This document shows, piece after piece, positions 1 to 64,000 of a DNA stretch of 64,000 nt. The translations under genes and the position numbers were made by a program. Below the pieces are notes generated by a model that saw nothing but the letters and a program-made list of their open reading frames with translations, was not told the origin of the DNA and ran no database searches. Origin of the DNA: Bacteroidia bacterium (GTDB lineage Bacteria; Bacteroidota; Bacteroidia; NS11-12g; UBA9320); assembly GCA_020849295.1 (NCBI GenBank), contig JADLGN010000015.1, positions 91,168 to 155,167 of the forward strand, given 5' to 3'. How positions within the stretch are numbered: position 1 is the stretch's first letter; each line of letters starts with the position of its first letter.

Positions 1-609
1 AAAGAGCAAGGATATAAAGCTTTCACAAAGTCATCTAAAGCATTAGTAAAAGTAATTCATAATGGATTTTATACTGATTTCTTTAAAGACTTGAATTATA
101 AAAGAAACAAAAATTTTGTTACGATAGCATCATACAACCGCGATGCTGTATTTTACCTTAAAGGTATTGATTTAATGGAGAAAGCAGCATTAAAGTTTAA
201 AAATACTTTGTTTACTGTAGTTGGAGTTTCGCAGAAATATATTAATAAAAATCGCCCGTCAAATTTGATATTCATTCCTTTTGTTTCGCATGAAAAACTT
301 AGGGAAATTCTTAATGAAAATTATTTTTATTGCCAACTTTCAGTAAGCGAAGGATTTCCTAATTCACTATGTGAAGCAATGCTATGCGGCTGTATTCCTT
401 TAGTGAGCAACGTTTGTTCAATGCCTGACATTATTGATAAAACCGGATTTGTAATTGAAAAGCGAGACGAAAATTTGTTTTTTAATTTAATTGAAAGAAC
501 ACTTGAACTTAAAAATTTAAATTCACTATCTCAAAATGCAAGAGAAAGAGTAGTTGAAAATTTTTCTTATGAAAATCGCAGAAAATCTTTACTCGATTTA
601 CTTAAATAA
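1..609 (+). CDS. Glycosyltransferase family 1 (GT-B fold), C-terminal part. Frame 1 is open from base 1, so the gene is 5'-truncated by the window edge.
   Basis: There is no stop codon in frame upstream of the annotated Met at 91. The EGFPNSLCEAMLCGCIPLVS motif matches the GT1 E-x7-E region. Confidence 0.6.
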   Translation, partial: KEQGYKAFTKSSKALVKVIHNGFYTDFFKDLNYKRNKNFVTIASYNRDAVFYLKGIDLMEKAALKFKNTLFTVVGVSQKYINKNRPSNLIFIPFVSHEKLREILNENYFYCQLSVSEGFPNSLCEAMLCGCIPLVSNVCSMPDIIDKTGFVIEKRDENLFFNLIERTLELKNLNSLSQNARERVVENFSYENRRKSLLDLLK

Positions 610-673
610 CAACAGAAATTATCTAATTTTGGAACAAAAATTGTAAAAAAAAATCATCAAAAAATAAAAAAAA

Positions 674-1708
674 ATGAAGATTATAAAAACTATTTTCGCA
701 ACACTTTTAATACTATTTGCAATGGAAATATCAGCTCAGAAAGAAGATGGACTTTATGCCAAAATAACTACTAACAGAGGTACAATACTTGTAAAATTTT
801 TTTATAAAGAGGCACCCCTCACAGTATGTAATTTTGTAGGATTAGCCGAAGGTAAAATAAAAAATTCTGCCAAAGCAGCAGGACAACCTTATTTTAATGG
901 ATTAAAATTTCATAGAGTAATAAGTAAAGCCAATGGCGATGCACAAGATTTTATGATACAGGGTGGTGATCCACTAGGTGTAGGAACCGGTGGTCCCGGT
1001 TATTCTTTTCCTGATGAGTTTGCTCCGGGTTTAAAACATGATGCACCAGGTTATCTTTCTATGGCAAATTCAGGACCTGCTACAAATGGAAGTCAATTTT
1101 TTATTACAATTGTTCCAACACCATGGTTAGATGGCAAACACGCCATTTTTGGGAAAGTATTAGAAGGTCAAAATATAGTTGATTCAACACTTCAAAATGA
1201 CATAATGCAAAAAGTTGAAATTATCAGAGTAGGCAACGATGCTAATAAGTTCGTTGCAGATCAGGATCATTTCAACCGTTTGCTAGAAGCATTAAAACAA
1301 AAAGAAATTGAAGCTAATGCAAATGCAGGTAAAGAATTTGGTGAATGGGTTAAGAAAAATTATCCTTCTGCAAAAGTAACTTCCAGCGGATTGTATTATG
1401 TAATTGAAAAAGAAGGCACAGGTGCACAAGCTTTGAATGGTAAAACCGTAAAAGTTCATTACCGCGGCATGTTTACTGATGGTGCAATTTTTGACGAGTC
1501 TTATAAACGTGGAGAGCCATTGCAATTTCAAATAGGAATAGGACAAGTTATTAAAGGATGGGATGAAGGGATTGCACTTATGAAAGCAGGGGCAAAATAT
1601 AAACTTCTTATTCCATATCAACTTGCTTATGGCGAAAAAGGCTATCCGGGAGCTATACCACCTAAAGCAAATCTTATATTTGACACAGAATTGATTTCTG
1701 TTGAATAA
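674..1708 (+). CDS. Secreted dual-domain peptidyl-prolyl cis-trans isomerase with an N-terminal cyclophilin-type domain and a C-terminal FKBP-type domain
   Basis: There is a signal peptide ([22 protein letters not shown]). The cyclophilin motifs are [13 protein letters not shown] and [17 protein letters not shown]. The FKBP motifs are [12 protein letters not shown].., [16 protein letters not shown] and [13 protein letters not shown]. Confidence 0.8.
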
Positions 1709-1788
1709 TTAAAGTAATGCTCGGTTTTCTTTCTGCATAGTTTATAGAAATACTAAATGAACTACGTTTGATTTTTTATTTAGAAAAA

Positions 1789-2784
1789 TTATCCAAAATT
1801 AATTTCTGTACTATCGCCAAGATTTAATGTAAGGGATAATCCGCGTAAACTTGCATCGTTTCCAATAATACTATTATCAAGATTTGCATTTTCAAGGTGT
1901 GAATGTGGGCCTATTATCGAATTTTTTATTATTGAATAATTCAATATTACATTATCTCCTATTGATACATTTGGTCCTATAATTGAGTTCGAAATTTCAG
2001 AATTTTTTCCAATAAAAACAGGCTCAATTAAAATGGTATTTGTATAATTTTTTGCCTCAGCTTTTATGTAATTATTACTTTTAAGTAAAATGGCATTAGT
2101 TTTAAGTAAAATATCTTTTTTACCACAATCAAACCAGGCTTCTACATTATAAGCATACATTTTTACTCCATTGTCTATCATTTTCATTAATGCATCTGTA
2201 AGTTGATATTCACCTCTCGAAATCACATTGTGTTCAATGTTATAGCTTAGTGCATTTAATAATTGTTTGGTTTCACAAATTTTATAAATTCCAACAAGTG
2301 CCTGATTGGATTTTGGAATATTAGGTTTTTCTACAAGCCGAGTTATCAATCCATTTTCATCTATTTCGGCTACACCAAAATCACGAGGATCGTTCACTCG
2401 TTTTACTCCAAGCAAGGTGTTTTCAGAATTTAATATTTTTTTTAAATCAGCTTGAACAATGGTATCGCCAAAAACTATAATTATTGGTTTTCCATCTTTT
2501 AGTAAGTCTTTAGCAAGCCAAATTGCCTGGCCTGTTCCCTTGCCATCTGGTTGAACAACAAAGTGCGATTTTACTCCAGGATAAACTTCTTTTATGTATT
2601 TTTCTATTTTATCACCTAAGTAACCAATTATAAATACATATTCGTTAATTCCTTCTTCTATCAAACTGTCAACAATATGTGCTAAAATTGGCTTGCCTGC
2701 TACTGGTATCAGAGATTTTGGCTGTGTATGAGTATGTGGTCTTAGTCTGCTTCCTATGCCGGCAACAGGTATAATTGCTTTCAT
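1789..2784 (-). CDS. Sugar-phosphate nucleotidyltransferase (G1P thymidylyl/uridylyl/guanylyltransferase-like) with a C-terminal left-handed beta-helix (hexapeptide repeats)
   Basis: The N-terminus MKAIIPVAGIGSRLRP..PK(S)LIPVAGKPIL is the nucleotidyl-transferase signature. The C-terminus carries [LIV]-G-x-x-x-x-[LIV] hexapeptide repeats (IIGPNVSIGDNVIL...). Confidence 0.7.
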   Translation of the reverse strand: MKAIIPVAGIGSRLRPHTHTQPKSLIPVAGKPILAHIVDSLIEEGINEYVFIIGYLGDKIEKYIKEVYPGVKSHFVVQPDGKGTGQAIWLAKDLLKDGKPIIIVFGDTIVQADLKKILNSENTLLGVKRVNDPRDFGVAEIDENGLITRLVEKPNIPKSNQALVGIYKICETKQLLNALSYNIEHNVISRGEYQLTDALMKMIDNGVKMYAYNVEAWFDCGKKDILLKTNAILLKSNNYIKAEAKNYTNTILIEPVFIGKNSEISNSIIGPNVSIGDNVILNYSIIKNSIIGPHSHLENANLDNSIIGNDASLRGLSLTLNLGDSTEINFG

Positions 2785-2844
2785 TTTAAGGTCAAAAATA
2801 ATTTAAACATTTTTTATTAGCAATTTTCAAAATGACATTAAATT

Positions 2845-2882
2845 AAAAAAGCCCGTAATTTTTAGTTTTTACGGGCTTTTTT
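2845..2882 (-). terminator. Rho-independent, bidirectional-looking terminator hairpin (stem gcccgtaa 2851-2858 pairs with ttacgggc 2869-2876), flanked by an A-run and a T-run. It lies 3' of the giant adhesin gene.
   Basis: An 8-bp perfect GC-containing stem with a 10-nt loop is followed by a T-run on the plus strand and an A-run on the other side. It sits 18 bp past the stop of the 2900..8413 gene. Confidence 0.6.
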
Positions 2883-2899
2883 AATAATATTTTAATTTA

Positions 2900-5800
2900 T
2901 TATTTACCTCTTATAAGTGTAACTGTTCCGCTTACAGGGTCATCTTTTCCTTTGCCTCCATTTAGTCCCTGATTTTTTACTTTATAATTGATAATGTAGA
3001 AATAGGTACCTTCTGGACATTCGGCTCCGGTATTTTTCACTTTTCCATTCCATCTGAAGTTTTGATCTTTGCTTTCAAAAACCTTTTCTCCCCAACGGTT
3101 GTAAATAATAATATCGAATTCTTCAAGACCAACTGCGTTTACCCTAAACTCGTCATTTACTCCATCTTTTGGCTCTGGTGTAAATACGTTGTATGGAATA
3201 AATTTAGAAACATACTTGTAGCAAACAGGTTTTACAATTGAATCTCTACAACCGATAGAGTTAATTGCAACAAGTTTAATGTTGTAACATCCTGTATCTG
3301 CCCACTCATAACATGGGTCTTGGTCAGATGAAAATCCGTCAGTCGGGAAGTTTTCAAATGTCCATTCGTATGTTGTTGCTCCAACTGATTTGTTTGTAAA
3401 ACAGAATTTTGGTTTATTGGTCGAATCAATATCAAAGTCTGCTTTAACATCAATAACATTAATTACTTTTTTCACTGTATCAAGACATTTGCGGAATTCT
3501 CCAACTGGTAAATCATAATCCGGTATTAATGTAAGCTTAAATTGTCCAGTCTTATTATAAGTGTGATTTGCAGAGTTTGAAGTTGTGCTTATTGTATCTC
3601 CATCACCAAATCTCCATATATATCTTGTATAAACAGTATCTGTATTAACAGTTGTTAAAGTTGCAGTTGAATTTACACATATTGTATCTTTAGGAGCAAT
3701 ACTGAATTGTGCCGGAGCCTTAGGTTTTACTCTAATAATTCTTTTAAGTTTAATTACCAAATCAGCACTTGTATCAGGATATATAGCAGAACAACGAATA
3801 GATGTTCCTTTTATATTATCATGTTGAGTTAAATAAACTTCGTAAATTCCTTCTTTTATATAGCGATGCCCAACCGATCTTCTTGCATTGTCTGACAAAA
3901 CTTTACCATCGCCAAAATTCCATTCCCATACAGGATTGAAAATAGGGTCAATACTTAAATTATTAAATATTACAGTATCGCCAACACAAACTACTGTGTC
4001 ACTTACAGGATTAAATTTAGGCTGTGGTCCGGCTATGAATAACTTCATACTTGTACTGTCTTCACAACCAAGTTTTGTTTTTACTTTCAGTCTTATTGTA
4101 AACCATCCGTTTTGAGTATAATCATGTGATGGATTTTTCAATTTACTCTTTTGTTTTCCATCACCAAAATCCCATGTGTATTCAATTATATTATCACATG
4201 GTACGCCTTTATCAGCTACACAAGGATCTATCATTACTGATGAATCAAGGAAAGAAACAATGTTTTTGCAGCCAAGAGTCGGGTTCAATATTTTAAAGGC
4301 TGCTTTTACACCTGTTACCCAAACTCTTTGTTTTGCAGTATCTCTACATCCTAAACTGTCTTTCATTGCAATTCTAATATTATATATTCCAGGATCATCA
4401 TAATGCCATCTGAAAGGCGGAACACCTATACCTGTAACATTAAATACATTAGCCGAAATTGAGTCATCGTGTTCGTTAAAATCAATTTTCTTTGTTTCTC
4501 GTTGTGCAAGATATCTTTTTGACTCTTCCCACCATGCCCTCGGATCAAGCCAAATAAAAGGATCTTCATAAGCGTAATATCTTATTTGCTCTTTGAGTTG
4601 AATTTCTGTATTACCATGACAAATTATTGAGTCAGAGAAAGTCCAAATCCAGTCAAATCCTACATCTACTTCTTTATTTTTTGGTTGAATACAGCCTTCG
4701 GTATTTCTCAATGTAAGTGATGGGAAATATCTGTTAGGACGTTTATATACATGGCGATATACATTTGGGGTAACTTTTTTATTACTGTATTTGTTAGGAT
4801 TTTTTTGCTTTAATGTATCAAATCCAATCATAGAACTATCGCGGAAGTGAAGTTTTTGGGAAATTATTGTAGAATCTTTCTTAGTATTATCAGTATATCT
4901 ATACCAAGTTGTCCCTCTTCGGAATGTAAGATTATCTCTGTATGGTGCAACTCCTAAAGTTATCAAATCTCCAAGCCCTGTAGTATCAATACATCCAAAA
5001 CCTGAGCCATTTCCAAAATATAATGGAATTTCGGTAGATGGAATTTCAGTCATTTCTAAACCTAAAGCCTTAAATGCTTTGCTTAAAGCATCACCGGCTC
5101 TTTCCATATTTAATCCTATTGACCATTTTCTTATTATTCCTGTAACAATTGTATCTAAAACATTATCTTTTACACCATCATAATTAATTCTTATAACATA
5201 ATTATATAGCCATTTATCATTTTTATTCCAAACTATATCTTTATCATTCCTTGTTGGACTTGGTCCTTTGTATGGTTTGTAATAAGAGAATCTTTCTTCA
5301 TAATAAGTACCTTCTTTATCATTCCAGTTCCATACAAGTTGTGTTACGCTGTCCATTATTGGATCTGTAAGCAGGAATGAAATAGTATCGCCAACACACA
5401 CGCGTTTCATATCGGCTTCTGGTTGAATTACTGTAAATCTTGAATCTAAATACAGATATCTGAAAGCGTTATGATACCAAGTAGTATCAATACATTCAAT
5501 ACTATCAAGAGGAGCTGCTTTATCTAACCAACGACCATTTCCTATTATTACTCCAACCGTTACCCAACCTGGGTTTTTATTTGTTAAGCTACCAGCGGTA
5601 TATGCCTGTACAAATTTAGTCGGATAAGCACCTGAAAGTTGATAACCCATGTGCCATGGTGGCATACCTGGCAATGGAGGAGGTAAAAATCCGCCATGTG
5701 TAACCCAATTATTTTTGCCACCGGCAGAGTCAAAATTAAATTTAAGCAATCTTTGGGTACAACCCGGTTTTGTTTCCCCTACATCAAACTCCATACCATA

Positions 5801-8413
5801 AGGTGGGCTTGGAGGAGCATAACATTTAATACCTTTAAACTTTAAACCTTTTCCATTTGGTGGTAACAAAGCTAGCGATACATTAGCTGTGGCTTTGCAA
5901 CGAAATGCATGAACTGTGTCTTCGTGGTATAATGTTACAGAATTACATTGTGCATTTTTTAAATAAAAATTTTCTCTGTGAAATGCTGAATCAATATATA
6001 TTCTTGAGCTTTGAATAAATGTATCTCTTCCCCCAATAATTGTATCTATATATACTGTGCTTTTTTGTGCAACAACTAATTTTCCTTTAGTTATAACTAC
6101 TTGTGCAATTGATATTGCAGAATCTCCTTTATTTAGCTGAAACTGATCACCTTTTTTAAGTGTTTTAGTTCCTGACGTAAGAAGATATTTGTTTCCTGTT
6201 GTAATATTTTTAACGAGTATAGATTTTGTAGTATAGAAAGTCCATTTTTCCTCGCTCAATGTTGGCGTATATGTAGCTAAACCTTTTAATTTTGAGGGGA
6301 CTTTCTTTATTCTGTAAAAGCCGTCCATTTTTTCTTTTGTACTTGGTTTTATAGTATCACCTGCATAAATAAATGTAGAATCTTTTGGAACAATTATAAG
6401 TGTATCGTCAGGCACTACAAGAGTATCTACAGGATAATAGTTTATTTTATAACAAAATCTACCGTTTTTACATAGTACTGTTTTTTGTGCCGCTGTAGAA
6501 TAAAACTGCGAATTGTTATAATATTTATAAATATCATCCCATGGTGTGTACCAATGAACAGGTAAGCTATCCATACTAAAGTTACAGTTTAATCCAACGT
6601 TTTTGTTTTTCTTTGTATCTGTTGTACATTTTGGTGCATAATTATCGCCAAAAGTCCATAATCTTATAACATGGTCTTTATGTCTTTGTGTTGGTGGGGG
6701 GAACTTTGAGTTAACTGCAGTTTGGTCGCCAGGCCATTTGAAAACATAATCTTTAACTTTAGTTATTATCACTGTATCTTTACCTGATATTACAGGATTT
6801 ACTACAGGTTTTTTTACCTTTTTACCATTTACAAAATAATAAATACTATCAGCAGTAAGTACAGATTGATAGAATGTTTCAAGTGTATCCTTTTCAAGAT
6901 AAATTCTTGACTTTAATCCCTGCATTACTTTATATGTACCATAAGGATCTATACTGTCTTGTTTTAGTGGAGGTTCATAATATCCAACTTTTCTACCGCT
7001 TAATAACGTAAAATATCTGTTTACGTTTGAACTGTCTTCAAATACAGGATACGGGTCATTATGATAGAATTTAGAATTATTTGGAAAATGGACAGAATCT
7101 CTAATTACACATTGATATTTTTCATCTTCTGGTACTCTGTTAAATGGAATTTCAATTGTAGATCCTGGACCTATTTTTAATATTGGGTTTGATGTACTTG
7201 TGGTTGTAGTAACATCACAAGGACCCACAATTATTCTTATTGAAGCCATCCATGGACCTAAGCCGTAGCTATGTGTTGGTGTCCAAGATTTGTCATCAAA
7301 GTTTGCAGGACCGCTTAGTGGGTCGCCAAAATTCCATAGAAACTTAGCATTTGCTATAGGTCCGTCTTCAAGACTGAATTTTACTTCTGATTCACTTACA
7401 CATGAAGAGTCTGGTTGTATTATTATTTTTGGCTTTAATGTAGAAACAGTAGCAGCCGCACTAAATTTGAATGTTTCGGTACAACCATATTTTGTTGTTA
7501 CTGTCAATGAACCATTATATACATAAGTACCACTTTTTTTACCTGTTGCATCGTATTCATGCACGAAAACACCATTGCCTGTTTTTCCTTTCCACCACTC
7601 TGTATTTGTTACAGAGTCGCCAATAATAATGTTACTTTTTCCTCCCGGATCGCCAAAATCCCATTTGAAAAAAGCTATTTCATTCAATTTTGTAAATGTA
7701 TCTGTCAGGTTTGTAACCGTAGCTGTTGTTTTATTACATTTATGTGGTCCTACAGATGTAAATTTAACACCAATTTTTGGGTAAACTCTTATTAATTTGG
7801 CATAAAATGTTTTAGTTATACATCCATTGTAGTCTTCAGCTTCTATAGTAAGGTCAAAAAATCCACCATTTGGGTCTATTACCGAATGGCATATTGTATC
7901 ACCGCCTTTTGGGTCATTTATTGTGTATAATGCTCCATCGCTGAAAAGGTATTTTATTGAAAGCAATTTACTCCCTTTGCTTGCTTTTGTACTGTCAATA
8001 AAACAAAACTTATTACCCATAAAACACTGAGCAAGCGGAGTAAGTGCTTTGGTTTTTACTTTAGGACTTTCTTTAATTAAAATCATAACAGTATCAGTAC
8101 ATGAAGTTCCTCCCGGGCCTGTACCTTTAAATGTTACAGTGTAAAGTCCTGCTGACGTATATGAGTGAACAGGATCGCGAAAAGCAGTTGTTGTACCAAC
8201 TCCGGTTTTGAAGCCATCTCCAAAATCCCACTCATAAGAATTTAATCCGGGGGCATTGGAGTAAAACTGAATTGGCGAATTTTCGCAATTTGAACTTTTG
8301 ATTTTGTCCCATTTGGGGTCGCAGCCTTGCGAAAAACCATTTTTTGTAATTACAGCAAACAACAGTATTAGTACTGCTTTTGCTAATGTTGAGAATGTAA
8401 ATTTGTGTCTCAT
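2900..8413 (-). CDS. Giant (1837 aa) secreted cell-surface protein with multiple PKD-like repeats and a T9SS type-B (gliding-motility-associated) C-terminal sorting domain. It is a SprB-like adhesin candidate.
   Basis: It has an N-terminal signal peptide. W-x-F-G-D-[GPN] motifs recur (WDFGDG, WDFGDP, WNFGDP, WTFGDN, WRFGDG...). The C-terminus IPYNVFTPEPKDGVNDEF..NRWGEKVF..WNGK matches the type-B CTD consensus (TIGR04131-like). Confidence 0.85.
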   Translation of the reverse strand: MRHKFTFSTLAKAVLILLFAVITKNGFSQGCDPKWDKIKSSNCENSPIQFYSNAPGLNSYEWDFGDGFKTGVGTTTAFRDPVHSYTSAGLYTVTFKGTGPGGTSCTDTVMILIKESPKVKTKALTPLAQCFMGNKFCFIDSTKASKGSKLLSIKYLFSDGALYTINDPKGGDTICHSVIDPNGGFFDLTIEAEDYNGCITKTFYAKLIRVYPKIGVKFTSVGPHKCNKTTATVTNLTDTFTKLNEIAFFKWDFGDPGGKSNIIIGDSVTNTEWWKGKTGNGVFVHEYDATGKKSGTYVYNGSLTVTTKYGCTETFKFSAAATVSTLKPKIIIQPDSSCVSESEVKFSLEDGPIANAKFLWNFGDPLSGPANFDDKSWTPTHSYGLGPWMASIRIIVGPCDVTTTTSTSNPILKIGPGSTIEIPFNRVPEDEKYQCVIRDSVHFPNNSKFYHNDPYPVFEDSSNVNRYFTLLSGRKVGYYEPPLKQDSIDPYGTYKVMQGLKSRIYLEKDTLETFYQSVLTADSIYYFVNGKKVKKPVVNPVISGKDTVIITKVKDYVFKWPGDQTAVNSKFPPPTQRHKDHVIRLWTFGDNYAPKCTTDTKKNKNVGLNCNFSMDSLPVHWYTPWDDIYKYYNNSQFYSTAAQKTVLCKNGRFCYKINYYPVDTLVVPDDTLIIVPKDSTFIYAGDTIKPSTKEKMDGFYRIKKVPSKLKGLATYTPTLSEEKWTFYTTKSILVKNITTGNKYLLTSGTKTLKKGDQFQLNKGDSAISIAQVVITKGKLVVAQKSTVYIDTIIGGRDTFIQSSRIYIDSAFHRENFYLKNAQCNSVTLYHEDTVHAFRCKATANVSLALLPPNGKGLKFKGIKCYAPPSPPYGMEFDVGETKPGCTQRLLKFNFDSAGGKNNWVTHGGFLPPPLPGMPPWHMGYQLSGAYPTKFVQAYTAGSLTNKNPGWVTVGVIIGNGRWLDKAAPLDSIECIDTTWYHNAFRYLYLDSRFTVIQPEADMKRVCVGDTISFLLTDPIMDSVTQLVWNWNDKEGTYYEERFSYYKPYKGPSPTRNDKDIVWNKNDKWLYNYVIRINYDGVKDNVLDTIVTGIIRKWSIGLNMERAGDALSKAFKALGLEMTEIPSTEIPLYFGNGSGFGCIDTTGLGDLITLGVAPYRDNLTFRRGTTWYRYTDNTKKDSTIISQKLHFRDSSMIGFDTLKQKNPNKYSNKKVTPNVYRHVYKRPNRYFPSLTLRNTEGCIQPKNKEVDVGFDWIWTFSDSIICHGNTEIQLKEQIRYYAYEDPFIWLDPRAWWEESKRYLAQRETKKIDFNEHDDSISANVFNVTGIGVPPFRWHYDDPGIYNIRIAMKDSLGCRDTAKQRVWVTGVKAAFKILNPTLGCKNIVSFLDSSVMIDPCVADKGVPCDNIIEYTWDFGDGKQKSKLKNPSHDYTQNGWFTIRLKVKTKLGCEDSTSMKLFIAGPQPKFNPVSDTVVCVGDTVIFNNLSIDPIFNPVWEWNFGDGKVLSDNARRSVGHRYIKEGIYEVYLTQHDNIKGTSIRCSAIYPDTSADLVIKLKRIIRVKPKAPAQFSIAPKDTICVNSTATLTTVNTDTVYTRYIWRFGDGDTISTTSNSANHTYNKTGQFKLTLIPDYDLPVGEFRKCLDTVKKVINVIDVKADFDIDSTNKPKFCFTNKSVGATTYEWTFENFPTDGFSSDQDPCYEWADTGCYNIKLVAINSIGCRDSIVKPVCYKYVSKFIPYNVFTPEPKDGVNDEFRVNAVGLEEFDIIIYNRWGEKVFESKDQNFRWNGKVKNTGAECPEGTYFYIINYKVKNQGLNGGKGKDDPVSGTVTLIRGK

Positions 8414-8496
8414 AATCTTTTTTATTTTTTTAAAAAAGGACTTTTTGTAATAAGTCCGCTATTTTAATATTTAATATTTTAACTTTCAATATTCTT

Positions 8497-9381
8497 TTAA
8501 AATAAATTTAATAATCCTGTTTCAGTTTTTTTAAACCCTGAAATTAATTCATAAATTATTTTGTATGTATAAGCACCTCTTGGGCACATTTCGCCAGTGT
8601 TCTTGTTTTTGCCATTCCAGCAAGTATTTTTATCGTTTGTTTCAAAAATTATTCTGCGATTATTGTCAAAAATTTGAAGTACAAACTTGGTTTCATTTTC
8701 AATTATTATTCTGTAACAATCGTTGTATCCATCAACATCATAAGGTGTAAAAGCATTAGGAATCACTATGTTTTCAGAAGAATATTTACTGTCATTAGTT
8801 GATGTATTATTTTCTTCTTCAGGTTTACTATCATTGTTTTGTATAGTTTCTTTATGATTTTCTATTTTGTTTTTTTGCTCATTAACTATTTTATCATCTT
8901 TATGTTTAGGTTTTTCTGTGTTATTTTTTATTGAAGAATCAACTTTGCTCAGATTATTTTTAGGATTTTCAGATTTATAAATTGAATCTGTGTTTACAGT
9001 TTTTGGGAGTTCAATTGTGGTTCTTAAATTATCAGTAACTGAATTTTCTTTTTCATTGTTTTCAGTTACTGTTGGTTCATTATTGTTTGTTTTTTGTTCA
9101 ACAATATTTATTTTTTTATCTTTATCGGTTGAAGCAAATTCATCTTTATTATTTTTTAAAGCTTCGTAAGTGCCCCAAATTACTGCTCCCGATATTATAA
9201 CTGCAGAAATATATTTTAATGATAATATTTTAAGTAATGTAATTTTTGAAGTAACAGCAGAATATGCTCCAATAGAAGATCCAACTGTTTCCCAAACTCC
9301 GGGAGGCACTGGAATTTGTGCCCCTTCAAGCGATTGCTTGAGCAGAGTGTCGAATTCGTTGAAATTATTATTGTTTTCCAC
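8497..9381 (-). CDS. Membrane protein in anti-sigma position: short cytoplasmic N-terminus, one TM helix, an N/K/E-rich low-complexity region and a T9SS type-B C-terminal domain
   Basis: It lies 9 bp downstream of the ECF sigma gene on the same strand. The TM segment is ISAVIISGAVIWGTY. The C-terminus IPNAFTPYDVDGYNDCYRI...WNGKNKNTGE matches the type-B CTD. Confidence 0.6.
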   Translation of the reverse strand: MENNNNFNEFDTLLKQSLEGAQIPVPPGVWETVGSSIGAYSAVTSKITLLKILSLKYISAVIISGAVIWGTYEALKNNKDEFASTDKDKKINIVEQKTNNNEPTVTENNEKENSVTDNLRTTIELPKTVNTDSIYKSENPKNNLSKVDSSIKNNTEKPKHKDDKIVNEQKNKIENHKETIQNNDSKPEEENNTSTNDSKYSSENIVIPNAFTPYDVDGYNDCYRIIIENETKFVLQIFDNNRRIIFETNDKNTCWNGKNKNTGEMCPRGAYTYKIIYELISGFKKTETGLLNLF

Positions 9382-9390
9382 TGTATTATT

Positions 9391-9954
9391 TTAAAATTTA
9401 TCTTTCAGCATTTTTTGTAAAACTTGCCTTGCTTTAAAAAGCTGCGATTTTGAAGTATTCTCACTTATACCGAGCATTTGTGCAATTTCCTTATGATTGT
9501 ATCCTTCTATAATAAACAAATTTATAACTGTTCGGTATCCTTGTGGCAGTTTTTGTATCAATTCTATAATTTTTCGTGAATCAATACTTGTGATGTGAAA
9601 AGTATCTGATTGCAGTTCATAAGTTTCATCTACATTTACAATATCAGGTTGCCTGTTTTCTTTTCTGATATATTCAAGTGCATGATTGATAAAAATTCTT
9701 TTTAACCAACCTTCAAAAGAACCCTCAAATTTGAACTCACCAAGTTTTGTAAAAACTTTAATAAAACCTTCCTGCAACAAATCTTTTGCTTGTTCTGCAT
9801 TGCCTGAATACCGCATACAGATGGCATACATTGTTGGGGCAAATTTGTCAAATAACGCTTTTTGTGACTTTTGATTTTTTGCAAGGCAACCCTCAATTAG
9901 TATTTTGTTACTTTTATCGGATTGTTGCATATTATTTTTTATTATGTCACTCAA
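9391..9954 (-). CDS. RNA polymerase sigma-70 factor, ECF subfamily
   Basis: A region-2-like segment (LLQEGFIKVF) and a region-4 HTH (EGYNHKEIAQMLGISENTSKSQLFKARQVLQ) are present. The length is 187 aa. Confidence 0.85.
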   Translation of the reverse strand: MSDIIKNNMQQSDKSNKILIEGCLAKNQKSQKALFDKFAPTMYAICMRYSGNAEQAKDLLQEGFIKVFTKLGEFKFEGSFEGWLKRIFINHALEYIRKENRQPDIVNVDETYELQSDTFHITSIDSRKIIELIQKLPQGYRTVINLFIIEGYNHKEIAQMLGISENTSKSQLFKARQVLQKMLKDKF

Positions 9955-9999
9955 CTATGATGTTATTTGTTCAATTCTGGTTGTATGTATTTGAAAAAA

Positions 10000-10500
10000 T
10001 TATTCGGATATTTTCTTTACTCCATATTTTTTTACAAAATATTCGCTAAGCATTTCGGCATAATAGCCTGTACATTCTAAGGCATCTACTACATCATGTT
10101 GATTAATATTGTCAGCCAATTGCTTATATTTTACAGCAAGAACACTGTCTTTCAAGTTAATAATTAAACTTGCTTTGTACAAATGAAAATTAATATGAAG
10201 GAGTTCTTCATAAAACTTAAATTTATTTTCATCATTAGGCAATTTTGTAATAGGTGCTATTACCTGAAATGTTGTATTGTTGTTTTGTTCTACTGTGTAA
10301 TTCCAATCTGTATTGTGTTCAGGAGTCCAAAGGTCAATAAACAAACAAATTGGTCCTCTGAAAATTTGCCACTGTCCGGGTTCTTCGCCACGTATTTCAG
10401 CAGCTTTTACTCCTAATGTTTCTATTGATGATTCAACTATATCTATATATTGTTTTAACATTTTGTTGGTTTTTTTAAAAATTTTTTGCAAAGATAACAA
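10000..10500 (-). CDS. Hypothetical cytoplasmic protein, possibly YbjN-like. The true start is probably the internal Met (MLKQYID).
   Basis: The ORF is about 150 aa after start correction, and it has no signal peptide. No family is assigned. Confidence 0.35.
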   Translation of the reverse strand: MLSLQKIFKKTNKMLKQYIDIVESSIETLGVKAAEIRGEEPGQWQIFRGPICLFIDLWTPEHNTDWNYTVEQNNNTTFQVIAPITKLPNDENKFKFYEELLHINFHLYKASLIINLKDSVLAVKYKQLADNINQHDVVDALECTGYYAEMLSEYFVKKYGVKKISE

Positions 10501-10609
10501 GTTGTTACAGCTTATTTTTTAATTTAAAAGTTTTGATTTTTGTTATATTAATAAAAGATTTTTATACAATAATTTTTTAAACATCTACTGTAAAAAAATC
10601 TGTATGCAA

Positions 10610-12631
10610 TTAGTTTTTTATTATAGTTTTTGAATATATTTTACCATTGCTATCAAAATAAAAAAGATAAATACCTTTTTTTAAATTTTCGCTTGTTATT
10701 TCAGTATTTGTATTAGGCAATATACTTTTTGATAATATAGTTTTACCGCAAATGTCAAGTACTTTTAAATCTGATTTTACAGGTGAATAAATTTGAATTT
10801 TTTCGCAAAACGGATTAGGATAAATTTTTATTTTTTTTTCTAAGTTTTCTTTTACCAAAGTAGTTTTTGCTGCAAAGCAAAATGAATCACTATTTTGTTT
10901 TTTTTCATTGTATCCACTTGCATTAAACCTGTAGCAACCACCGCTAATTATATTTATACTATCGCTGTATTTGTATTTCTGAAACAAAAATTTATTGCTA
11001 AAATTTTCTGTAATATTTTGCCAACGATTAGTTTTTTTATTATATATCTCAAGATTTATCGAGTTTACATTTACTTGCAAGTCACTTTCATATTCAAAGT
11101 AAAATTTACTGTTTTCATTTTGCTTTTTGTTAATAGTATATTTTAAAATAAAAACGTCATCAGATGTGTTCAATGCTCTTAAAGTATCAAAATTATAACG
11201 GTAATATGAAGTTAAATTTTCAGTAATATTTGTTTTTGGAATACCAATAGAAGGGTATTGGCGCATCTGTTGCCACCATTCTGGTTTTGTATTGCTATAA
11301 AAGCTTGCCGGCAATATTATATTATTAAAAGATGCAGTATCAATTTTAGTCCTGTAATTAAAAAGTATTGTATTTCCTTTACCGCTATAGTTACATAAAT
11401 TTCCTACAATTTCATTTGCAATAAAATGAGTATTATCTCCGGCTGCTTCATTCATAAAAACTCCCCAAAGTGTAGCTCGGTTTCTAAAGAATAAATTATT
11501 TGGACCATTAATTCCATGAGAATTGTCAATTACTATATTTCCTACCTGATTTTGTTCAATAAGGTTTGCAAAGGGATAATTGCCATGCAATACTATTTCT
11601 CCGGCTGAGTTTGAAGGTAATAAAGCTTCTGTCCAATATGGATTTTTTGAGTAATTCCCTATGATAATATTTCCATTTGCTCCGCTTTGCAATAGAATAC
11701 TATGTCTTAAATTTTCGAAAATATTGTTTTCAATTCTGCATGATGTTGAAGTATTGCTCAATTCAGTTCCATAAGCTTTGCCACCTCCTCCATAATCTAA
11801 TCCATGATGAATATAGCAATCTCTTACCAAACAATTGTAGCTTTTTGAGAAAGTAATATGCGACATATTTGTATTTATGCTTTCTACGCCTTTTACTTCA
11901 CAATTTGCAGCATATTGAAAGTTGAAATTATTTGTTTGACTGCTTGTTTTATCTTTGCGTTCGATACTGAAAAATCTGAAATTGACATTGTTTATGGGGA
12001 TTATTTTTCTATATCTTACATTGTTTTTTACCTTAAAATCATGTTTAAAATCTCCATATATAAAAACATAATTATTTTCAATTGATTTTACTTTTATTAT
12101 TTGTCCGATTGACTGCATTGCCCAGTCAGAAGTAGCAAAATTTTCAGCATCTATCAATATTTCATAGTATGCTTTATTTTCAAAAACATTTGAATTGCAA
12201 ATGAAATTTTCTGATCTCGCCTGTAAGTCTGATTTTAATTGAATAAAATTATTTTTTTGAGTACTTCTTATTTCAAACAAATTTCCTATTCCTCCATTAT
12301 CAAATATCAATTTAGTTTTATCAGCTCCTTTACCTTCTATTGATACATTTGATTTTAGAAATATTGTTTTTGAAAATTTATAAATTCCTTCGCTTAAAAT
12401 TATTACAGTTTGGCTATCTATATAGCTTTTGTCTATAATTGATTGTAAAAGTATTGAATTGTCGTACTTTCCACTATTATCAAATCCTATGGTTTTCGAT
12501 AAAATTATTTTTTTTGGTAATTCGGATAATGAATTTTCAGAAATATTCCATTTGTATATAATACTGTCAGGGATTTGGCTTTTTAAGCAGACAGTGAAAA
12601 AGATGAATAATATTTGAAAAAATATTTTCAT
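10610..12631 (-). CDS. Secreted right-handed parallel beta-helix (pectin-lyase-fold) protein with a T9SS type-A C-terminal sorting domain
   Basis: It has a signal peptide. The beta-helix repeat block is NIIIGNYS..GEIVLHGN..NIVIDNSHGI. The C-terminus KIYPNPFCEKIQIY...KGIYLFYF..SKTIIKN has the type-A (Por_Secre_tail) pattern. Confidence 0.75.
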   Translation of the reverse strand: MKIFFQILFIFFTVCLKSQIPDSIIYKWNISENSLSELPKKIILSKTIGFDNSGKYDNSILLQSIIDKSYIDSQTVIILSEGIYKFSKTIFLKSNVSIEGKGADKTKLIFDNGGIGNLFEIRSTQKNNFIQLKSDLQARSENFICNSNVFENKAYYEILIDAENFATSDWAMQSIGQIIKVKSIENNYVFIYGDFKHDFKVKNNVRYRKIIPINNVNFRFFSIERKDKTSSQTNNFNFQYAANCEVKGVESINTNMSHITFSKSYNCLVRDCYIHHGLDYGGGGKAYGTELSNTSTSCRIENNIFENLRHSILLQSGANGNIIIGNYSKNPYWTEALLPSNSAGEIVLHGNYPFANLIEQNQVGNIVIDNSHGINGPNNLFFRNRATLWGVFMNEAAGDNTHFIANEIVGNLCNYSGKGNTILFNYRTKIDTASFNNIILPASFYSNTKPEWWQQMRQYPSIGIPKTNITENLTSYYRYNFDTLRALNTSDDVFILKYTINKKQNENSKFYFEYESDLQVNVNSINLEIYNKKTNRWQNITENFSNKFLFQKYKYSDSINIISGGCYRFNASGYNEKKQNSDSFCFAAKTTLVKENLEKKIKIYPNPFCEKIQIYSPVKSDLKVLDICGKTILSKSILPNTNTEITSENLKKGIYLFYFDSNGKIYSKTIIKN

Positions 12632-12669
12632 ATTGTAATAAAATTAGCTTTAGCACAACAAACATAATA

Positions 12670-13380
12670 TTATTTTCCAATAATAAAAATACAAGGAATT
12701 TTATTTAAATCAATTTTTTTGTTTTTCCAGTTTGCAATATTCATTCTACTTATAATCTGATTTGGCGAAGTTATTCCTGCCGCCACAAACAGAACAGTTT
12801 CGTTTTTTAAATTTTTTATGAGTAGTTCGAGTAACTGATTGTTTCTATACGGTGTCTCCATAAATATTTGAGTTATTCCGTTTGTTAACATTTCGTTTTC
12901 TAAAGTTTTTACTTTTTTAATTCTCAATGATGTATCTAAAGGCAAATATCCGTTGAATTTAAAATTCTGTCCACCAAGTCCACTTGCCATTAATGCCAAA
13001 AAAATACTCGAATTTCCTCCAAATGGTACAACTTTAATATTTTTTTTATGTGCAAATTCAACAGCAAAAGCACCAGGATCGGCTACACACGGAATTCCTG
13101 CATCACTTATCAATCCTATGTTTGAGCCTGAAATACAATTTTTGAAAATATCATTATAGTCAACTTCTTTTAGATTGTGTTCATTGTAAATATGAAATAT
13201 AAAATTGTCTTGTTTTAATGGATGTTCGATTGACTTTAAAAAAGCTCTTGCTTTTTTTTCTGACTCAACAATAAATTCATTTATCGTATAAATAATTTTT
13301 AATTGATTTAGTGGCAAATCATCTTTGCTACCTGCATAAAGATAATTTGGTATCAGATATAACTTCCCTTTATAGTGCAT
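12670..13380 (-). CDS. SAM-dependent methyltransferase of the tetrapyrrole-methylase family (RsmI-like)
   Basis: The motifs LISDAGIPCVADPG and VVPFGGNSSIFLALMASGL are present. They correspond to the RsmI DAGxPxxSDPG and VVPxPGxSAxxxALxxSGL motifs. Confidence 0.6.
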   Translation of the reverse strand: MHYKGKLYLIPNYLYAGSKDDLPLNQLKIIYTINEFIVESEKKARAFLKSIEHPLKQDNFIFHIYNEHNLKEVDYNDIFKNCISGSNIGLISDAGIPCVADPGAFAVEFAHKKNIKVVPFGGNSSIFLALMASGLGGQNFKFNGYLPLDTSLRIKKVKTLENEMLTNGITQIFMETPYRNNQLLELLIKNLKNETVLFVAAGITSPNQIISRMNIANWKNKKIDLNKIPCIFIIGK

Positions 13381-13460
13381 TTAAAGCAACAATGATAATC
13401 AGTAATTATAAATTTTCAACGAATAAATTTTAAAAGTAATTTTGACACTTTGTTTATTGA

Positions 13461-15509
13461 ATGAAAAAATTAATAATACCACCCCAAGCCATTAGAAAAC
13501 CAAAACAATTAGAAATACACGGAGATGTAAGAATTGACGAATACTACTGGCTGAATGAAAGAGAAAATTCGGAAGTAATAAAGTATTTGAAAGATGAAAA
13601 TATTTATACTGAAAAAGTACTAAAACATACCGAAGCATTTCAACAAAAACTTTTTGAAGAAATGAAAGGCAGAATTAAAAAAACTGATGAATCTGTACCA
13701 TATAAATACAATGGATACTGGTATTATACAAGGTATGAAGAAAACAAAGAGTATCCAATATATTGTCGTAAGAAAGATACACTTGATAATGAAGAAAAAA
13801 TTATACTCGATGTAAATATACTAGCCGCAGGTAAACAATATATTGATGTTTCAGGGCTTTCGGTAAGTGAAGATAATAAAATTCTCGCTTATGGAACAGA
13901 CACATTAAGCAGAAGAATTTATACAATTTATTTCAAAAACCTGCAAACTGATGAAATATTGCCTGATTCAATTGAAAATACAACTGGTAGCTGTAGCTGG
14001 GCAAACGACAGTAAGCATGTTTTTTATACAGAAAAAGATACAGTAACTCTGCGTTCATGTAAAATTTATATTAAGAAATTAGGCGAAAAACAATCAAAAC
14101 TAATCTATGAAGAAACTGACAATACTTTTAATACCTATGTTTATAAAAGCAAGTCGAAAAAATATATAATAATTGGTTGCGACAGTACGTTGACAAACGA
14201 ATACAGAATTCTTAATGCCGATAATCCAAAAGGGAAATTTAAAATTTTTAGTAAACGAAAAAAGAATATTGAATATGGAATAGCACATTACGATGACAAG
14301 TTTTATATTATTACAAATTATAAAGCCCGAAATTTCAGGTTAATGCTTACTGAAGAAAGTAAAACTAATATAAAAAACTGGAAGGAAGTTATTCCAAATA
14401 GAAATGAAACAATGCTTGAAGGGATTGAGATTTTCAAAGATTATATGGTGTTGGATGAACGTACAAATGGACTAACTCAATTAAGAATAATAAACAATAA
14501 AGATAAAAATGAACATTATCTTGATTTTGGCGAACCGGTATATAGTGCCGGAATTTCTATAAATCCGGAGTTTGATAGTTATGTTTTGCGTTATGGCTAT
14601 ACTTCACTTACAACTCCAAACAGCACTTTTGAATATAATATGCAAAGCAAAACTAAAAAATTGCTTAAACAGCAGGAAATTGTAGGAGGCTATAACCCCG
14701 AAGAATATAAAACAGAAAGAATTTTTGCTACAGCTAAAGATAAAACCCAAATACCTGTTTCTATTGTTTATAAAAAATCATTAAAAAAAAATACAGGAAA
14801 TCCACTGCTTTTATATGGTTATGGCTCTTATGGTGCCAGTATGGATGTATATTTTAGTTCTGTTAGACTGAGTTTGTTAGACAGGGGATTTGTTTTTGCA
14901 ATTGCACATATAAGGGGAGGGCAGGAAATGGGAAGAAAATGGTATGAAAATGGCAAATTATTAAGGAAGAAAAATACATTTACCGATTTTATAGCATGTG
15001 CAAATACGTTACTAAAACTTGGATTTACAAACAACAAAAACTTATATGCAATGGGAGGAAGTGCCGGAGGATTGCTAATGGGTGCAGTAATAAATCTTAA
15101 ACCTAATTTGTGGAATGGTGTTGTAGCTCAGGTACCATTTGTTGATGTGGTAACAACAATGCTTGACGAAAGTATCCCACTTACTACCGGAGAATATGAC
15201 GAATGGGGCAATCCTAATAATATTAAATATTATAATTACATTAAATCATATAGTCCTTATGATAATATAAAACCGGCAAAATATCCGTCAATGCTAGTCA
15301 CTACCGGATTGCACGACAGTCAGGTTCAATATTGGGAGCCTGCAAAATGGGTTGCCAGATTGAGAGAAAACAATATCGGTACAAATAAAATACTATTGTT
15401 TACTAATATGGATACGGGTCATGGCGGAGCATCCGGTAGATTTGAAAGGCTAAAAGAAATTGCTCTCGAATACGCTTTTTTACTTAATCTTGAAGGAATA
15501 AAAATTTAA
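13461..15509 (+). CDS. ptrB: Oligopeptidase B (S9A prolyl-oligopeptidase family serine protease)
   Basis: The N-terminal beta-propeller region carries EYYWLNEREN..YLKDENIYTE. The C-terminal alpha/beta-hydrolase domain carries GGSAGGLLMG with catalytic Ser, plus D and H contexts. The length is 682 aa. Confidence 0.8.
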   Translation: MKKLIIPPQAIRKPKQLEIHGDVRIDEYYWLNERENSEVIKYLKDENIYTEKVLKHTEAFQQKLFEEMKGRIKKTDESVPYKYNGYWYYTRYEENKEYPIYCRKKDTLDNEEKIILDVNILAAGKQYIDVSGLSVSEDNKILAYGTDTLSRRIYTIYFKNLQTDEILPDSIENTTGSCSWANDSKHVFYTEKDTVTLRSCKIYIKKLGEKQSKLIYEETDNTFNTYVYKSKSKKYIIIGCDSTLTNEYRILNADNPKGKFKIFSKRKKNIEYGIAHYDDKFYIITNYKARNFRLMLTEESKTNIKNWKEVIPNRNETMLEGIEIFKDYMVLDERTNGLTQLRIINNKDKNEHYLDFGEPVYSAGISINPEFDSYVLRYGYTSLTTPNSTFEYNMQSKTKKLLKQQEIVGGYNPEEYKTERIFATAKDKTQIPVSIVYKKSLKKNTGNPLLLYGYGSYGASMDVYFSSVRLSLLDRGFVFAIAHIRGGQEMGRKWYENGKLLRKKNTFTDFIACANTLLKLGFTNNKNLYAMGGSAGGLLMGAVINLKPNLWNGVVAQVPFVDVVTTMLDESIPLTTGEYDEWGNPNNIKYYNYIKSYSPYDNIKPAKYPSMLVTTGLHDSQVQYWEPAKWVARLRENNIGTNKILLFTNMDTGHGGASGRFERLKEIALEYAFLLNLEGIKI

Positions 15510-15525
15510 AAAAACTTCAATTTTA

Positions 15526-16176
15526 TTACTCAAATTTGCTAACCGCATCTTTGTGTCGGAGCATTTTTATTAATTGAATAAAAGCTGTAATTGCAAAAAT
15601 ACTCCCTATAGCCCAATTGATATATTGTTGGCTGTTGTCTATTTTTTGAACAAGTAGTTTTCCTCCAAATATAAAAACACAATTACCTGCCAAAGTTCCA
15701 AGCCCAATTCCTGTAATATATAGATTGTATTGACTTTTTACAGGCTCAAGAATTTTTTTTGAAAATAAAACTGTACTCCAGCCAAACCAAAAAGGAATTT
15801 GAACCGGATTAATTGCACACATCATCATACCAAGTATAAAGCGGTGCATATTGTTAAGTAAAATTGCATTTTTTGAATTTTCACCGTTAAGTGCAGCATA
15901 AAAACTCCCCGAAGCAAGGGCAATAATTATAGTAAGTGTAATCCACTCCATAGCCATCATTATTTTTTTTTGCTTCCTTATCCAGTCTATACCAACTAAA
16001 GATATTCTAACATAAATCATTTCTACAAGCAAAGAACCCAAAGAAAAATAAATTGCATTTTGCACATTTTCCTGTATTCCTATTTGCATAGCAGCCACAT
16101 TTAATGTGCCTAATGGAAGACTTCCTAGAAAACTAACAAGCAGACCCCATAAAAATACATTAATTAATTTTTGCAT
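15526..16176 (-). CDS. LysE/RhtB-type small-solute exporter family membrane protein
   Basis: It is a polytopic membrane protein with the N-terminal LPLGTLN motif (resembling LysE PGPxN), and it is about 210 aa. Confidence 0.5.
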   Translation of the reverse strand: MQKLINVFLWGLLVSFLGSLPLGTLNVAAMQIGIQENVQNAIYFSLGSLLVEMIYVRISLVGIDWIRKQKKIMMAMEWITLTIIIALASGSFYAALNGENSKNAILLNNMHRFILGMMMCAINPVQIPFWFGWSTVLFSKKILEPVKSQYNLYITGIGLGTLAGNCVFIFGGKLLVQKIDNSQQYINWAIGSIFAITAFIQLIKMLRHKDAVSKFE

Positions 16177-16179
16177 TAT

Positions 16180-17229
16180 TTATATAAGTTGTTTGTCTAT
16201 TTCTTTTAATTTTTTAAAACTTTTGTTGAAATCATTCAAAAACCTATATCCTTTGATAAATGACCATTTAGGAACTCCTTGTTTTTTATTGTACTTACAT
16301 ATTTCAAAAAGCAATTTCCAGTGTTTTAATATTTCGCGGTATGCTCCAATAAGGGTATAACCAGTATCGTAAAAGTGATTTGGTTCTGCGCCACATCCGT
16401 TGTATTCAAGAATTTTAAAATTTTTACCTTCTTTCAAACTTTCAACATCGCTGCAAAGTATATCGTACCTCCCATAAAACAAATCATTTGCTGCAATACT
16501 TATTTTATCATAAAAATCTGTAAGCTCAGTGTCAATGTGGTTTTTTAAATCAATAAAATGTGCACCACGATTGTGGTTGGCTGCATGGCTTAACATATAT
16601 TTGGTTTTATCAGGAATTATTTTATCCCAATTATTAGAATGTTTTATTTTTAATTCTTCAATTTTATCAGCCGCTTTATGATGATTTGCCACAAGTTGCG
16701 AAAGTGTATGTATTCCATCACCTATTACGTTTAGAGGTACTTTGTGCAGAAATCCCGTAATTATACCCTTATTTTCCCATGGTTTTCTGATATAAAATAT
16801 ACTTACTTCGGTTTGGTATTCTACTTTTTGTTGTATGAGATAATCTACCGGTATGATATTATGATATTTTGCTAACTGATTTTCATTTTCAATAATTCTA
16901 AATAGTACACCTTGTTTGCCCACATCAGGTTTTACTATAAAAGGATATTTTATATTGTTATTTTTAATGTTTTCAATTATTGAGTTGAAATTTTGCCTTG
17001 CTTTTACAAGTATGGTTTCGGGGTATAAATTTTTAGATAGTAAATTGTATATATCAGATTTTTTTTCACCATCTAATCCCCCAAATTCAATTTTTGGGTT
17101 ACTATAAGCAAAAAACCAAAAAGAACGCAATCTTATACAATACCAAATCCATACAAAAATGATAGGAGAATATAATATTTTAAAATTCCAACTTTCCCAA
17201 TTTGTAATAGATTTATAAATGTTTTTCAA
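16180..17229 (-). CDS. Putative ATP-grasp-fold protein with an N-terminal membrane anchor
   Basis: An FIVKPDVGKQG-type ATP-grasp lysine loop is present, with a DxN-like region and an N-terminal TM helix. The family is not firmly assigned. Confidence 0.4.
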   Translation of the reverse strand: MKNIYKSITNWESWNFKILYSPIIFVWIWYCIRLRSFWFFAYSNPKIEFGGLDGEKKSDIYNLLSKNLYPETILVKARQNFNSIIENIKNNNIKYPFIVKPDVGKQGVLFRIIENENQLAKYHNIIPVDYLIQQKVEYQTEVSIFYIRKPWENKGIITGFLHKVPLNVIGDGIHTLSQLVANHHKAADKIEELKIKHSNNWDKIIPDKTKYMLSHAANHNRGAHFIDLKNHIDTELTDFYDKISIAANDLFYGRYDILCSDVESLKEGKNFKILEYNGCGAEPNHFYDTGYTLIGAYREILKHWKLLFEICKYNKKQGVPKWSFIKGYRFLNDFNKSFKKLKEIDKQLI

Positions 17230-17240
17230 AAATTAATTGT

Positions 17241-18206
17241 TTATTTTTTTTCTGACTTTGCTTTTTTTCTAAAATATCTTTTGAACAAAATAGAATGTTT
17301 TAATGCTTCCATATTTTCACTAAAACTTTTCGAACCCTCTTTCAGATTTACAAGAGATTCGTTCAAATCATTAACAAGTGTAGTATCCATAAGCAAAGTA
17401 CCAACATTTCCTTCGCCGCGCTTTATTTTATCTGTAATATAATTTAAATCACCGCTTATAAGAGCAGTATTATCAGTAAGTGCATTTACTTTTACAATAG
17501 TTTGATTTAGTTTTCCCGAAAATGATGTGTCCATAATCAATGACCCCACTGAGCCTTTGCCGGCTTTAATGTCTTGTACAATTTTTCCAATATTTCCTGT
17601 GATTATGGCTGTACGTTCGCCTGTAAGTTTAATGTTTACTACAGCATTTTTTATTTCATTTATCAATTCTCTATCATTCAGTAAATCCCAAATCGCATTA
17701 CTGTTGTTTATCTTATTTGTAATTTGCTTTAAATCTTCGGTTATTTTTTTTGTATTGTATGAAGTACTTGTTAATGTTTTAATCATATCGTCAATATCCA
17801 TAGGCTTTTTTGTATCAAGTATGTCGCCATCTGATACAGTTTCGCTTTTTATTTTTGATGTAACAATATTTATTAGCTTATTTCCCATAAGTCCATCAGT
17901 ACCTATGCTTGCTATTGATTTTTTCTTAATATGTTTTTTAACCTTTTTATCAATAAGCATAGTAATTTTTACTGTTGTGTCATTTATTATATCAATATTT
18001 TCAACTGTACCTACATCAATTCCGGCAAATCTCACATTGTGCCCGGTCATTAGTCCATTTACATCCTTAAATTCAGCGTAAATTCTGAAATTAGAACCAA
18101 AAAGATTTTGTTTTGCACCAATTATATACATAGAAACTATGAGTGCCAATGTGCCAATTACCACAAATAATCCCAAGCTTACGTTTCTTATAAATGTATT
18201 GTCCAC
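17241..18206 (-). CDS. mlaD: MlaD/MCE-domain substrate-binding protein
   Basis: An N-terminal TM is followed by the MCE domain (FKDVNGLMTGHNVRFAGIDVGTV). The gene is adjacent to the MlaF/MlaE-like genes. Confidence 0.75.
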   Translation of the reverse strand: MDNTFIRNVSLGLFVVIGTLALIVSMYIIGAKQNLFGSNFRIYAEFKDVNGLMTGHNVRFAGIDVGTVENIDIINDTTVKITMLIDKKVKKHIKKKSIASIGTDGLMGNKLINIVTSKIKSETVSDGDILDTKKPMDIDDMIKTLTSTSYNTKKITEDLKQITNKINNSNAIWDLLNDRELINEIKNAVVNIKLTGERTAIITGNIGKIVQDIKAGKGSVGSLIMDTSFSGKLNQTIVKVNALTDNTALISGDLNYITDKIKRGEGNVGTLLMDTTLVNDLNESLVNLKEGSKSFSENMEALKHSILFKRYFRKKAKSEKK

Positions 18207-18212
18207 TTTTAT

Positions 18213-18953
18213 TTAATTAAAAAAACTTAATACACGTTGGTCTTTTGATTCTTTAAGAGATAAATAAGTACCTTCGGCATAATTTGTTCCTTCAATAAGC
18301 ATCACTATTCTGTCTGCTACAATTTTCACGCAATTTATATCATGCGAAATTAATACAGAAGAAGTTTTATATTTATCCTGAATTTCCACCATCAAATTAC
18401 TTATCTCTCTCGAAGTAATTGGATCAAGTCCCGTTGTTGGTTCATCATACAAAATTATTTTTGGTTTTAAAATAAGTGTACGAGCAAGAGCAATTCTCTT
18501 TTTCATACCGCCCGATAGCTCAGATGGCATCATGTTGGCAGTTTCGGGTAGTTTTACATTATCCAATGCTTCACTTACCAGTAAATTTATTTCTGTTTCA
18601 CTCAAATGTCTTTTATGCCTTCTTAAAGGAAACAGTAGATTTTCTTTTACAGTCATTGAATCATACAAGGCATTACTTTGAAATAAAAATCCTACCTGAG
18701 CCCTTATTTTATCAAGTTCTTCAATATTTAATGTTGAAATATCTTTGTTTAAAACAAAAATTTCACCTTTTTCAAATTTTATCAAACCAATAATACATTT
18801 TATCAAAACAGATTTTCCGGAGCCAGATTTACCTAATACAGCTACACTTTCACCTTCATTCAAATCAAAATTAAAATTCTTTAACACATTATTTGTTCCA
18901 AATGATTTGTAAAGATTTTTTATAGTAATTACTGAATTTTTTACCGCAGTCAT
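18213..18953 (-). CDS. mlaF: ABC transporter ATP-binding protein (MlaF-like)
   Basis: Walker A is GKSGSGKS, the ABC signature is LSGGMKKRIALAR, and the Walker B motif is ILYDEPT. Confidence 0.85.
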   Translation of the reverse strand: MTAVKNSVITIKNLYKSFGTNNVLKNFNFDLNEGESVAVLGKSGSGKSVLIKCIIGLIKFEKGEIFVLNKDISTLNIEELDKIRAQVGFLFQSNALYDSMTVKENLLFPLRRHKRHLSETEINLLVSEALDNVKLPETANMMPSELSGGMKKRIALARTLILKPKIILYDEPTTGLDPITSREISNLMVEIQDKYKTSSVLISHDINCVKIVADRIVMLIEGTNYAEGTYLSLKESKDQRVLSFFN

Positions 18954-18961
18954 TCTTTAAT

Positions 18962-19750
18962 TTATGTTAATCCTAATAAATCTGTAATCTGTACTGCAAT
19001 AAGGTCTATGATAAAAACAAGCAGAGATGAAATTACAACCGATGAGTTTGCAGAAAGCCCTACTCCCTCAGTCCCTTTTTGTGAATTATATCCTTTATAG
19101 CAACCTACAATTCCTATAGCAAAACCAAAAAAGAAAGTTTTTAAAAGTGATGGAATTATATCTGCATAAACGAGCACATCAAAAACCTGACTCCAAAACA
19201 AATTCCAACTTACCACACCTCTTAAATTTGTACCTAAATATGCACCATATAGCGAAATTCCGTCAGCTAAAACAGTAAGAACAGGAATCATAAGTGTTGT
19301 GGCAAGAACTCTTGTTACAACAAGATATTTAAAAGGATTAGTTCCTGATACCTCCATTGCGTCAATTTGTTCGGTAACTTTCATCGAGCCAAGTTCTGCA
19401 CCTATCCCCGAACCAATTTTTCCGGCACAAATCAATGCTGTAATTACAGGTACTATTTCGCGAACAAGAGAAACAGAAACCATTTTGGGCAACCACGCTT
19501 CAGCACCAAATTCTACAAGAGTAGGTCTTGATTGAATTGTAATAACCAAACCCATTATTAATGCTGTTACTGCTACAAGTGGTAATGATTTATTGCCTAT
19601 ATAATAACATTGCCTTGCAAATTCATTGTACTCAAACGGGCGATTGAAAATTAATTTAAAAAACCTTAAAGCGAATTTAGTTATTTCGCCGGCTTCGTTT
19701 AGAACATTGTAAAGTGGTTTTAAGATTTTACCTCTGTCTTTTTTCATCAA
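18962..19750 (-). CDS. mlaE: ABC transporter permease (MlaE family)
   Basis: The MlaE signature QIDAMEVSGTNPFKYLVVTRVLA is present. It is a polytopic membrane protein. Confidence 0.8.
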   Translation of the reverse strand: MMKKDRGKILKPLYNVLNEAGEITKFALRFFKLIFNRPFEYNEFARQCYYIGNKSLPLVAVTALIMGLVITIQSRPTLVEFGAEAWLPKMVSVSLVREIVPVITALICAGKIGSGIGAELGSMKVTEQIDAMEVSGTNPFKYLVVTRVLATTLMIPVLTVLADGISLYGAYLGTNLRGVVSWNLFWSQVFDVLVYADIIPSLLKTFFFGFAIGIVGCYKGYNSQKGTEGVGLSANSSVVISSLLVFIIDLIAVQITDLLGLT

Positions 19751-19855
19751 AATTTATAAAATAAAATTTTCAACGAAGTAAACTATTTTCTTTGTTTAAA
19801 AGTAATGCAATTTTTTAAATTTAATTAAATATAAATTTGTGCTGATTTTAAGAAA

Positions 19856-21340
19856 TTGAGTTATCTAAAAAAACTTGCATCACAAACTGTAATTTATGGG
19901 CTAAGTACAATAGCAGGCAGGTTTATCAATTTTTTGCTTGTTCCGCTTTATACTGCATGTTTCAATCCACAACAATATGGTATTGTTACAGATTTGTATG
20001 CTATTTCAGCATTTTTCAATATACTTTTGGTATATGGCATGGAAACTGCTTTTTTTAATTTTACCAGATTAAATGAATATAAATACTCTTCAGTTTTTTC
20101 TACTGCTCTCAATAGTTTGTTGATTTCAACACTCACTTTTTTAATAATTGGGAGTGTTTTTCAAAATCAAATTTCGTTTTTTTTGGGTTATGAAAATCAT
20201 AGTTTTTATATCTTATGTTTTATATGGATTTTGGGAATTGACGCATTGTGCACTTTGCCATTTGCATTACTTAGGCAGCAAGAAAAAGCATTAAAATTTT
20301 CTATAATAAAGTTAGTAAATATTGGTAGTAATGTAATGTTCAATTTATATTTTTTAGTTTTTGCTCCACAACTAATTTCAAAAGGTATTAATACTCCATT
20401 TTATTATAAAGATATTGGAGTGGGCTATATTTTTATTTCAAATCTTGCAGCAAGTATTATTACTGCAATTTTGCTTTTGCCTGAATTTATAAAATATGGA
20501 ATTAAAGTAGAAAAAAGTTTAAGAACAGAAATGTTAAAATACGCTTGGCCTCTTATATTTATAGGATTAGCCGGTATGGCAAACGAAACTTTTGACAGAG
20601 CAATTCTTAAATATTTAACACCACAAAACGACAAACTTTATGAAGTTGGGGTTTATGGTGCATTTTATAAGCTAAGCATGATAATGACAATTTTTGTACA
20701 GGCTTTTAGATATGCAGCCGAGCCGTTTTTTTTTAATAGGCATAAAAATGAAGATTCAAAAGTAGTATATGCAAGAGTACTCGATTATTTTGTTATTACA
20801 TGCTGTTTTATTTTTATCATTACTATGTTATTTGTACAAGATATTTCTTCAGTTATAATAAGAAAAACAGAATATTTTACACATCCTGACGGAATGACTA
20901 TTGTCCCAATATTATTAATGGCTAATCTTTTTCTTGGTATTTATTACAGCATTAGTGTTTGGTATAGGCTTACAGACAATACCCGAAAAGGTTCATTAAT
21001 ATCAATAGTTGCAGCTATTTTTACGGTTGTATTAAATATTATTTTTATACCAATTTATGGTTTTGTTGCTGCAGCCTGGGTTACTTTAGCTGTATATATT
21101 TTCCTTGCTGTTGTAAATTATATAATTGGTCAGAAATACTTTAAAGTTCCTTACAACTTACCAAAAATTTTTCTGTTTCTATTTATTTCGCTTGTTACAT
21201 ATTATTTTGCTGAAAGTATAAAATCAAAAATTCAGATTAATCATTACTTGTTTAATTTTATAATAATAATTGTGTTTTCAATTTTGATATATATTACAGA
21301 ATTTAAGTTTTATAAAAATTATTATGCCAATAGAAATTAA
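19856..21340 (+). CDS. Polysaccharide biosynthesis protein / oligosaccharide flippase (MOP superfamily, Wzx-like)
   Basis: It has about 12 predicted TM helices. The N-terminus KKLASQTVIYGLSTIAGRFINFLLVPLYT is typical of the family. Confidence 0.65.
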   Translation: MSYLKKLASQTVIYGLSTIAGRFINFLLVPLYTACFNPQQYGIVTDLYAISAFFNILLVYGMETAFFNFTRLNEYKYSSVFSTALNSLLISTLTFLIIGSVFQNQISFFLGYENHSFYILCFIWILGIDALCTLPFALLRQQEKALKFSIIKLVNIGSNVMFNLYFLVFAPQLISKGINTPFYYKDIGVGYIFISNLAASIITAILLLPEFIKYGIKVEKSLRTEMLKYAWPLIFIGLAGMANETFDRAILKYLTPQNDKLYEVGVYGAFYKLSMIMTIFVQAFRYAAEPFFFNRHKNEDSKVVYARVLDYFVITCCFIFIITMLFVQDISSVIIRKTEYFTHPDGMTIVPILLMANLFLGIYYSISVWYRLTDNTRKGSLISIVAAIFTVVLNIIFIPIYGFVAAAWVTLAVYIFLAVVNYIIGQKYFKVPYNLPKIFLFLFISLVTYYFAESIKSKIQINHYLFNFIIIIVFSILIYITEFKFYKNYYANRN

Positions 21341-21761
21341 AATTATAAATCGTTCAAAAAATCTCCTGCCTCAATATCAAACAGAACATGCTGCAGGAGT
21401 TGATCTAAGTGCAGATATTGATGAAAATATTGAAATAAAACCACTCGAAAGAAAATTGATAGGTACAGGATTATATATAGAAATACCAGAAGGATACGAA
21501 GCTCAAATAAGGCCGCGAAGCGGACTTGCTGCTAAAAGCGGAATTACTGTAATTAACACTCCCGGAACTATTGACTCTGATTACAGAGGAGAAATAAAAG
21601 TTTGCCTTGTAAATATTTCAAATGATATATACATAGTAAAACAGGGCGACCGTATAGCTCAAATGATTTTTGCCAGATTCGAAAAGGCAGATTTTATAGT
21701 AACTGAAAAATTATCAGAAACTACAAGAGGTGAAGGCGGATACGGGCATACAGGTATATGA
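21324..21761 (+). CDS. dut: dUTP diphosphatase
   Basis: dUTPase motifs are present: AAGVDL, RPRSGLAAKSG, GTIDSDYRGEI and QMIF. Confidence 0.9.
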   Translation: MPIEIKIINRSKNLLPQYQTEHAAGVDLSADIDENIEIKPLERKLIGTGLYIEIPEGYEAQIRPRSGLAAKSGITVINTPGTIDSDYRGEIKVCLVNISNDIYIVKQGDRIAQMIFARFEKADFIVTEKLSETTRGEGGYGHTGI

Positions 21762-21852
21762 TTTTTTTATAATTGTTTTACTTTTCAACTGTTACTTTCG
21801 ATAAAACTATAAATAAAACTTTGTGTTAAATTTGAAGATTAATATTTAACTA

Positions 21853-22389
21853 TTGAAAATAAAGAGAAAAATAGCAGATATGTACCTTCACTCGATGGCT
21901 CGAGCTAATAAACATACGCGTAAAATAACCTCTTTTAATAAAATAAAAACAATTGGAATTTTATATCAAGCCGATACAATTGAAGAAATAAATATTATTA
22001 AAAAAGCAGCAGCAAAACTAAATTCACTTGGCAAAGAAGTCTATCTACTTGGATTTTCTAAACAAAAAAAACTACCTGAAGGAGTAATACCGCATACCAA
22101 AGATGATTTCTTTTTACGCAAAGATTTAATGTGGCATGGCATACCAAAACTTGACCGAATAAATCGTTTTGCAAATGAAGAATTTGATTTTTTATTAAAT
22201 GCTTATAACCCCGAAATATTATCATTGCTGGGAATATCGGCTTTGAGCAAAGCAAAATGTCGTATTGGGATTTACAACAAAAAATACACAAATTGTTTTG
22301 ATTTTATAATTAGTGAAAAAGAAACCAAACAAACTCAAGAGTTAATAGATGCATTTATTTTATATTTATACAAATTGAAAAATGATTAA
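21853..22389 (+). CDS. Hypothetical protein
   Basis: The ORF is 178 aa with no recognisable motif. It overlaps the dapA start by 8 bp. Confidence 0.4.
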   Translation: MKIKRKIADMYLHSMARANKHTRKITSFNKIKTIGILYQADTIEEINIIKKAAAKLNSLGKEVYLLGFSKQKKLPEGVIPHTKDDFFLRKDLMWHGIPKLDRINRFANEEFDFLLNAYNPEILSLLGISALSKAKCRIGIYNKKYTNCFDFIISEKETKQTQELIDAFILYLYKLKND

Positions 22390-23260
22390 TACACAATATA
22401 AAGGATTGGGAGTAGCTATGGTTACTCCGTTTAAAAATGATTACTCGGTAGATTATGATGCACTTGCAAATCTTACCGAATTTTTGATTAAAGGAAATGT
22501 AAATTACCTTGTGGTGCTTGGTACTACAGGCGAAACAGCTACATTGTCAAAAGAAGAAAAAAAACTTATTTACAATAAAATAAAAGAAGTAAATGCAGGA
22601 CGAGTACCCTTAGTGGCTGGTATAGGAGGTAATAACACTTATGAAGTAATTGAAACACTTAAAGGTTTTGATTTTTCGGGATATGATGCTGTACTTAGTG
22701 TAAGCCCATATTACAATAAACCAAATCAGGAAGGAATATTTCAACATTATAAAGCAATTGCACAAATCTCACCAAAGCCCATTATAATTTATAATGTCCC
22801 CGGACGTACAGGTAGTAATATTACAGCAAATACACAAATAAGAATAGCAGAGATTTCAAATATTATAGGTACAAAAGAAGCATCTGGTAATTTTTCGCAG
22901 GTTATGGAGATAATTTTAAAACGTCCCGAAAACTTTATGGTAATAAGTGGCGATGATGCATTTACTTATCCTTTTATGACTCTTGGTATGGAAGGAGTAA
23001 TTTCTGTAATTGGAAATGCATTTCCCTCTGATTTTTCAAAAATGGTAAACTTATGTCTTAATGCAGATTGGCTTGAAGCTCGAAAAATACATTACAGAAT
23101 GCTTTCACTTATGGAAACAATATTTGAAGATGGCAGCCCAGGCGGAATAAAAGTATTACTAAATTATCTTGGAATTTGCGGAACAACCGTTAGGCTTCCA
23201 CTTGCTAACGTAAACAAATCTACCGAAGACAAACTTATAAATCTGATTAAAAACTATTAA
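22382..23260 (+). CDS. dapA: 4-hydroxy-tetrahydrodipicolinate synthase
   Basis: The motifs GVAMVTPF..VVLGTTGE..TLS.EE are present, and the Schiff-base lysine lies in the IIIYNVPGRTG context. Confidence 0.9.
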   Translation: MINTQYKGLGVAMVTPFKNDYSVDYDALANLTEFLIKGNVNYLVVLGTTGETATLSKEEKKLIYNKIKEVNAGRVPLVAGIGGNNTYEVIETLKGFDFSGYDAVLSVSPYYNKPNQEGIFQHYKAIAQISPKPIIIYNVPGRTGSNITANTQIRIAEISNIIGTKEASGNFSQVMEIILKRPENFMVISGDDAFTYPFMTLGMEGVISVIGNAFPSDFSKMVNLCLNADWLEARKIHYRMLSLMETIFEDGSPGGIKVLLNYLGICGTTVRLPLANVNKSTEDKLINLIKNY

Positions 23261-23370
23261 ACAGATTTTTATTTGACAAATACATTAATTAAACTATAAT
23301 TAATTTACGTTAAGTTTGTAATCCTTTTGGCACATCAATTGTTTTAATAAAAAGTTATAATTTAATAGAG

Positions 23371-25470
23371 ATGGTAGATCCACAAAATACTAAAGAAGAG
23401 AAACCAAAAATTGTTTTTAAACGCAATCAAAGTTCAGGAGATAACAAATCAAGCCCTGATAATAATCCATTTAACAAAAACAAAAAGCCGTCATCTCCAA
23501 AATTCAGTTTTTACTGGATTTATGGCATATTGGCAGCTATATTTTTATTTTTTTCATATTATTCAGGAAATTCAGCCAAAACCGTTACTACCAAAGAACT
23601 AAAGCAAATGTTGTCAAAAGGAGATGTAAGCAAAGTTATAGTTGTTAATAGGTCAAAAGCTGAAATTTTTTTAACTGATTCGGCTAAATTAAAATCAGAA
23701 TACAAAAAAGACATTGACAAGGGAAGCGTATTTGAAGATGCCAAAGCTCCAAATTACTTATTAGAAGACATTGGTGATTTTGAAACTTTTAGCCGATTAG
23801 TAGAAAAAGCACAAGAAAATATACCTGATAACGAAAAAGTAAGTATTGACCCACAAATAAGGAGTAATTATCTGCAAGAATTTATGCCATGGATTATAAT
23901 GCTTTCAATATTTGGTATTTTTTGGTTTATTATGATGAGAAGAGTTGGGGGAGGAGGTTCAGGCGGAGGTCAGATTTTTAATATAGGCAGAAGCAAAGCT
24001 CAGCTTTTTGATAAGGATACTAAAGTTAATATAACATTTAAAGATGTAGCTGGACTTGAAGAAGCAAAAACAGAAATTATGGAAATTGTGGATTTTCTAA
24101 AAAATCCTAAAAAATATACCGAATTAGGTGGTAAAATACCCAAAGGTGCATTATTAATTGGACCTCCTGGTACAGGAAAAACTCTTATGGCAAAGGCAGT
24201 AGCAGGAGAAGCAAATGTTCCTTTTTTCTCGTTGTCAGGTTCTGATTTTGTAGAAATGTTTGTTGGTGTAGGAGCAAGTCGCGTTAGAGATTTATTCAGA
24301 CAAGCAAAAGAAAAAGCACCATGTATTATTTTTATTGACGAAATAGATGCAATAGGAAGAGCAAGAGGTAAAGGAGCAATTCAGGGTGGAAATGATGAGA
24401 GAGAAAGTACATTAAATCAATTACTGACTGAAATGGATGGTTTTCAAACAGATTCAGGAGTAATAATATTGGCTGCTACAAACCGCCCAGACATTCTCGA
24501 TTCGGCTTTATTAAGACCGGGTAGATTTGACAGGCAAATAGCAATAGATAAACCTGATTTGATTGGACGTGAAGAAATATTCAAAGTACATTTAAAAGGT
24601 TTAAAACTAAGTAAGGATATAGATCCTAAAAAACTTTCATCACAAACTCCCGGATTTGCAGGAGCTGAAATAGCAAACGTATGTAATGAAGCAGCTCTGA
24701 TTGCTGCCAGAAACAACAAAACCGAAATTACAATGAAAGATTTTGAAGCAGCTATAGATAGAGTAATTGGCGGACTTGAAAAGAAAAACAAACTAATTTC
24801 GCCTGAAGAAAAAAAGATAGTTGCCTATCATGAATCAGGTCATGCTATTGTTGGCTGGTTTCTTGAACATGCCGACCCACTTGTAAAAGTTTCAATTGTG
24901 CCACGCGGAATTGCCGCACTCGGATATGCACAATACCTTCCCAAAGAACAATTTCTTTACAGAACCGAGCAGTTGATAGACATGATGTGTATGACACTTG
25001 GCGGAAGGGCAGCCGAAGATGTGTTTTTTGGTAAAATTTCTACAGGAGCACAAAACGATCTCGAAAAAGTAACAAAAATGGCTTATGCAATGGTTACTAT
25101 CTATGGTATGAACGAAAGAGTTGGTCATGTTTCATTCAGAGATGATGCCGGCGAATATGGCTTATTAGGTAAGCCCTACTCAGAAGAAACATCAAAAATG
25201 ATAGACGAAGAAGTTCGCAAGTTGATTAATGACGCATATAACAGAACAAAAAATTTGATTAACGAACAAAAAGATAATCTTGAAAAATTGGCTCATGAAC
25301 TGTTAAACAAAGAAATTTTGTTTCAACAAGACTTGGAGGTTTTATTAGGTAAACGTCCATTTGATACCAAAACCACTTTACAGGAATATATGGAATCATC
25401 GCCTGTAAGCGAAAATAGTGATAATGAAAAACAAATTTTAAATGAAGAAGAGGTAGTTGAAAAAAGTTAG
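23371..25470 (+). CDS. ftsH: ATP-dependent zinc metalloprotease FtsH
   Basis: The AAA Walker A motif is GPPGTGKT, the SRH region is present, and the zinc site is HESGHAIVG. There are two N-terminal TM helices. Confidence 0.9.
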
Positions 25471-25563
25471 ATAATAATTAATCGTAATAAATATATTTTT
25501 TAACCATTTTTAATTCTAAAAGTAAAATAAAATAATCAATAAATTCGTACTGATTTTAATACA

Positions 25564-27645
25564 ATGAATATAAAAAAAGCATTATTAGTTCTAATACCAG
25601 TTACGCTTATAGCTACTGGATTTTATTTTAAAAATCAGGAAGCAGGAAAAAGTTTCTTATTACCTTCAATTTTAAAAAATCTTGAATTATACCATTTCAG
25701 TCCGCAAACGATTGATGATAATTTTTCAAAGAAAGTTTTTGATGAGTTTATAAGCGTTTTAGATGCAAACAAACGTTTTTTTACTAAAGATGATATTGAT
25801 AAACTATCTATATATAAAACGAAAATTGATGATTTTGCCAAATCAGGTGAAGATGAATTTTATGATAAAACAATGGAAATTTACGAATCAAGAATTAATC
25901 AATACCAATTATGGTACAGAGAAATTCTGAGTAAACCATTTGAATTTAACACTAATGAGGTTTTTAATTTTGATGATAAGCAACCATGGGCTAAAAATGA
26001 AGTTGAGCTTAAAGATAGATTAAGAAAATATTTAAAATACAATGTAATGTCAAATCTTGCTACAAATCTTGAAATTCAGGAAAATGCAATTCAAAATAAA
26101 GACACAACAATAAAGACCTACTCTTATGATACATTAGAAACCAGAGCAAGAAAAATTGTATTAAAAAATCAGGATGATTTTGTTGCAAGATGGAAAAAAA
26201 TACAGGAAAGTGAAAAAGTAAGTTATTATATTAATTCTGTTACCGCAGTGTTTGATCCTCATACAAACTATTTTCCTCCGGCAGACAAAGAAAATTTTGA
26301 CATAAATATTTCAGGAAGACTAGAAGGAATTGGAGCATCATTGCAGGAAAAAGACGGATATATAAAAGTAGTAAGGATAGTGCCTGGTAGCCCTTCGGCA
26401 TTACAAGGCGAACTTAAAGAAGGAGATATAATTCTTAAAGTAGCACAAGGTGCAAAAGAACCGGTAGATGTAGTAAATATGCCAATGGATGATGCAATAA
26501 AAATGATTCGCGGACCCAAAGGCACCGAAGTAAGACTAACTGTAAAAAAGCCCGATGGTTCTACTAAAGTTATAAAAATAATAAGAGATGTGGTTATATT
26601 AGAAGAAACATTTGCCAAATCAGTAATTTTAGAAGATAATGACCATAAAAAAACAGGTTATATTTATTTGCCTTCTTTTTATACAGATTTGAACGGAGGT
26701 GAAGGCAGAACATGCTGGACAGATGTGAGAAATGAAATAAGAAAGCTAAAAAATAACGGTGCCGAACGCATTGTGTTTGACTTAAGAAATAATGGCGGTG
26801 GATCATTGCAAGATGTTGTGTATATGTCAGGATTATTTATAGAAAATGGTCCAATTGTTCAAGTTAAAACAAGAGATGAAGCCCCAGATATGTTAGAAGA
26901 TTACGACCCATCAGTAGAGTGGGATGGACCGCTTGTAATTATGGTAAATGAGTTTAGTGCATCAGCAAGTGAAATTCTGGCTGCAGCCATGCAAGATTAT
27001 AAACGAGCTGTAATAGTAGGAAGTAAGCAAACTTACGGAAAAGGTACAGTACAGCGATTTGTTGACTTAAATGATAAAATTAGAAGCAAACAGGCATCAG
27101 AGTTTGGCTCTTTAAAAATTACAATACAGAAATTTTACAGAATTAATGGAGGAACAACGCAAATAAAAGGAGTAGAGTCAGATATTAAATTGCCTGATAA
27201 TTTTACCTATTTACAAAGCGGAGAAATAGAACAAGATTATCCTCTGGCATGGGATAAAATTAGTCCGGCAAAATATTTTACAAATAGTAAATACCTATCA
27301 AATCTTTCAACCGTAAAATCGCGCTCTGCTTCAAGAGTAAAAGATAATGAAATATTTACTTTGATTGATGAAAATGCTAAACGCATTAAAAAAGAAGATG
27401 ATAAAAAAAGCATAGTTTTGAATCTGAAACTTTTCATGATAGAAGAAAAGCTGAAAAAAGAACAAAGCAAAAAACTTGATAATTCATTTAAAGAAATAAA
27501 AGATTTGATGATTTCATCATTGATAGAAGATAGAGTTGGACTTGACAAAGACAAGGGAAAAATGGACAGAGCAAACGATTGGTATAAAACTCTAAAGAAA
27601 GATATATATCTGTATGAAGCTTTACAGATTGCTGAAGATTTATAG
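25564..27645 (+). CDS. Carboxy-terminal processing (tail-specific) protease, S41 family
   Basis: It has a PDZ region and the S41 catalytic block DLRNNGGGSLQDVV..ASASEI. The length is 693 aa. Confidence 0.85.
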   Translation: MNIKKALLVLIPVTLIATGFYFKNQEAGKSFLLPSILKNLELYHFSPQTIDDNFSKKVFDEFISVLDANKRFFTKDDIDKLSIYKTKIDDFAKSGEDEFYDKTMEIYESRINQYQLWYREILSKPFEFNTNEVFNFDDKQPWAKNEVELKDRLRKYLKYNVMSNLATNLEIQENAIQNKDTTIKTYSYDTLETRARKIVLKNQDDFVARWKKIQESEKVSYYINSVTAVFDPHTNYFPPADKENFDINISGRLEGIGASLQEKDGYIKVVRIVPGSPSALQGELKEGDIILKVAQGAKEPVDVVNMPMDDAIKMIRGPKGTEVRLTVKKPDGSTKVIKIIRDVVILEETFAKSVILEDNDHKKTGYIYLPSFYTDLNGGEGRTCWTDVRNEIRKLKNNGAERIVFDLRNNGGGSLQDVVYMSGLFIENGPIVQVKTRDEAPDMLEDYDPSVEWDGPLVIMVNEFSASASEILAAAMQDYKRAVIVGSKQTYGKGTVQRFVDLNDKIRSKQASEFGSLKITIQKFYRINGGTTQIKGVESDIKLPDNFTYLQSGEIEQDYPLAWDKISPAKYFTNSKYLSNLSTVKSRSASRVKDNEIFTLIDENAKRIKKEDDKKSIVLNLKLFMIEEKLKKEQSKKLDNSFKEIKDLMISSLIEDRVGLDKDKGKMDRANDWYKTLKKDIYLYEALQIAEDL

Positions 27646-27647
27646 AA

Positions 27648-28778
27648 TTATTGAAACAAATCTTTCATACGACTGAAAAATCCTTTTTCATTATTTTCGC
27701 TTGGAGGAGTAAAATTTTCAGAAGACTCAAGTTTTTTAAGAATTTCTTTTTCTTCATTACTTAGTTTTTTAGGTGTAAAAATATTTATTTGTACAAGTTG
27801 GTCGCCACGTCCGTATCCATTTATATCTGGAATACCTTTGTTTCTTAATCTCAACATTTTTCCGGCTTGTGTACCAGTATCTATTTTTACTTTTACTTTA
27901 CTGTCAATAGTTGGTATTTCTACTTCTCCACCCATTGCAGCAGTAGGAAAACTTATGAATAAATCATAAAGAATATTGTTTCCATCTCTTTTGAAATCTT
28001 TATGCTGAATTTCTTCAATTAAAACTATTAAATCTCCACTTTCACCGCCCATTGGAGATTGATTGCCTTGTCCATGAACAGATAATTGCATACCATTTTG
28101 AACACCTGCAGGAATTTTAATTGAAGTGGTTACTTCTTCATTTAATAATCCGTTGCTATCTGTACCCGCTGGTCGGTTTTCTATTTTTTTCCCTAATCCG
28201 TTGCATGTATGGCAAGTGCTTGAAGTTTGCATTGGTCCTAGAAAAGTATTAGTAACTTTATTTACCATTCCACTTCCTTTACATGTATCGCAAATATTAA
28301 ATTTTACACCAGGGGCAGCTACTTTCTTGGTATATTTAACCTTCTTTTCAACACCATTACATATTTCTTCAAGATTTAGTTTTAACTTTATTCTGATATT
28401 AGAACCTTGAGGGGCACGGTTTCTGTTTCTTCCGCCGCCATTGCCACCAAAAAAACTTTCAAAAGGATTATTATTTCCAAAAATATCTCCAAACTGGCTG
28501 AAAATATCTTCCATATTCATTCCGCCAAAACCTCCTTGACCGCCTGCACCTTTTACTCCATCGTGTCCAAACCTGTCGTAAGCACTTCTTTTTTCCGAAT
28601 TACTTAATACTTCATAAGCCTGTGCTGCTTCTTTAAAATGTTCTTCAGCTTCTTTGTTCCCTGGATTTTTGTCAGGGTGATATTTTATTGCAAGTTTTCT
28701 GTAAGCTTTTTTCAGTTCTTCGTCAGTAGCGTTTTTGGCTACACCTAATATTTCATAATAATCACGCTTTTTACTCAT
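27648..28778 (-). CDS. dnaJ: Molecular chaperone DnaJ
   Basis: The J-domain is YYEILGV..HPDKN, followed by a G/F-rich region and four CxxCxG zinc-finger repeats. Confidence 0.9.
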
Positions 28779-28781
28779 TTT

Positions 28782-29354
28782 CTATTCTCCTACTATTACT
28801 TTAGCAAAACGTATTACTTTATCTTTCAGTTTATACCCTTTTTCTATTACATCTACAATTTTGCCTTTCATTTTTGGGTTAGTTGCAGGTATTTTGGTTA
28901 TTGCATCGTGCAATTCATCATTAAATGTTTCTCCAATTGAATTAAATTCTTTTAGCCCTTGTTGTTCTAAAACATTTTTTAATTTATTAAATATAATAAA
29001 TAAACCTTCGTCAGCAGAATTTTTTTCTTTGTTTTCAATTAATGTTTTTTCTGCTCTTTCAATATCGTCAATTATCGGCAACAAAGATTTTAGAATTTCT
29101 TGCCCGGCATTATTTATTATTTCAATTTTTTCTTTAGTAACACGTCTTCTGTAGTTATCAAATTCACTGTAAAGACGCAGATATTTGTCTTTTAACTCTT
29201 CAATTTCATTTTTAAGTGTATCATCATTTTTTGATTGAGTTTCTGAGTTTTCAGCATTTAGTTCACTATTAACTATTGTACTATCTTTTATTTCTGCTTC
29301 CTCTTTGTTTTGCGACATTTTATCTTTCATCAACTTTCTGAATATTTTTTGCAT
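28782..29354 (-). CDS. grpE: Nucleotide exchange factor GrpE
   Basis: The GrpE C-terminal block is present. The gene sits immediately upstream of dnaJ on the same strand. Confidence 0.85.
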   Translation of the reverse strand: MQKIFRKLMKDKMSQNKEEAEIKDSTIVNSELNAENSETQSKNDDTLKNEIEELKDKYLRLYSEFDNYRRRVTKEKIEIINNAGQEILKSLLPIIDDIERAEKTLIENKEKNSADEGLFIIFNKLKNVLEQQGLKEFNSIGETFNDELHDAITKIPATNPKMKGKIVDVIEKGYKLKDKVIRFAKVIVGE

Positions 29355-29410
29355 TTCCTCAAAAATTTTGCCAACATAAAGTGTGTGACAATTTGGCTGC
29401 GAAATTAACT

Positions 29411-29944
29411 CTATTTAAAGAGAATTTTTTCAAGTTCGGTTTCTATGTTAGAACCACTTATGTCATTAGAAATTATTATACCGTTAGGGTCTATTAAAAA
29501 TCCGGCCGGCAAAGCTGATATACCATAATTTGTAACTGACGGACAACCCCATTTTTTTAAACTACTCACGTGGTTTGCCCAAATAAGTTTATCATTTTTT
29601 ATTGCTTTTTGCCAAACTTCTTTATCAGTATCAAGCGAAACAGAGAAAAATACTATAGTTTTTGAGTTTAACAGTTTTTTGTCCTTAAATTTATGAAAGG
29701 CTCTTACAAGATTTTGATTTTCTTTGCGACAAGCTACACACCATGAAGCCCAAAAATCAACCACAACATATTGTCCTTTGAAAGAATCAAGAGAAATAAT
29801 TTGATTTGAGTTGTTTGGCAATGAAATGTCGGGGGCTTTGTCGCCAACTTTTAATTTAGGTATATTATAATTTTTGTTGACAAATGAAAAAGCAAAAAAA
29901 CAAGCCAGTGTTATTAATATAAATTTATTTTTTTTGAATAACAT
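29411..29944 (-). CDS. Thioredoxin-fold thiol:disulfide oxidoreductase (TlpA/redoxin-like), exported
   Basis: There is a signal peptide, and the WCxxC active site reads VVVDFWASWCVACRKE. Confidence 0.7.
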   Translation of the reverse strand: MLFKKNKFILITLACFFAFSFVNKNYNIPKLKVGDKAPDISLPNNSNQIISLDSFKGQYVVVDFWASWCVACRKENQNLVRAFHKFKDKKLLNSKTIVFFSVSLDTDKEVWQKAIKNDKLIWANHVSSLKKWGCPSVTNYGISALPAGFLIDPNGIIISNDISGSNIETELEKILFK

Positions 29945-29979
29945 ATAAATAATTAAGCAATCATTAATCCAAAAAATAA

Positions 29980-31290
29980 TTAATTGACGCGTTCAATATC
30001 TGCACCAAGTGCGTTAAGTCTTTTTTCAATATTCTGATAGCCTCTGTCTATTTGCTCAATATTATTAATAATACTTGTACCTTGTGCAGAAAGTGCAGCA
30101 ATTAATAAAGAAACACCGGCTCTTATATCTGGCGAAGTCATTTTAATTCCACGCAAAGGCAACCTGCGATTTAATCCCATAACTGTTGCTCGATGAGGGT
30201 CGCAAAGAATTATTTGAGCCCCCATATCAATAAGGTTATCTACAAAAAATAAGCGGCTTTCAAACATTTTTTGATGTATAAGAATATTGCCTTTGGCTTG
30301 AGTTGCCATTACAAGAATTACACTAAGCAAGTCAGGAGTAAGCCCAGGCCAAGGTGCATCGGCTACAGTAAGCATACTACCATCAATAAATGACTCAATT
30401 TCGTAGTGTTTTTGTGATGGTATAAAAATATTGTCGTCTTTTATAAGAAAACTTAATCCTAATTTTTCAAAAGTTAATGGAATTATACCTAAATGCTGAA
30501 CTCCGGCTCCTTTTATGGTAATTTCTGATTCGGTAAGTGCAGCCAAAGCCATAAAACTTCCTACTTCTATCATATCCGGCAGTAAAGTATGGCTGCAGCC
30601 ATTCAATTTTTCTACACCTTCAATGAAAATAAGATTAGAACTAATTCCGTTTATTTTAGCACCCATATTGTTCAGCATTTTGCACAATTGCTGTATATAA
30701 GGTTCGCATGCGGCGTTGTATATAGTTGTTGTACCTTCAGCCAAAGTAGCAGCCATTATAAGATTTGCAGTACCTGTTACTGATGCTTCTTCAAGTAAAA
30801 TATAATTACCTTTAAGTTTTCCGGATTTTACTTTATAGAAATTTTCATCTTTAAGAAATTCGAATTTTGCACCAAGTTTTTCAAATCCTGTAAAATGCGT
30901 GTCGAGCCTTCTTCTGCCTATTTTATCACCTCCTGGGCTTGGAATATATCCTTTGCCGAAGCGTGTAAGTAAAGGACCAATTATCATTATTGAGCCGCGC
31001 AAGCTACCGCCTTTTTTTCTGAATTCTTTGCTATTCATGTAGTTTAAGTCAATTTCATCAGCCTTAAAGGTCCAAGTACCTTCAATATTTGATTTGTTGA
31101 CTTTTACTCCTAAATCTCTAAGAAGATCTATGAGTTTATTTACATCTAAAATATCGGGGATATTGCTTATTGTTACCTCATCAGAAGTAAGTAAAACAGC
31201 AGATAACACCTGCAAAGCTTCATTTTTTGCACCTTGTGGAACAAGTTCGCCTTTTAGTTTTATTCCGCCATTTATTTTAAATAAACCCAT
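29980..31290 (-). CDS. murA: UDP-N-acetylglucosamine 1-carboxyvinyltransferase
   Basis: The N-terminus MGLFKINGG..L.GE..VQGAKNEAL is the EPT family signature. The length is 436 aa. Confidence 0.9.
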   Translation of the reverse strand: MGLFKINGGIKLKGELVPQGAKNEALQVLSAVLLTSDEVTISNIPDILDVNKLIDLLRDLGVKVNKSNIEGTWTFKADEIDLNYMNSKEFRKKGGSLRGSIMIIGPLLTRFGKGYIPSPGGDKIGRRRLDTHFTGFEKLGAKFEFLKDENFYKVKSGKLKGNYILLEEASVTGTANLIMAATLAEGTTTIYNAACEPYIQQLCKMLNNMGAKINGISSNLIFIEGVEKLNGCSHTLLPDMIEVGSFMALAALTESEITIKGAGVQHLGIIPLTFEKLGLSFLIKDDNIFIPSQKHYEIESFIDGSMLTVADAPWPGLTPDLLSVILVMATQAKGNILIHQKMFESRLFFVDNLIDMGAQIILCDPHRATVMGLNRRLPLRGIKMTSPDIRAGVSLLIAALSAQGTSIINNIEQIDRGYQNIEKRLNALGADIERVN

Positions 31291-31293
31291 TAA

Positions 31294-31932
31294 TTAAAAT
31301 CTGTTTTTATTGCGGTTGTTTTTATTTTTAAACTTTTTATTGTTTTGCTTAAAAAAGGTTTTATTCTTTTTATAATCTTTTTCAAAATGAATGTTAAGAT
31401 TTTCGGATTGAAGATGAAGCTTATCTTTTGATAAAATCTTTAAATGTTCGGTAATAACATCTGGTGTAAGATATTCATTATTCCAGTTTCGTGAGGAGTT
31501 TGACATAAATGATGCAATCATATTTATGAAACTTTGTTTTATTTCATCATTTTCAATTTTGGTAGCTCTGTCAACCATGTATTGAAGATTTCTTCCATAA
31601 AATCTAAATTTTATTCGAATATTATTATATGGTATAATTTCTGGTTTTTGGTTGATTAGTTCATGTTCAGGTTTAGGAAATGGACCATCAATATCAAGTT
31701 TATAATTTGATATTATATGTATTTGATCCCATAGTTTTTGCTGATAATTATCTAATTCTTTAATTGAAGGATTTAGATTAACCATAACGTTCATCAAGCT
31801 TACTGCAAGTTTTGAGCGTTGTTCTCTATCATTAATCAATGAGATTTTATCAACCATTTTCTGAAAACATCTTCCATATTCACTCAAATGCAAATGAGGT
31901 CTTGTTGTATTATATTCAAGTATATTTTGCAT
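31294..31932 (-). CDS. DUF4290-like hypothetical protein (the conserved upstream partner of murA in Bacteroidota)
   Basis: It lies 4 bp upstream of murA on the same strand. The N-terminus MQNILEYNTTRPHLHLSEYGR resembles DUF4290. Confidence 0.5.
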   Translation of the reverse strand: MQNILEYNTTRPHLHLSEYGRCFQKMVDKISLINDREQRSKLAVSLMNVMVNLNPSIKELDNYQQKLWDQIHIISNYKLDIDGPFPKPEHELINQKPEIIPYNNIRIKFRFYGRNLQYMVDRATKIENDEIKQSFINMIASFMSNSSRNWNNEYLTPDVITEHLKILSKDKLHLQSENLNIHFEKDYKKNKTFFKQNNKKFKNKNNRNKNRF

Positions 31933-32134
31933 GGCTTCAAATTTAAAAAAAATATTTGAAGTAAAGAATTTATCTTATTTGCTATAATGAAAATTGAATA
32001 TGACAGATTAAATTATAAAAATATTCATTTTGAAATTCAGTGAATTAAAATAATTTTTACATAAATGATTGTATATAGTTTGGCGATATTAAATTTTTCA
32101 TACATTTGAAATATCTAATTAACACTTATTTTAT

Positions 32135-35100
32135 ATGAAAAAGTATTACATATTATTATTAGGATTATTGCTCATTGGATGGGCGATACCTGCAGCAGCA
32201 CAAAACCGGACTATTACCGGTAAAGTAACATCAGCTACCGACAAAGAACCAATTCCCGGTGTCTCGGTAGTTGTAAGAGGTACCACAATTGGTACAACTA
32301 CAGACATTAATGGTAAGTACTCAGTTACTGTTTCTTCTTCAAAATCTGTACTAATTTTTTCCTACATTTCAATGAAAACAGTAGAAATTGCTATTGGTAG
32401 CAATACTACAATTGATTTGTCTATGGAAGATGACGGAAAAGGATTAGATGAAGTAGTAGTAACAGCAGTCGCATTAGAAAAATCAGCAAAATCACTTGGT
32501 TACTCTACCCAAAAAGTAAATGGGAAAGAGGTTTCTGAATCAGGTGAGCAAAACGTAATTCAGGGTTTATCAGGAAAAGCAGCCGGAGTTTTTGTTCAAG
32601 GTACAAGCGGTACACCTGGGGCTTCAAGTAAAATCTTGCTTCGCGGTAATGTAACATTTGAAGGAAACAATCAGCCACTTATTGTAATTGACGGGTTGCC
32701 TATTGACAACAGCACATCAAATACAGTAGCGTCTGATTATCCTTTCAACATGAATCTTCAGGGAGTTAATAACTCAAACAGAGGAATTGATATAAATCCT
32801 GACGACATTGAGTCTATCAATATTTTGAAAGGTCCGGCCGCTGCCGCACTTTATGGAGCTCAGGCAGCTAGTGGTGCTATTATTATTACTACCAAAAAAG
32901 CCAGAGCAAAAGGAAAGGGCAAAGGTTTTGGAGTTGTATATTCTACAAGTATTGAACTTCAAAAAGTAAATAAACTTCCTGAATTACAAACCAAATATGG
33001 TCAAGGAAACGGTGGCGGAGCTTTATTAAAAAGCAAACTTACCGGAAAATTAGACTCTGTTGTTGAACAAGGTAAATACAGTCCATCTGCTGTAAATAGC
33101 TGGGGTCCAATTATACCTACTGACAAGGCTTATGATAATATGGAAGAATTCTTTAAACGTGGAGAAGTTTATAATAACAGCATTACATTAAATGCATTTA
33201 ATGAAAAATCTTCACTGCGTTTGTCTATGGCAAATTTGAAACAAAGCGGTATTATTCCAAATTCAGATTATAAGAGAAATACTATAACTGTAAATGCAGA
33301 CCATAAAATAAGCGATAAGTTTAGTTTTGGAACAGCTTTCAGTTATGTAAATTCAGGAGGTACTTTAGTTCAAAACGGAAGTAATCTTGCAGGTGTTATG
33401 CTCGGTCTTACCCGTACTCCCACAGATTATAGACTTGACGACCCAACAAGTACAGGCGAAAATGGCTGGACAAATGCGGATGGTTCACAAAGACAGTGGT
33501 ATCCATTATATGATAATCCACACTGGAGTGTAAGAAACAATCCTTATACTACTGATGTAAACCGTATGTATGGAAATATTAATTTCAAAGCAACTCCATT
33601 TACATTTATGGACTTAACATATCGTCTTGGAACAGATGTATATACTGACAAACGTGTTTCAATATTTTCTATTGGCTCAAACCAACCTGACAATGCACCA
33701 GGTGGTGAAATCAATCAGAACATTCAAACATACAGATATGTTTATCAAGATGTTATTGCTACTTTCAAAAGAAGTCTTACTGATGATATAGTTGGAAGCT
33801 TGGCATTGGGAAGCAATTTACAATATGAAAGAAGTGAAGACCAGTTTTTAAGAGGAAGAGACCTTACAATTCCAAATTATTATAATCTGGCAAATGCATC
33901 AAATTTGTATGCAAACGGTTCTTATGGAATACTTAAAAAATCAGGTATTTTCGGTGATTTGAATCTTAGTTATAAAGAGTATTTGTTTTTAAATGTTACC
34001 GGACGTCAGGACAGATGGTCATCATTTAATAAAACTATTCTATACCCTTCTACTTCACTTGCATTTATTTTTTCAGATTTCGTAAAGCAAAAATGGCTTA
34101 CATTTGGTAAATTACGTATTGCTTATGCAAAAGCAGGAAAAGGACCAGGAGCATATCGTACACAAAATTACTATGCAAAACCAAGCTTTACTGATGGATT
34201 TACTTCAGGACTTGGATTTCCATATTTATCACAAAACGGATTTGGAATTAGTAACACTTTAAATGATCCAAATATTAAACCTGAAACTACTTCATCAACA
34301 GAAATAGGACTTGATATTAGATTTTTTGAATCAAGATTGAGATTTGATATAACATCTTACAATCAACAATCAAAAAACATCATTCTTTCATTACCAATTG
34401 CTCCATCTTCAGGATTTAGAGCACTTTATACAAATTCTGGTGAAATGGAAAATAAAGGTATCGAAATTGTGGCAACAGGCAACCCATATAAAAACAAAAA
34501 TTTTAATTGGGATATAAGTTTGAACTTTAACAGAAATAAAAATAAAGTTAAAAAACTTGGTAATGGTGTTGAAGAGTTAGCCCCAGAAGCTGCTTTCAGT
34601 TCAAATCAAGCTTATGCAATTGTTGGAGAGCCATTTGGTGTATTATATGGTACAAAATGGTTGAGAAATGACCAAGGTCAGCTTTTAATAAAATCAAATG
34701 GTTTGCCGGCGGTTGACCCACAAAAAGGCAACATAGGAAGTCCATATCCAGACTGGATGATGGGCTTAAGAAATACTTTTACATATAAAGGAGTAAGACT
34801 TACAGGCTTATTAGATATTAGAGAAGGTGGAGTTATATGGAACGGTACTTATGCACGATTAAACAGAATGGGCAGAACACAGGAATCAGCAGAACAAAGA
34901 AATGGATACTACATTATTAAAGGTGTAAAACAAAGCGACGGCACTGATAACGATATACCGGTATCTGCATCTGCTTATTGGCAAACATATCAAGGCGACG
35001 GAGGTTCTTATGCGTCAGAAAATGCTATGCAAGATGCATCTTGGGTTAGATTGAGAGAAATTGGTATTTCTTACAATTTGAAGGTAAAACAAATTGAAAA

Positions 35101-35278
35101 ATACATTAAATCAATTGATTTAGGAATAGTAGGTAAAAATTTATGGCTAAGTACAGAATACAAAGGTGTTGATCCTGAGACAAGTTTGACAGGTGCAGGT
35201 TCTAACATCGGAGGATTTGATTACTTTAACAATCCGGGTTTGAAATCTTGGATTTTCAGTCTTAAAGCAAACTTTTAA
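32135..35278 (+). CDS. SusC/RagA-family TonB-dependent outer-membrane transporter
   Basis: There is a signal peptide and a carboxypeptidase-regulatory-like N-terminal domain (TITGKVTS..PIPGVSVVVRGTT..TDINGKYS). A TonB plug region and a 1047-aa barrel follow. The protein ends in a C-terminal F. Confidence 0.9.
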   Translation: MKKYYILLLGLLLIGWAIPAAAQNRTITGKVTSATDKEPIPGVSVVVRGTTIGTTTDINGKYSVTVSSSKSVLIFSYISMKTVEIAIGSNTTIDLSMEDDGKGLDEVVVTAVALEKSAKSLGYSTQKVNGKEVSESGEQNVIQGLSGKAAGVFVQGTSGTPGASSKILLRGNVTFEGNNQPLIVIDGLPIDNSTSNTVASDYPFNMNLQGVNNSNRGIDINPDDIESINILKGPAAAALYGAQAASGAIIITTKKARAKGKGKGFGVVYSTSIELQKVNKLPELQTKYGQGNGGGALLKSKLTGKLDSVVEQGKYSPSAVNSWGPIIPTDKAYDNMEEFFKRGEVYNNSITLNAFNEKSSLRLSMANLKQSGIIPNSDYKRNTITVNADHKISDKFSFGTAFSYVNSGGTLVQNGSNLAGVMLGLTRTPTDYRLDDPTSTGENGWTNADGSQRQWYPLYDNPHWSVRNNPYTTDVNRMYGNINFKATPFTFMDLTYRLGTDVYTDKRVSIFSIGSNQPDNAPGGEINQNIQTYRYVYQDVIATFKRSLTDDIVGSLALGSNLQYERSEDQFLRGRDLTIPNYYNLANASNLYANGSYGILKKSGIFGDLNLSYKEYLFLNVTGRQDRWSSFNKTILYPSTSLAFIFSDFVKQKWLTFGKLRIAYAKAGKGPGAYRTQNYYAKPSFTDGFTSGLGFPYLSQNGFGISNTLNDPNIKPETTSSTEIGLDIRFFESRLRFDITSYNQQSKNIILSLPIAPSSGFRALYTNSGEMENKGIEIVATGNPYKNKNFNWDISLNFNRNKNKVKKLGNGVEELAPEAAFSSNQAYAIVGEPFGVLYGTKWLRNDQGQLLIKSNGLPAVDPQKGNIGSPYPDWMMGLRNTFTYKGVRLTGLLDIREGGVIWNGTYARLNRMGRTQESAEQRNGYYIIKGVKQSDGTDNDIPVSASAYWQTYQGDGGSYASENAMQDASWVRLREIGISYNLKVKQIEKYIKSIDLGIVGKNLWLSTEYKGVDPETSLTGAGSNIGGFDYFNNPGLKSWIFSLKANF

Positions 35279-35297
35279 TTAATAGGAGGACAAAATC

Positions 35298-36710
35298 ATG
35301 AAAAAATTATTTATAATATTAACATTATCATTACTTGTAATAACTCAAGGATGTAAAAAATTTACGGATGGAGATAAAATTTCTCCAAATTCTCCAAGTA
35401 CAGTAACTCCTGCTTTATTGCTATCAAATTGTGAGTTGGCATTATTTGCTGCTTATGGAGGAAATCTGGCAAGAACTACTTCTATTTTTACTCAGCAAAG
35501 TTCTGGTAATACTGACCAGGCTTTTATTTATGAAAAATACGGTATGGTAGAAGGAGATTATGATAACGAGTGGCAAACACTTTATTCAAGCGGTTTGATT
35601 AATACCAAAAAACTTATTTCAAGAGCAGGTACAGCAAATCCACGCTATACTGGAATAGCAAAGGTATTACAGGTTATGATGATTGGTGCAGCTACTGATC
35701 TTTGGGGAGATGTACCATATAGCCAGGCTTGCAAAGGCGATGATATGACAGAAGCATCTTTAAAACCTGCTTACGACAAGCAAGAAGATGTTATCAAAGC
35801 TATGCAAGCATTGCTTACTGAAGCAATTGCTGAATTAGGACAGGCTGATGATAAAAATATTATTCTGCCCGGAGCAGACGATTATATTTTTGGAGGCGAC
35901 AAAGATAAGTGGATAAGAACAGCATGGATGCTAAAAGCACGTTATGAAATGAGACTTAGCAAAAAAAGTTCTACAGCATCACAAAATACACTTACTGCCC
36001 TTACAGCAGCTTATGCAGCAGGCTTAGCAAGTAGTGATGATGATTGCAATTTGATTTTTGGGACTAATGCAAATGAGTATAATCAATGGTATGCATTCTG
36101 CAAAGTAGAAAGAGAAGGATATATAAGAATGGGTGCAAAACTTGTAAATATGATGAAAGCTATAAATGACCCACGTTTGCCAATGTACTGCGCTTTGAGC
36201 GATACAACAGAATATTTGGGAACTCCTGCAGGTGAAGCAGAAATGATACCTTATGCAGGCAAAGTATCAACAATAGGCACATATTATGCATCTCCAAATT
36301 CTGTTTTACCAATGATTACTTTTGTAGAGGCAAAGTTTCTTGAAGCAGAAGCTAAATTAGGTACTGATAAAGACGGAGCAGCAAAAGCATACAATGCTGC
36401 CGTTATTGAACACATAACAAAGGTAACAGGAACAGCCCCCGATGCAGCTTATGTAACTGCAAATGCTTCTGAAAATGCAGGCAGTATAACTCTTGAAAAA
36501 ATTATTAATCAAAAATATATTGCATTATTTACCCAGATAGAAGCATATAATGACTGGCGCCGTACAGGTTTCCCAACAATAACTAAAGCTACCGGTGCTA
36601 CTTCTGATATTCCTCGCAGATTGCCTAATGTACTTGAAGAAAGACAGTATAATCCTAATGCAACCATAGTTTCTGACATGTCAGTTCCTGTATGGTGGGA
36701 TAAAAACTAA
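35298..36710 (+). CDS. SusD/RagB-family nutrient-binding outer-membrane lipoprotein
   Basis: It has a lipoprotein signal (LVITQGCKK). It lies 20 bp after the SusC-like gene, is about 470 aa, and is TPR-like helical. Confidence 0.8.
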   Translation: MKKLFIILTLSLLVITQGCKKFTDGDKISPNSPSTVTPALLLSNCELALFAAYGGNLARTTSIFTQQSSGNTDQAFIYEKYGMVEGDYDNEWQTLYSSGLINTKKLISRAGTANPRYTGIAKVLQVMMIGAATDLWGDVPYSQACKGDDMTEASLKPAYDKQEDVIKAMQALLTEAIAELGQADDKNIILPGADDYIFGGDKDKWIRTAWMLKARYEMRLSKKSSTASQNTLTALTAAYAAGLASSDDDCNLIFGTNANEYNQWYAFCKVEREGYIRMGAKLVNMMKAINDPRLPMYCALSDTTEYLGTPAGEAEMIPYAGKVSTIGTYYASPNSVLPMITFVEAKFLEAEAKLGTDKDGAAKAYNAAVIEHITKVTGTAPDAAYVTANASENAGSITLEKIINQKYIALFTQIEAYNDWRRTGFPTITKATGATSDIPRRLPNVLEERQYNPNATIVSDMSVPVWWDKN

Positions 36711-36729
36711 TTTCTTGTTTATTAAGAAC

Positions 36730-36766
36730 AAAATCCCCAAAGGTTTTCTTTTGGGGATTTTTTTTT
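36730..36766 (+). terminator. Rho-independent terminator downstream of the SusD-like gene (stem aaaatccccaaa paired with tttggggatttt, followed by a T-run)
   Basis: A GC-cored 12-bp stem with a short loop is followed by TTTTTTTTT. Confidence 0.6.
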
Positions 36767-36801
36767 ATAACAATTCTTTTTTTTACTAAATTGCACATAA
36801 T

Positions 36802-38625
36802 ATGAAAACAATATTTTTTTCAAAATTTTATATCACAGTATTAGTCTTTATTATAATGTCAATATCAAGTTGCAACAATACAAATAACAAAAATTTCAAA
36901 AATGAAGTACAAAAATTTCTAGATGCATATAATTTAGAGTTTCAAAAATTACTAACTGCAAACAACGAAGCACAATGGAAACTTAATACAATGATAATAG
37001 AAGGTGATACAGTAACTTCAAAAAAGGCAAGTGATGCTGCAGAAAAATATGCTGATTTTACCGGGAGCAAAGCAAATATTGAAAAAGCAACAAATTTTTT
37101 AAAATCAAAAGATAAATTAGATGCAATTCAGATAAAACAATTAGAAACCATACTCTTTCTTGCTGGAGCTAATCCTGAAACAGTAAAAGATATTGTAAAG
37201 AAAAAAATAAAAGCAGAAACTGACCAAGTTGGTTTGCTTTATGGGTTTAAATATGTGATAAACGGTAAAGAAGTTACAACTAATAATATTGATGAAATAT
37301 TAAGAATATCAAATAAACTTGATGATAGACTTACAGCATGGACTACAAGCAAAGAAGTTGGCAAAACACTTAAAAACGGACTCGAAAATTTAAGAAATTT
37401 AAGAAATCAATCTGTTCAACCTCTTGGGTATAAAGATTTTTTTGCTTATCAAGCCTCCGAGTATGGTATGACAAGTGAAGAAATTATGCAAAGTTGCAAT
37501 GATATGATAAATGAAGTATGGCCATTATATCGCGAATTGCATACATGGGCACGATACGAACTTGCAGCCAAATACAAACAAGAAGTGCCTGAATATTTGC
37601 CAGCTCATTGGCTTCCAAACAGGTGGGGTCAAGACTGGACAGCAATGATAAATTCATCAGGAATAAACTTAGATGAAAAACTTAAAGAAAAAAATGCCGA
37701 ATGGATAGTTAAACAAGGAGAAGAATTTTATAAAAGTCTTGGATTTAGTCCTCTTCCTGCTTCATTTTATGAAAAATCAAGTTTATACCCTTTGCCTGCT
37801 GACGCTAAGTATAAAAAAAATAATCATGCAAGTGCATGGCATATTGATAACGATAAAGACGTTAGAAGTTTAATGAGTGTAGAACCAAATACTGATTGGT
37901 GGGGTACTGTTTTGCATGAGTTAGGACACATCTATTATTATATATCTTATTCAAACAAAGACGTACCTTTAATTTTAAGAGGAGGAGCAAACCGCGCTTA
38001 TCATGAAGCAATGGGAAGTCTTATTGGTTTGGCAGCATTACAAAAACCATTCTTGCAAAATTTTGGGTTGATTGATAAAAATGCAAAATCTAACGATACT
38101 ATTAATATGCTCAAAGAATCGCTTGATTTTATAGTTCATATTCCTTGGGGAGCAGGAGTAATGACTGCATTTGAACACGATATTTATTCAAAAAATATTT
38201 CTATAAATCAGTTTAACAAAACATGGTGGGATTATGTAAAAAAATATCAAGGAATAGTTCCACCAAATGAAAGAGGTGAAGAATATTGCGATGCAGCTAC
38301 CAAAACTCATATAAATGACGATGCTGCACAGTATTACGACTACTCTATGAGTAATGTATTACTTTTTCAGTTTCATGATTATATTTCTAACAAAATTTTA
38401 AAACAAGACCCACATAACACAAATTACTGGGGGAGTAAAGAAACAGGAAAATTTTTACAAAATATTATGTATTCAGGTGCAAGTGTTGACTGGCGTGAAC
38501 ATCTAAAAAAGAATCTGGGTTCTGATATGAGTGCAAAACCTATGATAGATTATTTTGAGCCGCTTTTAGTTTATTTGAAAAGAGTAAATAAAGGCAGAAA
38601 ATATACTTTGCCCAATAAGTTATAA
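36802..38625 (+). CDS. M2-family (angiotensin-converting-enzyme-like) peptidyl-dipeptidase, lipoprotein
   Basis: It has a lipoprotein signal (ISSCNN). The zinc motif TVLHELGHIYYYISY resembles the ACE motif HHEMGHIQY. A downstream E lies in the EAMGSL context. Confidence 0.65.
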   Translation: MKTIFFSKFYITVLVFIIMSISSCNNTNNKNFKNEVQKFLDAYNLEFQKLLTANNEAQWKLNTMIIEGDTVTSKKASDAAEKYADFTGSKANIEKATNFLKSKDKLDAIQIKQLETILFLAGANPETVKDIVKKKIKAETDQVGLLYGFKYVINGKEVTTNNIDEILRISNKLDDRLTAWTTSKEVGKTLKNGLENLRNLRNQSVQPLGYKDFFAYQASEYGMTSEEIMQSCNDMINEVWPLYRELHTWARYELAAKYKQEVPEYLPAHWLPNRWGQDWTAMINSSGINLDEKLKEKNAEWIVKQGEEFYKSLGFSPLPASFYEKSSLYPLPADAKYKKNNHASAWHIDNDKDVRSLMSVEPNTDWWGTVLHELGHIYYYISYSNKDVPLILRGGANRAYHEAMGSLIGLAALQKPFLQNFGLIDKNAKSNDTINMLKESLDFIVHIPWGAGVMTAFEHDIYSKNISINQFNKTWWDYVKKYQGIVPPNERGEEYCDAATKTHINDDAAQYYDYSMSNVLLFQFHDYISNKILKQDPHNTNYWGSKETGKFLQNIMYSGASVDWREHLKKNLGSDMSAKPMIDYFEPLLVYLKRVNKGRKYTLPNKL

Positions 38626-38823
38626 TTACATTTTGGTTTTATTTGAATCAATATTTTTTCTTTGTCTTTTCCGTAAAAAATACATAAATACAGCAACCAC
38701 AAATACAAGCCCGAATAACTGAAAATGTTGGCTTGATATACCTTTTTGATTATATCCAACTATCATTTCTACAATTGAAATGGCTGCAATTGCAAGCCAC
38801 ATTATTTCTATAAATCTTCTCAT
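38626..38823 (-). CDS. Small two-TM membrane protein (hypothetical)
   Basis: The 65-aa product has two hydrophobic helices and a basic C-terminus. Only ORF-level evidence supports it. Confidence 0.3.
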   Translation of the reverse strand: MRRFIEIMWLAIAAISIVEMIVGYNQKGISSQHFQLFGLVFVVAVFMYFLRKRQRKNIDSNKTKM

Positions 38824-38824
38824 T

Positions 38825-39379
38825 TTATTTTACTGTAATTCTACCTCTGAGTTTTTTGATTCTGTATCTTGTAAAATTTTGATTAGATTCAAGACCATCA
38901 CCATATAGTATTTCATCAGGGGTTTTTATTTTTACAAATTTATCTGTATAAATTTTTTCAGTTTGTTGATTCCATATAAGTTTTTCGGTTTCTAATTCTT
39001 CGCCTCTAATATTCAAAACCCTTACATTGTTTTTTATAATCACAATCTTTTTATTTTCGTAGCTAATTGCATATTCTGAAGTTAGCGAACTTTCAATCTT
39101 TCCATTTTTATTATAAAAAAATGCTTTTACACCTTTCTTCATTTCAGAGTATGGTTCAGTTTTTCCGGTATAATGTTCAATGACAGTTGAGTAAATTTTT
39201 GCTTTTAATAATCCGGAATCTGTATAATTTATCATAACTTCTTTCGCTTTTTCAACTCCGGGTTCAAGTTTCATTTTACTTATTTTATTCAACTTTTCGT
39301 TTTCATTTTTACAAGAAGCAAATAAAATTATTATAATTACCGATGTAAAAAGTTTATGATAATGCATGAACTTCATCAA
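38825..39379 (-). CDS. LptC-like periplasmic lipoprotein (DUF1239/OstA-N-like)
   Basis: It has a lipoprotein signal (LFASCKN). The position downstream of coaX and a conserved OMP matches the Bacteroidota lptC neighbourhood. Confidence 0.45.
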   Translation of the reverse strand: MMKFMHYHKLFTSVIIIILFASCKNENEKLNKISKMKLEPGVEKAKEVMINYTDSGLLKAKIYSTVIEHYTGKTEPYSEMKKGVKAFFYNKNGKIESSLTSEYAISYENKKIVIIKNNVRVLNIRGEELETEKLIWNQQTEKIYTDKFVKIKTPDEILYGDGLESNQNFTRYRIKKLRGRITVK

Positions 39380-40707
39380 TTGTATAATCTTTTGTTAAAC
39401 CATTTATCAGCCAAGTTTAAACCAAGAGTAAATCTAAAATAATTTTCTTCTATAAGATTGTTTTGAGTTGTACCTTTTTTTACAAATTCACCTGATAAGA
39501 AAATACGTGAGGTTACTATTGTTCTGCTTCCGTCAATGTGCTTATGAACTTGTGTAAATGGAAGACCTAAGCCAATACATAATGCTGTTTCTCTAATATT
39601 TTTTTCTTTAATATTTATGAATCCGTTACTTTGATAATAGCCTATACTATATCTAATACTTTTAAAGTAATTTTTTATTTTTTCTGTTTTTACAGATTTA
39701 TCATAAAAGGATTTTGGACATACGAAAAATCCTAAAGAAAAACTATTTTCATCTGTAAATTGATTATTGTTTCCAAAAACATTTTTATACTTACTCCAAA
39801 AATTTTTGAAATATGCGCCACTTGCTTGCCATTTTTCGCCTTTGCCAATAGTATATGACACATTTATAGAGTTTGGAAGTGAAACATTTGTTTTTTTTTC
39901 TTTTTCAAGCAAAATTGTATCCCATTCTATTTCTGAGCCTGTATATAACTCAGTAAAAGTATAAACTAAGCGGTTTTGTTCACCTTTTAATTTTGTAAAA
40001 CCTGTATATGAAATTCCTAAAACATGATTAAATCCTGAATCTCTCGAGATATGAAATTGTAAACCCAAATCTAGTCTGTTTCCTCGTAAATACAAATTTC
40101 TATTATCTGAAAGACTTGTCATTATCCTGTTTCCTGGGTATCTGCGTTTTTGAGTTTCATCTACTTGCCCAAAAATATAAGAATAATTAAAACCTGCACT
40201 TGCATATTTAAAAATAGAAGTTCCCCAACCTAAACAAAATCTTGACAAACCTCCCCTTCCGGTATATTCATTTTTTATACTTATGCCCGCAGAATCTTTT
40301 GAGTTGATTATATTATACCCTACATCAGAAAATGGCAAAAGTGCAAATCCAACTCCGCTTTTAAGTTTTTTTACAGGTGCAGCAAGCGATATATAATTGA
40401 ACCCGGCATTACTAAAATCACTATTTATTGTATTTGTTTTAAATTTTCCTATATCAACAAAAGCTGATGCATTAAAAACAGTAACTTTTAAAGCAGATAA
40501 AGATGAAGGATTTTTTAGTGAATAATTGCTCTGAAATCTATATGATGAACCATTTCTACCAATTGATACATTGTCAGCAAAACCATCATAATGCAATATT
40601 CCAACACCATATAGAGAATATGGCGAACGTGTATTTTGTTGTGAAAAAGCATTTAAATACAAAATTGTAAATGCAGATATTAGGCAAAATCTCAATTTAT
40701 TTAACAT
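39376..40707 (-). CDS. Hypothetical outer-membrane beta-barrel protein (the conserved coaX neighbour)
   Basis: It has a signal peptide. It is rich in alternating aromatic and hydrophilic strands, with many G/S/N/Y residues. The length is 443 aa. Confidence 0.4.
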   Translation of the reverse strand: MLNKLRFCLISAFTILYLNAFSQQNTRSPYSLYGVGILHYDGFADNVSIGRNGSSYRFQSNYSLKNPSSLSALKVTVFNASAFVDIGKFKTNTINSDFSNAGFNYISLAAPVKKLKSGVGFALLPFSDVGYNIINSKDSAGISIKNEYTGRGGLSRFCLGWGTSIFKYASAGFNYSYIFGQVDETQKRRYPGNRIMTSLSDNRNLYLRGNRLDLGLQFHISRDSGFNHVLGISYTGFTKLKGEQNRLVYTFTELYTGSEIEWDTILLEKEKKTNVSLPNSINVSYTIGKGEKWQASGAYFKNFWSKYKNVFGNNNQFTDENSFSLGFFVCPKSFYDKSVKTEKIKNYFKSIRYSIGYYQSNGFINIKEKNIRETALCIGLGLPFTQVHKHIDGSRTIVTSRIFLSGEFVKKGTTQNNLIEENYFRFTLGLNLADKWFNKRLYN

Positions 40708-41413
40708 TATATTTTAATATGTGGTAAAGCCCCTTTAGTACCAAATCAGGGTCTGCAAATATCATATCTTTAATTTTATCTGCAAAATACATCATATCGC
40801 CTCCGGTAAATATTATTTTTAGGTTATCGTAATTGTTTTTGTATTCCTTTATTAATCCGTTTATCTCTGAAAAAGTACCAAACATAACACCATTTTTTAT
40901 AGCGTCTGATGTATTTGTACCACAAAATGAATAAATCTTGTCTTTTCTTTCAAAGGGTAATTTTTGTGTAAAACGGTTTAGTGCCTGAAATTTCATTTCT
41001 ATTCCCGGAGAAATACTACCACCTATATACTCATTATTTTTATTAATAAAATCATATTTAATACAAGTACCAATATCTATTACAAGAATATTTTCATCTT
41101 TGAAAACTGACCATGCACCAATAACAGCGGCAAGTCTGTCGTTTCCTAATGTTTCGGGAGTTTGGTATTTGTTTTTAATTGGAATTGGAGTATTATTATT
41201 CAGTATTATCATACTTTTAATATACTGATTCAACGATTTTATATCACTATTAGTTACATCTGAAATAATTACTGGAACATCAATTTTGAATTCTTTTATA
41301 AAATTTGTTAAATCTTTAAAATTTTCAAAATCGAGTTTATTTTGGATTTTGCCATCATTAAAAATAGCTGTTTTAATTCTTGTATTACCTATATCAATTG
41401 CTGCCCCGTTCAA
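40697..41413 (-). CDS. coaX: Type III pantothenate kinase
   Basis: The N-terminus AIDIGNTRIK and the GGSISPG..FTGG motifs of the CoaX/Bvg accessory-factor family are present. Confidence 0.85.
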   Translation of the reverse strand: MNGAAIDIGNTRIKTAIFNDGKIQNKLDFENFKDLTNFIKEFKIDVPVIISDVTNSDIKSLNQYIKSMIILNNNTPIPIKNKYQTPETLGNDRLAAVIGAWSVFKDENILVIDIGTCIKYDFINKNNEYIGGSISPGIEMKFQALNRFTQKLPFERKDKIYSFCGTNTSDAIKNGVMFGTFSEINGLIKEYKNNYDNLKIIFTGGDMMYFADKIKDMIFADPDLVLKGLYHILKYNVK

Positions 41414-42158
41414 ATTCTATTTCTTTATTATTAAAATTAATTATTTCGTTATTTACATCTACAATTAACTGTCCGCTATTATTTATACCTTTTATAATAC
41501 CGCTAAATTTATTTCCATTTCTGCGAAAATACTTTTTTATATTTATACCATACAGATGAGATTCATAGTTGTCTTTAATTTCTTTTTTTTCTAAGTCCTT
41601 ATATTTTGTCATACTTATATTAAATGTATCTAGAAATAAAGCTGCTATTTCATCAATATTAAAATAGTTTTTGCTTAAAGTAAATAGCGAACAAGTATTA
41701 TTTAAGTAATACGGAAATTCTTCTTCATTTACATTTAAACCTATACCAATTATTAAATTTTTTATTTTTTCGCCACTTATGTTCGACTCAATTAATATTC
41801 CTGCAATTTTACTCTCATTTACCAAAATATCATTTGGCCATTTTATTTCAATTTTTTCGTTCTTTAAATAAATTTTTAGAATATCGTACAAGGCAATAGA
41901 TACAATCATATTAATGTAAAATAGAGATGTAACATTAATATTAATATCTTTACAAATAACCGAAAGAAGCATATTTTTATCTTTGCCCGAATACCAAGTA
42001 TTTTGAGATTGACCTCTTCCGCCACTTTGAAAACCAGCAATAATTACATCTCCATGATTTGCTTTATCAGATTTCAAAAGTTGGTTTGCAAAAGAATTTG
42101 TTGAATCAAGTTCATTAAATTTATGAATAGTAAAGTTTTCAAAAAATTTATAAGCCAT
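41394..42158 (-). CDS. birA: Biotin--[acetyl-CoA-carboxylase] ligase
   Basis: The motif GFQSGGRGQSQNTWYS resembles the biotin-protein-ligase GRGRxGRxW box. Confidence 0.8.
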   Translation of the reverse strand: MAYKFFENFTIHKFNELDSTNSFANQLLKSDKANHGDVIIAGFQSGGRGQSQNTWYSGKDKNMLLSVICKDININVTSLFYINMIVSIALYDILKIYLKNEKIEIKWPNDILVNESKIAGILIESNISGEKIKNLIIGIGLNVNEEEFPYYLNNTCSLFTLSKNYFNIDEIAALFLDTFNISMTKYKDLEKKEIKDNYESHLYGINIKKYFRRNGNKFSGIIKGINNSGQLIVDVNNEIINFNNKEIEFERGSN

Positions 42159-42212
42159 AATTGAATTTTTTCCGATTTTTGCGGTTACAAAATTAAAAAA
42201 TAAAAATACTGA

Positions 42213-42584
42213 ATGTTGAAAAAAGCCGTATCAGGCAATAAATTAGCTGACATCGTTATAAAAGGGATGCAGGAAAAAAAAGCAAAAAGCATAGTAAAAA
42301 TTGACTTACGAAAACTAAAAATTTCCATTACTGATTACTTTGTTATATGTCATGCAGAATCATCAAAACAAATTGATGCAATAGCAGACTCAGTAGAAGA
42401 AGAAGTGAGAAAAACTACCGGAATAAAGCCTTATAGCCGCGAAGGTTTTATGAATGCAGAATGGATAATTATAGATTATAGTGATGTGATAGTTCATATT
42501 TTTAATAGAGAAAAAAGATATTATTATAATCTTGAAGATCTATGGGACGATGGCACTATTAAAAACTATAAAGATATAGAATAA
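42213..42584 (+). CDS. rsfS: Ribosome silencing factor RsfS (Iojap)
   Basis: Motifs are YFVICHAESSKQIDAIADSV and WIIIDYSDVIVHIF. The length is 123 aa. Confidence 0.85.
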   Translation: MLKKAVSGNKLADIVIKGMQEKKAKSIVKIDLRKLKISITDYFVICHAESSKQIDAIADSVEEEVRKTTGIKPYSREGFMNAEWIIIDYSDVIVHIFNREKRYYYNLEDLWDDGTIKNYKDIE

Positions 42585-42687
42585 TTTTTTTTAATAACTA
42601 AAACCTTAATTTCTAAATATAATAAGCACAGTAAAGTTCAACTGTTTAAGCATGATTTTTATCATTACAAAAAAGGGCAAACAAAAA

Positions 42688-42719
42688 TAATTTTGCCAAA
42701 TAACTTATTTTAAAATAAG
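42688..42719 (+). promoter_or_regulatory. Candidate promoter/operator region of the reductase cluster. It contains a Bacteroidota-type -7 box TAATTTTG (42688-42695) and a perfect 16-bp palindrome CTTATTTTAAAATAAG (42704-42719) between that box and the first ATG (42751).
   Basis: The -7 box matches TAnnTTTG. The palindrome is perfect but lies in AT-rich DNA, so a chance occurrence is possible. Confidence 0.3.
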
Positions 42720-42750
42720 ATTTTTTAATAGAAAATTATAAGAAATAATA

Positions 42751-43914
42751 ATGAACAACATAGAGGAAATATTGTCATGGTGCGAAAAAACAGCTTTCGA
42801 CCTTAACTTTAATCATGCAAAACAATGGAAAAACAATGACAGTAAAAGGGTAATAGTAGGATATCTGCCAATTTATGTACCTCGTGAAATTATCCACGCT
42901 TCAAATGGTATAGCAGTAGGAATAATGGGCACGGGCGATCGTAAGCAAATTATAAAAGGTGACGCATATTATCAGTCGTATATATGCCATTTGCCAAGAG
43001 GAATCATTGAGTTAGCATTAGATAATAATTTAGAAGGTTTTGATGGTTTTCTATTTCCGGCAATTTGCGATTGTGTAAGAAATCTTTCAGGAATGTTCAA
43101 ATTATCAAAAAAAGGAAAATTTCAAAGATATTTTGATTATGCTCAAAACTTTGACCCATTTATTGGAGGCACTTTTTATAAACACGAAATGGAAAAAGTG
43201 CTGGACGATATATATAATGTAAATGGTATAAAGGCAACAAAAGAAAATTTAAACAATGCAATAAAATTATATAATATAAATCGCAGATTGATAGAAGAAA
43301 TATATGATATCAGACAAAAATATCCTTGGAGATTATCTGCTGTTGATACTTATCACTTACTTCGAGCAGGTATTTGCATTACTGTAGAAGAACACAATGA
43401 AATACTGCATAAAATACTTAATGTAATAAGAAATGAAAGAGGCGAAGCTATGGATAATATAAGGGTAGTAGTTTCTGGTTCATTTTGCGAACAACCGCCT
43501 GTAGGACTGATTAAGTCTATTGAAATGGCGGGTTGTTATATTGTTGATGATGACTTTATGCTTGGATCACGCTGGATACAAGGTGATATTGCCGATAATA
43601 CTGACGACCCACTTGGAGCAATTACTGATGCATATCTAAATCAAAGCACATTTTCATCATGCTATTACGATGTTGGAAATCCAAAAGGAAAAAGACTTGT
43701 AGAACTTGTAAAAAGGAGAGAAGCAGATGGTGTAATATTTTCGGCAGCAAGTTTTTGCGATCCGGCATTGTTAGACAGACCAGAAATGCAGAAAGAATGT
43801 GATGTTGCAGGCGTACCTCATATAAATTTCCAATATCACGAAAACACAGGACAGTTCAAAGTAATAAAAGAACAGGCAGGAACATTTTCTGATTCAATAA
43901 AACTTTGGGCATAA
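42751..43914 (+). CDS. 2-hydroxyacyl-CoA dehydratase / benzoyl-CoA reductase BcrC(gamma)-like iron-sulfur subunit (HGD-D family)
   Basis: The N-terminus RVIVGYLPIYVPREIIHASNG matches the family VGY.C.Y.P.E.I.AAG block. Conserved cysteines are AICDC, SGSFCEQ and ASFCDP. Confidence 0.75.
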   Translation: MNNIEEILSWCEKTAFDLNFNHAKQWKNNDSKRVIVGYLPIYVPREIIHASNGIAVGIMGTGDRKQIIKGDAYYQSYICHLPRGIIELALDNNLEGFDGFLFPAICDCVRNLSGMFKLSKKGKFQRYFDYAQNFDPFIGGTFYKHEMEKVLDDIYNVNGIKATKENLNNAIKLYNINRRLIEEIYDIRQKYPWRLSAVDTYHLLRAGICITVEEHNEILHKILNVIRNERGEAMDNIRVVVSGSFCEQPPVGLIKSIEMAGCYIVDDDFMLGSRWIQGDIADNTDDPLGAITDAYLNQSTFSSCYYDVGNPKGKRLVELVKRREADGVIFSAASFCDPALLDRPEMQKECDVAGVPHINFQYHENTGQFKVIKEQAGTFSDSIKLWA

Positions 43915-43954
43915 AATAAAGTAGTAGAAAAAATTAATTTTTAAAAAAAAAGCT

Positions 43955-45256
43955 ATGGCAAATCCAAAAGATGCAGTAAAAGAAAAGAGCATGATTATTC
44001 AAAAAGAAATGCTCGCAAAGCAATTTAACGACCTAAGTAAAGCAAGAGAAACAGGCAAAAAAGTATGTTATACATTCGTTCCGGGGAATTTAATAGAACT
44101 GATATTATCATTTGATATGCTTCCGGTATATCCTGAAATTAATGCATTACAATCGGGTATGAGAAAAAAATCAGCAGGATATATAAAAGATGCTGAGAAA
44201 ATGGGACATTCAGAAGATGTTTGCACTTATGTAAAATGCGATATTGGAATGATGCTAAACGGCAACATTGGACCTACAGGCGAAAAATTGCCAGACCCCG
44301 ATTTATTGCTTTTAAGTTACACAGGTTGTTTTACTTTTCTAAAATGGTTTGAAAACTTAAACCGTTTATATCCAAATGCTGAAATAGCAATGCTTCACAC
44401 TCCGTATCAAGAAGACGGACAAATTACTCAGGAGCAAATTGAATATATGATAAAGCAGCTAAAAGAAGATGTAATACCAAAATTTGAAAAAGTAACAGGT
44501 AAGAAATTTGATGAAGCAAAATTAAAAAAATTGTTAGATAACTCTGTGCAAGCAGAAGATTACTGGGTAAAAATTCTTCAACTTGCAAAAAATAAACCTT
44601 CGCCTATTGATGCATATTTTGCAGGAGTATATTATATGGGACCTATAAATACAGCCTTTAGAGGAAGTGAAGAGTGTCTTGAATATTACAAAGAACTATA
44701 TAAAGAAGTAAAAGAAAGAGCAGATCAAAAACTACTACCTGTAACACCGGAGGGAGAAATGAAACATGAAAGATTCAGACTAGTAGTAGAAGGACCACCA
44801 AATTGGACAAATTTCCGTGAATTTTGGAAAATATTTTATGATATGGGTGCTGTAATTGTAGCATCTACTTATACCAAGGTTGGTGGAGTTTATGATTTGG
44901 GCTATAGGCAAAATCCTGAGAAACCACTTGAAAGCCTTGCTACATATTGCATGGGATGCTATACAAATTTGAATTTACCGCAAAGGGTAGATTTAATTGA
45001 AAAATATGTAAAAGAATATCAGGCAGACGGATTTTTGATAAACTCAATAAAATCTTGTAATTCATTTTCGGCAGGGCAACTTATGATAATGCGTGAAATT
45101 GAACAAAGAACAGGAGTTCCGGTAGGATTTATTGAAAGCGACCTTGTTGACCCACGATATTTTTCTTATGCAAATATCAAAAACAGGCTCGAATCGTACT
45201 TCCAAATGCTTGAGCAACGTAAAATTATTTTATCACAAGAATCATTAACAGTTTAA
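43955..45256 (+). CDS. 2-hydroxyacyl-CoA dehydratase / BcrB(beta)-like subunit (HgdA-type)
   Basis: The motifs KKVCYTFVPGNLIELI and DVCTYVKCDIG are present. The protein is colinear with the paralogue at 49728..50948 (shared AIVASTY and ..IE[SG]DL.D.R blocks). Confidence 0.75.
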   Translation: MANPKDAVKEKSMIIQKEMLAKQFNDLSKARETGKKVCYTFVPGNLIELILSFDMLPVYPEINALQSGMRKKSAGYIKDAEKMGHSEDVCTYVKCDIGMMLNGNIGPTGEKLPDPDLLLLSYTGCFTFLKWFENLNRLYPNAEIAMLHTPYQEDGQITQEQIEYMIKQLKEDVIPKFEKVTGKKFDEAKLKKLLDNSVQAEDYWVKILQLAKNKPSPIDAYFAGVYYMGPINTAFRGSEECLEYYKELYKEVKERADQKLLPVTPEGEMKHERFRLVVEGPPNWTNFREFWKIFYDMGAVIVASTYTKVGGVYDLGYRQNPEKPLESLATYCMGCYTNLNLPQRVDLIEKYVKEYQADGFLINSIKSCNSFSAGQLMIMREIEQRTGVPVGFIESDLVDPRYFSYANIKNRLESYFQMLEQRKIILSQESLTV

Positions 45257-45261
45257 ATAAA

Positions 45262-46686
45262 ATGAGCAAATATTATCTTGGAGTTGACCTTGGCTCCACA
45301 ACATCAAAGTCAGTAATAATAAATGAACAAGACGAGATAATTGGAAGAGGAATTACAAATACTCGTGCAAATTACTCAGTAGCCGCTGATATAGCAAGGG
45401 ATGAAGCAACCTACAATGCAAGATTTTCAATATTAAAGAAAAATCTGGAAGACGAAATAGCTTCAAAGCCTGAATACAAAAAATATATTTCTGATTTAGA
45501 AAGCGTATTTCAATATGAGCAATTCAAAATAAAATTAGATAAACTTGGGGATGAGTTGGTAAAAACATGTAATAATTTTTTTAAAGATGATACTCAAAGA
45601 AATGAAATTTTAGTACATCTTAGAAATATTCGCAAAGCCTTTAAACCAAAGATTAAACATGATTATTTATATAATAATCTTGGAGAAAAAAATCAATTTT
45701 TCAGAGATATAGTTTCCGAAAAATATAATGAAGAAGTGAACAAACTCGAAATGGCATTATTCGAGCCATTAATGACGGTATGGGACAAAAGTATTTCGCC
45801 GGCAGAAAATGAAAGAATAAAATTTGATTTTAAAGAACTTGTTCATAAAGCAATGGAAGAATTAAAAGACAAATACAAGAATTTACCTGATACTGCAGCC
45901 GAAGGAGAGAGTATAAACTTTGACGCAGAGATGAATTTGCTTAAGGGAAATTTCGATCAGGTATCAGAAACTCTTCGTTCACACATTGACCATATTGCCG
46001 AACTTGAATTTCATATTGAAAACATGACAGGAACAGGCTATGGAAGAGCATTATTGCCATTTCCACAAGAATGTATCCGCTCAGAAATTTTGTGTCATGC
46101 ATTTGGAGCACATGCTGTTTTCCCTGATACAAGAACAGTTTTAGACATTGGAGGTCAGGATACAAAGGCAATTCAGGTAGATAAATACGGGCTTGTTACA
46201 TCATTTCAGATGAATGACCGCTGTGCGGCAGGCTGTGGAAGATATTTGGGATACATTGCAGATGAAATGAGCATTTCATTAAATGAATTAGGACCAATGG
46301 CAATGGAAGCACAAAAAGAAGTTAGTATTTGTTCTACATGTACAGTATTTGCCGGAGCAGAATTAAGAGAACTTACAAATCTTGGCGAAAAAAGAGAAGA
46401 TATTTTGGGAGGTTTACACAAAGCAATTATTATGCGTGCCATGTCGCTTATTGCACGTTCAGGAGGAGTCTTTAATGAATTTACATTTACCGGAGGAGTT
46501 GCAAGAAATCCGGCTGTTATAAAATATCTTACACAGCTTGTAAGAGATAATTACGGAAGCGATATAAAAATAAATATTCATACCGATTCTATATTTATGG
46601 GAGCCTTGGGAGGTGCAATGTTTGCCAGAAGAAATATTAATGTTGATTTGCCAAATGCCAAAAAAACACAAGAAGTAACACAATAA
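45262..46686 (+). CDS. BadF/BadG/BcrA/BcrD-type ATPase, large form (BcrA/alpha-like), with an internal K/E-rich helical insertion of about 200 aa
   Basis: Phosphate-1 is YYLGVDLGSTTSKSVII. Later blocks are TGTGYGR and DIGGQDTKAI. The cluster-ligand region is NDRCAAGCGRYLGY...ICSTCTVFAGAE. Confidence 0.75.
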   Translation: MSKYYLGVDLGSTTSKSVIINEQDEIIGRGITNTRANYSVAADIARDEATYNARFSILKKNLEDEIASKPEYKKYISDLESVFQYEQFKIKLDKLGDELVKTCNNFFKDDTQRNEILVHLRNIRKAFKPKIKHDYLYNNLGEKNQFFRDIVSEKYNEEVNKLEMALFEPLMTVWDKSISPAENERIKFDFKELVHKAMEELKDKYKNLPDTAAEGESINFDAEMNLLKGNFDQVSETLRSHIDHIAELEFHIENMTGTGYGRALLPFPQECIRSEILCHAFGAHAVFPDTRTVLDIGGQDTKAIQVDKYGLVTSFQMNDRCAAGCGRYLGYIADEMSISLNELGPMAMEAQKEVSICSTCTVFAGAELRELTNLGEKREDILGGLHKAIIMRAMSLIARSGGVFNEFTFTGGVARNPAVIKYLTQLVRDNYGSDIKINIHTDSIFMGALGGAMFARRNINVDLPNAKKTQEVTQ

Positions 46687-46701
46687 ATTAAAAAAAAAAT
46701 C

Positions 46702-47538
46702 ATGGAAAATTTTTATACTATGGGTATTGACGTAGGTTCTAATTTTATAAAATTAGTACTTATGGACTATTCAGATAATCCAAAATTATTAGATAAACAT
46801 ACTGAAAAAATAAGGAAACGCGACCCATCACAAGTTGCTGAAGAAATGACTCAAAATATGCTTGCCAAGCATAAATTGAAATATGAGGATATAGCTTATT
46901 TTGCTTCTACCGGAGAAGGAGATCTTGTAAAAAGAAAAAGAGGTCATTTTTATGGAATGACAACACATGCCAAAGGAGCACATTTTTTATATTCTGATGC
47001 AATAACTGTGGTAGATATGGGTGCACTTTATGTAAGAGCAATTAAAATATCTGATGATGCAAGAGTATATGATTATAAAATGACCGGACAATGTGCCTCA
47101 GGTTCGGGGCAGTTTGTTGAAAATATTTCACGATATCTAGGTCTGTCAATTGAAGAAGTTGGCGATGTTTCAATGCAATCAAAAAATCCAGAAGTTTCTT
47201 CAGGAATTTGTGCCGTACTTGCCGAAACTGACGTAATTAATATGGTTTCAAGAGGTATATCAACACCTGATATAATAAAGGGAATTCATATTTCAATTGC
47301 CAACAGAATACTTAAACTATTGAGTTCCCTTAAAGCAGAATCGCCTATAGTAGTTACAGGAGGAATGGCATTAAACAAAGGAATGATAGAAGCACTTGAA
47401 GAACAATTGCAGGAAATGGGAAAATCTTTCCAGATTAAATCTCATCCAGATGCAATATATGCAGGTGCTATAGGAGCAGCACTTTGGGGAGGATACAGAC
47501 ATATTAAGCTAAAAGAAAAGCAAGCAGTTCTTGCATAA
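46702..47538 (+). CDS. BadF/BadG/BcrA/BcrD-type ATPase, small form (BcrD/delta- or HgdC-like activase)
   Basis: Motifs are MGIDVGSNFIKLVLMD, TGQCASGSGQFVE, SSGICAVLAETD and VVTGGMALN. The length is 278 aa. Confidence 0.8.
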   Translation: MENFYTMGIDVGSNFIKLVLMDYSDNPKLLDKHTEKIRKRDPSQVAEEMTQNMLAKHKLKYEDIAYFASTGEGDLVKRKRGHFYGMTTHAKGAHFLYSDAITVVDMGALYVRAIKISDDARVYDYKMTGQCASGSGQFVENISRYLGLSIEEVGDVSMQSKNPEVSSGICAVLAETDVINMVSRGISTPDIIKGIHISIANRILKLLSSLKAESPIVVTGGMALNKGMIEALEEQLQEMGKSFQIKSHPDAIYAGAIGAALWGGYRHIKLKEKQAVLA

Positions 47539-47599
47539 GCAATTGTTTTTATTTCATAATTAAAACAAAATTTATGAAATAATAATTTTTGATAGGATA

Positions 47600-49723
47600 A
47601 TGAGCGTACAAAATCAAACAATGAGTATTGAAACAAAAAAACATGAGTTGGATACTCTTTTTAAACCTAAATCAATAGCAATAATTGGAGCATCATCCAA
47701 AGAGCTTTCAATAGGAAATGTTATTATTAAAAATCTTGTTCATTTTAATTATACAGGGAAAATTTACCCAATAAACCCAAAAGAACCTGAAATAAGAGGA
47801 ATAAAAGCATATTCTACAATCTTTGAAGTCCCTGATGATATTGACCTAGCACACGTAATAATACCAAGCAAATTTGTGCCACAGATAATTGAGGATTGTG
47901 GAAAAAAGGGAATAAAATCAGTAATTATCAATTCTGCCGGTTTTAGCGAAATGGGTGATGAAGGTATGGCTTTACAAGAAGCATTTCTACAAAATGCAAA
48001 AAAATACGGAGTTAGAATTTTCGGACCAAATTGTCAGGGAATAATTAATTGCGACCCTGAGTATAATGCATATTGCGATTTTACATTTACATTTCCTAAT
48101 CCGGGCAGCATATCAATTGTAGCACTAAGCGGTGGTGTTGGTGCATTTATAATGCAAAGCCTTTTCGACCTTAATATAGGGATGAGAATGTATGCTTCTA
48201 ATGGTAATGCTTGCGATATTTCTATTTCTGAAGTTATAAAATACTACGGACAAGATGATGGAACTAAAGCAATTATTTTATATACCGAAGGTTTTCATAA
48301 ACCATTAGAATTTTTAAATACTGCAAAACTTGTTGCAAGAAAAAAACCAATTCTTGCAATGAAATCAGGAAGGACAGAAGCAGGAGCAAAAGCAGCAGCT
48401 TCACATACAGGAGCACTTGCAGGTATTGATATTTCTACTGAGTTAATATTTGAAAAAACAGGTGTGTTGTCATTCACAAATGAAGAAGAAATGTGTCAGG
48501 CAGCAATGGCTTTCTCTACACAACCAATTCCAAAGGGCAATAAAGTAGGTATAATTACAAATACAGGCGGACCTGCAGTAATTGCAACAGACGAACTAGT
48601 TAATTCAGGACTTGAGATTCCAGCTATATCAGCAAAAGCAGAAGAAATATTAAAAAATACATTGTTGCCTGAAGCCACAATAGGCAATCCGATTGATGTA
48701 GTTGCTACCGGCGGTGGAGTACATTTTAGAAGTGCACTTGATGTGCTGATGAATGAAAGTCAAATAGACAGTATTTTTATAAATTTTGTAACAGCACCAT
48801 TTACAGATACTGATGAGGTAGCAAGAAATATAGTAGAAGTAAATCAACTTAAGAAGAAACCAATAATTTGTAATTTTATGACAAATATGAGTTTTGAAAG
48901 ATTTCAAAAAACTGCCAAAATACTTCAGGATGGCGGTGTGCCATGTTATAGTTTTCCTACTACTGCAGCTAAAGCTCTTGGAGCATTATACAAATTTCAT
49001 AAAATTCAAAATAGAGAAATTGGCTTCCCTCAGCTTTTTAGGGATATAGACAAAAATACAGTTAAAGAAATTATTGAAAATTCAGCTATTAATGAATTTA
49101 TGTCTTCCGAGAAAGTTTTTAGTATTCTTAAAGCATACAATATTCCTATAGCAGACTGGGGAATAGCATCAAATATAGATACTGCCCATGAAATAGCATC
49201 AAAAATTTCATACCCAGTAGTAGTAAAAGCAGAGGCATCAGATATAATACACAAAAGCGATAAAGGAGGTGTGGCAGTAAATATTAAAAACCAAGCAGAA
49301 TTGATATCGACTATTGAAAATATGAAGAACAATTTTGATAATTCTGCTTTGAAATTTCTTATACAAAAATTTGAACCGGGAGGAAAAGAATTAATAATTG
49401 GAGTTACATCAAATGGAGATTTAGGGCATTTAATAATGTTTGGAATGGGAGGCATTTATGTAGAAATATTAAAAGATGTTGTTTTCAAATTAAGCCCCGT
49501 AACGCAAGTTGAAGCCGAAGAAATGCTATCAACAATTAAATCGTCAAAATTATTAGATGGAGTAAGAGGTCAACAAGGAATTGATAAAAAAAGAGTTATT
49601 GAAATAATTGAAAGGATATCTCAATTGGTAACAGATTTTCCTCAAATAAAAGAAATGGATTTAAATCCTGTAATGGCATTTTCAGATAGAGCTATTGCAG
49701 TTGATGCAAGAATTAAATTATAA
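47600..49723 (+). CDS. ADP-forming (NDP-forming) acyl-CoA synthetase with fused alpha and beta domains (CoA-binding + succinyl-CoA-synthetase-like + ATP-grasp)
   Basis: The N-terminal CoA-binding Rossmann region is SIAIIGASSKELSIGN. The CoA-ligase/flavodoxin-like middle contains a phosphohistidine loop (GAKAAASHTGALAG). The C-terminal ATP-grasp has YPVVVKAEASDIIHKSDKGGV. The length is 707 aa. Confidence 0.8.
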   Translation: MSVQNQTMSIETKKHELDTLFKPKSIAIIGASSKELSIGNVIIKNLVHFNYTGKIYPINPKEPEIRGIKAYSTIFEVPDDIDLAHVIIPSKFVPQIIEDCGKKGIKSVIINSAGFSEMGDEGMALQEAFLQNAKKYGVRIFGPNCQGIINCDPEYNAYCDFTFTFPNPGSISIVALSGGVGAFIMQSLFDLNIGMRMYASNGNACDISISEVIKYYGQDDGTKAIILYTEGFHKPLEFLNTAKLVARKKPILAMKSGRTEAGAKAAASHTGALAGIDISTELIFEKTGVLSFTNEEEMCQAAMAFSTQPIPKGNKVGIITNTGGPAVIATDELVNSGLEIPAISAKAEEILKNTLLPEATIGNPIDVVATGGGVHFRSALDVLMNESQIDSIFINFVTAPFTDTDEVARNIVEVNQLKKKPIICNFMTNMSFERFQKTAKILQDGGVPCYSFPTTAAKALGALYKFHKIQNREIGFPQLFRDIDKNTVKEIIENSAINEFMSSEKVFSILKAYNIPIADWGIASNIDTAHEIASKISYPVVVKAEASDIIHKSDKGGVAVNIKNQAELISTIENMKNNFDNSALKFLIQKFEPGGKELIIGVTSNGDLGHLIMFGMGGIYVEILKDVVFKLSPVTQVEAEEMLSTIKSSKLLDGVRGQQGIDKKRVIEIIERISQLVTDFPQIKEMDLNPVMAFSDRAIAVDARIKL

Positions 49724-49727
49724 AGAA

Positions 49728-50948
49728 ATGTATAAAATACAAAGTACAAAGGTGATGAAGGAAATAATGGGAAATTATTTCCTAGGTATGAAAGATAAAT
49801 CAAAAAAAATAGCATGGTGTACAAGCGTAGGACCAGCCGAACTTTTGCGTTCGTTTGGTTTTGAAGTACATTTTCCTGAAAATCATGGAGCATTGCTTGG
49901 TGCTACACGTACAGCAGGAGATTTAATACCCGAATCAGCAAAATTCGGTTATTCAAATGATATATGTTCTTATCTTACAGCCGATATAGGTTCATATCTG
50001 AAAAGTGAAACGCCACTTAAAGAACATTATGGTCTTGAAGGACCGCCCAAGCCCGATTTGATTGTTTATAACACAAACCAATGTAGAGAAGTACAGGATT
50101 GGTTTACATATTTTGGAAGAGAACTTAATGTGCCTGTTATCGGAATTTATCCACCAAGACATCTTGATGAAGTTACGGATGAAATAATAGAAGATGTTGC
50201 TACACAATTCAGAAAAATGATTCCGATATGCGAAGAAGTAAGCGGACAAAAATTTGATAATGATAAATTCAAAGCAACATTAAAACTAAGCAAAGAAGCA
50301 ACTGACTTATGGAAAAAAGTTCTTTATACTGCTACAAATACTCCGGCACCAATAAGCTTTTTTGATGCAACTATCCACATGGGACCTATAGTAGTTTTAC
50401 GCGGTACACAGCAAGCAAAAGACTATTATATTACATTGCTTAAAGAAATGGAAGAAAATGTAGAGAAAGGAATAGGATTTCTTGAAAAAGAAAAATGCCG
50501 ATTGTATTGGGATGGAATGCCAATTTGGGGCAAGTTGCGTTCATTATCTGACTTATTTGTTCAAAACAATACAGCAATAGTAGCTTCAACATATTGCAAT
50601 AGCTGGGTTTTTGATGCATTTGACGAAGAAAACCCATTTGAATCATCAGCTAAAGCATATACTGAAATTTTTATTAATAGAAGCGAAGAAGCTAAACAAA
50701 GACTTTTAACCGAGTTAATAGAAAAATTTAGGATAGATGGTGTGATTTTTCACGATGCTAAAACATGTGCAAACAATTCTAACTCAAGATTTGGAATGCC
50801 GCAAAGACTTACAGAATCAATAGGAATACCAACATTAATAATAGAAGGCGACCTATGTGATTTGAGATTTTATTCAGAAGGGCAAAGTATTACCAAAATT
50901 GAAACTTTTATTGAGCAAATTGAGAGTACAAAAATTTTAAGTAATTAA
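49728..50948 (+). CDS. Second BcrB/HgdA-type subunit, paralogous to 43955..45256. The ORF-track start at 49695 overlaps the upstream stop by 29 bp, so the ATG at 49728 (or 49755) is more likely the true start.
   Basis: KKIAWCTSVGPAELLRSFG and DICSYLTADIG align position-for-position with the 43955 protein. The blocks AIVASTY and TLIIEGDLCDLR are conserved. Confidence 0.7.
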   Translation: MYKIQSTKVMKEIMGNYFLGMKDKSKKIAWCTSVGPAELLRSFGFEVHFPENHGALLGATRTAGDLIPESAKFGYSNDICSYLTADIGSYLKSETPLKEHYGLEGPPKPDLIVYNTNQCREVQDWFTYFGRELNVPVIGIYPPRHLDEVTDEIIEDVATQFRKMIPICEEVSGQKFDNDKFKATLKLSKEATDLWKKVLYTATNTPAPISFFDATIHMGPIVVLRGTQQAKDYYITLLKEMEENVEKGIGFLEKEKCRLYWDGMPIWGKLRSLSDLFVQNNTAIVASTYCNSWVFDAFDEENPFESSAKAYTEIFINRSEEAKQRLLTELIEKFRIDGVIFHDAKTCANNSNSRFGMPQRLTESIGIPTLIIEGDLCDLRFYSEGQSITKIETFIEQIESTKILSN

Positions 50949-50960
50949 TATAATAAAGGT

Positions 50961-51416
50961 ATGGATACTGAAAACAAAAGTAAAGTTTATAAACTCACAG
51001 ACGGAAGTGAGGTAGATTCAAATCAAGTTGAAAAACTAATTCAGGACACATGCCATTACGTAAAATATGTTGTTATTAACCAAAATGATAAAAACGAAAA
51101 TGTAGCTTTTATTTTTCCCGATAAAAACCTTTACAACAATCCCGATTATCTTTTGGCACCTAATGACAATGAAGGTTGTTTTTGCCCACGAAACCTTGAT
51201 GAGCTTGGAAGATGTCTTACAGGGTGTATGAAAAAGGTTAATTTGAGTTTTGAAAATATTGAAGATAAATTTTCAAATGCAGTGATTTTATCAGGAGAAA
51301 ACGAAATAGAAAACGAAGTAGAAAAGTATAAGAATATTTTAAAAAATTCATTGGGGAATGAAATTTCAGATGATGAAGTATATTATATCAAAAACTTAAA
51401 GGAAAAAAAGAAGTAA
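50961..51416 (+). CDS. Hypothetical small cysteine-containing protein (C-x-C...C...C in EGCFCPRNLDELGRCLTGC)
   Basis: The 151-aa ORF is tightly packed between cluster genes (12 bp and 6 bp gaps). It has no signal peptide, and no family is recognised. Confidence 0.4.
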   Translation: MDTENKSKVYKLTDGSEVDSNQVEKLIQDTCHYVKYVVINQNDKNENVAFIFPDKNLYNNPDYLLAPNDNEGCFCPRNLDELGRCLTGCMKKVNLSFENIEDKFSNAVILSGENEIENEVEKYKNILKNSLGNEISDDEVYYIKNLKEKKK

Positions 51417-51422
51417 AAATTA

Positions 51423-53273
51423 ATGAAAAAATCATCAAAATTAAAAGTTGGTATTGTAGGAATAGGTCCGGTTGGGATGATAATGGCTGTAAAACTAAAT
51501 GAGGCAGGTTGTGAAGTGGCACTTTGCGATAAAGATGAATTTAAAGTAAAAAAAGTAAGAGAAAACGGAATAGTACTTGAAAATATTTATAATTCAACTA
51601 CAAAGTTTGAACATATTTACAATTCTGTAACAGAGATGAGAAAACTTGATTTGGATTATCTTGTTTTTGCATTAAAATCATATCAAACACTTGGAGCAGC
51701 AAAAGAAGCAGAAATTCTCAATTCTGAAAAACTTACAGTAATTGCAGCTCAAAACGGTATAGATACAGAACAAATACTTGCATCAGTTTTCGGTGAAAAT
51801 AAAACACTGAGAATGGTTATAAATTATGCAGGAAATCTTACATCGCCCAATACAGTTAAAGTAACTTTTTTTACCCCACCCAACTATATAGGTTCTATAG
51901 ACGACAGCATAACCGAACAATCAAAAATATTTACATCATTACTTAATGAAGTAAATTTTGAAACAGTTAATCTCAATTCGTTTGAAATACTAAAACGTAC
52001 TTGGGAGAAAACTATTTTGAATGCATCGTTAAGTCCACTGTGTGGGGTAGGAAGACTAACTATGGCAGAAGCAATGTCTGACCCTGAAACAGTTGAACTA
52101 GTTGAGCAAATTATAAATGAGGGAATAGAAGTAGCAGAAAGAGAAAAAATACGTTTCTCAGACGATTTTTATCGAAAATGCCTGCAATATTTAAAAAAAG
52201 GTGGAGAGCATTTCCCATCATTAGCAATAGATTTAATTAATAACCGCCAGACAGAAATTGATTATTTCAACGGAAAAATTGTAGAATATGGGAAAAAACA
52301 TTATGTAAAAACCTCATTGAATTTAGCATTTACAAACATGGTAAAAGCTATGACTAATAAAAACGTAATGAACAGGTCAATTGCTTCAGATGCAGTTTTA
52401 AACAAGAAAATAGTAAGTAAAGGTTTAATAGAAAAAAATAATTCCTCATTATATTATAAAGAGCAAAATTGTTTTCTGGGGATTGACCTTGGCTCAGCAT
52501 ATACCAAGTTTACAGTTATAAATGCAAAAGGGAAACCCGTATTCAGGTACTTTGTTCACACAATGAACAAAGACAGAAATGCTATGAAAAATGTAATTCA
52601 GGCTATATATTCAACATTTAATATTAAATACAGTTGCGCTACAGGTTATGGCAGAAAACACTTTACTGATACAGATATTATTAAAACCGAAATAAACTGT
52701 GCAGCTGCAGGAGTTGCAGAATATCACGATGGTGAAAAAAACATAATAGATATCGGTGGCGAAGATATAAAGGTTATACATTGTAATAATGATAATCAGG
52801 TTGCAAATTTTTACATGAATGATAAGTGTGCTGCCGGTACAGGTGCATTTTTACAGGAAATATCAGAAAGAGCAGAAATTAAAATTGAAGATATGAGCAG
52901 CCTTGCTTCACATTCTGATTTCGACAAAGAATTAAACAGCTTTTGTACTGTTTTTGCAAAAACTGAAATTATGAATTGGGTTTTTGACGGAATGCCAATG
53001 CAAGATATTGCAAGAGGTATTTATATATCAATAGCCAATAAAGTAGCAAAAATGAGATTAATACCGGGTTTGCCAATTATTATGATTGGTGGTGTAATTG
53101 CGCATCATCCTTATATGAGTACAATACTAAGCCAGAAATTTAATAAGGATATTAAAACCATTGAACACCCTCAGTTTGTTGTGTCACTTGGTGCTGCTAT
53201 AATTGCAAAACAAACATGGGCAAACGCAAATGAAAAAATTGATTTAAATAAAGAGATTAAACTACCAGCATAA
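51423..53273 (+). CDS. Fusion protein: an N-terminal ketopantoate-reductase-like (ApbA/PanE family) NAD(P)-binding 2-oxoacid reductase domain joined to a C-terminal BadF/BcrA/HgdC-type ATPase (activase) domain
   Basis: N-terminus: KVGIVGIGPVGMIMAVKLNEAGCEVALCD (Rossmann GxGxxG). The ApbA-like middle and C-terminal helical domain carry SLAIDLINNRQTEIDYFNG (ApbA E/N substrate block). C-terminal half from about aa 345: CFLGIDLGSAYTKFTVI, DIGGEDIKVI, DKCAAGTGAFLQEISE, NSFCTVFAKTEI. Confidence 0.7.
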   Translation: MKKSSKLKVGIVGIGPVGMIMAVKLNEAGCEVALCDKDEFKVKKVRENGIVLENIYNSTTKFEHIYNSVTEMRKLDLDYLVFALKSYQTLGAAKEAEILNSEKLTVIAAQNGIDTEQILASVFGENKTLRMVINYAGNLTSPNTVKVTFFTPPNYIGSIDDSITEQSKIFTSLLNEVNFETVNLNSFEILKRTWEKTILNASLSPLCGVGRLTMAEAMSDPETVELVEQIINEGIEVAEREKIRFSDDFYRKCLQYLKKGGEHFPSLAIDLINNRQTEIDYFNGKIVEYGKKHYVKTSLNLAFTNMVKAMTNKNVMNRSIASDAVLNKKIVSKGLIEKNNSSLYYKEQNCFLGIDLGSAYTKFTVINAKGKPVFRYFVHTMNKDRNAMKNVIQAIYSTFNIKYSCATGYGRKHFTDTDIIKTEINCAAAGVAEYHDGEKNIIDIGGEDIKVIHCNNDNQVANFYMNDKCAAGTGAFLQEISERAEIKIEDMSSLASHSDFDKELNSFCTVFAKTEIMNWVFDGMPMQDIARGIYISIANKVAKMRLIPGLPIIMIGGVIAHHPYMSTILSQKFNKDIKTIEHPQFVVSLGAAIIAKQTWANANEKIDLNKEIKLPA

Positions 53274-53280
53274 AAATATA

Positions 53281-54543
53281 ATGAGAGCATTTCACGACAA
53301 AGAAAAAGGTATAGGTATAATATTCGATGATATTTATTTTGTTAACGGAGCAAGAACTCCGTTTGGAAAATATTGCGGAACACTTGCAAATGTATCGCCT
53401 ACAGATTTAGGAATTTTTGCCAGTAAAGCAGCAATTAATAAAAGTAATATTTCAGCAGATAAAATTGACCAGGCAGTTATGGCAAATATTGGTCAGTCTT
53501 CAGGCGATGCATATTTTTTCCCTCGTCATGTTTCATTATTTGCAGGATTGCCGGTTACTGTACCTGCACTTATGGTTCAAAGAATATGTGCATCCGGATT
53601 TGAAACTATAATTACTTCTGCCGAGCAGATTACACTTGGCAAAGCCGATTCAACACTATGCTGCGGTGCAGAAAGTATGTCACTTTCACCAACCGTAAGT
53701 TTTGGCAACAGAATGGGTTATATGCTTGGTCGCCCTGTTTTTAAAGATATGCTTTGGGAAGCTTTAGACGATACCGCAGCAGGTTATCCAATGGGTTTTA
53801 CAGCAGAAAATATTGCAGTAAAGCACAATATTAGCAGGCAACAGTGTGACGAATATGCTCTAATATCTTTTAACAGAGCTATTGCAGCAAGAAACAAAGG
53901 ATTTTTTAATGAAGAAATTACACCTATCAATTCTACGGTATTTGAAGCAGATGGTTTAAAATCACGAAAAGTTAAACTAACTGGAGGAGTAAAAGATTTT
54001 AATATTGACGAACAAATAAGAGAAACCACATTAGAATCATTGTCAAAATTGCCAAATGTATTTAAAGAAGTAGGAGTACTGTCAGCTGGTAATTGCAGTG
54101 GCATTGTTGATGGAGCAGCAGCAGCAGTTGTAGCATCTGATAGTTTTGTAAAATCAAATAATTTAAAACCCCTTGCAAAAGTGGTAGCCGCTGCAACAAG
54201 TGCAATAGACCCTAAAGTAATGGGGCTGGGTCCGGTACCTGCTATTAAATATTTATTGGAAATTACAGGTTTAAAAATTGATGATATCGGATTGTTTGAG
54301 ATTAATGAAGCATTTTCATCACAGGTAATAGGCTGCGAAATAGAATTAGGACTTGATAGGAATAAACTTAATGTAAATGGTGGTGCAATTGCTATCGGAC
54401 ATCCGCTTGCAGCAAGCGGCTTAAGACTTTCGCTAACACTTATTAGAGAAATGAATCAAAAAAATATAAAATACGGAATTGCTTCTGCTTGTATAGGTGG
54501 CGGACAAGGTACAGCAATTCTTTTTGAAAATTTAAATAATTAA
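53281..54543 (+). CDS. Acetyl-CoA C-acyltransferase (thiolase)
   Basis: NGARTPFGKY with the active-site Cys in RICASGFETI, the motifs NEAFSSQV and GHPLAASG, and the C-terminal CIGGGQGTA are present. Confidence 0.9.
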   Translation: MRAFHDKEKGIGIIFDDIYFVNGARTPFGKYCGTLANVSPTDLGIFASKAAINKSNISADKIDQAVMANIGQSSGDAYFFPRHVSLFAGLPVTVPALMVQRICASGFETIITSAEQITLGKADSTLCCGAESMSLSPTVSFGNRMGYMLGRPVFKDMLWEALDDTAAGYPMGFTAENIAVKHNISRQQCDEYALISFNRAIAARNKGFFNEEITPINSTVFEADGLKSRKVKLTGGVKDFNIDEQIRETTLESLSKLPNVFKEVGVLSAGNCSGIVDGAAAAVVASDSFVKSNNLKPLAKVVAAATSAIDPKVMGLGPVPAIKYLLEITGLKIDDIGLFEINEAFSSQVIGCEIELGLDRNKLNVNGGAIAIGHPLAASGLRLSLTLIREMNQKNIKYGIASACIGGGQGTAILFENLNN

Positions 54544-54547
54544 AAAA

Positions 54548-54727
54548 ATGGAAATCACAGATAAAATTTTAAATCAATTTGCAAAATCTGGCAAAGCACT
54601 AAAAGGTGGCGAAATAGCCGATCTTACAGGTATTGATAAAAAACTAGTAGATAAAACCTTAAAGAAATTGATGAGTGAAGATAAAATATATTCGCCTGTA
54701 AGGTGCTATTACGATTTAAAAAAATAA
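54548..54727 (+). CDS. Unannotated 59-aa ORF (below the 60-aa cutoff of the ORF track) with winged-helix/HTH-like sequence: MEITDKILNQFAKSGKALKGGEIADLTGIDKKLVDKTLKKLMSEDKIYSPVRCYYDLKK
   Basis: Its ATG lies 4 bp after the thiolase stop, and its stop lies 3 bp before the next ATG, which is operon-tight packing. An HTH-like segment (GEIADLTGIDKKLVDKTLKKL) is followed by a beta-hairpin-like tail. Confidence 0.45.
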   Translation: MEITDKILNQFAKSGKALKGGEIADLTGIDKKLVDKTLKKLMSEDKIYSPVRCYYDLKK

Positions 54728-54730
54728 TAA

Positions 54731-55789
54731 ATGCAAAATACTAAAATGTATAAATGGGAAATGATAGAAACTGACAAAGATTTTGTCAGAAAAGAATGTG
54801 ATATTCCTGAAATTGAAGAAAATGAAGCAATAGTAAAAGTTGCAGGATGTGGTGTGTGTCATACAGATTTAAGTTTTTGGCATTTTGGAGTACAAACCAA
54901 AAAATCTTTACCCCTTACTTTAGGACACGAAATAAGCGGAACAGTTGTAGTAGGAGATAGTAGTATTATTGGAAAAAATGTAATTATACCTGCTGTATTG
55001 CCTTGTGGCAACTGCGAATTGTGTAATAATGGAAGAAGTAATATTTGTCGCAATCAACTTATGCCCGGTAATGATTTTGACGGAGGATTTGCATCTCATA
55101 TCAAAGTACCATCAAAATATTTGTGTGAAGTAGATAATGAAATATTGAAAAAATACCCATTAGAAACACTTTCTGTAATTGCTGATGCTATTTCTACACC
55201 TTATCAGGTTGTAAAAAAATCAGAATTGAAAGAAGGAGATTTTGCTATTGTGATTGGAGTGGGCGGTGTAGGAATTTACGGGGCACAAATAGCAAAAATA
55301 TTTGGAGCAAAAGTTCTTGCAATGGATATTAGTGATGAAAAACTAAATGTTGCAAAAGAAAATGGAACAGATGCAGTTTTGAACATAAAAGGAATGGATA
55401 TAAAAACTGTAAAAGAAAATGTTAAAAATATTGCTAAAGAACTTAATGCACCAAAAAATAGTTGGAAAATTTATGAAATATCGGGAACCAAAGCAGGCCA
55501 AGAACTCGCTTTTAATCTTATAACTTTTGCTTCTACATTATCAGTTGTAGGTTTTACAATGGATAAAGTAGATGTAAGACTTAGTAATCTTATGGCATTT
55601 GATGCAAAATTGATTGGCACTTGGGGATGTAAGCCAGAACTATACCCTGAAGTTGTTAAATTGGTATCAGACGGTAAATTAAAAATTGAACCTTTTATTC
55701 AAACATTTCCCTTGTCTCAAATTAATGAAGTATTTAAAAACACATTAGAACATAAATATTCAAAGCGCTCAGTACTTATTCCCGATTAA
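54731..55789 (+). CDS. Zinc-dependent medium-chain dehydrogenase/reductase (ADH_N + Rossmann), a candidate beta-hydroxyacyl-CoA / 6-hydroxycyclohexenoyl-CoA-type dehydrogenase (Had-like)
   Basis: Catalytic Zn ligands are present (GCGVCHTDL, GHE in TLGHEISG). Structural Zn cysteines are CGNCELCNNGRSNIC. The Rossmann motif is VIGVGGVGIYG. Confidence 0.85.
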   Translation: MQNTKMYKWEMIETDKDFVRKECDIPEIEENEAIVKVAGCGVCHTDLSFWHFGVQTKKSLPLTLGHEISGTVVVGDSSIIGKNVIIPAVLPCGNCELCNNGRSNICRNQLMPGNDFDGGFASHIKVPSKYLCEVDNEILKKYPLETLSVIADAISTPYQVVKKSELKEGDFAIVIGVGGVGIYGAQIAKIFGAKVLAMDISDEKLNVAKENGTDAVLNIKGMDIKTVKENVKNIAKELNAPKNSWKIYEISGTKAGQELAFNLITFASTLSVVGFTMDKVDVRLSNLMAFDAKLIGTWGCKPELYPEVVKLVSDGKLKIEPFIQTFPLSQINEVFKNTLEHKYSKRSVLIPD

Positions 55790-55799
55790 TAAAAAAAAT

Positions 55800-56882
55800 A
55801 TGCTTAAAAACCACAATATAACAGAAGTTTCTTATAAAGAAATACTATTCGAAAAAAGACCATGTCTAGATAAAAACGGACAGGCAATAGATGGATTATA
55901 CAACTCATGGATTTGCTTAAATAATCCAAAACAATACAACTCCTACACAACACAAGCTGTAAAAGAAATTATTCTTGCTTTTGGCGAAGCTTCAAACGAT
56001 CGCAGTATAGTTGCAGTTGTTTTTACGGCGGTAGAAGATAAAGCATTTTGTACAGGAGGCAATACAAAAGAATATGCAGAGTATTACTCTGGCAATCCGC
56101 AAGAATACAGCCAGTATATGCGACTATTTAATGACATGGTAAGTGCAATATTAAAATGCGAAAAACCTGTAATTTGCAGAGTAAACGGCATGAGAATAGG
56201 AGGAGGACAGGAAATAGGTATGGCTTGCGATTATACTATATCAAGTGATTTGGCTAGATTTGGTCAGGCAGGACCAAAACATGGTAGTGCAGCAATAGGC
56301 GGTGCTACAGATTTTCTTCATCTATATGTAGGTATAGAAAGAGCAATGATGTCATTAACACTTTGTGAACCTTGGACTGCTCATCAGGCATACAATTTTG
56401 GAATGATAACTGATATTGTACCTGCTCTTAAGCTTGACGGTAAATTTATACCCAACCCATTGGTAGTTTTAGATAAACAAACAGATGAGTTTGGAAAAAT
56501 AGTTTTTGGTACAATGAAAAAAGGTGATGAATTGAAAGCCGGAAAAGAAATAATGGAAAAATCGGAAATAGATTTATCAGAACTTGACAAAGCTGTAAAT
56601 AATCTTATTGCAAAACTTCTTTATACGTTCCCTAATTGTTTATCAAAAACTCTTACAGAAGTAAGAAAGAAAAAACTTGAGCATTGGGATAAAAATAAAG
56701 AAAGCAGCCGCGAATGGCTTGCTCTAAATATGATGACTGAAGCAAAAGCAGGGTTTAGAGCATTTAATTTTGGGCCAAAAGACAACAGAGAAGTTGATTT
56801 TATACTTTTAAGGCAACTTCTTGCCGAGGGTCATGAATGGAATGAAGAACTTCATCAAAAAATTTCACCTCAATATAAATAA
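55800..56882 (+). CDS. Crotonase-fold (enoyl-CoA hydratase/isomerase superfamily) protein, long form of 360 aa. It is a candidate ring-cleaving 6-oxocyclohexenoyl-CoA hydrolase (Oah/BamA-like).
   Basis: The oxyanion-hole blocks are AFCTGGNTKEY and ICRVNGMRIGGGQEIGMACDYTISS. Its length matches the approximately 370-380 aa Oah class rather than 260-aa hydratases. Confidence 0.7.
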   Translation: MLKNHNITEVSYKEILFEKRPCLDKNGQAIDGLYNSWICLNNPKQYNSYTTQAVKEIILAFGEASNDRSIVAVVFTAVEDKAFCTGGNTKEYAEYYSGNPQEYSQYMRLFNDMVSAILKCEKPVICRVNGMRIGGGQEIGMACDYTISSDLARFGQAGPKHGSAAIGGATDFLHLYVGIERAMMSLTLCEPWTAHQAYNFGMITDIVPALKLDGKFIPNPLVVLDKQTDEFGKIVFGTMKKGDELKAGKEIMEKSEIDLSELDKAVNNLIAKLLYTFPNCLSKTLTEVRKKKLEHWDKNKESSREWLALNMMTEAKAGFRAFNFGPKDNREVDFILLRQLLAEGHEWNEELHQKISPQYK

Positions 56883-57655
56883 TGGAAAAAATAAAAGTTA
56901 ATTATTTGTATGAAAATACTGTAGTTCAAATTGTGATGGACGATGGTAAAGGTAATATTTTGGATTCTGTAATGATGAAAGAACTAACAAACTTACTTGA
57001 TAGTTTTAAAACAAATAATAATCTGAAATTAATAATTTTTGAAGGAGCAGGCAAACACTATTCGTTTGGTGCAAGTGTAGAAGAGCATAAAAAAGACGAA
57101 GCTGCTCAAATGCTTAAATCATTTCATAACTTATTTTATTTGTTAATAGAATTGTCAATTCCAACCTTATCAAAAGTTAGTGGACAGTGCCTTGGAGGAG
57201 GAATGGAACTTGCCATTATGTGCAATTTTATTTATGCTGATAATACAGCAAAATTAGGACAACCCGAAATTGTTCTCGGAGTTTTTCCACCCCCTGCTTC
57301 ACTTATTTTACCTCAAAAAATTGGTCAAGCTCAAGCTGATGAATTATTATTGACAGGTAAATCAATAAACGCACAACAAGCAAAATCAATAAATTTAATT
57401 AATGAAATTTTTGAAAGCAAAGAAGAACTTCAAAATGGGTTAAACTCATTTATTGAAAATCAAATTTTACCAAAAAGTGCTTCATCACTACGTTTTGCAG
57501 TAAAAGCAGCAAGAAAAACTTTTAATAAAATATTGCTTGAAAATCTCCCTCAATTAGAAGAAATGTATGTTTCACAATTGATGAACACCAATGATGCTAA
57601 TGAAGGTATAAATTCTTTTCTCGAAAAACGCAAACCTGTTTGGGTTGGATCGTAG
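56882..57655 (+). CDS. Enoyl-CoA hydratase (crotonase family, canonical about 260 aa); Dch-like candidate
   Basis: IIFEGAGKHYSFGASVEEH and SKVSGQCLGGGMELAIMCNFIYA match the crotonase A-x-x-G-x-D and GGG-x-E motifs. The start overlaps the upstream stop by 1 bp. Confidence 0.8.
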   Translation: MEKIKVNYLYENTVVQIVMDDGKGNILDSVMMKELTNLLDSFKTNNNLKLIIFEGAGKHYSFGASVEEHKKDEAAQMLKSFHNLFYLLIELSIPTLSKVSGQCLGGGMELAIMCNFIYADNTAKLGQPEIVLGVFPPPASLILPQKIGQAQADELLLTGKSINAQQAKSINLINEIFESKEELQNGLNSFIENQILPKSASSLRFAVKAARKTFNKILLENLPQLEEMYVSQLMNTNDANEGINSFLEKRKPVWVGS

Positions 57656-57719
57656 TTTACTATATTTGACTTTTACAATATAAGGTTTATAATTTTATAG
57701 ATATAAAGAATACATCAAA

Positions 57720-58295
57720 TTACTTATTCCCTTTTTTCAATATATCTTTATAATAAGGGTTATCTTCTTTCATTTCCATTCGCAATTCATCGCACAAGTA
57801 CCAGTATTCGCCAAGTTTTAGTGCTACAAATTTTATGGTAAATTCTTTTTTTGATTTGCTGCAATAAAGTGAGATATATGAAAAATTTACACCTTTTTCA
57901 TCTTTGCCTTCACGGGTTTTTATTTCATTAAGGTTACATGTTTTAAATTTTATTCCATTTTTTCTTGCGTATATTTTCATTGCTTTATATTGCTTTCGCA
58001 ATCTGTATGAAATATAATTATGTTTAATTTTAAGAATTTGCGGGTTGTTTTTTAATTCAAGCGAATCAAAAGTTATTTTAAGAGATTCTAAGCTAGGTAA
58101 AAGACTGTAAAATTGTTCGTCAGTTTTTTGTTTTAATGCTTGCCAAACAGTGTCAGCAAGATTTTCGGGGCTTGAAGTTTTCCATTTCTTTTCATTAGTA
58201 TTAATTGAATCAGTTTGTTCTGTCTGAGCAATACAAAAATTTGACACTATAATAAATGTAAAAAAGAAAAAAGGTTTTCTAAATTTAAAATTCAT
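57720..58295 (-). CDS. Hypothetical exported protein. The start was adjusted to the internal Met (MNFKFRK) to avoid a 34-bp overlap with the upstream gene.
   Basis: A signal-peptide-like N-terminus is present (FFFFTFIIVSNFCIAQT). No family is assigned. Confidence 0.4.
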   Translation of the reverse strand: MNFKFRKPFFFFTFIIVSNFCIAQTEQTDSINTNEKKWKTSSPENLADTVWQALKQKTDEQFYSLLPSLESLKITFDSLELKNNPQILKIKHNYISYRLRKQYKAMKIYARKNGIKFKTCNLNEIKTREGKDEKGVNFSYISLYCSKSKKEFTIKFVALKLGEYWYLCDELRMEMKEDNPYYKDILKKGNK

Positions 58296-60391
58296 TAGTA
58301 GGAACCACTTCGTTTTCTTATAAACCATTCAAGCGAAATAAAAAAAAGGATTAAAAAAAACATCCATTTTTGATTTATCAAATCGCGATATTCTTTTTTG
58401 CTAAATATTACTGACTTTAATGATTCGTTGTTTTTAATATTTTTTATAAAGTATTCAAGTTCATCTAATTTTAAAAATTTACCATTTGTAGTATTTGCTA
58501 AGTTTTTAAGCAATTCATGATTAGCTTTAGTTTCATTGTATTCTACTTGAATTGGTTTTACTATAAAACTACCTTTTACTGTTTCATTATTTCCGTTCTG
58601 TACTTTTGCAAGGTAAGTATATTTGCCTGGTGAGTATATTCCGGCATCAAGTTTATATGCATTTTCTGTTCGGCTGAAATTATAAGAATAATTTTTACCT
58701 TTTTCGTTTGTAATTATCATTGATATATCAGTTTTATTTACCAATTCAAATGTTTCATTGTAATATTCTGCATTAATTATAATATTTTCATCTTCATTGT
58801 ACGAATTTTCGCTTGTATAAACTCGAAGCCTTCTTTTGTCATTATGTGCAGTTAAGTATTGTATCATTTTACTCAAAATAGAATTTGACACATCATGATT
58901 GCCATTTTTATCGTAATCAATAAGTCGCCACCGCCATATTCCTTCTCCGGTTATAAAACCATATCGTTTGTTTTCATTGTTGCTAAAACAAATTAGAGGC
59001 TGGTCGGTTTTTACGCTGCCTATTTGCTGAAAAATAAAAATATCTGATTTATCAGTTATGTTAAAATTGCCAAAAGATACTGCCAGAGGAGGAAAATAAG
59101 GTATTGTTGATTTTGTTTCGTCAGAATTTTCAAATAAATTAAATTCACTGTTTACAATAGCTGTACTTTGATTGTATCCATTGCCGGTAATACTGAAATT
59201 TAAACCTGTTTTTAAAGTATTAAACAAATTTAAATTTGATTGTCTGCCAAATACAAAAAGAATAGGAATATTGCTGTTTTTTATATTTTCGGCAAATTTC
59301 AGATTACTTCCGTTTGAAGGTATCTGATGTAGGATTATCATATCGTATTTTGCAATATTATCGCTTGAAATATTTCCGCTGAAATCTATCTCTGCCTGAT
59401 AGTTTTTATTTGATTCAATTGCTTGCTTAATAGCTGATATATCAGGATGAGGACTAAGGGCAGAAATTAAAATTTTTTGTCTTGCATCAATTATTTCTAC
59501 AAAAAAATCTTTGCGGTTGTTTGAATAAGTTATTTCATCCTTAAGATTTGATACAACAGCCACAAGATGCATAATACCCGGTTTTTGAGCTTCAATATTT
59601 AAATTAAAGGTATTAAGTTCACTATTCTTTGAAGGTGTAAACGAATTTTCATATATTTTTTTATCTTCATTATATACTGTAATAGTATATGATTGCGAAA
59701 CACATTTGTCAGACTTTATATCTATTTGTGCAGGAAATGAATTGTTAAGATATGCAATAGAATTAGTTCTGATATTTGAAATTTTTAAATCTTTTCGGGT
59801 AGATGTATCGCCCAATCCAACTGCAAAAATGGGGTATTTTAAATTTTTTATTGTGTAAATAGGGCTGTTTCCCTTATTGTAAATACCATCAGATAGTAAA
59901 ATTACACCACCTGAGTTACTTTCAGAATAAACATTTAGAATTTCATCAAAAAATGCTGAAATATCAGTTTGTTTATCTTTAAAATCTGGCTTAGTGTTTA
60001 TTTTAGTTTCTTTGCCAAAAAGATACTTGTGTACTTTTACTTTATCACCTGCAATATTTTCTATAGTGTTAAAAATTTCATTAATTTTATTCTTATAAGT
60101 TATGGAATCTTTTGTATTTACAATTGAAATTGAATTATCAATACCCAAAATCAGAAATGGTTTTTGAGTTTCATTTGACACAAATTTTAACAAAGGATTT
60201 AATAGCAAAAATGCAATTATACTTACTGACAAAAACCTTAAAAGCGAAAGAGTGAAAGTTATAAAACTTTGGTATTTTCCTGCAGATATACCATGCCCTT
60301 TTCTATAAAGAATATAAGAAGATAAGCCTCCTGCAGTCAAACAAAATATAATAAACCAAAGTGGATACTCGGTGAAAAATTGAACCGACAT
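58295..60391 (-). CDS. von Willebrand factor A (VWA) domain membrane protein (BatA-like, extended form)
   Basis: It has two N-terminal TM helices, a MIDAS motif (GIDNSIS, DxSxS), and a C-terminal TM helix with a basic tail. The length is 698 aa. Confidence 0.5.
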   Translation of the reverse strand: MSVQFFTEYPLWFIIFCLTAGGLSSYILYRKGHGISAGKYQSFITFTLSLLRFLSVSIIAFLLLNPLLKFVSNETQKPFLILGIDNSISIVNTKDSITYKNKINEIFNTIENIAGDKVKVHKYLFGKETKINTKPDFKDKQTDISAFFDEILNVYSESNSGGVILLSDGIYNKGNSPIYTIKNLKYPIFAVGLGDTSTRKDLKISNIRTNSIAYLNNSFPAQIDIKSDKCVSQSYTITVYNEDKKIYENSFTPSKNSELNTFNLNIEAQKPGIMHLVAVVSNLKDEITYSNNRKDFFVEIIDARQKILISALSPHPDISAIKQAIESNKNYQAEIDFSGNISSDNIAKYDMIILHQIPSNGSNLKFAENIKNSNIPILFVFGRQSNLNLFNTLKTGLNFSITGNGYNQSTAIVNSEFNLFENSDETKSTIPYFPPLAVSFGNFNITDKSDIFIFQQIGSVKTDQPLICFSNNENKRYGFITGEGIWRWRLIDYDKNGNHDVSNSILSKMIQYLTAHNDKRRLRVYTSENSYNEDENIIINAEYYNETFELVNKTDISMIITNEKGKNYSYNFSRTENAYKLDAGIYSPGKYTYLAKVQNGNNETVKGSFIVKPIQVEYNETKANHELLKNLANTTNGKFLKLDELEYFIKNIKNNESLKSVIFSKKEYRDLINQKWMFFLILFFISLEWFIRKRSGSY

Positions 60392-60491
60392 TTTTTAAAA
60401 ATACAAAAATAGCTAATTGTAAATTCAAAAAAAGATAGTTTGAAAATTAAAAAAAAATATACATATTTGTTTTTATTAATTTTTAAAGAAT

Positions 60492-62744
60492 ATGAAAAAA
60501 TCTATACTTAAAATTTATTTACTCTCAATTGTTTTAATATTAATTGTAAATAAAAGTTATTGTCAGGGAGTTCCCGAAATTTTGTATTACAAATTTAACG
60601 ATACCGGAGTATCGGTAAAAAACTATGCATCATCACCGCCTACAGGTACATCTACTGCAACTATTAATGGAGCTTTGAAACAAGGCTCAAAAGGGGTATG
60701 CAATAGCAAAACCTTGGTTGGCTCAGGTGGTTCGAGCAGTTCAGACTATGTTGATACAAAATGGATACCTAAATTAACAGGCTCATGGACAATTGCATTT
60801 TGGTGTAAAAATCTCGACAGTTCAACAACCTTGTATTATTTGTTTGGCGAAGTTACAGCATCGAGTTTTCGTTGTTTTTCGGGCGGAGTAGCCGGTGCAG
60901 GCAATCTTTTATTAAGAGGTCCGGTTACAGATGTTTTATTAACCGGAGGTGCATCAAAAAATGCTAATTTTAATACTTTTGTGTATGATTCTGTAGCGGG
61001 TTATATTTATGCTTACAAAAATGGTTCATTAATTAACTCTGTAGCCCAAAGTGCTATTACTATATCAGGTACCGGAAATTTTAAAGTTGGTGGTTATTCT
61101 ACATCTACAGGTCTGAATAAAGATGGTTTGATAGATGAATTCAAGTTTTTTAAGAAAGCATTAAGCTCAAAAGAAGTGTCAGCCTTGATGTATTCAAGCG
61201 CTACTTATGGTACTTTAACCCAAAAATCATTATGTAGTTATACTGGTCCAAGCGGAAAGCACACATGGAACAGAACAGGTACATACAAAGACACAATTGC
61301 TAATTCCAATGGTTGTGATAGTATTATCACAATAAACCTAACTATCACAGGAAATACAACATCTACCATTTCACCTACAGCGTGCAATTTTTACCTTAGC
61401 CCAAGTAAAAAATATTATTGGCTTAAATCTGGCACATATAGTGATTTTATTAAGAATAAATCTAATGGTTGCGATAGTTTAATTACAATTAATTTAACCA
61501 TTATAAAAAGTTCGGAAGTAAACTTTAAAGTTGAGACTTGTAATTCATATAAAAGCCCAAGTGGAAAATACACATGGACACAAACAGGGAAATATATTGA
61601 TACCATTAAAAATAAGGTAGGATGCGACAGTATTATGAATTTTGACTTAACAATTAATAATGATCAAACAAGTACAATAAACATTACCACTTGCGATTTT
61701 TATACAAGCCCAAGTGGAAAATCAACATGGACAAGTTCGGGAAAATATACAGATGTTATACCAACAAGCAAAGGCTGCGATAGCATAATAACAATTAATC
61801 TAACAGTAAATAAGCAGATAGTTAAAAATATTACTGTTAAAGAATGTAATACCTATAAAAGCCCGAGTAAAAAATATATTTGGACAAAAACAGGTACTTA
61901 TAATGATACTTTAAAACGCAAAACAGGTTGCGACAGTATTTTGATTATCGATTTAACAATAAACTATACAAAATATGTAAATATTGCTCCTCAAAGTTGC
62001 GGAAATTATAAAAGCCCAAGCGGTAAATATATTTGGAACAAAACCGGAAATTATATAGATACTATAAAAACAAAAGCAGGTTGTGATAGTATTATTGGAA
62101 TAGATTTAAAAATAAATGATAAAACAACTTCATCTTTTTCAAAAACAACATGTATAGAATATTACAGCCCAAGCGGAAAATATAAATGGACCAAATCAGG
62201 CAAATATTACGACACAATAGCAAATAAGAATGGATGTGATAGTATAATTACGTTTAATCTTACAATTATAGAAGTAAATATTGATGTATCTCAAACAGGC
62301 AATGTTTTAACTTCATTAGCAAACGGTGCCCAATACCAATGGTTAAATTGTGCTACAAACTATTCGCCAATTACAGGTGAAACCGGACAAACATTTACTG
62401 CAAAACAAATAGGAAACTATGCAGTACAGGTAAAAGAATATAATTGTACCGACACTTCAATTTGTTATATTGTATCTAACATTGGCAGTGTAAAAACTCA
62501 AGCAACAAATCACATATATGTTTATCCGAATCCAACATCAGGCGAATTTATTGTAAATACGGCATATCCTATTAATGATGCTACTATCAAGATTTATTCA
62601 GTATCAGGAGAATTTATTTATATGAAACAAAACTGCTTTGGATTGAAAAATACAATTGATATTTCACAGTTTTCAAATGGTATATATTACATAGAAATAA
62701 ATGAAAAGAACAACAAAATTCATCAGAAGATTGTGAAGTTTTGA
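60492..62744 (+). CDS. Secreted LamG/concanavalin-A-like lectin-fold protein with seven tandem approximately 51-aa two-cysteine repeats and a T9SS type-A C-terminal sorting domain
   Basis: It has a signal peptide, and a LamG-like N-terminal third (WTIAFWCK..FGEV..LIDEFKFF). The repeats run from residue 248 to 604. The C-terminus YVYPNPTSGEFIV...NGIYYIEI..KIVKF has the type-A pattern. Confidence 0.75.
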   Translation: MKKSILKIYLLSIVLILIVNKSYCQGVPEILYYKFNDTGVSVKNYASSPPTGTSTATINGALKQGSKGVCNSKTLVGSGGSSSSDYVDTKWIPKLTGSWTIAFWCKNLDSSTTLYYLFGEVTASSFRCFSGGVAGAGNLLLRGPVTDVLLTGGASKNANFNTFVYDSVAGYIYAYKNGSLINSVAQSAITISGTGNFKVGGYSTSTGLNKDGLIDEFKFFKKALSSKEVSALMYSSATYGTLTQKSLCSYTGPSGKHTWNRTGTYKDTIANSNGCDSIITINLTITGNTTSTISPTACNFYLSPSKKYYWLKSGTYSDFIKNKSNGCDSLITINLTIIKSSEVNFKVETCNSYKSPSGKYTWTQTGKYIDTIKNKVGCDSIMNFDLTINNDQTSTINITTCDFYTSPSGKSTWTSSGKYTDVIPTSKGCDSIITINLTVNKQIVKNITVKECNTYKSPSKKYIWTKTGTYNDTLKRKTGCDSILIIDLTINYTKYVNIAPQSCGNYKSPSGKYIWNKTGNYIDTIKTKAGCDSIIGIDLKINDKTTSSFSKTTCIEYYSPSGKYKWTKSGKYYDTIANKNGCDSIITFNLTIIEVNIDVSQTGNVLTSLANGAQYQWLNCATNYSPITGETGQTFTAKQIGNYAVQVKEYNCTDTSICYIVSNIGSVKTQATNHIYVYPNPTSGEFIVNTAYPINDATIKIYSVSGEFIYMKQNCFGLKNTIDISQFSNGIYYIEINEKNNKIHQKIVKF
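61233..62303 (+). repeat. Seven in-frame tandem repeats of about 150-156 bp (50-52 aa) inside the 60492..62744 CDS, with the consensus C-x-x-Y-x-S-P-S-G-K-Y-x-W-T-K-(T/S)-G-x-Y-x-D-T-I-x-N-K-x-G-C-D-S-I-I-x-I-x-L-T-I-N
   Basis: I counted the repeats directly in the translation. Each starts at a Cys (residues 248, 298, 350, 401, 452, 503, 554) and carries an internal GCDS. Confidence 0.75.
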
Positions 62745-62989
62745 TATAGATAATAATTTAATAAAATAAAATCTTCATAAGGAATTTAAGCTAATAAATG
62801 TAGGTAATACAGTAAGAAATATTTTATTGTCTTATATTTTCTATATACATTCAGTTTTTTTATTTGAAACTTCTGCATATAAATTTCACTCATATAAAAT
62901 TTTACATACAGCAAAACTTTTTTTTAAATATTAAAACTTAAAGGAGTTTTGATACTAATTTCGAAAATTAGAAATAATAAGTATTAAAT

Positions 62990-64000
62990 ATGAAACCAGA
63001 AAGCTTAATGATGTCTTACGGTTACAAGCCTCACTTATCAGAAGGAGCTATAAAATGCCCAATTTTTCAAACTTCGACCTTTGTTTTTAAAAGTGCAGAA
63101 GAGGGAAAATCATTTTTTGAAATTGCTTATGGGCTACGCCAAAAAAATGAAAAAGAAGAACTTGGTTTAATATATAGTAGGATAAACAATCCTGATCTTG
63201 AAATATTGGAAAACAGACTTACACTTTGGGATGGTGCAGAACAATGTGCTGTTTTCGAAAGCGGAATGTCTGCAATTACAACAGTACTTTTAGAATTTTT
63301 AAAGCCCGGCGACCTTTTACTTACTAGCAGCCCGCTTTATGGTGGCAGCGATCATTTTATTAAAAAAATTCTCCCTAAATTTGGTATTGAAGTAGTAAGT
63401 TTTACCGTTGGACAAACAAGGCAGGAAATTATAGAATCAGTTATTAAAACAGGAAAGTCAGAAAAACTTGCATTAGTATATCTTGAAACACCGGCAAACC
63501 CAACAAACGACCTTATTGATATATCACTTGGCAAAGAAATAGCCGACTATTTTACCAAAAATGATAAAAAAGTGTATGTAGCTGTTGATAATACTTATAT
63601 GGGACCATTATGGCAACATCCATTAAAACATGGGGCAGACCTAGTTTTATATTCAGCTACAAAATATATAGGAGGGCATAGTGATGTAATTGCGGGTGCA
63701 TGTCTTGGCAATAATGAACTGATAAATAGAGTAAAAGTTTTAAGAACTTTTCTTGGAAATATGGCTGGTCCTTGGACTGGTTGGCTTCTTCTCAGAAGCC
63801 TTGAAACCTTAAAGGCAAGAATGGACATTCAGGCATTTAATGCAAAACGTGTTGCAGATTTTTTAAATAATCATAATAAAATAGAAAGAGTATATTATCT
63901 TGGAAATTTTACCGAAAAGGATGGTGAGCAATTCAAAATAAAGCAAAAACAATGTTTGGCAGATGGAGCAATGATTTCTTTTGATGTGAAAGGTACAGAA
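62990..64000 (+). CDS. PLP-dependent Cys/Met-metabolism enzyme (methionine gamma-lyase / cystathionine gamma-synthase / O-acylhomoserine sulfhydrylase family), 3'-truncated by the window end. It is absent from the ORF track because no stop codon is reached.
   Basis: The frame is open for 337 codons from the ATG at 62990. The PLP-lysine block is YSATKYIGGHSDVIAGA. The motifs SGMSAI and DNTYMGP are present. Confidence 0.75.
   Translation, partial: MKPESLMMSYGYKPHLSEGAIKCPIFQTSTFVFKSAEEGKSFFEIAYGLRQKNEKEELGLIYSRINNPDLEILENRLTLWDGAEQCAVFESGMSAITTVLLEFLKPGDLLLTSSPLYGGSDHFIKKILPKFGIEVVSFTVGQTRQEIIESVIKTGKSEKLALVYLETPANPTNDLIDISLGKEIADYFTKNDKKVYVAVDNTYMGPLWQHPLKHGADLVLYSATKYIGGHSDVIAGACLGNNELINRVKVLRTFLGNMAGPWTGWLLLRSLETLKARMDIQAFNAKRVADFLNNHNKIERVYYLGNFTEKDGEQFKIKQKQCLADGAMISFDVKGTE

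What the first reader, a model, noticed from the sequence alone, without database searches (positions are those of the whole stretch)
8497..9954. ECF sigma factor whose downstream 'anti-sigma-position' partner carries a T9SS type-B sorting domain
The 294-aa protein encoded 9 bp after the ECF sigma gene has a short cytoplasmic N-terminus without the usual Zn-finger (HxxxCxxC) anti-sigma motif. It then has one TM helix, a long N/K/E/T-rich low-complexity segment and a C-terminal domain that matches the type-B T9SS sorting domain (IPNAFTP..DGYND...WNGK). A T9SS C-terminal domain on a membrane-anchored regulator partner is topologically puzzling. It may mean the protein is a bona fide T9SS cargo co-regulated by the sigma factor rather than an anti-sigma factor. 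Alternatively the C-terminal domain may be used for periplasmic partner binding or regulated proteolysis.
Basis: partly seen in the sequence, partly recalled or inferred. Interest (0 to 1): 0.55.

Follow-up and report, generated by a model that had tools for sequence, protein, structure and literature searches.

The report
ECF sigma partner carrying T9SS signal
A membrane-anchored sigma-factor partner ends in a type IX secretion signal and belongs to a four-gene cassette kept in every related locus checked, which suggests, without experimental proof, that a giant surface protein is only made when the secretion machine can take it.

Summary
On the minus strand an ECF sigma gene (9391..9930) is followed 9 nt later by a 294-aa protein (8497..9381). 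This protein has a 49-residue N-terminus with no His or Cys, one hydrophobic helix, an N/K/E/T-rich linker and a C-terminal type-B T9SS domain (Pfam CHU_C 47.6 bits, cut-off 27; TIGR04131 35.7, cut-off 35).

It is not a one-off. A search with the N-terminal 79 residues alone found 98 representative proteins, and 76 of them also end in CHU_C. In all 70-odd related loci with enough DNA the gene order is the same:
- a 153-aa protein with a predicted T3SS-chaperone/YbjN fold
- the ECF sigma
- this protein
- a ~1,600-2,050-aa PKD/CHU_C giant cargo

A conserved GCAACC-N16-CATC ECF-type promoter sits just upstream of sigma in 70 of 72 loci. Sigma and its partner overlap or nearly abut.

Best reading: an inner-membrane anti-sigma factor holds the T9SS signal domain in the periplasm on a tether of at least 121 residues. 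This would couple sigma activity, and hence giant-cargo expression, to the state of the T9SS. Anti-sigma function and the signal are inferred, not shown. I found no description of this in the searchable literature.

The parts
10489..10496 (-). TATCTTTG, a Bacteroidota housekeeping-type -7 promoter box (TAnnTTTG), starting 35 nt upstream of the p153 start codon
   Evidence: The sequence was checked. It is conserved in the alignment. A TAnnTTTG box lies 12-33 nt before the ATG in 58 of 59 unique upstream regions of related loci, against a background of 8% per 120 nt. Reading this motif as a promoter rests on established knowledge of Bacteroidota promoters.
10000..10461 (-). p153: a 153-aa cytoplasmic protein with a predicted T3SS class-I chaperone / YbjN-like fold; first gene of the cassette
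   Evidence: No Pfam hit even at E = 10 and no PDB sequence hit. The AlphaFold2 model has pLDDT 87.6 and pTM 0.83 with alpha-beta3-alpha-beta2-alpha topology. Foldseek against the PDB gives 2plg, ExsC (3kxy), SicP, SigE, SycE, CesT, YbjN and AmyR, with E from 1.5e-6 to about 2e-3 and TM 0.6-0.8. The gene is present upstream of sigma in 74 of 75 loci examined; in the one exception the contig ends before that position.
9959..9984 (-). ACAACC-N16-CATC: candidate ECF-type (-35/-10) autoregulatory promoter in the p153-sigma spacer
   Evidence: [GA]CAAC[CT]-N16-C[AT]TC is found at exact spacing, with divergent spacer sequences, in 70 of 72 p153-sigma intergenic regions. The motif ends 15-42 nt before the sigma ATG, and its background frequency is 0.8% per 100 nt. 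It occurs once in the 64-kb window, where 0.16 matches are expected.
9391..9930 (-). ECF sigma factor, 179 aa from the ATG at 9930 (the ORF extends to a TTG at 9954)
   Evidence: Sigma70_r2, Sigma70_r4_2 and TIGR02937 at 103 bits. The closest solved structures are ECF sigma factors such as SigW and RpoE. It falls below the cut-off of every specific NCBIfam subfamily; for example sigma_PG0214 scores 84.9 bits against a cut-off of 130.
9247..9381 (-). N-module of the 294-aa protein (residues 1-45): FDxxLKQSLExxxxPVPxGVWExVGSSIG; predicted cytoplasmic and the putative sigma-binding segment
   Evidence: Invariant L14, Q16, S17, L18, V25, P26, G28, W30, G34, S35 and G38 among close homologues. An HMM of the first 79 residues alone finds 98 representatives, 76 of which carry CHU_C. 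No Pfam or NCBIfam anti-sigma model matches.
9166..9234 (-). Single hydrophobic helix (residues 50-72, LKILSLKYISAVIISGAVIWGTY); predicted inner-membrane anchor with the N-terminus inside
   Evidence: Hydropathy. All 51 unique family members have one hydrophobic segment, starting at residues 41-67, and none further on.
8767..9165 (-). Low-complexity N/K/E/T-rich linker (residues 73-205); predicted periplasmic tether
   Evidence: Composition. The linker is not conserved in sequence. The spacing from the end of the helix to the start of the CTD is never below 121 residues and is bimodal, 121-145 or 236-273, across 52 unique proteins.
8509..8766 (-). Type-B T9SS C-terminal domain (CHU_C / TIGR04131), residues 206-291 of 294
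   Evidence: PF13585 scores 47.6 bits (cut-off 27) and TIGR04131 35.7 bits (cut-off 35). The domain is strongly conserved among close homologues. It always lies within 0-8 residues of the C-terminus.
8432..8457 (-). Hairpin GGACTT-N8-AAGTCC followed by T6 between the 294-aa gene and the giant gene; a terminator- or attenuator-like element
   Evidence: It is conserved in L001 and weaker in L003. This clade has a gap of 83-84 nt where other clades have 1-6 nt.
2900..8413 (-). Giant 1,837-aa protein with a Sec signal peptide, PKD domains at both ends, an unassigned central region and a type-B CTD (residues 1741-1813, nt 2975..3193); last gene of the cassette
   Evidence: PKD_4 scores 156.6 bits, CHU_C 66.1 bits and TIGR04131 36.3 bits. 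Signal peptide MRHKFTFSTLAKAVLILLFAVITKNGFSQG. A homologue lies immediately downstream in 51 of 52 loci with room for it.

Best explanation
The 294-aa protein is the membrane-anchored anti-sigma partner of the adjacent ECF sigma factor, within a conserved four-gene Bacteroidota cassette. The cassette reads: T3SS-chaperone-fold protein, ECF sigma, anti-sigma-like protein with a type-B T9SS CTD, giant type-B T9SS cargo.

Proposed mechanism:
1. The ~45-residue N-module sits in the cytoplasm and holds sigma inactive.
2. One helix anchors the protein in the inner membrane.
3. A tether of at least 121 residues presents the C-terminal type-B CTD in the periplasm, where it can reach the outer-membrane T9SS translocon or a PorP/SprF-like CTD receptor.
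4. Engagement of the CTD (or failure to engage) changes the stability or conformation of the anti-sigma factor, probably through regulated proteolysis, and releases sigma.
5. Free sigma fires the GCAACC-N16-CATC promoter in front of its own gene. This drives sigma, the anti-sigma factor and the giant cargo gene together.
6. Production of a ~200-kDa cargo is thereby matched to T9SS capacity. The logic is like FlgM/sigma-28, and the trans-envelope arrangement is like FecR/FecA.
7. The chaperone-fold protein has its own housekeeping-type promoter and probably binds the extended N-module or sigma as a modulator, as ExsC does.

Shown here: the architecture, the cassette conservation, the promoter motifs and the predicted fold of p153. 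Inferred: sigma binding, membrane topology, CTD-T9SS engagement, the direction of the signal and the role of p153.
For: Architecture and HMM scores:
- CHU_C and TIGR04131 both pass their cut-offs, and the sigma is a standard ECF sigma.

The N-module is a real, conserved unit:
- The N-module and the CTD are conserved while the linker is not.
- An HMM of the N-module alone retrieves 98 representative proteins, of which 76 end in CHU_C and 4 or more end in the outer-membrane barrel domain OMP_b-brl_2. The module is therefore repeatedly fused to outer-membrane-directed domains.
- All 51 unique members have one hydrophobic helix starting at residues 41-67 and none later.
- The tether is never shorter than 121 residues, and the CTD is always at the extreme C-terminus.

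The cassette is conserved, among loci with room for each gene:
- sigma follows p153 in 72 of 72 loci
- an N-module protein follows sigma in 61 of 61
- a CTD is present in 54 of 56 complete copies; both exceptions end within 30 nt of a contig end
- the giant homologue follows in 51 of 52
- The loci were anchored independently on the N-module (genome scan) and on p153 (metagenome scan), and include Bacteroidia, Chitinophaga and Flavobacteriales MAGs.

Gene spacing:
- sigma to anti-sigma gaps are -28 to +8 nt, mostly -8, -4, -1 or +3. Anti-sigma to giant gaps are mostly 1-6 nt.

Promoters:
- The ECF-type promoter motif is present in 70 of 72 p153-sigma spacers, against a 0.8% background.
- It is unique in the window.
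- A TAnnTTTG box lies before p153 in 58 of 59 unique upstream regions.

p153:
- The model is confident and matches ExsC, SicP, SycE, CesT and YbjN.

Precedent:
- The CTD of the cargo PorA acts in the periplasm as a ligand for PorY, upstream of the ECF sigma SigP. An engineered inner-membrane-tethered PorA is not exported yet still signals (PMC7712824 and PMC12152298).
- Type-B CTDs bind outer-membrane PorP/SprF-like barrels (PMC9143113).
Against: - The N-module matches no known anti-sigma domain model. At about 45 residues it is too short for a class I anti-sigma domain. Sigma binding therefore rests only on gene position and architecture.
- No structure of a sigma/N-module complex could be obtained. 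The single-sequence fusion model had pLDDT 46.
- No PorP/SprF-like gene lies in or next to the cassette, so the proposed periplasmic or outer-membrane partner is unidentified.
- TIGR04131 is passed by only 0.7 bits.
- CHU_C is a beta-sandwich that could bind something unrelated to the T9SS.
- All loci come from MAGs or metagenomes, so there are no expression or genetic data.
- In the window's clade a terminator-like hairpin separates the giant gene from the sigma/anti-sigma pair, so co-transcription there may be only partial.
Confidence: 0.5

Rival explanations
1. It is an anti-sigma factor, but the CHU_C domain is only a generic periplasmic beta-sandwich sensor. It would bind something other than the T9SS, for example the giant protein itself (periplasmic accumulation feedback), a cell-envelope component or an external ligand. 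The T9SS would play no part in the signal.
For: - No PorP/SprF-like or T9SS component gene is linked to the cassette.
- The anti-sigma CTDs form their own diverged group, 26-43% identical between clades and 29-41% identical to the giant proteins' CTDs.
- The close clade has invariant Cys222 and Cys254, which are absent from the giant protein's CTD and from the other clades' anti-sigma CTDs aligned.
- The PorA CTD binds a sensor kinase rather than acting only as a secretion signal.
Against: - The domain passes both curated type-B CTD models, covers 83 of 86 profile positions and always sits at the extreme C-terminus, as functional secretion signals do.
- The only invariably linked target gene encodes a type-B cargo.
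- The alternative C-terminal domain fused to the same N-module is an outer-membrane barrel, which points to the outer membrane as the destination.
Confidence: 0.2
2. It is not an anti-sigma factor. It would be an accessory protein or co-cargo of the giant protein that is simply co-transcribed with sigma. Examples: an inner-membrane-anchored escort that hands the giant cargo to the T9SS, or a protein released by cleavage and then secreted and surface-attached. Sigma would be regulated by something else, for example the chaperone-fold protein p153.
For: - No match to any anti-sigma family.
- p153 has the fold of regulators that work by partner switching, such as ExsC, CesT, YbjN and AmyR, and could itself be the sigma regulator.
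- The CTD is a bona fide secretion signal by HMM.
- Long-form members carry an extra Ig/PKD-like domain, like small cargo proteins.
Against: - No cleavable signal peptide; a conserved 45-50-residue hydrophilic module precedes the only hydrophobic helix in all members.
- Start-stop overlaps with sigma are typical of sigma/anti-sigma pairs.
- An inner-membrane-tethered CTD protein is not exported in P. gingivalis.
- The N-module is conserved across clades even where the linker and the CTD have diverged to 30-40% identity.
Confidence: 0.22
3. Chance or annotation artefact: a spurious ORF, or a weak CTD match of no significance.
For: TIGR04131 is only 0.7 bits above its cut-off. The start codon is GTG.
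Against: - Pfam CHU_C gives E = 1.9e-12.
- 13 full-length homologues are 38-100% identical.
- 76 representative clusters share the same architecture.
- Synteny is conserved in about 75 loci.
Confidence: 0.01

Closest known systems
Single-pass transmembrane anti-sigma factors of ECF sigma factors that are removed by regulated proteolysis (RseA/RsiW type), and short class II anti-sigma domains (CnrY type). This comparison is from general knowledge.
   Same: The gene lies immediately downstream of, and overlaps or abuts, an autoregulated ECF sigma gene. It has a short cytoplasmic N-terminal segment, one membrane helix and an extracytoplasmic C-terminal sensor part.
   Different: There is no sequence match to any anti-sigma domain model and no Zn motif. 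The cytoplasmic part is only about 45 residues. The sensor domain is a T9SS type-B sorting domain, which as far as I could find has not been described on an anti-sigma factor.
Cell-surface signalling: FecI / FecR / FecA and Bacteroidota SusC-linked ECF/anti-sigma pairs
   Same: An inner-membrane anti-sigma factor whose periplasmic C-terminus reaches an outer-membrane beta-barrel partner. Here the likely counterpart would be a PorP/SprF-like FadL-family barrel or the SprA translocon (PMC9143113). The target genes are adjacent.
   Different: No FecR domain and no TonB-dependent transducer is encoded. The outer-membrane partner is not encoded nearby and is only inferred.
PorA - PorY/PorX - SigP signalling in Porphyromonas gingivalis (PMC7712824, PMC12152298)
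   Same: A T9SS C-terminal domain acts in the periplasm as a signalling element upstream of an ECF sigma factor. Tethering it to the inner membrane is compatible with signalling.
   Different: PorA is a true secreted type-A CTD cargo. It acts through a two-component system and regulates genes for T9SS components. Here the CTD is type B, is built into the sigma's own membrane-anchored partner, and the linked target is a cargo gene.
Secretion-coupled regulators: FlgM/sigma-28 (flagellar T3SS) and ExsE-ExsC-ExsD-ExsA (P. aeruginosa T3SS). This comparison is from general knowledge; the ExsC fold match comes.
   Same: The logic is that a regulator carrying a secretion signal links transcription of secreted substrates to the competence of the secretion machine. 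p153 has the same fold as ExsC.
   Different: It is a different secretion system. The regulator here is membrane-anchored, so it cannot simply be exported. No homology exists beyond the chaperone fold, and p153 does not reach Pfam's YbjN model.
Canonical type-B CTD cargo such as SprB and PG1035 (PMC9143113)
   Same: A C-terminal CHU_C/TIGR04131 domain at the very end of the protein.
   Different: Canonical cargo has a cleavable Sec signal peptide and, often, an adjacent cognate porP/sprF-like gene. This protein has neither.

Membership tests
T9SS type-B C-terminal sorting domain (TIGR04131 / PF13585 CHU_C) | Score above the curated HMM cut-offs | tested here: met
   PF13585 scores 47.6 bits against 27. 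TIGR04131 scores 35.7 bits against 35, which is marginal.
T9SS type-B C-terminal sorting domain (TIGR04131 / PF13585 CHU_C) | Domain located at the extreme C-terminus | tested here: met
   Residues 206-291 of 294. Only 0-8 residues follow the domain in 52 unique family members.
T9SS cargo protein (secreted substrate) | N-terminal cleavable Sec signal peptide that delivers the whole protein to the periplasm | tested here: not met
   The first ~49 residues are hydrophilic and conserved. The only hydrophobic segment starts at about residue 50, and no AxA-type cleavage site follows it. No dedicated signal-peptide predictor was available.
T9SS cargo protein (secreted substrate) | Adjacent cognate PorP/SprF-like gene (frequent for type-B cargo, not obligatory) | tested here: not met
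   No PorP_SprF hit among the cassette neighbours in the window, L001, L002, L003 or the P0013 contig, nor among 10 further window ORFs.
T9SS cargo protein (secreted substrate) | T9SS-dependent export to the cell surface or medium | not testable with these tools
   Needs fractionation or proteomics in wild-type and T9SS-mutant cells.
ECF (group 4) sigma factor | Regions sigma-2 and sigma-4 only, about 180 aa | tested here: met
   Sigma70_r2 at residues 34-101, Sigma70_r4_2 at 127-177 and TIGR02937 at 103 bits. The PDB hits are ECF sigma factors.
ECF (group 4) sigma factor | Autoregulatory -35 AAC / -10 promoter upstream of its own gene | tested here: met
   GCAACC-N16-C[AT]TC in 70 of 72 loci, 15-42 nt before the ATG. 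This is a conserved motif only; the transcription start was not mapped.
Class I anti-sigma domain / zinc-binding anti-sigma (ZAS) | HxxxCxxC motif and an N-terminal helical domain of ~80-90 residues, with a match to zf-HC2/RskA-type models | tested here: not met
   No His or Cys in residues 1-49. No Pfam or NCBIfam anti-sigma hit at E <= 0.1 to 10. The cytoplasmic part is only about 45-50 residues.
Anti-sigma factor (functional class) | Binds and inhibits its cognate sigma factor | not testable with these tools
   The only support is indirect: conserved adjacency and overlap with the sigma gene, plus the architecture. The AF2 fusion attempt was uninformative.
FecR-like cell-surface-signalling anti-sigma factor | FecR domain and a linked TonB-dependent transducer | tested here: not met
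   No FecR hit and no TonB-dependent receptor in the cassette.
T3SS class I chaperone / YbjN-like fold (for p153) | Alpha-beta3-alpha-beta2-alpha fold, small acidic cytoplasmic protein | tested here: met
   AF2 pLDDT 87.6. Foldseek hits to ExsC, SicP, SigE, SycE, CesT and YbjN with probability 1.00 and TM 0.6-0.8.
T3SS class I chaperone / YbjN-like fold (for p153) | Sequence membership of Pfam YbjN (PF10722) or the T3SS chaperone families | tested here: not met
   No Pfam hit at E <= 10 and no PDB sequence hit.

The most novel reading that the evidence does not exclude
This would be a secretion checkpoint for the type IX secretion system. The anti-sigma factor carries a T9SS type-B signal on a periplasm-spanning tether. 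The T9SS, or a PorP-like receptor, captures or pulls on that signal when it is free. [quoted passage not shown] The T3SS-chaperone-fold protein would act as a partner-switching component on the cytoplasmic side. This would be the first sigma/anti-sigma pair gated directly by the T9SS, and a T9SS counterpart of FlgM or ExsE.
Probability: 0.3. Interest if true: 0.85.

Novelty: new variant of a known kind. Interest (0 to 1): 0.68.

Why it matters
How T9SS cargo expression is matched to secretion capacity is largely unknown outside the PorXY-SigP-PorA pathway of Porphyromonas.

This cassette offers a compact, phylogenetically widespread and directly testable candidate for such coupling. All the parts are in one operon-sized unit: a sigma factor, its promoter, a membrane partner that carries the secretion signal itself, the cargo, and a chaperone-fold modulator.

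It also does three further things:
- It defines a previously unannotated cytoplasmic module (FDxxFKxxLxxAxxPVPxGVWExV) that is repeatedly fused through one membrane helix to outer-membrane-directed domains (CHU_C or an OMP beta-barrel). This hints at a wider class of trans-envelope regulators in Bacteroidota.
- It gives a predicted fold to an unannotated 153-aa family.
- It corrects a likely annotation error. These proteins are deposited as 'gliding motility-associated C-terminal domain-containing protein', which hides their probable regulatory role and would count them wrongly as secreted cargo in T9SS secretome predictions.

Tried and rejected
Attempts that led nowhere:
- Word-indexed protein search with the 66-sequence N-module alignment: 380 candidates but none at E <= 0.001, because the profile is too short for a database of 5.8 billion sequences. 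I therefore obtained no source names, and could not look up contigs for the wider family.
- The search for related loci with the broad N-module alignment failed for lack of a conserved 7-10-column stretch. A narrower alignment gave only 8 genome loci, all MAGs, so no cultured host was identified.
With X in place of the stop it ran without an alignment and gave pLDDT 46, which cannot be used to judge an interface.
- The supplementary tables of the ECF classification paper (PMC7826278) are not held, so I could not assign an ECF group.
- Literature searches combining T9SS, CTD, CHU_C, anti-sigma and ECF terms found no description of this architecture. The library is incomplete, so this is absence of evidence only.

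Ideas considered and rejected:
- The hydrophobic segment as a cleavable signal peptide with a long n-region. A 45-50-residue conserved n-region with no AxA site argues against it.
- A link to the ~830-aa CHU_C protein upstream in marine loci. It is separated from the cassette by unrelated housekeeping genes and is absent elsewhere.
- A second copy of the ECF promoter in front of the giant gene. There is none in the window.
Full report
1. What is in the window

All the genes described here lie on the minus strand, in this order:
- a 153-aa ORF, p153, at 10000..10461 with an ATG start
- an ECF sigma gene, whose ORF runs 9391..9954 from a TTG but most likely starts at the ATG at 9930, giving 179 aa
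- a 294-aa ORF at 8497..9381 with a GTG start, 9 nt after the sigma stop codon
- after an 83-nt gap, a 1,837-aa ORF at 2900..8413

The sigma protein has Sigma70_r2 (55.7 bits) and Sigma70_r4_2 (57.6 bits) and scores 103 bits on TIGR02937. It reaches no specific subfamily cut-off. Its closest solved relatives are ordinary ECF sigma factors.

The 294-aa protein matches PF13585 CHU_C at residues 206-291 (E = 1.9e-12, 47.6 bits, cut-off 27). It also just passes TIGR04131 (35.7 bits, cut-off 35). Its first 49 residues contain no His or Cys. Residues 50-72 form the only hydrophobic segment. The only refinements are the sigma start codon and the GTG start of the partner.

2. The architecture is a family, not an accident

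Thirteen full-length homologues, 38-100% identical, all carry CHU_C. Aligning them shows that residues 1-75 and the CTD are conserved while the linker is not.

I then searched 1.84 billion representative proteins with a profile of the first 79 residues only, so that the CTD could not contribute to the hits. This found 98 proteins at E <= 0.001. Of these:
- 76 end in CHU_C
- 9 also carry PKD domains
- 4 end instead in the outer-membrane barrel domain OMP_b-brl_2

Some members carry the ~30-residue motif FDxxFKxxLxxAxxPVPxGVWExV in two to five tandem copies, again in front of CHU_C or OMP_b-brl_2. The N-terminal module is therefore a unit in its own right. It is preferentially joined, through one hydrophobic helix, to domains whose destination is the outer membrane.

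Across 51 unique cassette-encoded members there is always exactly one hydrophobic segment, starting at residues 41-67. The distance from that helix to the CTD falls into two classes, 121-145 or 236-273 residues, and is never shorter. The long form contains an extra Ig/PKD-like domain. The CTD always ends within 8 residues of the C-terminus.

3. The pair is the core of a four-gene cassette

Contigs encoding close homologues show p153, then sigma, then the partner, then a 1,837-1,925-aa PKD/CHU_C protein, even where the flanking genes differ.

A genome scan anchored on the N-module gave six further usable loci from Bacteroidia, Chitinophaga and Flavobacteriales MAGs. All six have the same gene order as far as the contig extends, and p153 is present in the five whose contig reaches that far upstream.

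A metagenome scan anchored independently on p153 gave 67 loci. Counting only loci with enough DNA for each gene:
- sigma follows p153 in 72 of 72
- an N-module protein follows sigma in 61 of 61
- a CTD is present in 54 of 56 complete copies; the two exceptions end at contig ends
- a homologue of the giant protein follows in 51 of 52

Sigma-to-partner spacing is -28 to +8 nt, mostly overlaps of 8, 4 or 1 nt. Partner-to-giant spacing is mostly 1-6 nt. The window's clade differs in having an 83-84-nt gap that contains a hairpin followed by a T-run at 8432..8457.

No PorP/SprF-like or T9SS component gene is linked to the cassette. The organism does have T9SS cargo: type-A CTD genes lie at 10610..12631 and 60492..62744.

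4. Promoters

The p153-sigma spacer is divergent in sequence, yet it contains [GA]CAAC[CT]-N16-C[AT]TC at exact spacing in 70 of 72 loci. The motif ends 15-42 nt before the sigma ATG, against a background of 0.8% per 100 nt. In the window it lies at 9959..9984 and is the only match in 64 kb, where 0.16 are expected. This has the form of an ECF promoter, with an AAC-containing -35 element and a short -10 element, and it implies positive autoregulation of the sigma, partner and giant genes.

p153 is instead preceded by the Bacteroidota housekeeping -7 box TAnnTTTG. The box lies 12-33 nt before the ATG in 58 of 59 unique upstream regions of the related loci, against a background of 8%. In the window it lies at 10489..10496, 35 nt before the ATG.

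These are conserved motifs. Transcription starts were not mapped.

5. The upstream protein p153

p153 has no Pfam hit even at E = 10 and no PDB sequence hit. Its AlphaFold2 model, built from 17 sequences, is confident: pLDDT 87.6, pTM 0.83, with alpha-beta3-alpha-beta2-alpha topology. Foldseek finds the T3SS class I chaperone / YbjN fold. The hits are ExsC in the ExsC-ExsE complex, SicP, SigE, SycE, CesT, YbjN and AmyR, with E from 1.5e-6 to about 2e-3 and TM 0.6-0.8. Proteins of this fold typically bind extended peptide segments, and several of them (ExsC, CesT) act as partner-switching regulators that tie transcription to secretion. That is general knowledge about the fold, not something tested here.

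6. How it most likely works

The simplest model that uses all the parts is a single-pass anti-sigma factor:
- Its short cytoplasmic N-module sequesters sigma.
- Its periplasmic end is a T9SS type-B CTD on a tether long enough to reach the outer membrane.
- Type-B CTDs are recognised by the T9SS and bind PorP/SprF-like outer-membrane barrels (PMC9143113).
- Engagement of the CTD would be transmitted to the anti-sigma factor, most plausibly by regulated proteolysis.
- That would free sigma to fire its own promoter and so express the giant type-B cargo.

Two published results make this plausible:
- The CTD of P. gingivalis PorA binds the sensor kinase PorY in the periplasm and activates the PorXY-SigP cascade.
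- PorA locked in the inner membrane by removal of its signal-peptidase site is not exported but still signals (PMC7712824 and PMC12152298).

What is shown here is the architecture, the conservation, the promoter motifs and the predicted fold. What is inferred is sigma binding, topology, the identity of the CTD's partner, the sign of the response and the role of p153. I put 0.5 on the overall model, about 0.65 on the anti-sigma assignment, and about 0.3-0.35 on the specific T9SS-gated checkpoint.

7. Rival explanations

(a) It is an anti-sigma factor, but the CHU_C beta-sandwich senses something else, for example the giant protein itself. This fits the absence of a linked PorP-like gene and the divergence of the partner CTDs, which are 29-41% identical to the giant proteins' CTDs, whereas the giant CTDs are 55-78% identical between the different clades compared.

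(b) It is not an anti-sigma factor but an accessory protein or cleaved co-cargo, with p153 as the real regulator. This fits the lack of any anti-sigma domain match. It is disfavoured by the conserved pre-helix module, the absence of a signal peptide and the gene overlaps with sigma.

(c) It is an artefact. This is excluded.

8. Comparison with known systems

In function it most resembles transmembrane ECF anti-sigma factors and FecR-type cell-surface signalling. Its logic is like that of FlgM or ExsE.

It is not a member of the class I/ZAS or FecR families: the motifs and HMM matches were tested and not met. It does carry a domain that passes both curated type-B CTD models. However, it fails the defining requirement of a T9SS cargo, a cleavable signal peptide.

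I found no description of an anti-sigma-position protein carrying CHU_C, or of this cassette, in the searchable literature. Public records call it a 'gliding motility-associated C-terminal domain-containing protein' or 'hypothetical protein'.

9. Verdict

This is a real, conserved and apparently undescribed variant of ECF/anti-sigma signalling that is wired to the T9SS. Interest is moderately high at 0.68. It is limited by the absence of any functional data and of a cultured host.

Noticed in passing
P0046, P0052, P0106 (OMP_b-brl_2); P0058, P0104, P0054, P0073 (CHU_C); no window coordinates: The ~30-residue N-module occurs as 2-5 tandem copies at the N-terminus of other Bacteroidota proteins. 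These end either in an outer-membrane beta-barrel domain (PF13568) or in CHU_C. A cytoplasmic-looking repeat fused to an outer-membrane barrel is itself topologically odd and hints at a wider class of trans-envelope proteins.
   Followed up: partly
window 8432..8457 (-): The terminator-like hairpin GGACTT-N8-AAGTCC plus T6 sits in the 83-nt gap between the 294-aa gene and the giant gene. It is conserved in L001 and weaker in L003, and absent from clades where the two genes are 1-6 nt apart. It may set the ratio of regulator to cargo transcripts in this clade.
   Followed up: partly
L026-L064, about 1.8-5 kb upstream of p153 (e.g. L047:308-2782, L057:3633-6188): Many marine loci carry a further ~710-870-aa PKD/CHU_C protein on the same strand upstream of the cassette. 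It is separated from the cassette by unrelated genes (amidohydrolase, NUDIX, TonB_C, sortilin/BNR), so this looks like lineage-specific synteny rather than part of the module.
   Followed up: partly
window 10459..10496 (-) and related loci: The housekeeping-type TAnnTTTG box starts only 12-35 nt before the p153 ATG in nearly all loci. This implies very short or absent 5' leaders for this gene.
   Followed up: partly
window 10610..12631 (-) and 60492..62744 (+): Two type-A CTD (Por_Secre_tail) cargo genes. The first, a 673-aa protein annotated as pectate-lyase-like in L001, lies directly upstream of the cassette in the window and in L001/L002, but not in the other clades.
   Followed up: partly
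window 8616..8618 and 8712..8714 (-) (Cys254 and Cys222 of the 294-aa protein): Two cysteines inside the CTD (NDC... and ...NTCW) are invariant in the close 294-aa clade. They are absent from the giant protein's CTD and from the other clades' partner CTDs aligned. They may form a clade-specific disulfide.
   Followed up: no
window 32135..36710 (+), 25564..27645 (+), 36802..38625 (+): The rest of the window looks like ordinary Bacteroidia chromosome. It includes a 1,047-aa plus 470-aa gene pair that I did not run through any family search, a tail-specific protease (S41), an M2 peptidase and LptC. Nothing suggests a mobile element around the cassette.
   Followed up: no

What the first reader, a model, noticed from the sequence alone, without database searches (positions are those of the whole stretch)
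42751..57655. Thirteen-gene co-directional cluster combining a class-I-benzoyl-CoA-reductase-like ATP-dependent reductase with Dch/Had/Oah-like ring beta-oxidation enzymes in a Bacteroidota-type genome
Thirteen consecutive plus-strand genes sit between rsfS and a divergent minus-strand block. Twelve are in the six-frame track and one is a 59-aa ORF I found between them. All gaps are 0-60 bp and two starts overlap the upstream stop. The cluster encodes two HgdAB/BcrBC-family iron-sulfur subunits and two different BadF/BcrA/BcrD-type ATPases, which is the hallmark arrangement of class-I ATP-dependent benzoyl-CoA reductases. It also encodes a fused ADP-forming acyl-CoA synthetase, a third HgdA-type paralogue, a Cys-rich small protein, a KPR-ATPase fusion, a thiolase, a small wHTH ORF, a Zn-MDR dehydrogenase and two crotonases, one of them about 360 aa. 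The combination of Zn-MDR dehydrogenase, long crotonase, short crotonase and thiolase is what the anaerobic benzoyl-CoA lower pathway uses (Dch, Had, Oah), whereas ordinary beta-oxidation uses a HAD-family dehydrogenase. I do not know of a described ATP-dependent aryl-/alicyclic-CoA ring reductase system in gliding T9SS-bearing Bacteroidota. The flanking genes (rsfS, birA, coaX, VWA protein) are core chromosome, so this is either an unrecognised native pathway or a cleanly inserted acquired one. Alternative readings are a 2-hydroxyacyl-CoA dehydratase fermentation pathway, or reduction of a non-aromatic enoyl/dienoyl-CoA.
Basis: partly seen in the sequence, partly recalled or inferred. Interest (0 to 1): 0.9.

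Follow-up and report, generated by a model that had tools for sequence, protein, structure and literature searches.

The report
Anaerobic benzoyl-CoA ring-reduction operon in Bacteroidota
This uncultured Bacteroidota genome carries a complete, strongly conserved operon for breaking the benzene ring without oxygen (an ATP-driven benzoyl-CoA reductase plus the ring-opening enzymes); databases already name those enzymes, but wedged inside the operon is an uncharacterised radical-enzyme unit that may feed aromatic amino acids into the pathway.

Summary
Thirteen co-directional genes (42751-57655) are real, tightly packed and under purifying selection.

Curated NCBIfam equivalog models identify g1-g4 as Thauera-type class I benzoyl-CoA reductase BcrCBAD. 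C, B and D score above the trusted cut-offs; A is the best hit but falls below. g11, g12 and g13 are Had, Oah and Dch (Dch is below cut-off but clearly the best hit).

It is not unrecognised. NCBI and JGI already name these proteins. The cluster occurs in well over 80 species-level Bacteroidota and Ignavibacteria MAGs. One paper notes a Flavobacteriales MAG expressing anaerobic benzoyl-CoA degradation genes. I found no isolate or biochemical study.

What I add:
- An FNR/CRP-type box lies upstream of bcrC and recurs across loci.
- g5-g8 form a separate, mobile module. It has an ADP- or AMP-forming CoA ligase, an alpha-only HadB-like Fe-S protein with no beta partner, and a ketopantoate-reductase-family 2-oxoacid reductase fused to a HadI-like activase.
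- The same parts occur elsewhere without the reductase, fused differently or next to an aminotransferase.
- g7 is a free-standing ligase C-terminal domain.

The module's substrate is unknown. My best guess (about 35-40%) is arylpyruvate to cinnamoyl-CoA to benzoyl-CoA.

The parts
42632..42672 (+). Conserved promoter block containing an FNR/CRP-type inverted repeat, ATGAT-TTTT-ATCAT, at 42652-42665
   Evidence: The 41-nt block is almost identical in the closest relative L001, while the surrounding intergenic DNA diverges. The core TGAT-N4-ATCA lies upstream of bcrC in 20 of 44 loci, against 0.025 expected per 430 bp. Thirty of the 79 occurrences in 1.35 Mb of loci lie upstream of bcrC or of the hemerythrin gene that precedes it. 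Within the window alone the count (2) is at chance level; the evidence is its position and its conservation.
42688..42695 (+). TAATTTTG, a match to the Bacteroidota -7 promoter motif TAnnTTTG
   Evidence: Read directly from the sequence. The motif definition comes from my own knowledge of Bacteroides promoters. The site would place the FNR-like box centre at about -42. Function is inferred only.
42751..43914 (+). g1, bcrC: gamma subunit of class I benzoyl-CoA reductase (HGD-D family, accessory Fe-S subunit)
   Evidence: TIGR02263 scores 452.8 bits (cut-off 421.15). Cys79, 106, 246, 262 and 336 are invariant in 45 orthologues.
43955..45256 (+). g2, bcrB: catalytic beta subunit of class I benzoyl-CoA reductase
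   Evidence: TIGR02260 scores 674.5 bits (cut-off 486.55). It is 100% identical to an NCBI protein named benzoyl-CoA reductase subunit B from a Bacteroidia MAG. Cys90, 95, 125, 332 and 368 are invariant.
45262..46686 (+). g3, bcrA: long ATPase subunit of the electron-activating dimer
   Evidence: TIGR02259 is the best hit at 438.5 bits, below the cut-off of 578. PF01869 matches full length. Cys321, 325, 357 and 360 are invariant.
46702..47538 (+). g4, bcrD: short ATPase subunit of the electron-activating dimer
   Evidence: TIGR02261 scores 320.6 bits (cut-off 312.85). Cys131 and Cys170 are invariant.
47600..49723 (+). g5: fused ADP-forming acyl-CoA synthetase (ACD), the ligase of module B
   Evidence: Pfam finds CoA_binding_2, Succ_CoA_lig, Ligase_CoA_2 and ATP-grasp_5. 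The best structural relative by sequence is 4-hydroxybutyrate-CoA ligase (ADP-forming), 8wzu. In 25 other loci a 582-aa AMP-forming ligase takes its place.
49728..50948 (+). g6: alpha-only HadB-like Fe-S protein (HGD-D family), the catalytic protein of module B
   Evidence: The HadB model scores 225 bits and BcrB 157. The AlphaFold model has pLDDT 95.9, and its best PDB match is HadB 3o3m_A at TM 0.91. The canonical Cys triad (Cys80, 119, 347) is present, plus invariant Cys31, 290 and 377. No beta-type partner occurs in any of the 80 loci.
50961..51416 (+). g7: stand-alone homologue of the Cys-rich C-terminal domain of the AMP-forming ligase (PF23562 type)
   Evidence: It aligns from the ligase hinge to the ligase end. 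It keeps C31-H32, C73-x-C75 and C85-x3-C89 but has lost the A10 lysine region. Some homologues carry a precomputed PF23562 assignment. dN/dS is 0.09. Its weak fold matches are all adenylation enzymes.
51423..53273 (+). g8: fusion of a ketopantoate-reductase-family 2-oxoacid reductase (residues 1-~315) and a HadI/HgdC-type activase ATPase (residues ~350-616)
   Evidence: Pfam finds ApbA, ApbA_C and BcrAD_BadFG. TIGR00241 scores 171 bits and TIGR00745 161.6, both above cut-off. The best PDB matches are HadI 4eht and HgdC 1hux for the C-terminal half, and KPR-family proteins including 3wfi for the N-terminal half. The KPR catalytic motifs WEK..N, QNG and TEIDY are present in the translation. The gene is split into two genes in L046, L048 and L049.
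53281..54543 (+). g9: acetyl-CoA C-acyltransferase (thiolase)
   Evidence: TIGR01930 scores 397 bits (cut-off 240.55). The gene is present in 55 loci.
54548..54727 (+). g10: 59-aa putative winged-helix protein, a sporadic accessory gene
   Evidence: It gives a weak HTH_5 hit. It is present only in the window and in L001, L028, L033 and L049. dN/dS is 0.23.
54731..55789 (+). g11, had: 6-hydroxycyclohex-1-ene-1-carbonyl-CoA dehydrogenase
   Evidence: TIGR03201 scores 461.2 bits (cut-off 338.65).
55800..56882 (+). g12, oah: 6-oxocyclohex-1-ene-1-carbonyl-CoA hydrolase (the ring-opening enzyme)
   Evidence: TIGR03200 scores 588.7 bits (cut-off 464.45).
56882..57655 (+). g13, dch-like: cyclohexa-1,5-diene-1-carbonyl-CoA hydratase
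   Evidence: TIGR03189 is the best hit at 221.4 bits, below the cut-off of 292.5; the next family scores 148.7. The orthologue in L058 gives the same result.

Best explanation
The 13 genes form one operon for oxygen-independent degradation of benzoyl-CoA. It is probably switched on under low oxygen through an FNR/CRP-type site upstream of the first gene.

Core pathway (assignments rest on curated models; chemistry is inferred from the characterised Thauera enzymes):
- BcrA and BcrD form an ATP-hydrolysing dimer that holds a bridging [4Fe-4S] cluster. It pushes low-potential electrons into BcrC/BcrB.
- BcrB reduces benzoyl-CoA to cyclohexa-1,5-diene-1-carbonyl-CoA.
- Dch (g13) hydrates the diene, Had (g11) oxidises the 6-hydroxy group, and Oah (g12) opens the ring to 3-hydroxypimeloyl-CoA.
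- The thiolase (g9) serves the beta-oxidation steps that follow. The electron donor (ferredoxin or a 2-oxoacid:ferredoxin oxidoreductase) is encoded elsewhere in this genome.

Module B (g5-g8) is inserted between the reductase and the ring-opening genes. It is a self-contained unit of the 2-hydroxyacyl-CoA-dehydratase type with unusual parts. A KPR-family reductase makes an (R)-2-hydroxy acid from a 2-oxo acid. A CoA ligase activates it (ADP-forming here, AMP-forming in other lineages). An alpha-only HadB-like Fe-S protein, energised by the activase half of g8, removes the 2-hydroxyl to give an enoyl-CoA.

My preferred substrate assignment is inference only, at about 35-40%. Phenylpyruvate goes to (R)-phenyllactate, then phenyllactyl-CoA, then cinnamoyl-CoA. 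Beta-oxidation of cinnamoyl-CoA yields benzoyl-CoA plus acetyl-CoA. The operon would then let a peptide-degrading bacterium burn phenylalanine without oxygen. Tyrosine could be used too in relatives that carry the neighbouring 4-hydroxybenzoyl-CoA-reductase-like molybdoenzyme.

The confidence given (0.8) refers to the core benzoyl-CoA pathway and to the generic nature of module B, not to its substrate.
For: Core pathway:
- Equivalog HMMs score above trusted cut-offs for BcrC, BcrB, BcrD, Had and Oah. BcrA and Dch are clear best hits below cut-off.
- The rival dehydratase, Bzd-type and double-cubane models all score far lower for g1-g4.
- The cluster-ligand cysteines are invariant in 45-68 orthologues.
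- The gene order BcrCBAD-ligase-g6-g8-thiolase-Had-Oah-Dch is conserved in dozens of species-level genomes.
- dN/dS is 0.026-0.042 for bcrCBAD.
- Existing NCBI and JGI names agree. A Flavobacteriales MAG is reported to express anaerobic benzoyl-CoA degradation genes (PMC8099898).

Regulation:
- The FNR-type box is conserved in L001 and strongly enriched upstream of bcrC and hemerythrin.
- Class I reductases are typical of facultative anaerobes (PMC11971306).

Module B:
- g6 is structurally closest to HadB (TM 0.91) and keeps the three-Cys site.
- The C-terminal half of g8 is closest to HadI and HgdC. The N-terminal half is a KPR-family enzyme with its catalytic motifs intact.
- The same parts recur without any reductase nearby:
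  - a KPR-HGD-D fusion followed by an activase in a Myxococcota MAG;
  - KPR + acyl-CoA dehydrogenase + g6-like + activase + the same unusual AMP-ligase (L086);
  - KPR + g6-like + activase (L087);
  - g6-like + activase + ACD (L082);
  - an aminotransferase next to a g6-like gene (L088).
- Neither ligase type is an orthologue of the canonical benzoate-CoA ligase.
- The window encodes several peptidases.
Against: Core pathway:
- BcrA and Dch fall below the curated cut-offs.
- No ferredoxin gene or CxxCxxCxxxCP motif occurs anywhere in the 64-kb window. Characterised clusters usually carry one (my knowledge).
- No activity, transcript or isolate is available for this organism.
- I could not measure identity to the Thauera proteins directly.

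Module B:
- There is no HadC-type beta subunit anywhere in the cluster, so it fails a defining feature of known dehydratases.
- g6 has extra invariant cysteines at two of the three double-cubane ligand positions that ordinary alpha subunits lack. This leaves open a reductase rather than a dehydratase chemistry.
- The hydratase and dehydrogenase needed to take cinnamoyl-CoA to benzoylacetyl-CoA are not in this window. A FadB-like gene fills that role in 37 other loci.
- No aromatic aminotransferase is linked to the cluster.
- The substrate assignment rests on genomic context alone.
Confidence: 0.8

Rival explanations
1. Module B is unrelated to aromatics. It dehydrates a 2-hydroxyacyl-CoA derived from another amino acid (for example leucine via 2-oxoisocaproate), and the ligase next to it doubles as the benzoate-activating enzyme. 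The operon would then be a plain benzoate/benzoyl-CoA pathway with a co-regulated fermentation-type side module.
For: g6's only characterised close relative is the 2-hydroxyisocaproyl-CoA dehydratase alpha subunit. The module occurs without the reductase in other phyla. The ADP- and AMP-forming ligases replace each other at the same position.
Against: Wherever enough upstream sequence was recovered among the 80 best loci, g6 and g8 sit immediately downstream of bcrD. They stay with bcrCBAD even where thiolase-Had-Oah-Dch are absent from the locus (L017, L022, L068). This argues for a functional tie to the reductase.
Confidence: 0.2
2. Module B works downstream and in reverse. Glutaconyl-CoA from the lower pathway is hydrated by g6 to (R)-2-hydroxyglutaryl-CoA. 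The ADP-forming synthetase releases 2-hydroxyglutarate and makes ATP. The KPR domain then oxidises it to 2-oxoglutarate, which can re-reduce ferredoxin for the reductase.
For: ADP-forming synthetases are reversible and often run in the ATP-yielding direction. 2-Hydroxyacyl-CoA dehydratases are reversible in vitro, and 2-oxoglutarate:ferredoxin oxidoreductase is the electron-donor system in Thauera (all my knowledge). Four or five loci carry a 2-oxoacid:ferredoxin oxidoreductase inside the cluster.
Against: Most lineages have an AMP-forming ligase at that position, which works only in the activating direction. Relatives of the module sit beside an aminotransferase and an acyl-CoA dehydrogenase, as in forward amino-acid pathways. 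The KPR half resembles enzymes for bulky hydrophobic 2-oxo acids (plus my knowledge of 3wfi).
Confidence: 0.12
3. g6 plus the activase half of g8 form a homodimeric ATP-driven reductase of the double-cubane (DCCP/YjiM) kind rather than a dehydratase. It might, for example, dehydroxylate or reduce an aryl- or 2-oxoacyl-CoA, possibly together with the molybdoenzyme found next to the module in relatives.
For: g6 is alpha-only and has its own ATPase, like DCCP with DCCP-R. It has cysteines at five of the six double-cubane ligand positions plus an extra invariant Cys377. The module lies next to a 4-hydroxybenzoyl-CoA-reductase-like molybdoenzyme, XdhC and MobA in Myxococcota and in many Bacteroidota.
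Against: The double-cubane model scores only 63 bits against a cut-off of 350. The fold is clearly closer to HadB (TM 0.91) than to DCCP (TM 0.74-0.77). One ligand position (C6) is missing, and Cys377 is not conserved outside the orthologues.
Confidence: 0.1
4. g1-g4 reduce a different aryl- or alicyclic-CoA (a substituted benzoyl-CoA or a dienoyl-CoA), not benzoyl-CoA itself.
For: BcrA and Dch are below the equivalog cut-offs. Class I enzymes for methyl-substituted benzoyl-CoA exist (PDB 9g87/9gai).
Against: g2 scores 674 bits on the BcrB model but only 199 bits against MbdO, the catalytic subunit of 3-methylbenzoyl-CoA reductase. Had and Oah, which act on the unsubstituted ring products, score well above cut-off.
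Confidence: 0.08
5. The whole cluster is a 2-hydroxyacyl-CoA dehydratase fermentation pathway with three dehydratase subunits and three activases, and no ring reduction takes place.
For: All the Fe-S and ATPase proteins belong to the shared reductase/dehydratase superfamily.
Against: g1, g2 and g4 pass the reductase-specific equivalog cut-offs and fail the HadB and HadC ones by 500 bits or more. The ring-specific enzymes Had and Oah are present.
Confidence: 0.02

Closest known systems
Thauera aromatica / Magnetospirillum-type class I benzoyl-CoA reductase cluster (bcrCBAD, dch, had, oah, fdx)
   Same: It has the same four reductase subunit types in the same C-B-A-D order. It has the same three ring-processing enzymes at equivalog level, and the same expected ATP-coupled Birch-type reduction (PMC11971306).
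   Different: The host is an uncultured, T9SS-bearing, 31% G+C Bacteroidota. The cluster has no ferredoxin gene and no canonical benzoate-CoA ligase. BcrA and Dch are divergent (below cut-off). A four-function dehydratase-type module (g5-g8) is inserted between bcrD and the lower-pathway genes.
(R)-2-hydroxyisocaproyl-CoA dehydratase system of Clostridioides difficile (LdhA, HadA, HadBC, HadI) and phenyllactate dehydratase of Clostridium sporogenes (FldH, FldA, FldBC, FldI)
   Same: The functional set is the same: a 2-oxoacid reductase, a CoA-activating enzyme, a HadB-like Fe-S protein with the three-Cys site, and an ASKHA activase with two cluster cysteines.
   Different: There is no beta subunit. 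The reductase belongs to the ketopantoate-reductase family and is fused to the activase. A ligase (ADP- or AMP-forming) replaces the CoA transferase. g6 has extra invariant cysteines. The HadB model scores 225 bits against a cut-off of 750.
Double-cubane cluster proteins with their ATPase (DCCP/DCCP-R of Carboxydothermus; YjiM/YjiL of E. coli)
   Same: Both pair a single type of HGD-D subunit with its own activase-type ATPase, and the physiological substrate is unknown (PMC7317905).
   Different: g6 lacks the full 7-Cys motif. It scores 63 bits against a cut-off of 350 on the family model, and its fold is nearer to HadB.
Bzd-type and Mbd-type class I reductases (BzdNOPQ of Aromatoleum; MbdONQP of Thauera chlorobenzoica)
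   Same: They belong to the same superfamily and share the two-module architecture. Solved structures are available (8s02, 9g87/9gai).
   Different: They are much more distant. The BzdO model scores 105 bits and MbdO 199 bits for g2, against 674 bits on the BcrB model.

Membership tests
Class I (ATP-dependent) benzoyl-CoA reductase, Thauera/BCR type | Four different subunits are encoded together: two HGD-D-family Fe-S subunits (B, C) and two different ASKHA ATPases (A, D) | tested here: met
   g1-g4 are adjacent. Pfam finds PF06050 twice and PF01869 twice. The A (474 aa) and D (278 aa) subunits are only about 28% identical to each other.
Class I (ATP-dependent) benzoyl-CoA reductase, Thauera/BCR type | Each subunit reaches the curated equivalog score (TIGR02263, TIGR02260, TIGR02259, TIGR02261) | tested here: inconclusive
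   C scores 452.8 (cut-off 421.15), B 674.5 (486.55) and D 320.6 (312.85), all met. A scores 438.5 against 578, so it is not met although it is the best hit by about 265 bits.
Class I (ATP-dependent) benzoyl-CoA reductase, Thauera/BCR type | Cysteine ligands for the bridging [4Fe-4S] cluster in A/D and for the catalytic [4Fe-4S] cluster in B | tested here: met
   BcrD Cys131 and Cys170, BcrA Cys321 and Cys360 (with Cys325 and Cys357), and BcrB Cys90/95, Cys125 and Cys368 are invariant across orthologues. The positions correspond to the BzdO and HadB triad described in PMC11971306.
Class I (ATP-dependent) benzoyl-CoA reductase, Thauera/BCR type | MgATP-dependent two-electron reduction of benzoyl-CoA to cyclohexa-1,5-diene-1-carbonyl-CoA | not testable with these tools
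   This needs anaerobic enzyme assays.
Benzoyl-CoA lower pathway, Thauera type (Dch, Had, Oah) | Equivalog-level matches to TIGR03189, TIGR03201 and TIGR03200 | tested here: inconclusive
   Had scores 461.2 (cut-off 338.65) and Oah 588.7 (464.45), both met. Dch scores 221.4 against 292.5, so it is not met, but the next family scores only 148.7.
2-Hydroxyacyl-CoA dehydratase systems (HgdAB/HadBC/FldBC/LcdAB plus activator) | A heterodimer of homologous alpha and beta Fe-S subunits | tested here: not met
   Only one HGD-D gene (g6) belongs to the module. No further paralogue occurs in the window or in any of the 80 related loci. More distant relatives are also alpha-only.
2-Hydroxyacyl-CoA dehydratase systems (HgdAB/HadBC/FldBC/LcdAB plus activator) | An alpha-subunit fold with three-Cys [4Fe-4S] site, and an ASKHA activator with a two-Cys bridging cluster | tested here: met
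   The g6 model matches HadB at TM 0.91 and rmsd 2.0. Cys80, 119 and 347 are conserved in about 100 of 106 family representatives. For g8, TIGR00241 scores 171 bits (cut-off 125.4), and Cys469 and Cys508 are invariant.
2-Hydroxyacyl-CoA dehydratase systems (HgdAB/HadBC/FldBC/LcdAB plus activator) | An accompanying (R)-2-hydroxyacid dehydrogenase and a CoA transferase | tested here: inconclusive
   A 2-oxoacid reductase is present, but it belongs to the KPR family and is fused to the activase. No CoA transferase is present; a ligase stands in its place.
2-Hydroxyacyl-CoA dehydratase systems (HgdAB/HadBC/FldBC/LcdAB plus activator) | Equivalog score for HadB (NF052455) | tested here: not met
   g6 scores 224.9 bits against a cut-off of 750.
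Double-cubane cluster proteins (DCCP) | The seven-Cys motif C-X19-C-X18-19-C-X29-C-X166-170-C-X32-34-C-X32-C, and the family model NF040772 | tested here: not met
   g6 has cysteines at positions equivalent to C1, C3, C4, C5 and C7 but not C6. NF040772 scores 63 bits against a cut-off of 350.
ADP-forming acyl-CoA synthetases (ACD) | Fused alpha and beta domains: CoA-binding, succinyl-CoA-ligase-like flavodoxin, ligase-CoA and ATP-grasp | tested here: met
   Pfam finds PF13380, PF13607, PF19045 and PF13549 in order. 8wzu scores 441 bits over the full length. The SHTGALAG phosphohistidine loop is visible in the translation (the motif is from my knowledge).

The most novel reading that the evidence does not exclude
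The operon encodes a previously undescribed hybrid route for anaerobic catabolism of aromatic amino acids. A fermentation-type aryl-lactyl-CoA dehydratase would convert phenylpyruvate to cinnamoyl-CoA. This dehydratase is of a new architecture: alpha-only, with its activase fused to a KPR-family arylpyruvate reductase, and with a ligase instead of a CoA transferase. Cinnamoyl-CoA would be beta-oxidised to benzoyl-CoA and then dearomatised by a respiratory-type class I reductase. In relatives that carry the 4-hydroxybenzoyl-CoA-reductase-like molybdoenzyme, 4-hydroxyphenylpyruvate would take the same route. If so, widespread uncultured, peptide-degrading Bacteroidota of lakes, groundwater and activated sludge would be mineralisers of aromatic rings under low oxygen.
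Probability: 0.35. Interest if true: 0.75.

Novelty: new variant of a known kind. Interest (0 to 1): 0.55.

Why it matters
Class I benzoyl-CoA reductases have been studied almost only in a few denitrifying and phototrophic Proteobacteria. This work shows a very well conserved version, with BcrB at least 79% identical across more than 120 protein clusters. It occurs in many uncultured Bacteroidota and Ignavibacteria from stratified lakes, groundwater and wastewater plants. These groups are usually treated as polymer and peptide degraders, not as anaerobic degraders of aromatic rings. If the operon is active, carbon-cycling and bioremediation models for hypoxic freshwater and engineered systems would need to include these groups.

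For enzymologists, the embedded module offers a defined genomic context for an alpha-only member of the reductase/dehydratase radical-enzyme family. That group currently has no known physiological role. The module also provides natural fusions (KPR-activase and KPR-HGD-D) that point to its partner reactions.

Databases currently label g8 simply as 2-dehydropantoate 2-reductase, which hides the activase domain.

Tried and rejected
- **Sigma-70 promoter and terminator scan**. Counts were at shuffle level, and Bacteroidota promoters are not covered, so it was not informative.
- **Rfam scan of the whole window**. It found nothing.
- **Ferredoxin search**. No CxxCxxCxxxCP motif occurs in any frame of the window. 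In the related loci the motif appears mainly as the delta subunit of an inserted 2-oxoacid:ferredoxin oxidoreductase.
- **Contig look-up for the 100%-identical BcrB**. It is not on record, so I could not examine the rest of the source genome.
- **tblastn of BcrB against plasmids, to recover named Thauera-type references**. Only relatives at 27% identity or less turned up. Identity to the characterised enzymes was therefore not measured, and no reference phylogeny was built.
- **Literature searches** for this cluster in Bacteroidota, for a dehydratase-reductase combination, and for the MbdONQP structure paper. Only PMC8099898 touches the subject; the MbdO search returned noise.
- **Double-cubane idea for g6.** I considered it because g6 has six invariant cysteines. 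I downgraded it because one ligand position is missing, Cys377 is orthologue-specific, and both the HMM and the fold favour HadB.
- **g7 as a decaying pseudogene remnant.** I rejected this: dN/dS is 0.09, the Cys/His motif is invariant in 28-44 sequences, and the domain is retained at two different genomic positions.
- **g7 structure prediction.** The later model is of low confidence (pLDDT 62), so its fold matches are only suggestive.
- **The palindrome CTTATTTTAAAATAAG (42704-42719).** It is not conserved in L001, so I dropped it.
- **The neighbouring molybdoenzyme in relatives.** Its assignment stayed ambiguous. In the Myxococcota locus the 4-hydroxybenzoyl-CoA reductase alpha model is the best hit but below cut-off. 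For the fused Bacteroidota form, aldehyde-oxidoreductase and Se-dependent xanthine dehydrogenase models score best.

Full report
**1. Observation.** Thirteen plus-strand ORFs lie between 42751 and 57655. Gaps run from -1 to 61 bp. G+C is flat at about 0.31-0.34 and does not differ from the flanks.

- three HGD-D proteins (g1, g2, g6);
- BcrAD_BadFG ATPases in g3 and g4 and in the C-terminal half of g8;
- ApbA and ApbA_C in the N-terminal half of g8;
- a five-domain ADP-forming acyl-CoA synthetase (g5);
- a thiolase (g9), a Zn-MDR dehydrogenase (g11) and two crotonases (g12, g13).

Orthologue N-termini show that g6 starts at ATG 49728, so only g12 and g13 overlap. Against the closest relative (L001, 61-95% protein identity), all 13 genes have dN/dS of 0.03-0.23. 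This includes the 151-aa g7 (0.09) and the 59-aa g10 (0.23). dS is close to saturation, so the ratios are approximate.

The flanks are ordinary Bacteroidota chromosome: RsfS, a BirA-type ligase, CoaX, LptC, a SusD-like protein, several peptidases, and T9SS-sorted proteins.

**2. What the core is.** NCBIfam equivalog models give a clear answer (bits vs cut-off).

| Gene | Model | Bits | Cut-off |
|---|---|---|---|
| g1 | BcrC | 452.8 | 421 |
| g2 | BcrB | 674.5 | 487 |
| g4 | BcrD | 320.6 | 313 |
| g3 | BcrA | 438.5 | 578 (best hit, below cut-off) |
| g11 | Had | 461 | 339 |
| g12 | Oah | 589 | 464 |
| g13 | Dch | 221 | 292.5 (next family 149) |

The competing models are far weaker for g1 and g2. 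HadC and HadB score 152 and 205 bits, BzdN and BzdO 83 and 105, and the double-cubane model 99 and 70. Against solved structures, g2 is closest to MbdO of 3-methylbenzoyl-CoA reductase at only 199 bits. It therefore belongs to the Thauera BCR type, not to the Mbd or Bzd types.

The cysteines expected to hold the bridging cluster (BcrA, BcrD) and the catalytic cluster (BcrB) are invariant in 51-68 orthologues. They correspond to the ligands described for BzdO and HadB (PMC11971306).

The inferred chemistry is the established Thauera pathway. ATP-driven reduction of benzoyl-CoA gives the 1,5-dienoyl-CoA. Hydration (Dch), oxidation (Had) and hydrolytic ring opening (Oah) then give 3-hydroxypimeloyl-CoA, and the thiolase serves the later beta-oxidation. 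These steps are inferred from family membership, not shown here.

**3. Distribution and prior knowledge.**
- g2 is 100% identical to an NCBI protein already named benzoyl-CoA reductase subunit B from a Bacteroidia MAG.
- More than 120 protein clusters at 79% identity or above come from Bacteroidota MAGs. They include Saprospirales, Ferruginibacter and Flavobacteriales, and many carry that same name.
- A scan of one genome per species with g6 found 355 matching stretches. The best 80 loci are all MAGs: Bacteroidota including Vicingus, Chitinophagaceae and Flavobacteriales, one Ignavibacteria genome, and an unclassified one. They come from stratified lakes, groundwater and activated sludge.
- The order BcrCBAD-ligase-g6-g8-thiolase-Had-Oah-Dch recurs throughout.

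Literature searches found no paper devoted to this cluster. [quoted passage not shown]

The reductase part is therefore a new, uncharacterised member of a known kind. Annotation pipelines already recognise it.

**4. Regulation.** A 41-nt block upstream of g1 (42632-42672) is almost identical in L001, while the rest of the intergenic region diverges. It contains ATGAT-TTTT-ATCAT, one base per half-site away from the FNR consensus TTGAT-N4-ATCAA (the consensus is from my knowledge).

The core TGAT-N4-ATCA occurs upstream of bcrC in 20 of 44 loci, against 0.025 expected per 430 bp. Thirty of all 79 occurrences in 1.35 Mb of loci lie upstream of bcrC or of the hemerythrin gene that precedes it. 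In the window alone the motif count is at chance level, so the evidence is position and conservation.

A Bacteroidota-type -7 motif (TAATTTTG, 42688-42695) would put the box at about -42 (inference). Oxygen-responsive control would suit an oxygen-sensitive class I reductase. Such enzymes are typical of facultative anaerobes (PMC11971306).

**5. The embedded module (g5-g8).**

*g6.*
- It is closer to the HadB model (225 bits) than to BcrB (157 bits).
- Its AlphaFold model (pLDDT 95.9) superposes best on HadB (TM 0.91). MbdO and BzdO follow (0.88-0.89), then DCCP (0.74-0.77) and the beta subunits (0.72).
- It keeps the three-Cys site.
- No beta-type partner exists in the window or in any related locus.

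*g8.*
- Its C-terminal half is closest to HadI and HgdC.
- Its N-terminal half is a KPR-family enzyme with the catalytic Lys, Asn and Glu motifs present.
- Its nearest solved relatives include entries I recall as D-mandelate/2-ketoacid dehydrogenases (3wfi; my knowledge).
- Public databases call g8 simply 2-dehydropantoate 2-reductase.

*Ligase variants.* In L046, L048 and L049 the two halves of g8 are separate genes. The ligase comes in three arrangements:
- a 582-aa AMP-forming enzyme with an unusual PF23562 C-terminal domain (25 loci);
- that enzyme together with the ADP-forming synthetase;
- the synthetase plus g7, as in this window.

Neither ligase type is an orthologue of benzoate-CoA ligase.

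*g7.* It aligns from the ligase hinge to the ligase end. It keeps an invariant C-H...C-x-C...C-x3-C motif but has lost the A10 lysine region. It looks like a retained domain with a role of its own, not debris.

**6. The module is mobile and recurs without the reductase.** A search of 1.84 billion representatives found 1752 relatives of g6, the best only 54% identical. Their genomic contexts are informative:
- A Myxococcota protein fuses the KPR domain directly to a g6-like domain. An activase, a three-subunit XDH-family molybdoenzyme, XdhC and MobA follow it. The molybdoenzyme's alpha subunit is closest to 4-hydroxybenzoyl-CoA reductase (733 bits, below cut-off).
- L086 has KPR, an acyl-CoA dehydrogenase, g6-like, an activase and the same PF23562 ligase.
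- L087 has KPR, g6-like and an activase.
- L082 has g6-like, an activase and an ADP-forming synthetase.
- L088 has an aminotransferase next to g6-like.

Together these contexts supply the complete functional set of a 2-hydroxyacyl-CoA dehydratase pathway running forward from an amino-acid-derived 2-oxo acid. The parts are non-canonical.

In Bacteroidota the module always sits directly after bcrD. It does so even in loci where thiolase-Had-Oah-Dch are replaced by other genes (L017, L022, L068). Many loci also carry SDR-XdhC-MobA, a 2Fe2S-fused molybdoenzyme with an FAD subunit, hemerythrin and a FadB-like enzyme. The window has none of these.

**7. Mechanistic proposal and rivals.** The reading that gives every conserved gene a job runs as follows: arylpyruvate, then (R)-aryl-lactate (g8 N-terminal half), then aryl-lactyl-CoA (ligase), then cinnamoyl-CoA (g6 with the g8 activase). 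FadB-type hydration and oxidation and thiolysis (g9) then yield benzoyl-CoA, which the reductase dearomatises. I give this about 35-40%.

It fits the peptidase-rich genome and the remark in PMC8099898. It remains context-based, however. The hydratase and dehydrogenase for cinnamoyl-CoA are not in this window, and no aminotransferase is linked.

The rivals are:
- a side module for non-aromatic amino acids;
- a reverse route from glutaconyl-CoA to 2-oxoglutarate, weakened by the AMP-forming ligase in most lineages;
- a double-cubane-type ATP-driven reductase.

The third is suggested by g6 having cysteines at five of the six double-cubane ligand positions plus an extra Cys377. It is weakened by the missing sixth position, by poor conservation outside the orthologues, and by the HMM and fold results.

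**8. Native or acquired.** Composition gives no sign of recent insertion, and L001 shares the same flanking genes. Several points suggest lateral spread and module shuffling within the Bacteroidota/Ignavibacteria group:
- bcrCBAD comes in two subtypes (75-95% versus 57-72% identity to the window) combined with similar g5-g13;
- the cluster occurs in Ignavibacteria (L070);
- accessory genes come and go between close relatives. Examples are a four-subunit 2-oxoacid:ferredoxin oxidoreductase inserted between oah and dch in L001 and the sporadic g10.

**9. Verdict.** The reductase and ring-opening genes are an uncharacterised but already-annotated member of a known system. The distinctive and unexplained feature is the conserved alpha-only dehydratase-type module with its KPR-activase fusion and orphan ligase domain. 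Interest is moderate. It would be high for specialists if the hybrid aromatic-amino-acid route is confirmed.

Noticed in passing
window 51423-53273 (g8): Public databases (NCBI, JGI) name this 616-aa protein and its more than 100 close homologues simply '2-dehydropantoate 2-reductase'. The C-terminal HadI-like activase domain is ignored, so the annotation is misleading.
   Followed up: yes
window 50961-51416 (g7); L058 8240-9988: The C-terminal domain of the cluster's AMP-forming ligase carries an invariant Cys/His motif (C-H ... C-x-C ... C-x3-C). The domain survives as a separate, selected gene where an ADP-forming synthetase has replaced the ligase. It may bind a metal or dock onto g6/g8; its function is unknown.
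   Followed up: partly
window 49728-50948 (g6): Besides the canonical three-Cys site, Cys31, Cys290 and Cys377 are invariant in 80 orthologues. All three sit at the ends of beta strands facing the inter-domain cleft. Cys31 and Cys290 occupy double-cubane ligand positions C1 and C5.
   Followed up: partly
L081 10001-18157 (Myxococcota MAG, GCA_054682455.1): An operon lies apart from any benzoyl-CoA reductase. It encodes a KPR-HGD-D fusion protein, an activase, a three-subunit XDH-family molybdoenzyme (alpha subunit closest to 4-hydroxybenzoyl-CoA reductase), XdhC and a MobA-like protein.
   Followed up: partly
L001 17215-19943: In the closest relative, a four-subunit VorB-type 2-oxoacid:ferredoxin oxidoreductase (delta, alpha, beta, gamma) is inserted between oah and dch. 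In the window these two genes overlap by one base. The inserted enzyme is a candidate electron-donor system. It is also present in L003, L019 and L053.
   Followed up: partly
L017, L022, L068 (Vicingus-type loci), downstream of g8: Thiolase-Had-Oah-Dch are absent from these loci. A FadB-like enzyme, a hydantoinase/caprolactamase-like A/B pair and an acyl-CoA dehydrogenase follow g8 instead. This may be a different downstream route.
   Followed up: no
L058, L070, L054 and others; the contig shown: Many relatives carry a hemerythrin gene directly upstream of bcrC. They also carry an arm encoding a MobA-like protein, an SDR, a 942-aa 2Fe2S-molybdopterin fusion protein and an FAD subunit. None of these genes is in the window.
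   Followed up: partly
window 57720-58328 and 58295-60391 (minus strand): Two overlapping ORFs of 202 and 698 aa lie immediately downstream of the operon. Neither has any Pfam match.
   Followed up: no
window 13461-15509, 25564-27645, 36802-38625: The window encodes a prolyl oligopeptidase (S9), a tail-specific protease (S41) and an M2 peptidyl-dipeptidase. The M2 gene sits beside a SusD-like gene. This points to a peptide-degrading lifestyle.
   Followed up: no
window 2900-8413 (minus strand): An 1837-aa protein carries several PKD domains and a CHU_C type IX secretion signal. It is a large T9SS cargo protein.
   Followed up: no
window 54548-54727 (g10): The 59-aa winged-helix-like ORF between the thiolase and had occurs in only 5 of about 50 loci that contain both neighbouring genes. 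It appears to be a small mobile accessory gene.
   Followed up: partly

What the first reader, a model, noticed from the sequence alone, without database searches (positions are those of the whole stretch)
42751..47538. Gene order gamma-beta-alpha-delta (387/433/474/278 aa) mirrors bcrCBAD, with one ATPase carrying a roughly 200-aa charged helical insertion
Simple 2-hydroxyacyl-CoA dehydratases need one homodimeric activase gene, hgdC. This cluster has two clearly different ATPases back to back: one of 474 aa with a long K/E-rich insertion between the phosphate-1 loop and the TGTGYGR block, and one of 278 aa of canonical HgdC/BcrD size. Both retain the cysteine pairs that would ligate the inter-subunit [4Fe-4S] cluster (NDRCAAGCG / CSTCTV and GQCASGSG / SSGICAV). 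Two unlike ATPases preceded by two unlike HGD-D subunits, in the order C-B-A-D, is the Thauera-type BCR operon layout. The insertion in the large ATPase has no counterpart that I can recognise. It could be a docking or regulatory module.
Basis: partly seen in the sequence, partly recalled or inferred. Interest (0 to 1): 0.75.

Follow-up and report, generated by a model that had tools for sequence, protein, structure and literature searches.

The report
Benzoyl-CoA reductase operon in Bacteroidia
The four genes encode an ordinary Thauera-type ATP-driven benzoyl-CoA reductase in an uncultured Bacteroidia bacterium, and the "odd" 200-residue insertion in one ATPase is the normal hallmark of the BcrA subunit, though its structure and function are still unknown.

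Summary
Four co-directional ORFs of 387/433/474/278 aa sit exactly where stated. They are two HGD-D proteins followed by two unlike BcrAD_BadFG ATPases, and both ATPases keep the cluster cysteines. The BCR reading is supported. BcrC, BcrB and BcrD pass NCBIfam equivalog cut-offs. had, oah and a dch-like gene lie in the same 13-gene operon. A canonical gammaproteobacterial cluster (had-oah-dch-bcrCBAD-fdx) is 47–67 % identical subunit by subunit.

The claim that the insertion has no counterpart is wrong:
- The curated BcrA model (432 positions) aligns end to end with the protein.
- The insertion alone matches that model at E = 6.5e-11.
- All BcrA homologues of 429–459 aa carry it, with invariant FFRD, DKS and EN motifs.

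The exact protein is already in NCBI as "benzoyl-CoA reductase subunit A". What distinguishes this clade:
- No linked ferredoxin or KGOR.
- An ADP-forming acyl-CoA synthetase in the operon.
- A conserved third HGD-D plus a PanE-activase fusion.

Verdict: a new member of a known kind, of low-to-moderate interest.

The parts
42751..43914 (+). bcrC (gamma subunit, 387 aa, HGD-D family)
   Evidence: TIGR02263 BcrC scores 452.8 bits, above the 421.15 cut-off. Best solved relative is MbdN, E 2e-58, with Cys79/106/246/336 aligned to MbdN cysteines. It is 49 % identical to BcrC of the canonical locus L052.
43955..45256 (+). bcrB (beta subunit, 433 aa, HGD-D family)
   Evidence: TIGR02260 BcrB scores 674.5 bits, above the 486.55 cut-off. 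Best solved relative is MbdO, E 8e-58, with Cys90/125/368 aligned to MbdO cysteines. It is 67 % identical to L052 BcrB.
45262..46686 (+). bcrA (alpha subunit, 474 aa, HgdC-type ASKHA ATPase with an inserted helical domain)
   Evidence: TIGR02259 BcrA is the best hit and aligns 4-455 to model positions 3-432 of 432, but scores 438.5 bits, below the 578 cut-off. The sequence is 100 % identical to the NCBI entry 'benzoyl-CoA reductase subunit A [Bacteroidia bacterium]'. It is 47 % identical to L052 BcrA over the full length.
45424..46008 (+). BcrA-specific helical insertion (residues ~55-249), lying between helix alpha1 and strand beta4 of ASKHA domain I
45907..45963 (+). Clade-specific extension (~19 aa, ESINFDAEMNLLKGNFDQV) inside the insertion
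   Evidence: It is present only in the Bacteroidota/Ignavibacteria clade rows of alignment A1. The preceding loop (residues ~207-217) has low pLDDT. Together with the C-terminal tail it accounts for 474 aa versus about 438 aa.
46213..46239 (+). BcrA cluster-ligand motif NDRCAAGCG (Cys321)
   Evidence: Cys321 is invariant in A1. It aligns with HgdC Cys127.
46330..46347 (+). BcrA cluster-ligand motif CSTCTV (Cys360)
   Evidence: Cys360 is invariant in A1. It aligns with HgdC Cys166.
46702..47538 (+). bcrD (delta subunit, 278 aa, HgdC-sized ATPase)
   Evidence: TIGR02261 BcrD scores 320.6 bits, above the 312.85 cut-off. The protein has only two cysteines, Cys131 and Cys170, and both sit at the HgdC Cys127/Cys166 positions. 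It is 52 % identical to L052 BcrD.
47600..49723 (+). ADP-forming acyl-CoA synthetase (707 aa), same operon
   Evidence: Pfam finds CoA_binding_2, Succ_CoA_lig, Ligase_CoA_2 and ATP-grasp_5. Among related loci this position is occupied alternately by this gene or by an AMP-forming ligase.
49695..50948 (+). Third HGD-D protein (417 aa, HadB-like), same operon
   Evidence: The best family is the HadB alpha subunit, at 224.9 bits against a cut-off of 750. The best solved relative is 3o3m_A at E 4e-51. It is conserved next to bcrCBAD across the clade.
50961..51416 (+). 151-aa ORF, a stand-alone homologue of the C-terminal domain of an AMP-forming acyl-CoA ligase
   Evidence: It is 37 % identical (E 6e-29) to residues 416-552 of the L001 ligase. 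It matches no Pfam or NCBIfam family.
51423..53273 (+). PanE/ApbA-like reductase fused to a third HgdC-type activase (616 aa)
   Evidence: Pfam finds ApbA, ApbA_C and BcrAD_BadFG, and TIGR00241 scores 171 bits. In L029 the two halves are separate genes, with the activase next to the third HGD-D.
53281..54543 (+). Thiolase (420 aa)
   Evidence: TIGR01930 scores 397 bits, above the 240.55 cut-off.
54731..55789 (+). had (6-hydroxycyclohex-1-ene-1-carbonyl-CoA dehydrogenase, 352 aa)
   Evidence: TIGR03201 scores 461.2 bits, above the 338.65 cut-off. It is 50 % identical to L052 Had.
55800..56882 (+). oah (6-oxocyclohex-1-ene-1-carbonyl-CoA hydrolase, 360 aa)
   Evidence: TIGR03200 scores 588.7 bits, above the 464.45 cut-off. 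It is 61 % identical to L052 Oah.
56882..57655 (+). dch-like enoyl-CoA hydratase (257 aa)
   Evidence: TIGR03189 is the best hit but scores 221.4 bits, below the 292.5 cut-off. It is 36 % identical to L052 Dch.

Best explanation
The four genes encode a class I, ATP-dependent benzoyl-CoA reductase of the BCR (Thauera/Rhodopseudomonas) type, BcrCBAD. They are the first four genes of a 13-gene benzoyl-CoA degradation operon (42751-57655) on the chromosome of an uncultured Bacteroidia bacterium.

Inferred mechanism, by homology to characterised BCR/HAD enzymes:
1. BcrA and BcrD form a heterodimer that shares one [4Fe-4S] cluster, held by Cys321/Cys360 of BcrA and Cys131/Cys170 of BcrD.
2. A low-potential donor, not encoded nearby, reduces this cluster.
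3. ATP binding and hydrolysis drive the electron to the Fe-S clusters of the catalytic BcrB/BcrC dimer.
4. Benzoyl-CoA is reduced there to cyclohexa-1,5-diene-1-carbonyl-CoA.
5. The co-operonic Dch-like hydratase, Had and Oah convert this product to 3-hydroxypimelyl-CoA.

The ~195-residue insertion in the 474-aa ATPase is the conserved alpha-subunit-specific helical domain that all BcrA-type proteins carry. Here it has a ~19-residue clade-specific extension. Its most conserved residues (alpha1, FFRD, DKS, EN) probably form the base that packs on ASKHA domain I, and the long helical hairpin is variable. Its function is unknown. My guess, held with low confidence, is that it makes the dimer asymmetric, either as a partner-contact surface or as a nucleotide-coupled lever.
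For: Shown here:
- ORFs and domains.
- BcrC, BcrB and BcrD pass their equivalog cut-offs, and BcrA aligns end to end as the best hit.
- Had and Oah pass their equivalog cut-offs, and Dch is the best hit for the last gene.
- The insertion alone matches the BcrA model.
- The 50-sequence alignment has invariant residues inside the insertion and at the cluster cysteines.
- The canonical locus L052 (kor, had-oah-dch-bcrCBAD-fdx) is 47-67 % identical per BCR subunit.
- The nearest solved structures for all four proteins are the MbdONPQ subunits.
- A natural BcrA-BcrD fusion protein supports an A-D dimer.
- The same operon occurs in 50 species-level genomes.
- The flanks are typical Bacteroidota genes and GC content is uniform.
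- A Bacteroidia MAG was reported to express anaerobic benzoyl-CoA degradation enzymes (PMC8099898).

Inferred, not shown: electron flow, ATP coupling and the product. These rest on established knowledge of class I BCRs (PMC11971306).
Against: - BcrA scores below the NCBIfam equivalog cut-off (438.5 against 578), because the insertion is only 14-22 % identical to that of other BcrAs.
- The Dch-like protein is also below its cut-off.
- No ferredoxin or 2-oxoglutarate:ferredoxin oxidoreductase gene lies in the window or within 10 kb of the cluster in any of 51 related loci, unlike the canonical cluster.
- No member of this clade has been studied biochemically, so the substrate range is unproven.
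Confidence: 0.85

Rival explanations
1. It is a BCR-type aryl-CoA reductase whose physiological substrate is not benzoyl-CoA but a substituted or related aromatic acyl-CoA, for example a hydroxy-, methyl- or halo-benzoyl-CoA. Such a substrate might be fed by the co-operonic third HGD-D / PanE-activase / CoA-ligase module.
For: BcrA and Dch fall below their equivalog cut-offs. The clade is only 47-67 % identical to canonical subunits. The operon carries extra enzymes not found in canonical clusters. In L001 a molybdenum hydroxylase of the xanthine dehydrogenase family lies immediately upstream.
Against: BcrB, the subunit homologous to the substrate-binding HAD alpha subunit, passes the BcrB equivalog cut-off by a wide margin (674 against 487). 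Had and Oah, which act on the unsubstituted ring products, also pass theirs. Characterised BCRs accept several analogues anyway, so this rival differs from the main explanation only in degree.
Confidence: 0.1
2. The insertion is a novel docking or regulatory module peculiar to this protein.
For: The domain has no solved structural counterpart. The clade has a private ~19-aa extension and a C-terminal tail.
Against: The insertion is homologous to, and co-linear with, the insertion of all BcrA-type subunits, and it shares invariant FFRD/DKS/EN motifs with them. Only the small extension is clade-specific.
Confidence: 0.03
3. It is a 2-hydroxyacyl-CoA dehydratase with two activator genes, not a reductase.
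For: The proteins belong to the same superfamily. HadB and HadC are the second-best family hits.
Against: HadB and HadC score 205 and 152 bits against cut-offs of 750 and 700, whereas BcrB and BcrC pass their own cut-offs. The ring-pathway genes had and oah are in the operon. The alpha ATPase carries the BcrA-specific domain.
Confidence: 0.01
4. The 474-aa ORF is an assembly or frameshift artefact that joins two genes.
For: None found.
Against: The ASKHA core is split by the insertion (residues 3-54 and 250-461 both match one 269-aa ATPase), not concatenated. The same architecture occurs in 50 independent genomes and more than 120 protein clusters. AlphaFold2 gives a single confident fold with pTM 0.83.
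Confidence: 0.01

Closest known systems
Thauera aromatica BcrCBAD / Rhodopseudomonas palustris BadDEFG (BCR-type class I benzoyl-CoA reductase). Represented here by NCBIfam TIGR02259-02263 and by the Inmirania thermothiophila locus L052.
   Same: The gene order is C-B-A-D. Subunit sizes are 387/433/474/278 aa here against 390/436/436/281 aa in L052. The alpha subunit has the same inserted helical domain with the same invariant motifs. The cluster cysteines are present in both ATPases. BcrD has the same degenerate phosphate-2 motif (GAL-x-x-R). had, oah and dch are linked.
   Different: The insertion is 14-22 % identical, against 61-70 % for the core. There is an extra ~19 aa and a C-terminal tail. 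had-oah-dch lie downstream rather than upstream. No ferredoxin or KGOR is linked. An ADP-forming acyl-CoA synthetase, a third HGD-D protein, a PanE-activase fusion and a thiolase are inserted between bcrD and had. The host is Bacteroidota rather than Proteobacteria.
Thauera chlorobenzoica 3-methylbenzoyl-CoA reductase MbdONPQ (PDB 9GAI, 9GAL, 9GBA), MBR-type
   Same: It is the nearest solved structure for all four proteins. The ATPase core superposes with a TM-score of 0.90 normalised to MbdQ. It is also a permanent heterotetramer type (PMC11971306).
   Different: MbdQ is 269 aa and has no insertion. Sequence scores are far lower than to the BCR-type models (about 200 bits against 450-675 bits).
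Aromatoleum BzdNOPQ (BZD-type)
   Same: Same superfamily and the same overall reaction.
   Different: The BzdN/O/Q equivalog models score only 83-141 bits against cut-offs of 380-454. The ATPase has no insertion.
HgdC / HadI activators of 2-hydroxyacyl-CoA dehydratases (PDB 1HUX, 4EHT)
   Same: The ASKHA fold, the two cluster cysteines and the phosphate motifs.
   Different: They are homodimers of ~260 aa that interact only transiently and have no insertion. Here there are two unlike subunits.

Membership tests
Class I benzoyl-CoA reductase, BCR (Thauera) type | Four genes, two HGD-D catalytic subunits followed by two unlike BcrAD_BadFG ATPases, in the order C-B-A-D | tested here: met
   The order is the same as in canonical locus L052.
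Class I benzoyl-CoA reductase, BCR (Thauera) type | Subunits C, B and D reach the curated NCBIfam equivalog cut-offs | tested here: met
   452.8 > 421.15 for C, 674.5 > 486.55 for B, 320.6 > 312.85 for D.
Class I benzoyl-CoA reductase, BCR (Thauera) type | Subunit A reaches the curated NCBIfam equivalog cut-off (TIGR02259) | tested here: not met
   438.5 < 578, although it is the best hit and aligns over model positions 3-432 of 432. The shortfall lies in the fast-evolving insertion. NCBI accordingly names some clade members BcrA and others only 'BadF/BadG/BcrA/BcrD family'.
Class I benzoyl-CoA reductase, BCR (Thauera) type | The alpha subunit carries the ~170-195-aa helical insertion that is absent from the MbdQ, BzdQ and HgdC types | tested here: met
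   The FFRD, DKS and EN motifs are invariant in 50 sequences.
Class I benzoyl-CoA reductase, BCR (Thauera) type | Two cysteines per ATPase at the positions that ligate the subunit-bridging [4Fe-4S] cluster in HgdC. The ligand identity Cys127/Cys166 is recalled from the 1HUX literature and was not re-verified here. | tested here: met
   BcrA C321/C360 and BcrD C131/C170 align with HgdC residues 127 and 166.
Class I benzoyl-CoA reductase, BCR (Thauera) type | Conserved cysteines for Fe-S clusters in both catalytic subunits | tested here: met
   BcrB C90/C125/C368 and BcrC C79/C106/C246/C336 align with cysteines of MbdO and MbdN. Which of them are ligands was not determined.
Class I benzoyl-CoA reductase, BCR (Thauera) type | Genetic linkage to the dienoyl-CoA pathway (dch, had, oah) | tested here: met
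   had and oah are above their equivalog cut-offs. dch is the best hit for the last gene but is below its cut-off. All lie in the same operon.
Class I benzoyl-CoA reductase, BCR (Thauera) type | A linked 2[4Fe-4S] ferredoxin and KGOR electron-donor system. This is typical of the Thauera cluster but does not define the enzyme. | tested here: not met
   There is no homologue in the window or in L001-L051, whereas both are present in L052.
Class I benzoyl-CoA reductase, BCR (Thauera) type | ATP-dependent two-electron reduction of benzoyl-CoA to cyclohexa-1,5-diene-1-carbonyl-CoA | not testable with these tools
   This needs anaerobic biochemistry.
2-hydroxyacyl-CoA dehydratase with its activator | The alpha and beta subunits reach the HadB/HadC-type equivalog scores, and there is a single homodimeric ~260-aa activator | tested here: not met
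   205.5 against 750 and 152.3 against 700. There are two unlike ATPases, one of 474 aa.
MBR- or BZD-type class I BCR | The subunits reach the Bzd equivalog scores, and the alpha ATPase has no insertion | tested here: not met
   BzdN 82.7, BzdO 104.8 and BzdQ 140.9 bits against cut-offs of 380-454. The insertion is present.

The most novel reading that the evidence does not exclude
The BcrA-specific helical domain is a fold with no solved counterpart. It could be the docking platform for the physiological electron donor, or a nucleotide-coupled lever that makes the ATPase dimer asymmetric. In this Bacteroidota/Ignavibacteria clade there is no dedicated ferredoxin or KGOR, and the domain has diverged most and gained an extension, so it may have been re-tuned to a different donor. 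Alongside this, the conserved single HGD-D protein plus PanE-like reductase-activase module in the same operon may be a new ATP-activated radical enzyme that feeds or drains the benzoyl-CoA pathway.
Probability: 0.15. Interest if true: 0.6.

Novelty: new member of a known kind. Interest (0 to 1): 0.27.

Why it matters
For the finding as flagged, it matters little. The operon is a recognisable BCR-type benzoyl-CoA reductase that public pipelines already annotate, and the insertion is the family hallmark.

It has modest value for three reasons:
1. It documents a large, uncultured clade of class I BCR operons in Bacteroidota and Ignavibacteria from groundwater, lake, peat and reactor metagenomes. 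This widens the set of likely anaerobic aromatic degraders beyond Proteobacteria and Firmicutes.
2. The BcrA-specific domain is confidently predicted, carries invariant motifs and has no solved structure. It is a defined target for whoever solves a BCR-type complex.
3. The clade's operon lacks the usual electron-donor genes and carries an unexplained third HGD-D / reductase-activase module.

Tried and rejected
- **Paper behind PDB 9GAI:** two literature searches did not find it in the library.
- **HgdC cluster ligands:** the search for a paper stating Cys127/Cys166 found nothing relevant. That assignment is from memory. Only the alignment positions were verified.
- **A named Thauera aromatica BcrA or R. 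palustris BadF sequence:** I did not obtain one. The representative clusters carry no names, and the two extra homology searches returned mostly MAGs plus Inmirania, Azospirillum and Emcibacter. The curated NCBIfam model and the Inmirania locus were used as canonical anchors instead.
- **AlphaFold database search:** afdb50 was not available, so predicted-structure relatives of the insertion were not surveyed.
- **Geometry of the models:** coordinates are not returned. I could not measure where the insertion sits relative to the nucleotide cleft, the cluster or the catalytic dimer.
- **Multimer prediction:** not available.
- **Rejected readings:** artefactual gene fusion; 2-hydroxyacyl-CoA dehydratase with two activators; extended coiled coil. 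On the last, the isolated domain folds with pTM 0.80 as a multi-helix bundle, not a single long coil.
- **Promoter:** a possible Bacteroidetes -7 box (TAATTTTG, 42688-42695) lies upstream of bcrC. In sequence of about 30 % GC this is weak evidence, and it was not pursued.


Full report
**Observation.** All are on the + strand, with gaps of 40, 5 and 15 nt. Pfam assigns HGD-D to the first two and BcrAD_BadFG to the last two. Against solved structures, the 474-aa protein matches the 269-aa ATPase MbdQ, and also HadI and HgdC, in two pieces, residues 3-54 and 250-461. About 195 residues are therefore inserted into a single ASKHA core, not appended to it. The insertion is 36 % charged against 21 % for the core. 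The quoted cysteine motifs exist in both ATPases.

**What it is.**
- NCBIfam equivalog models for BcrC, BcrB and BcrD are passed: 452.8/421, 674.5/487 and 320.6/313 bits.
- The BcrA model is the best hit for the 474-aa protein and aligns over model positions 3-432 of 432. It stays below its cut-off, at 438.5 against 578.
- The Had and Oah equivalogs are passed, and Dch is the best but sub-threshold hit, for the last three genes of the same gene string.
- Thirteen genes from 42751 to 57655 are separated by -29 to 61 nt and form one operon: bcrCBAD, an ADP-forming acyl-CoA synthetase, a third HGD-D protein, a 151-aa ORF, a PanE-like reductase fused to a third activase, a thiolase, a 59-aa ORF, had, oah and a dch-like gene.
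- A canonical cluster from the cultured gammaproteobacterium Inmirania thermothiophila (L052) reads kor, had-oah-dch-bcrC(390)-bcrB(436)-bcrA(436)-bcrD(281)-fdx. Its products are 49, 67, 47 and 52 % identical to the four window proteins, and 50, 61 and 36 % identical to Had, Oah and Dch.
- The nearest solved structures of all four proteins are the subunits of 3-methylbenzoyl-CoA reductase MbdONPQ.

**The insertion is not novel.**
- The insertion alone (residues 50-250) hits positions 51-225 of the curated BcrA model at E = 6.5e-11.
- In an exhaustive search of 1.84 billion representatives, only four clusters at the 50 % level align in one stretch across residues ~3-457. They are 437-473 aa long. 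Everything else matches only the core.
- Homologues of one of these are annotated BcrA in Alphaproteobacteria, Burkholderiales, Bradyrhizobium, Acidobacteria, Thermincola, Syntrophobacteraceae, Inmirania and Azospirillum, all 429-460 aa.
- In a 50-sequence alignment the insertion is co-linear throughout. It contains the invariant residues F83, F146-F147-R148-D149, D175 and E182-N183, in addition to the invariant cluster cysteines C321 and C360.
- The insertion evolves fast: 14-22 % identity to non-clade BcrAs against 61-70 % for the core. This explains the sub-threshold BcrA score, and why NCBI names some clade members only "BadF/BadG/BcrA/BcrD family".
- The Bacteroidota/Ignavibacteria clade adds about 19 residues (216-234) and a C-terminal tail, which accounts for 474 aa against about 438 aa.

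**Mechanism.**
- Shown here: both ATPases keep the two cysteines that align with HgdC residues 127 and 166. BcrD has no other cysteine at all.
- Shown here: BcrA keeps canonical phosphate-1 and phosphate-2 motifs. BcrD has DMGALYVR in place of DIGGQDxK, but canonical BcrD has the same variant, so it is a family trait.
- Shown here: natural BcrA-BcrD fusion proteins exist (P0304, 732 aa), which supports an A-D dimer.
- Shown here: cysteines of BcrB and BcrC align with those of MbdO and MbdN.
- Inferred from established knowledge of class I BCRs: a reduced low-potential donor loads the bridging cluster, and ATP hydrolysis drives the electron to the catalytic dimer. Benzoyl-CoA is reduced there to the 1,5-dienoyl-CoA, and Dch, Had and Oah process it to 3-hydroxypimelyl-CoA.
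- The role of the insertion is not established. The invariant residues cluster in alpha1 and in the FFRD/DKS/EN segments, while the long hairpin is variable. This suggests a conserved base packed on domain I and a variable tip.

**Distribution and context.** The exact protein is in NCBI as "benzoyl-CoA reductase subunit A [Bacteroidia bacterium]". More than 120 clusters at 83-95 % identity exist. Fifty species-level genomes carry it at 60-95 % identity. All are MAGs, and nearly all are labelled Bacteroidia, Chitinophagales, Bacteroidales, Ignavibacteria or Chlorobiota. The operon structure is conserved across them. The window's flanks encode T9SS cargo proteins, a SusC/SusD pair and FtsH. GC content is uniform, so the cluster is native to a Bacteroidota chromosome. 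One paper reports a Bacteroidia MAG expressing anaerobic benzoyl-CoA degradation enzymes in a benzene/nitrate reactor (PMC8099898).

**Differences from canonical clusters.**
- No ferredoxin or KGOR homologue lies in the window or within 10 kb in any of the 51 related loci.
- An ADP-forming acyl-CoA synthetase alternates with an AMP-forming ligase at the same operon position. Where the former is present, a 151-aa stand-alone copy of the ligase's C-terminal domain remains.
- A single HadB-like HGD-D protein and a PanE-like reductase-activase are conserved. They are fused in the window, and in L029 they are separate genes with the activase next to the HGD-D. The function of this module is unknown.

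**Verdict.** The claim that the insertion has no counterpart is refuted. This is a new, uncharacterised member of a known enzyme type, already annotated as such by public pipelines. Interest is low to moderate. What remains open is the function of the BcrA-specific domain in general, the electron donor in this clade, and the extra HGD-D / reductase-activase module.

Noticed in passing
window 49695-53273 (also L001 14077-17108; L029 14384-15349 and 18341-20365): A third HGD-D protein (417 aa, HadB-like, no beta partner) and a PanE/ApbA-like reductase fused to a third HgdC-type activase (616 aa) are conserved next to bcrCBAD across the Bacteroidota/Ignavibacteria clade. In L029 the reductase (321 aa) and the activase (247 aa) are separate genes and the activase sits next to the HGD-D. 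The fusion therefore links reductase, activase and dehydratase-like protein into one module of unknown function.
   Followed up: partly
window 50961-51416: This 151-aa ORF matches no family. It is 37 % identical (E 6e-29) to the C-terminal domain (residues 416-552) of the AMP-forming acyl-CoA ligase that occupies the neighbouring operon position in L001. It is retained (36-61 % identity) in loci where an ADP-forming synthetase has replaced that ligase.
   Followed up: partly
window 47600-49723: An ADP-forming (NDP-forming) acyl-CoA synthetase lies inside the benzoyl-CoA operon. Related loci have either this gene or an AMP-forming ligase at the same place. It could be the acid-activating enzyme or an ATP-conserving step.
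   Followed up: partly
whole window and L001-L051: No 2[4Fe-4S] ferredoxin or 2-oxoglutarate:ferredoxin oxidoreductase homologue lies near the cluster in any clade member, whereas the canonical Inmirania locus L052 has both flanking bcrCBAD. The electron donor of this clade is unidentified.
   Followed up: yes
window 47014-47037 (BcrD residues 105-112): BcrD has DMGALYVR where BcrA, HgdC and MbdQ have the phosphate-2 motif D-I/M-GGQD-x-K. Canonical BcrD (L052) has DVGALHGR, so this degenerate motif is a BcrD family trait. It hints at functional asymmetry between the two ATP sites.
   Followed up: partly
P0304 (732 aa) and other 715-735-aa hits; P0122 (779 aa): Natural single-chain BcrA-BcrD fusions exist in other lineages. 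P0304 residues 2-423 match BcrA and residues 437-720 match BcrD.
   Followed up: yes
window 54548-54727: A 59-aa ORF sits between the thiolase and had, with gaps of 4 and 3 nt. It matches no family and is 73 % conserved in L002. L001 has an unrelated 126-aa ORF at the same position.
   Followed up: no
L001 1412-7354: In a relative with 86 % identical BcrA, a molybdenum hydroxylase of the xanthine dehydrogenase family lies directly upstream of bcrC on the opposite strand. It comprises a 931-aa Fer2/MoCoBD fusion and an FAD subunit, with XdhC and MobA-like genes. This is reminiscent of 4-hydroxybenzoyl-CoA reductase gene sets. It is absent from the window.
   Followed up: no
window 2900-8413, 10610-12631, 60492-62744, 32135-36710: The flanks encode large T9SS-sorted proteins (PKD repeats with CHU_C; Por_Secre_tail) and a SusC/SusD pair. 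These confirm a Bacteroidota chromosome.
   Followed up: yes
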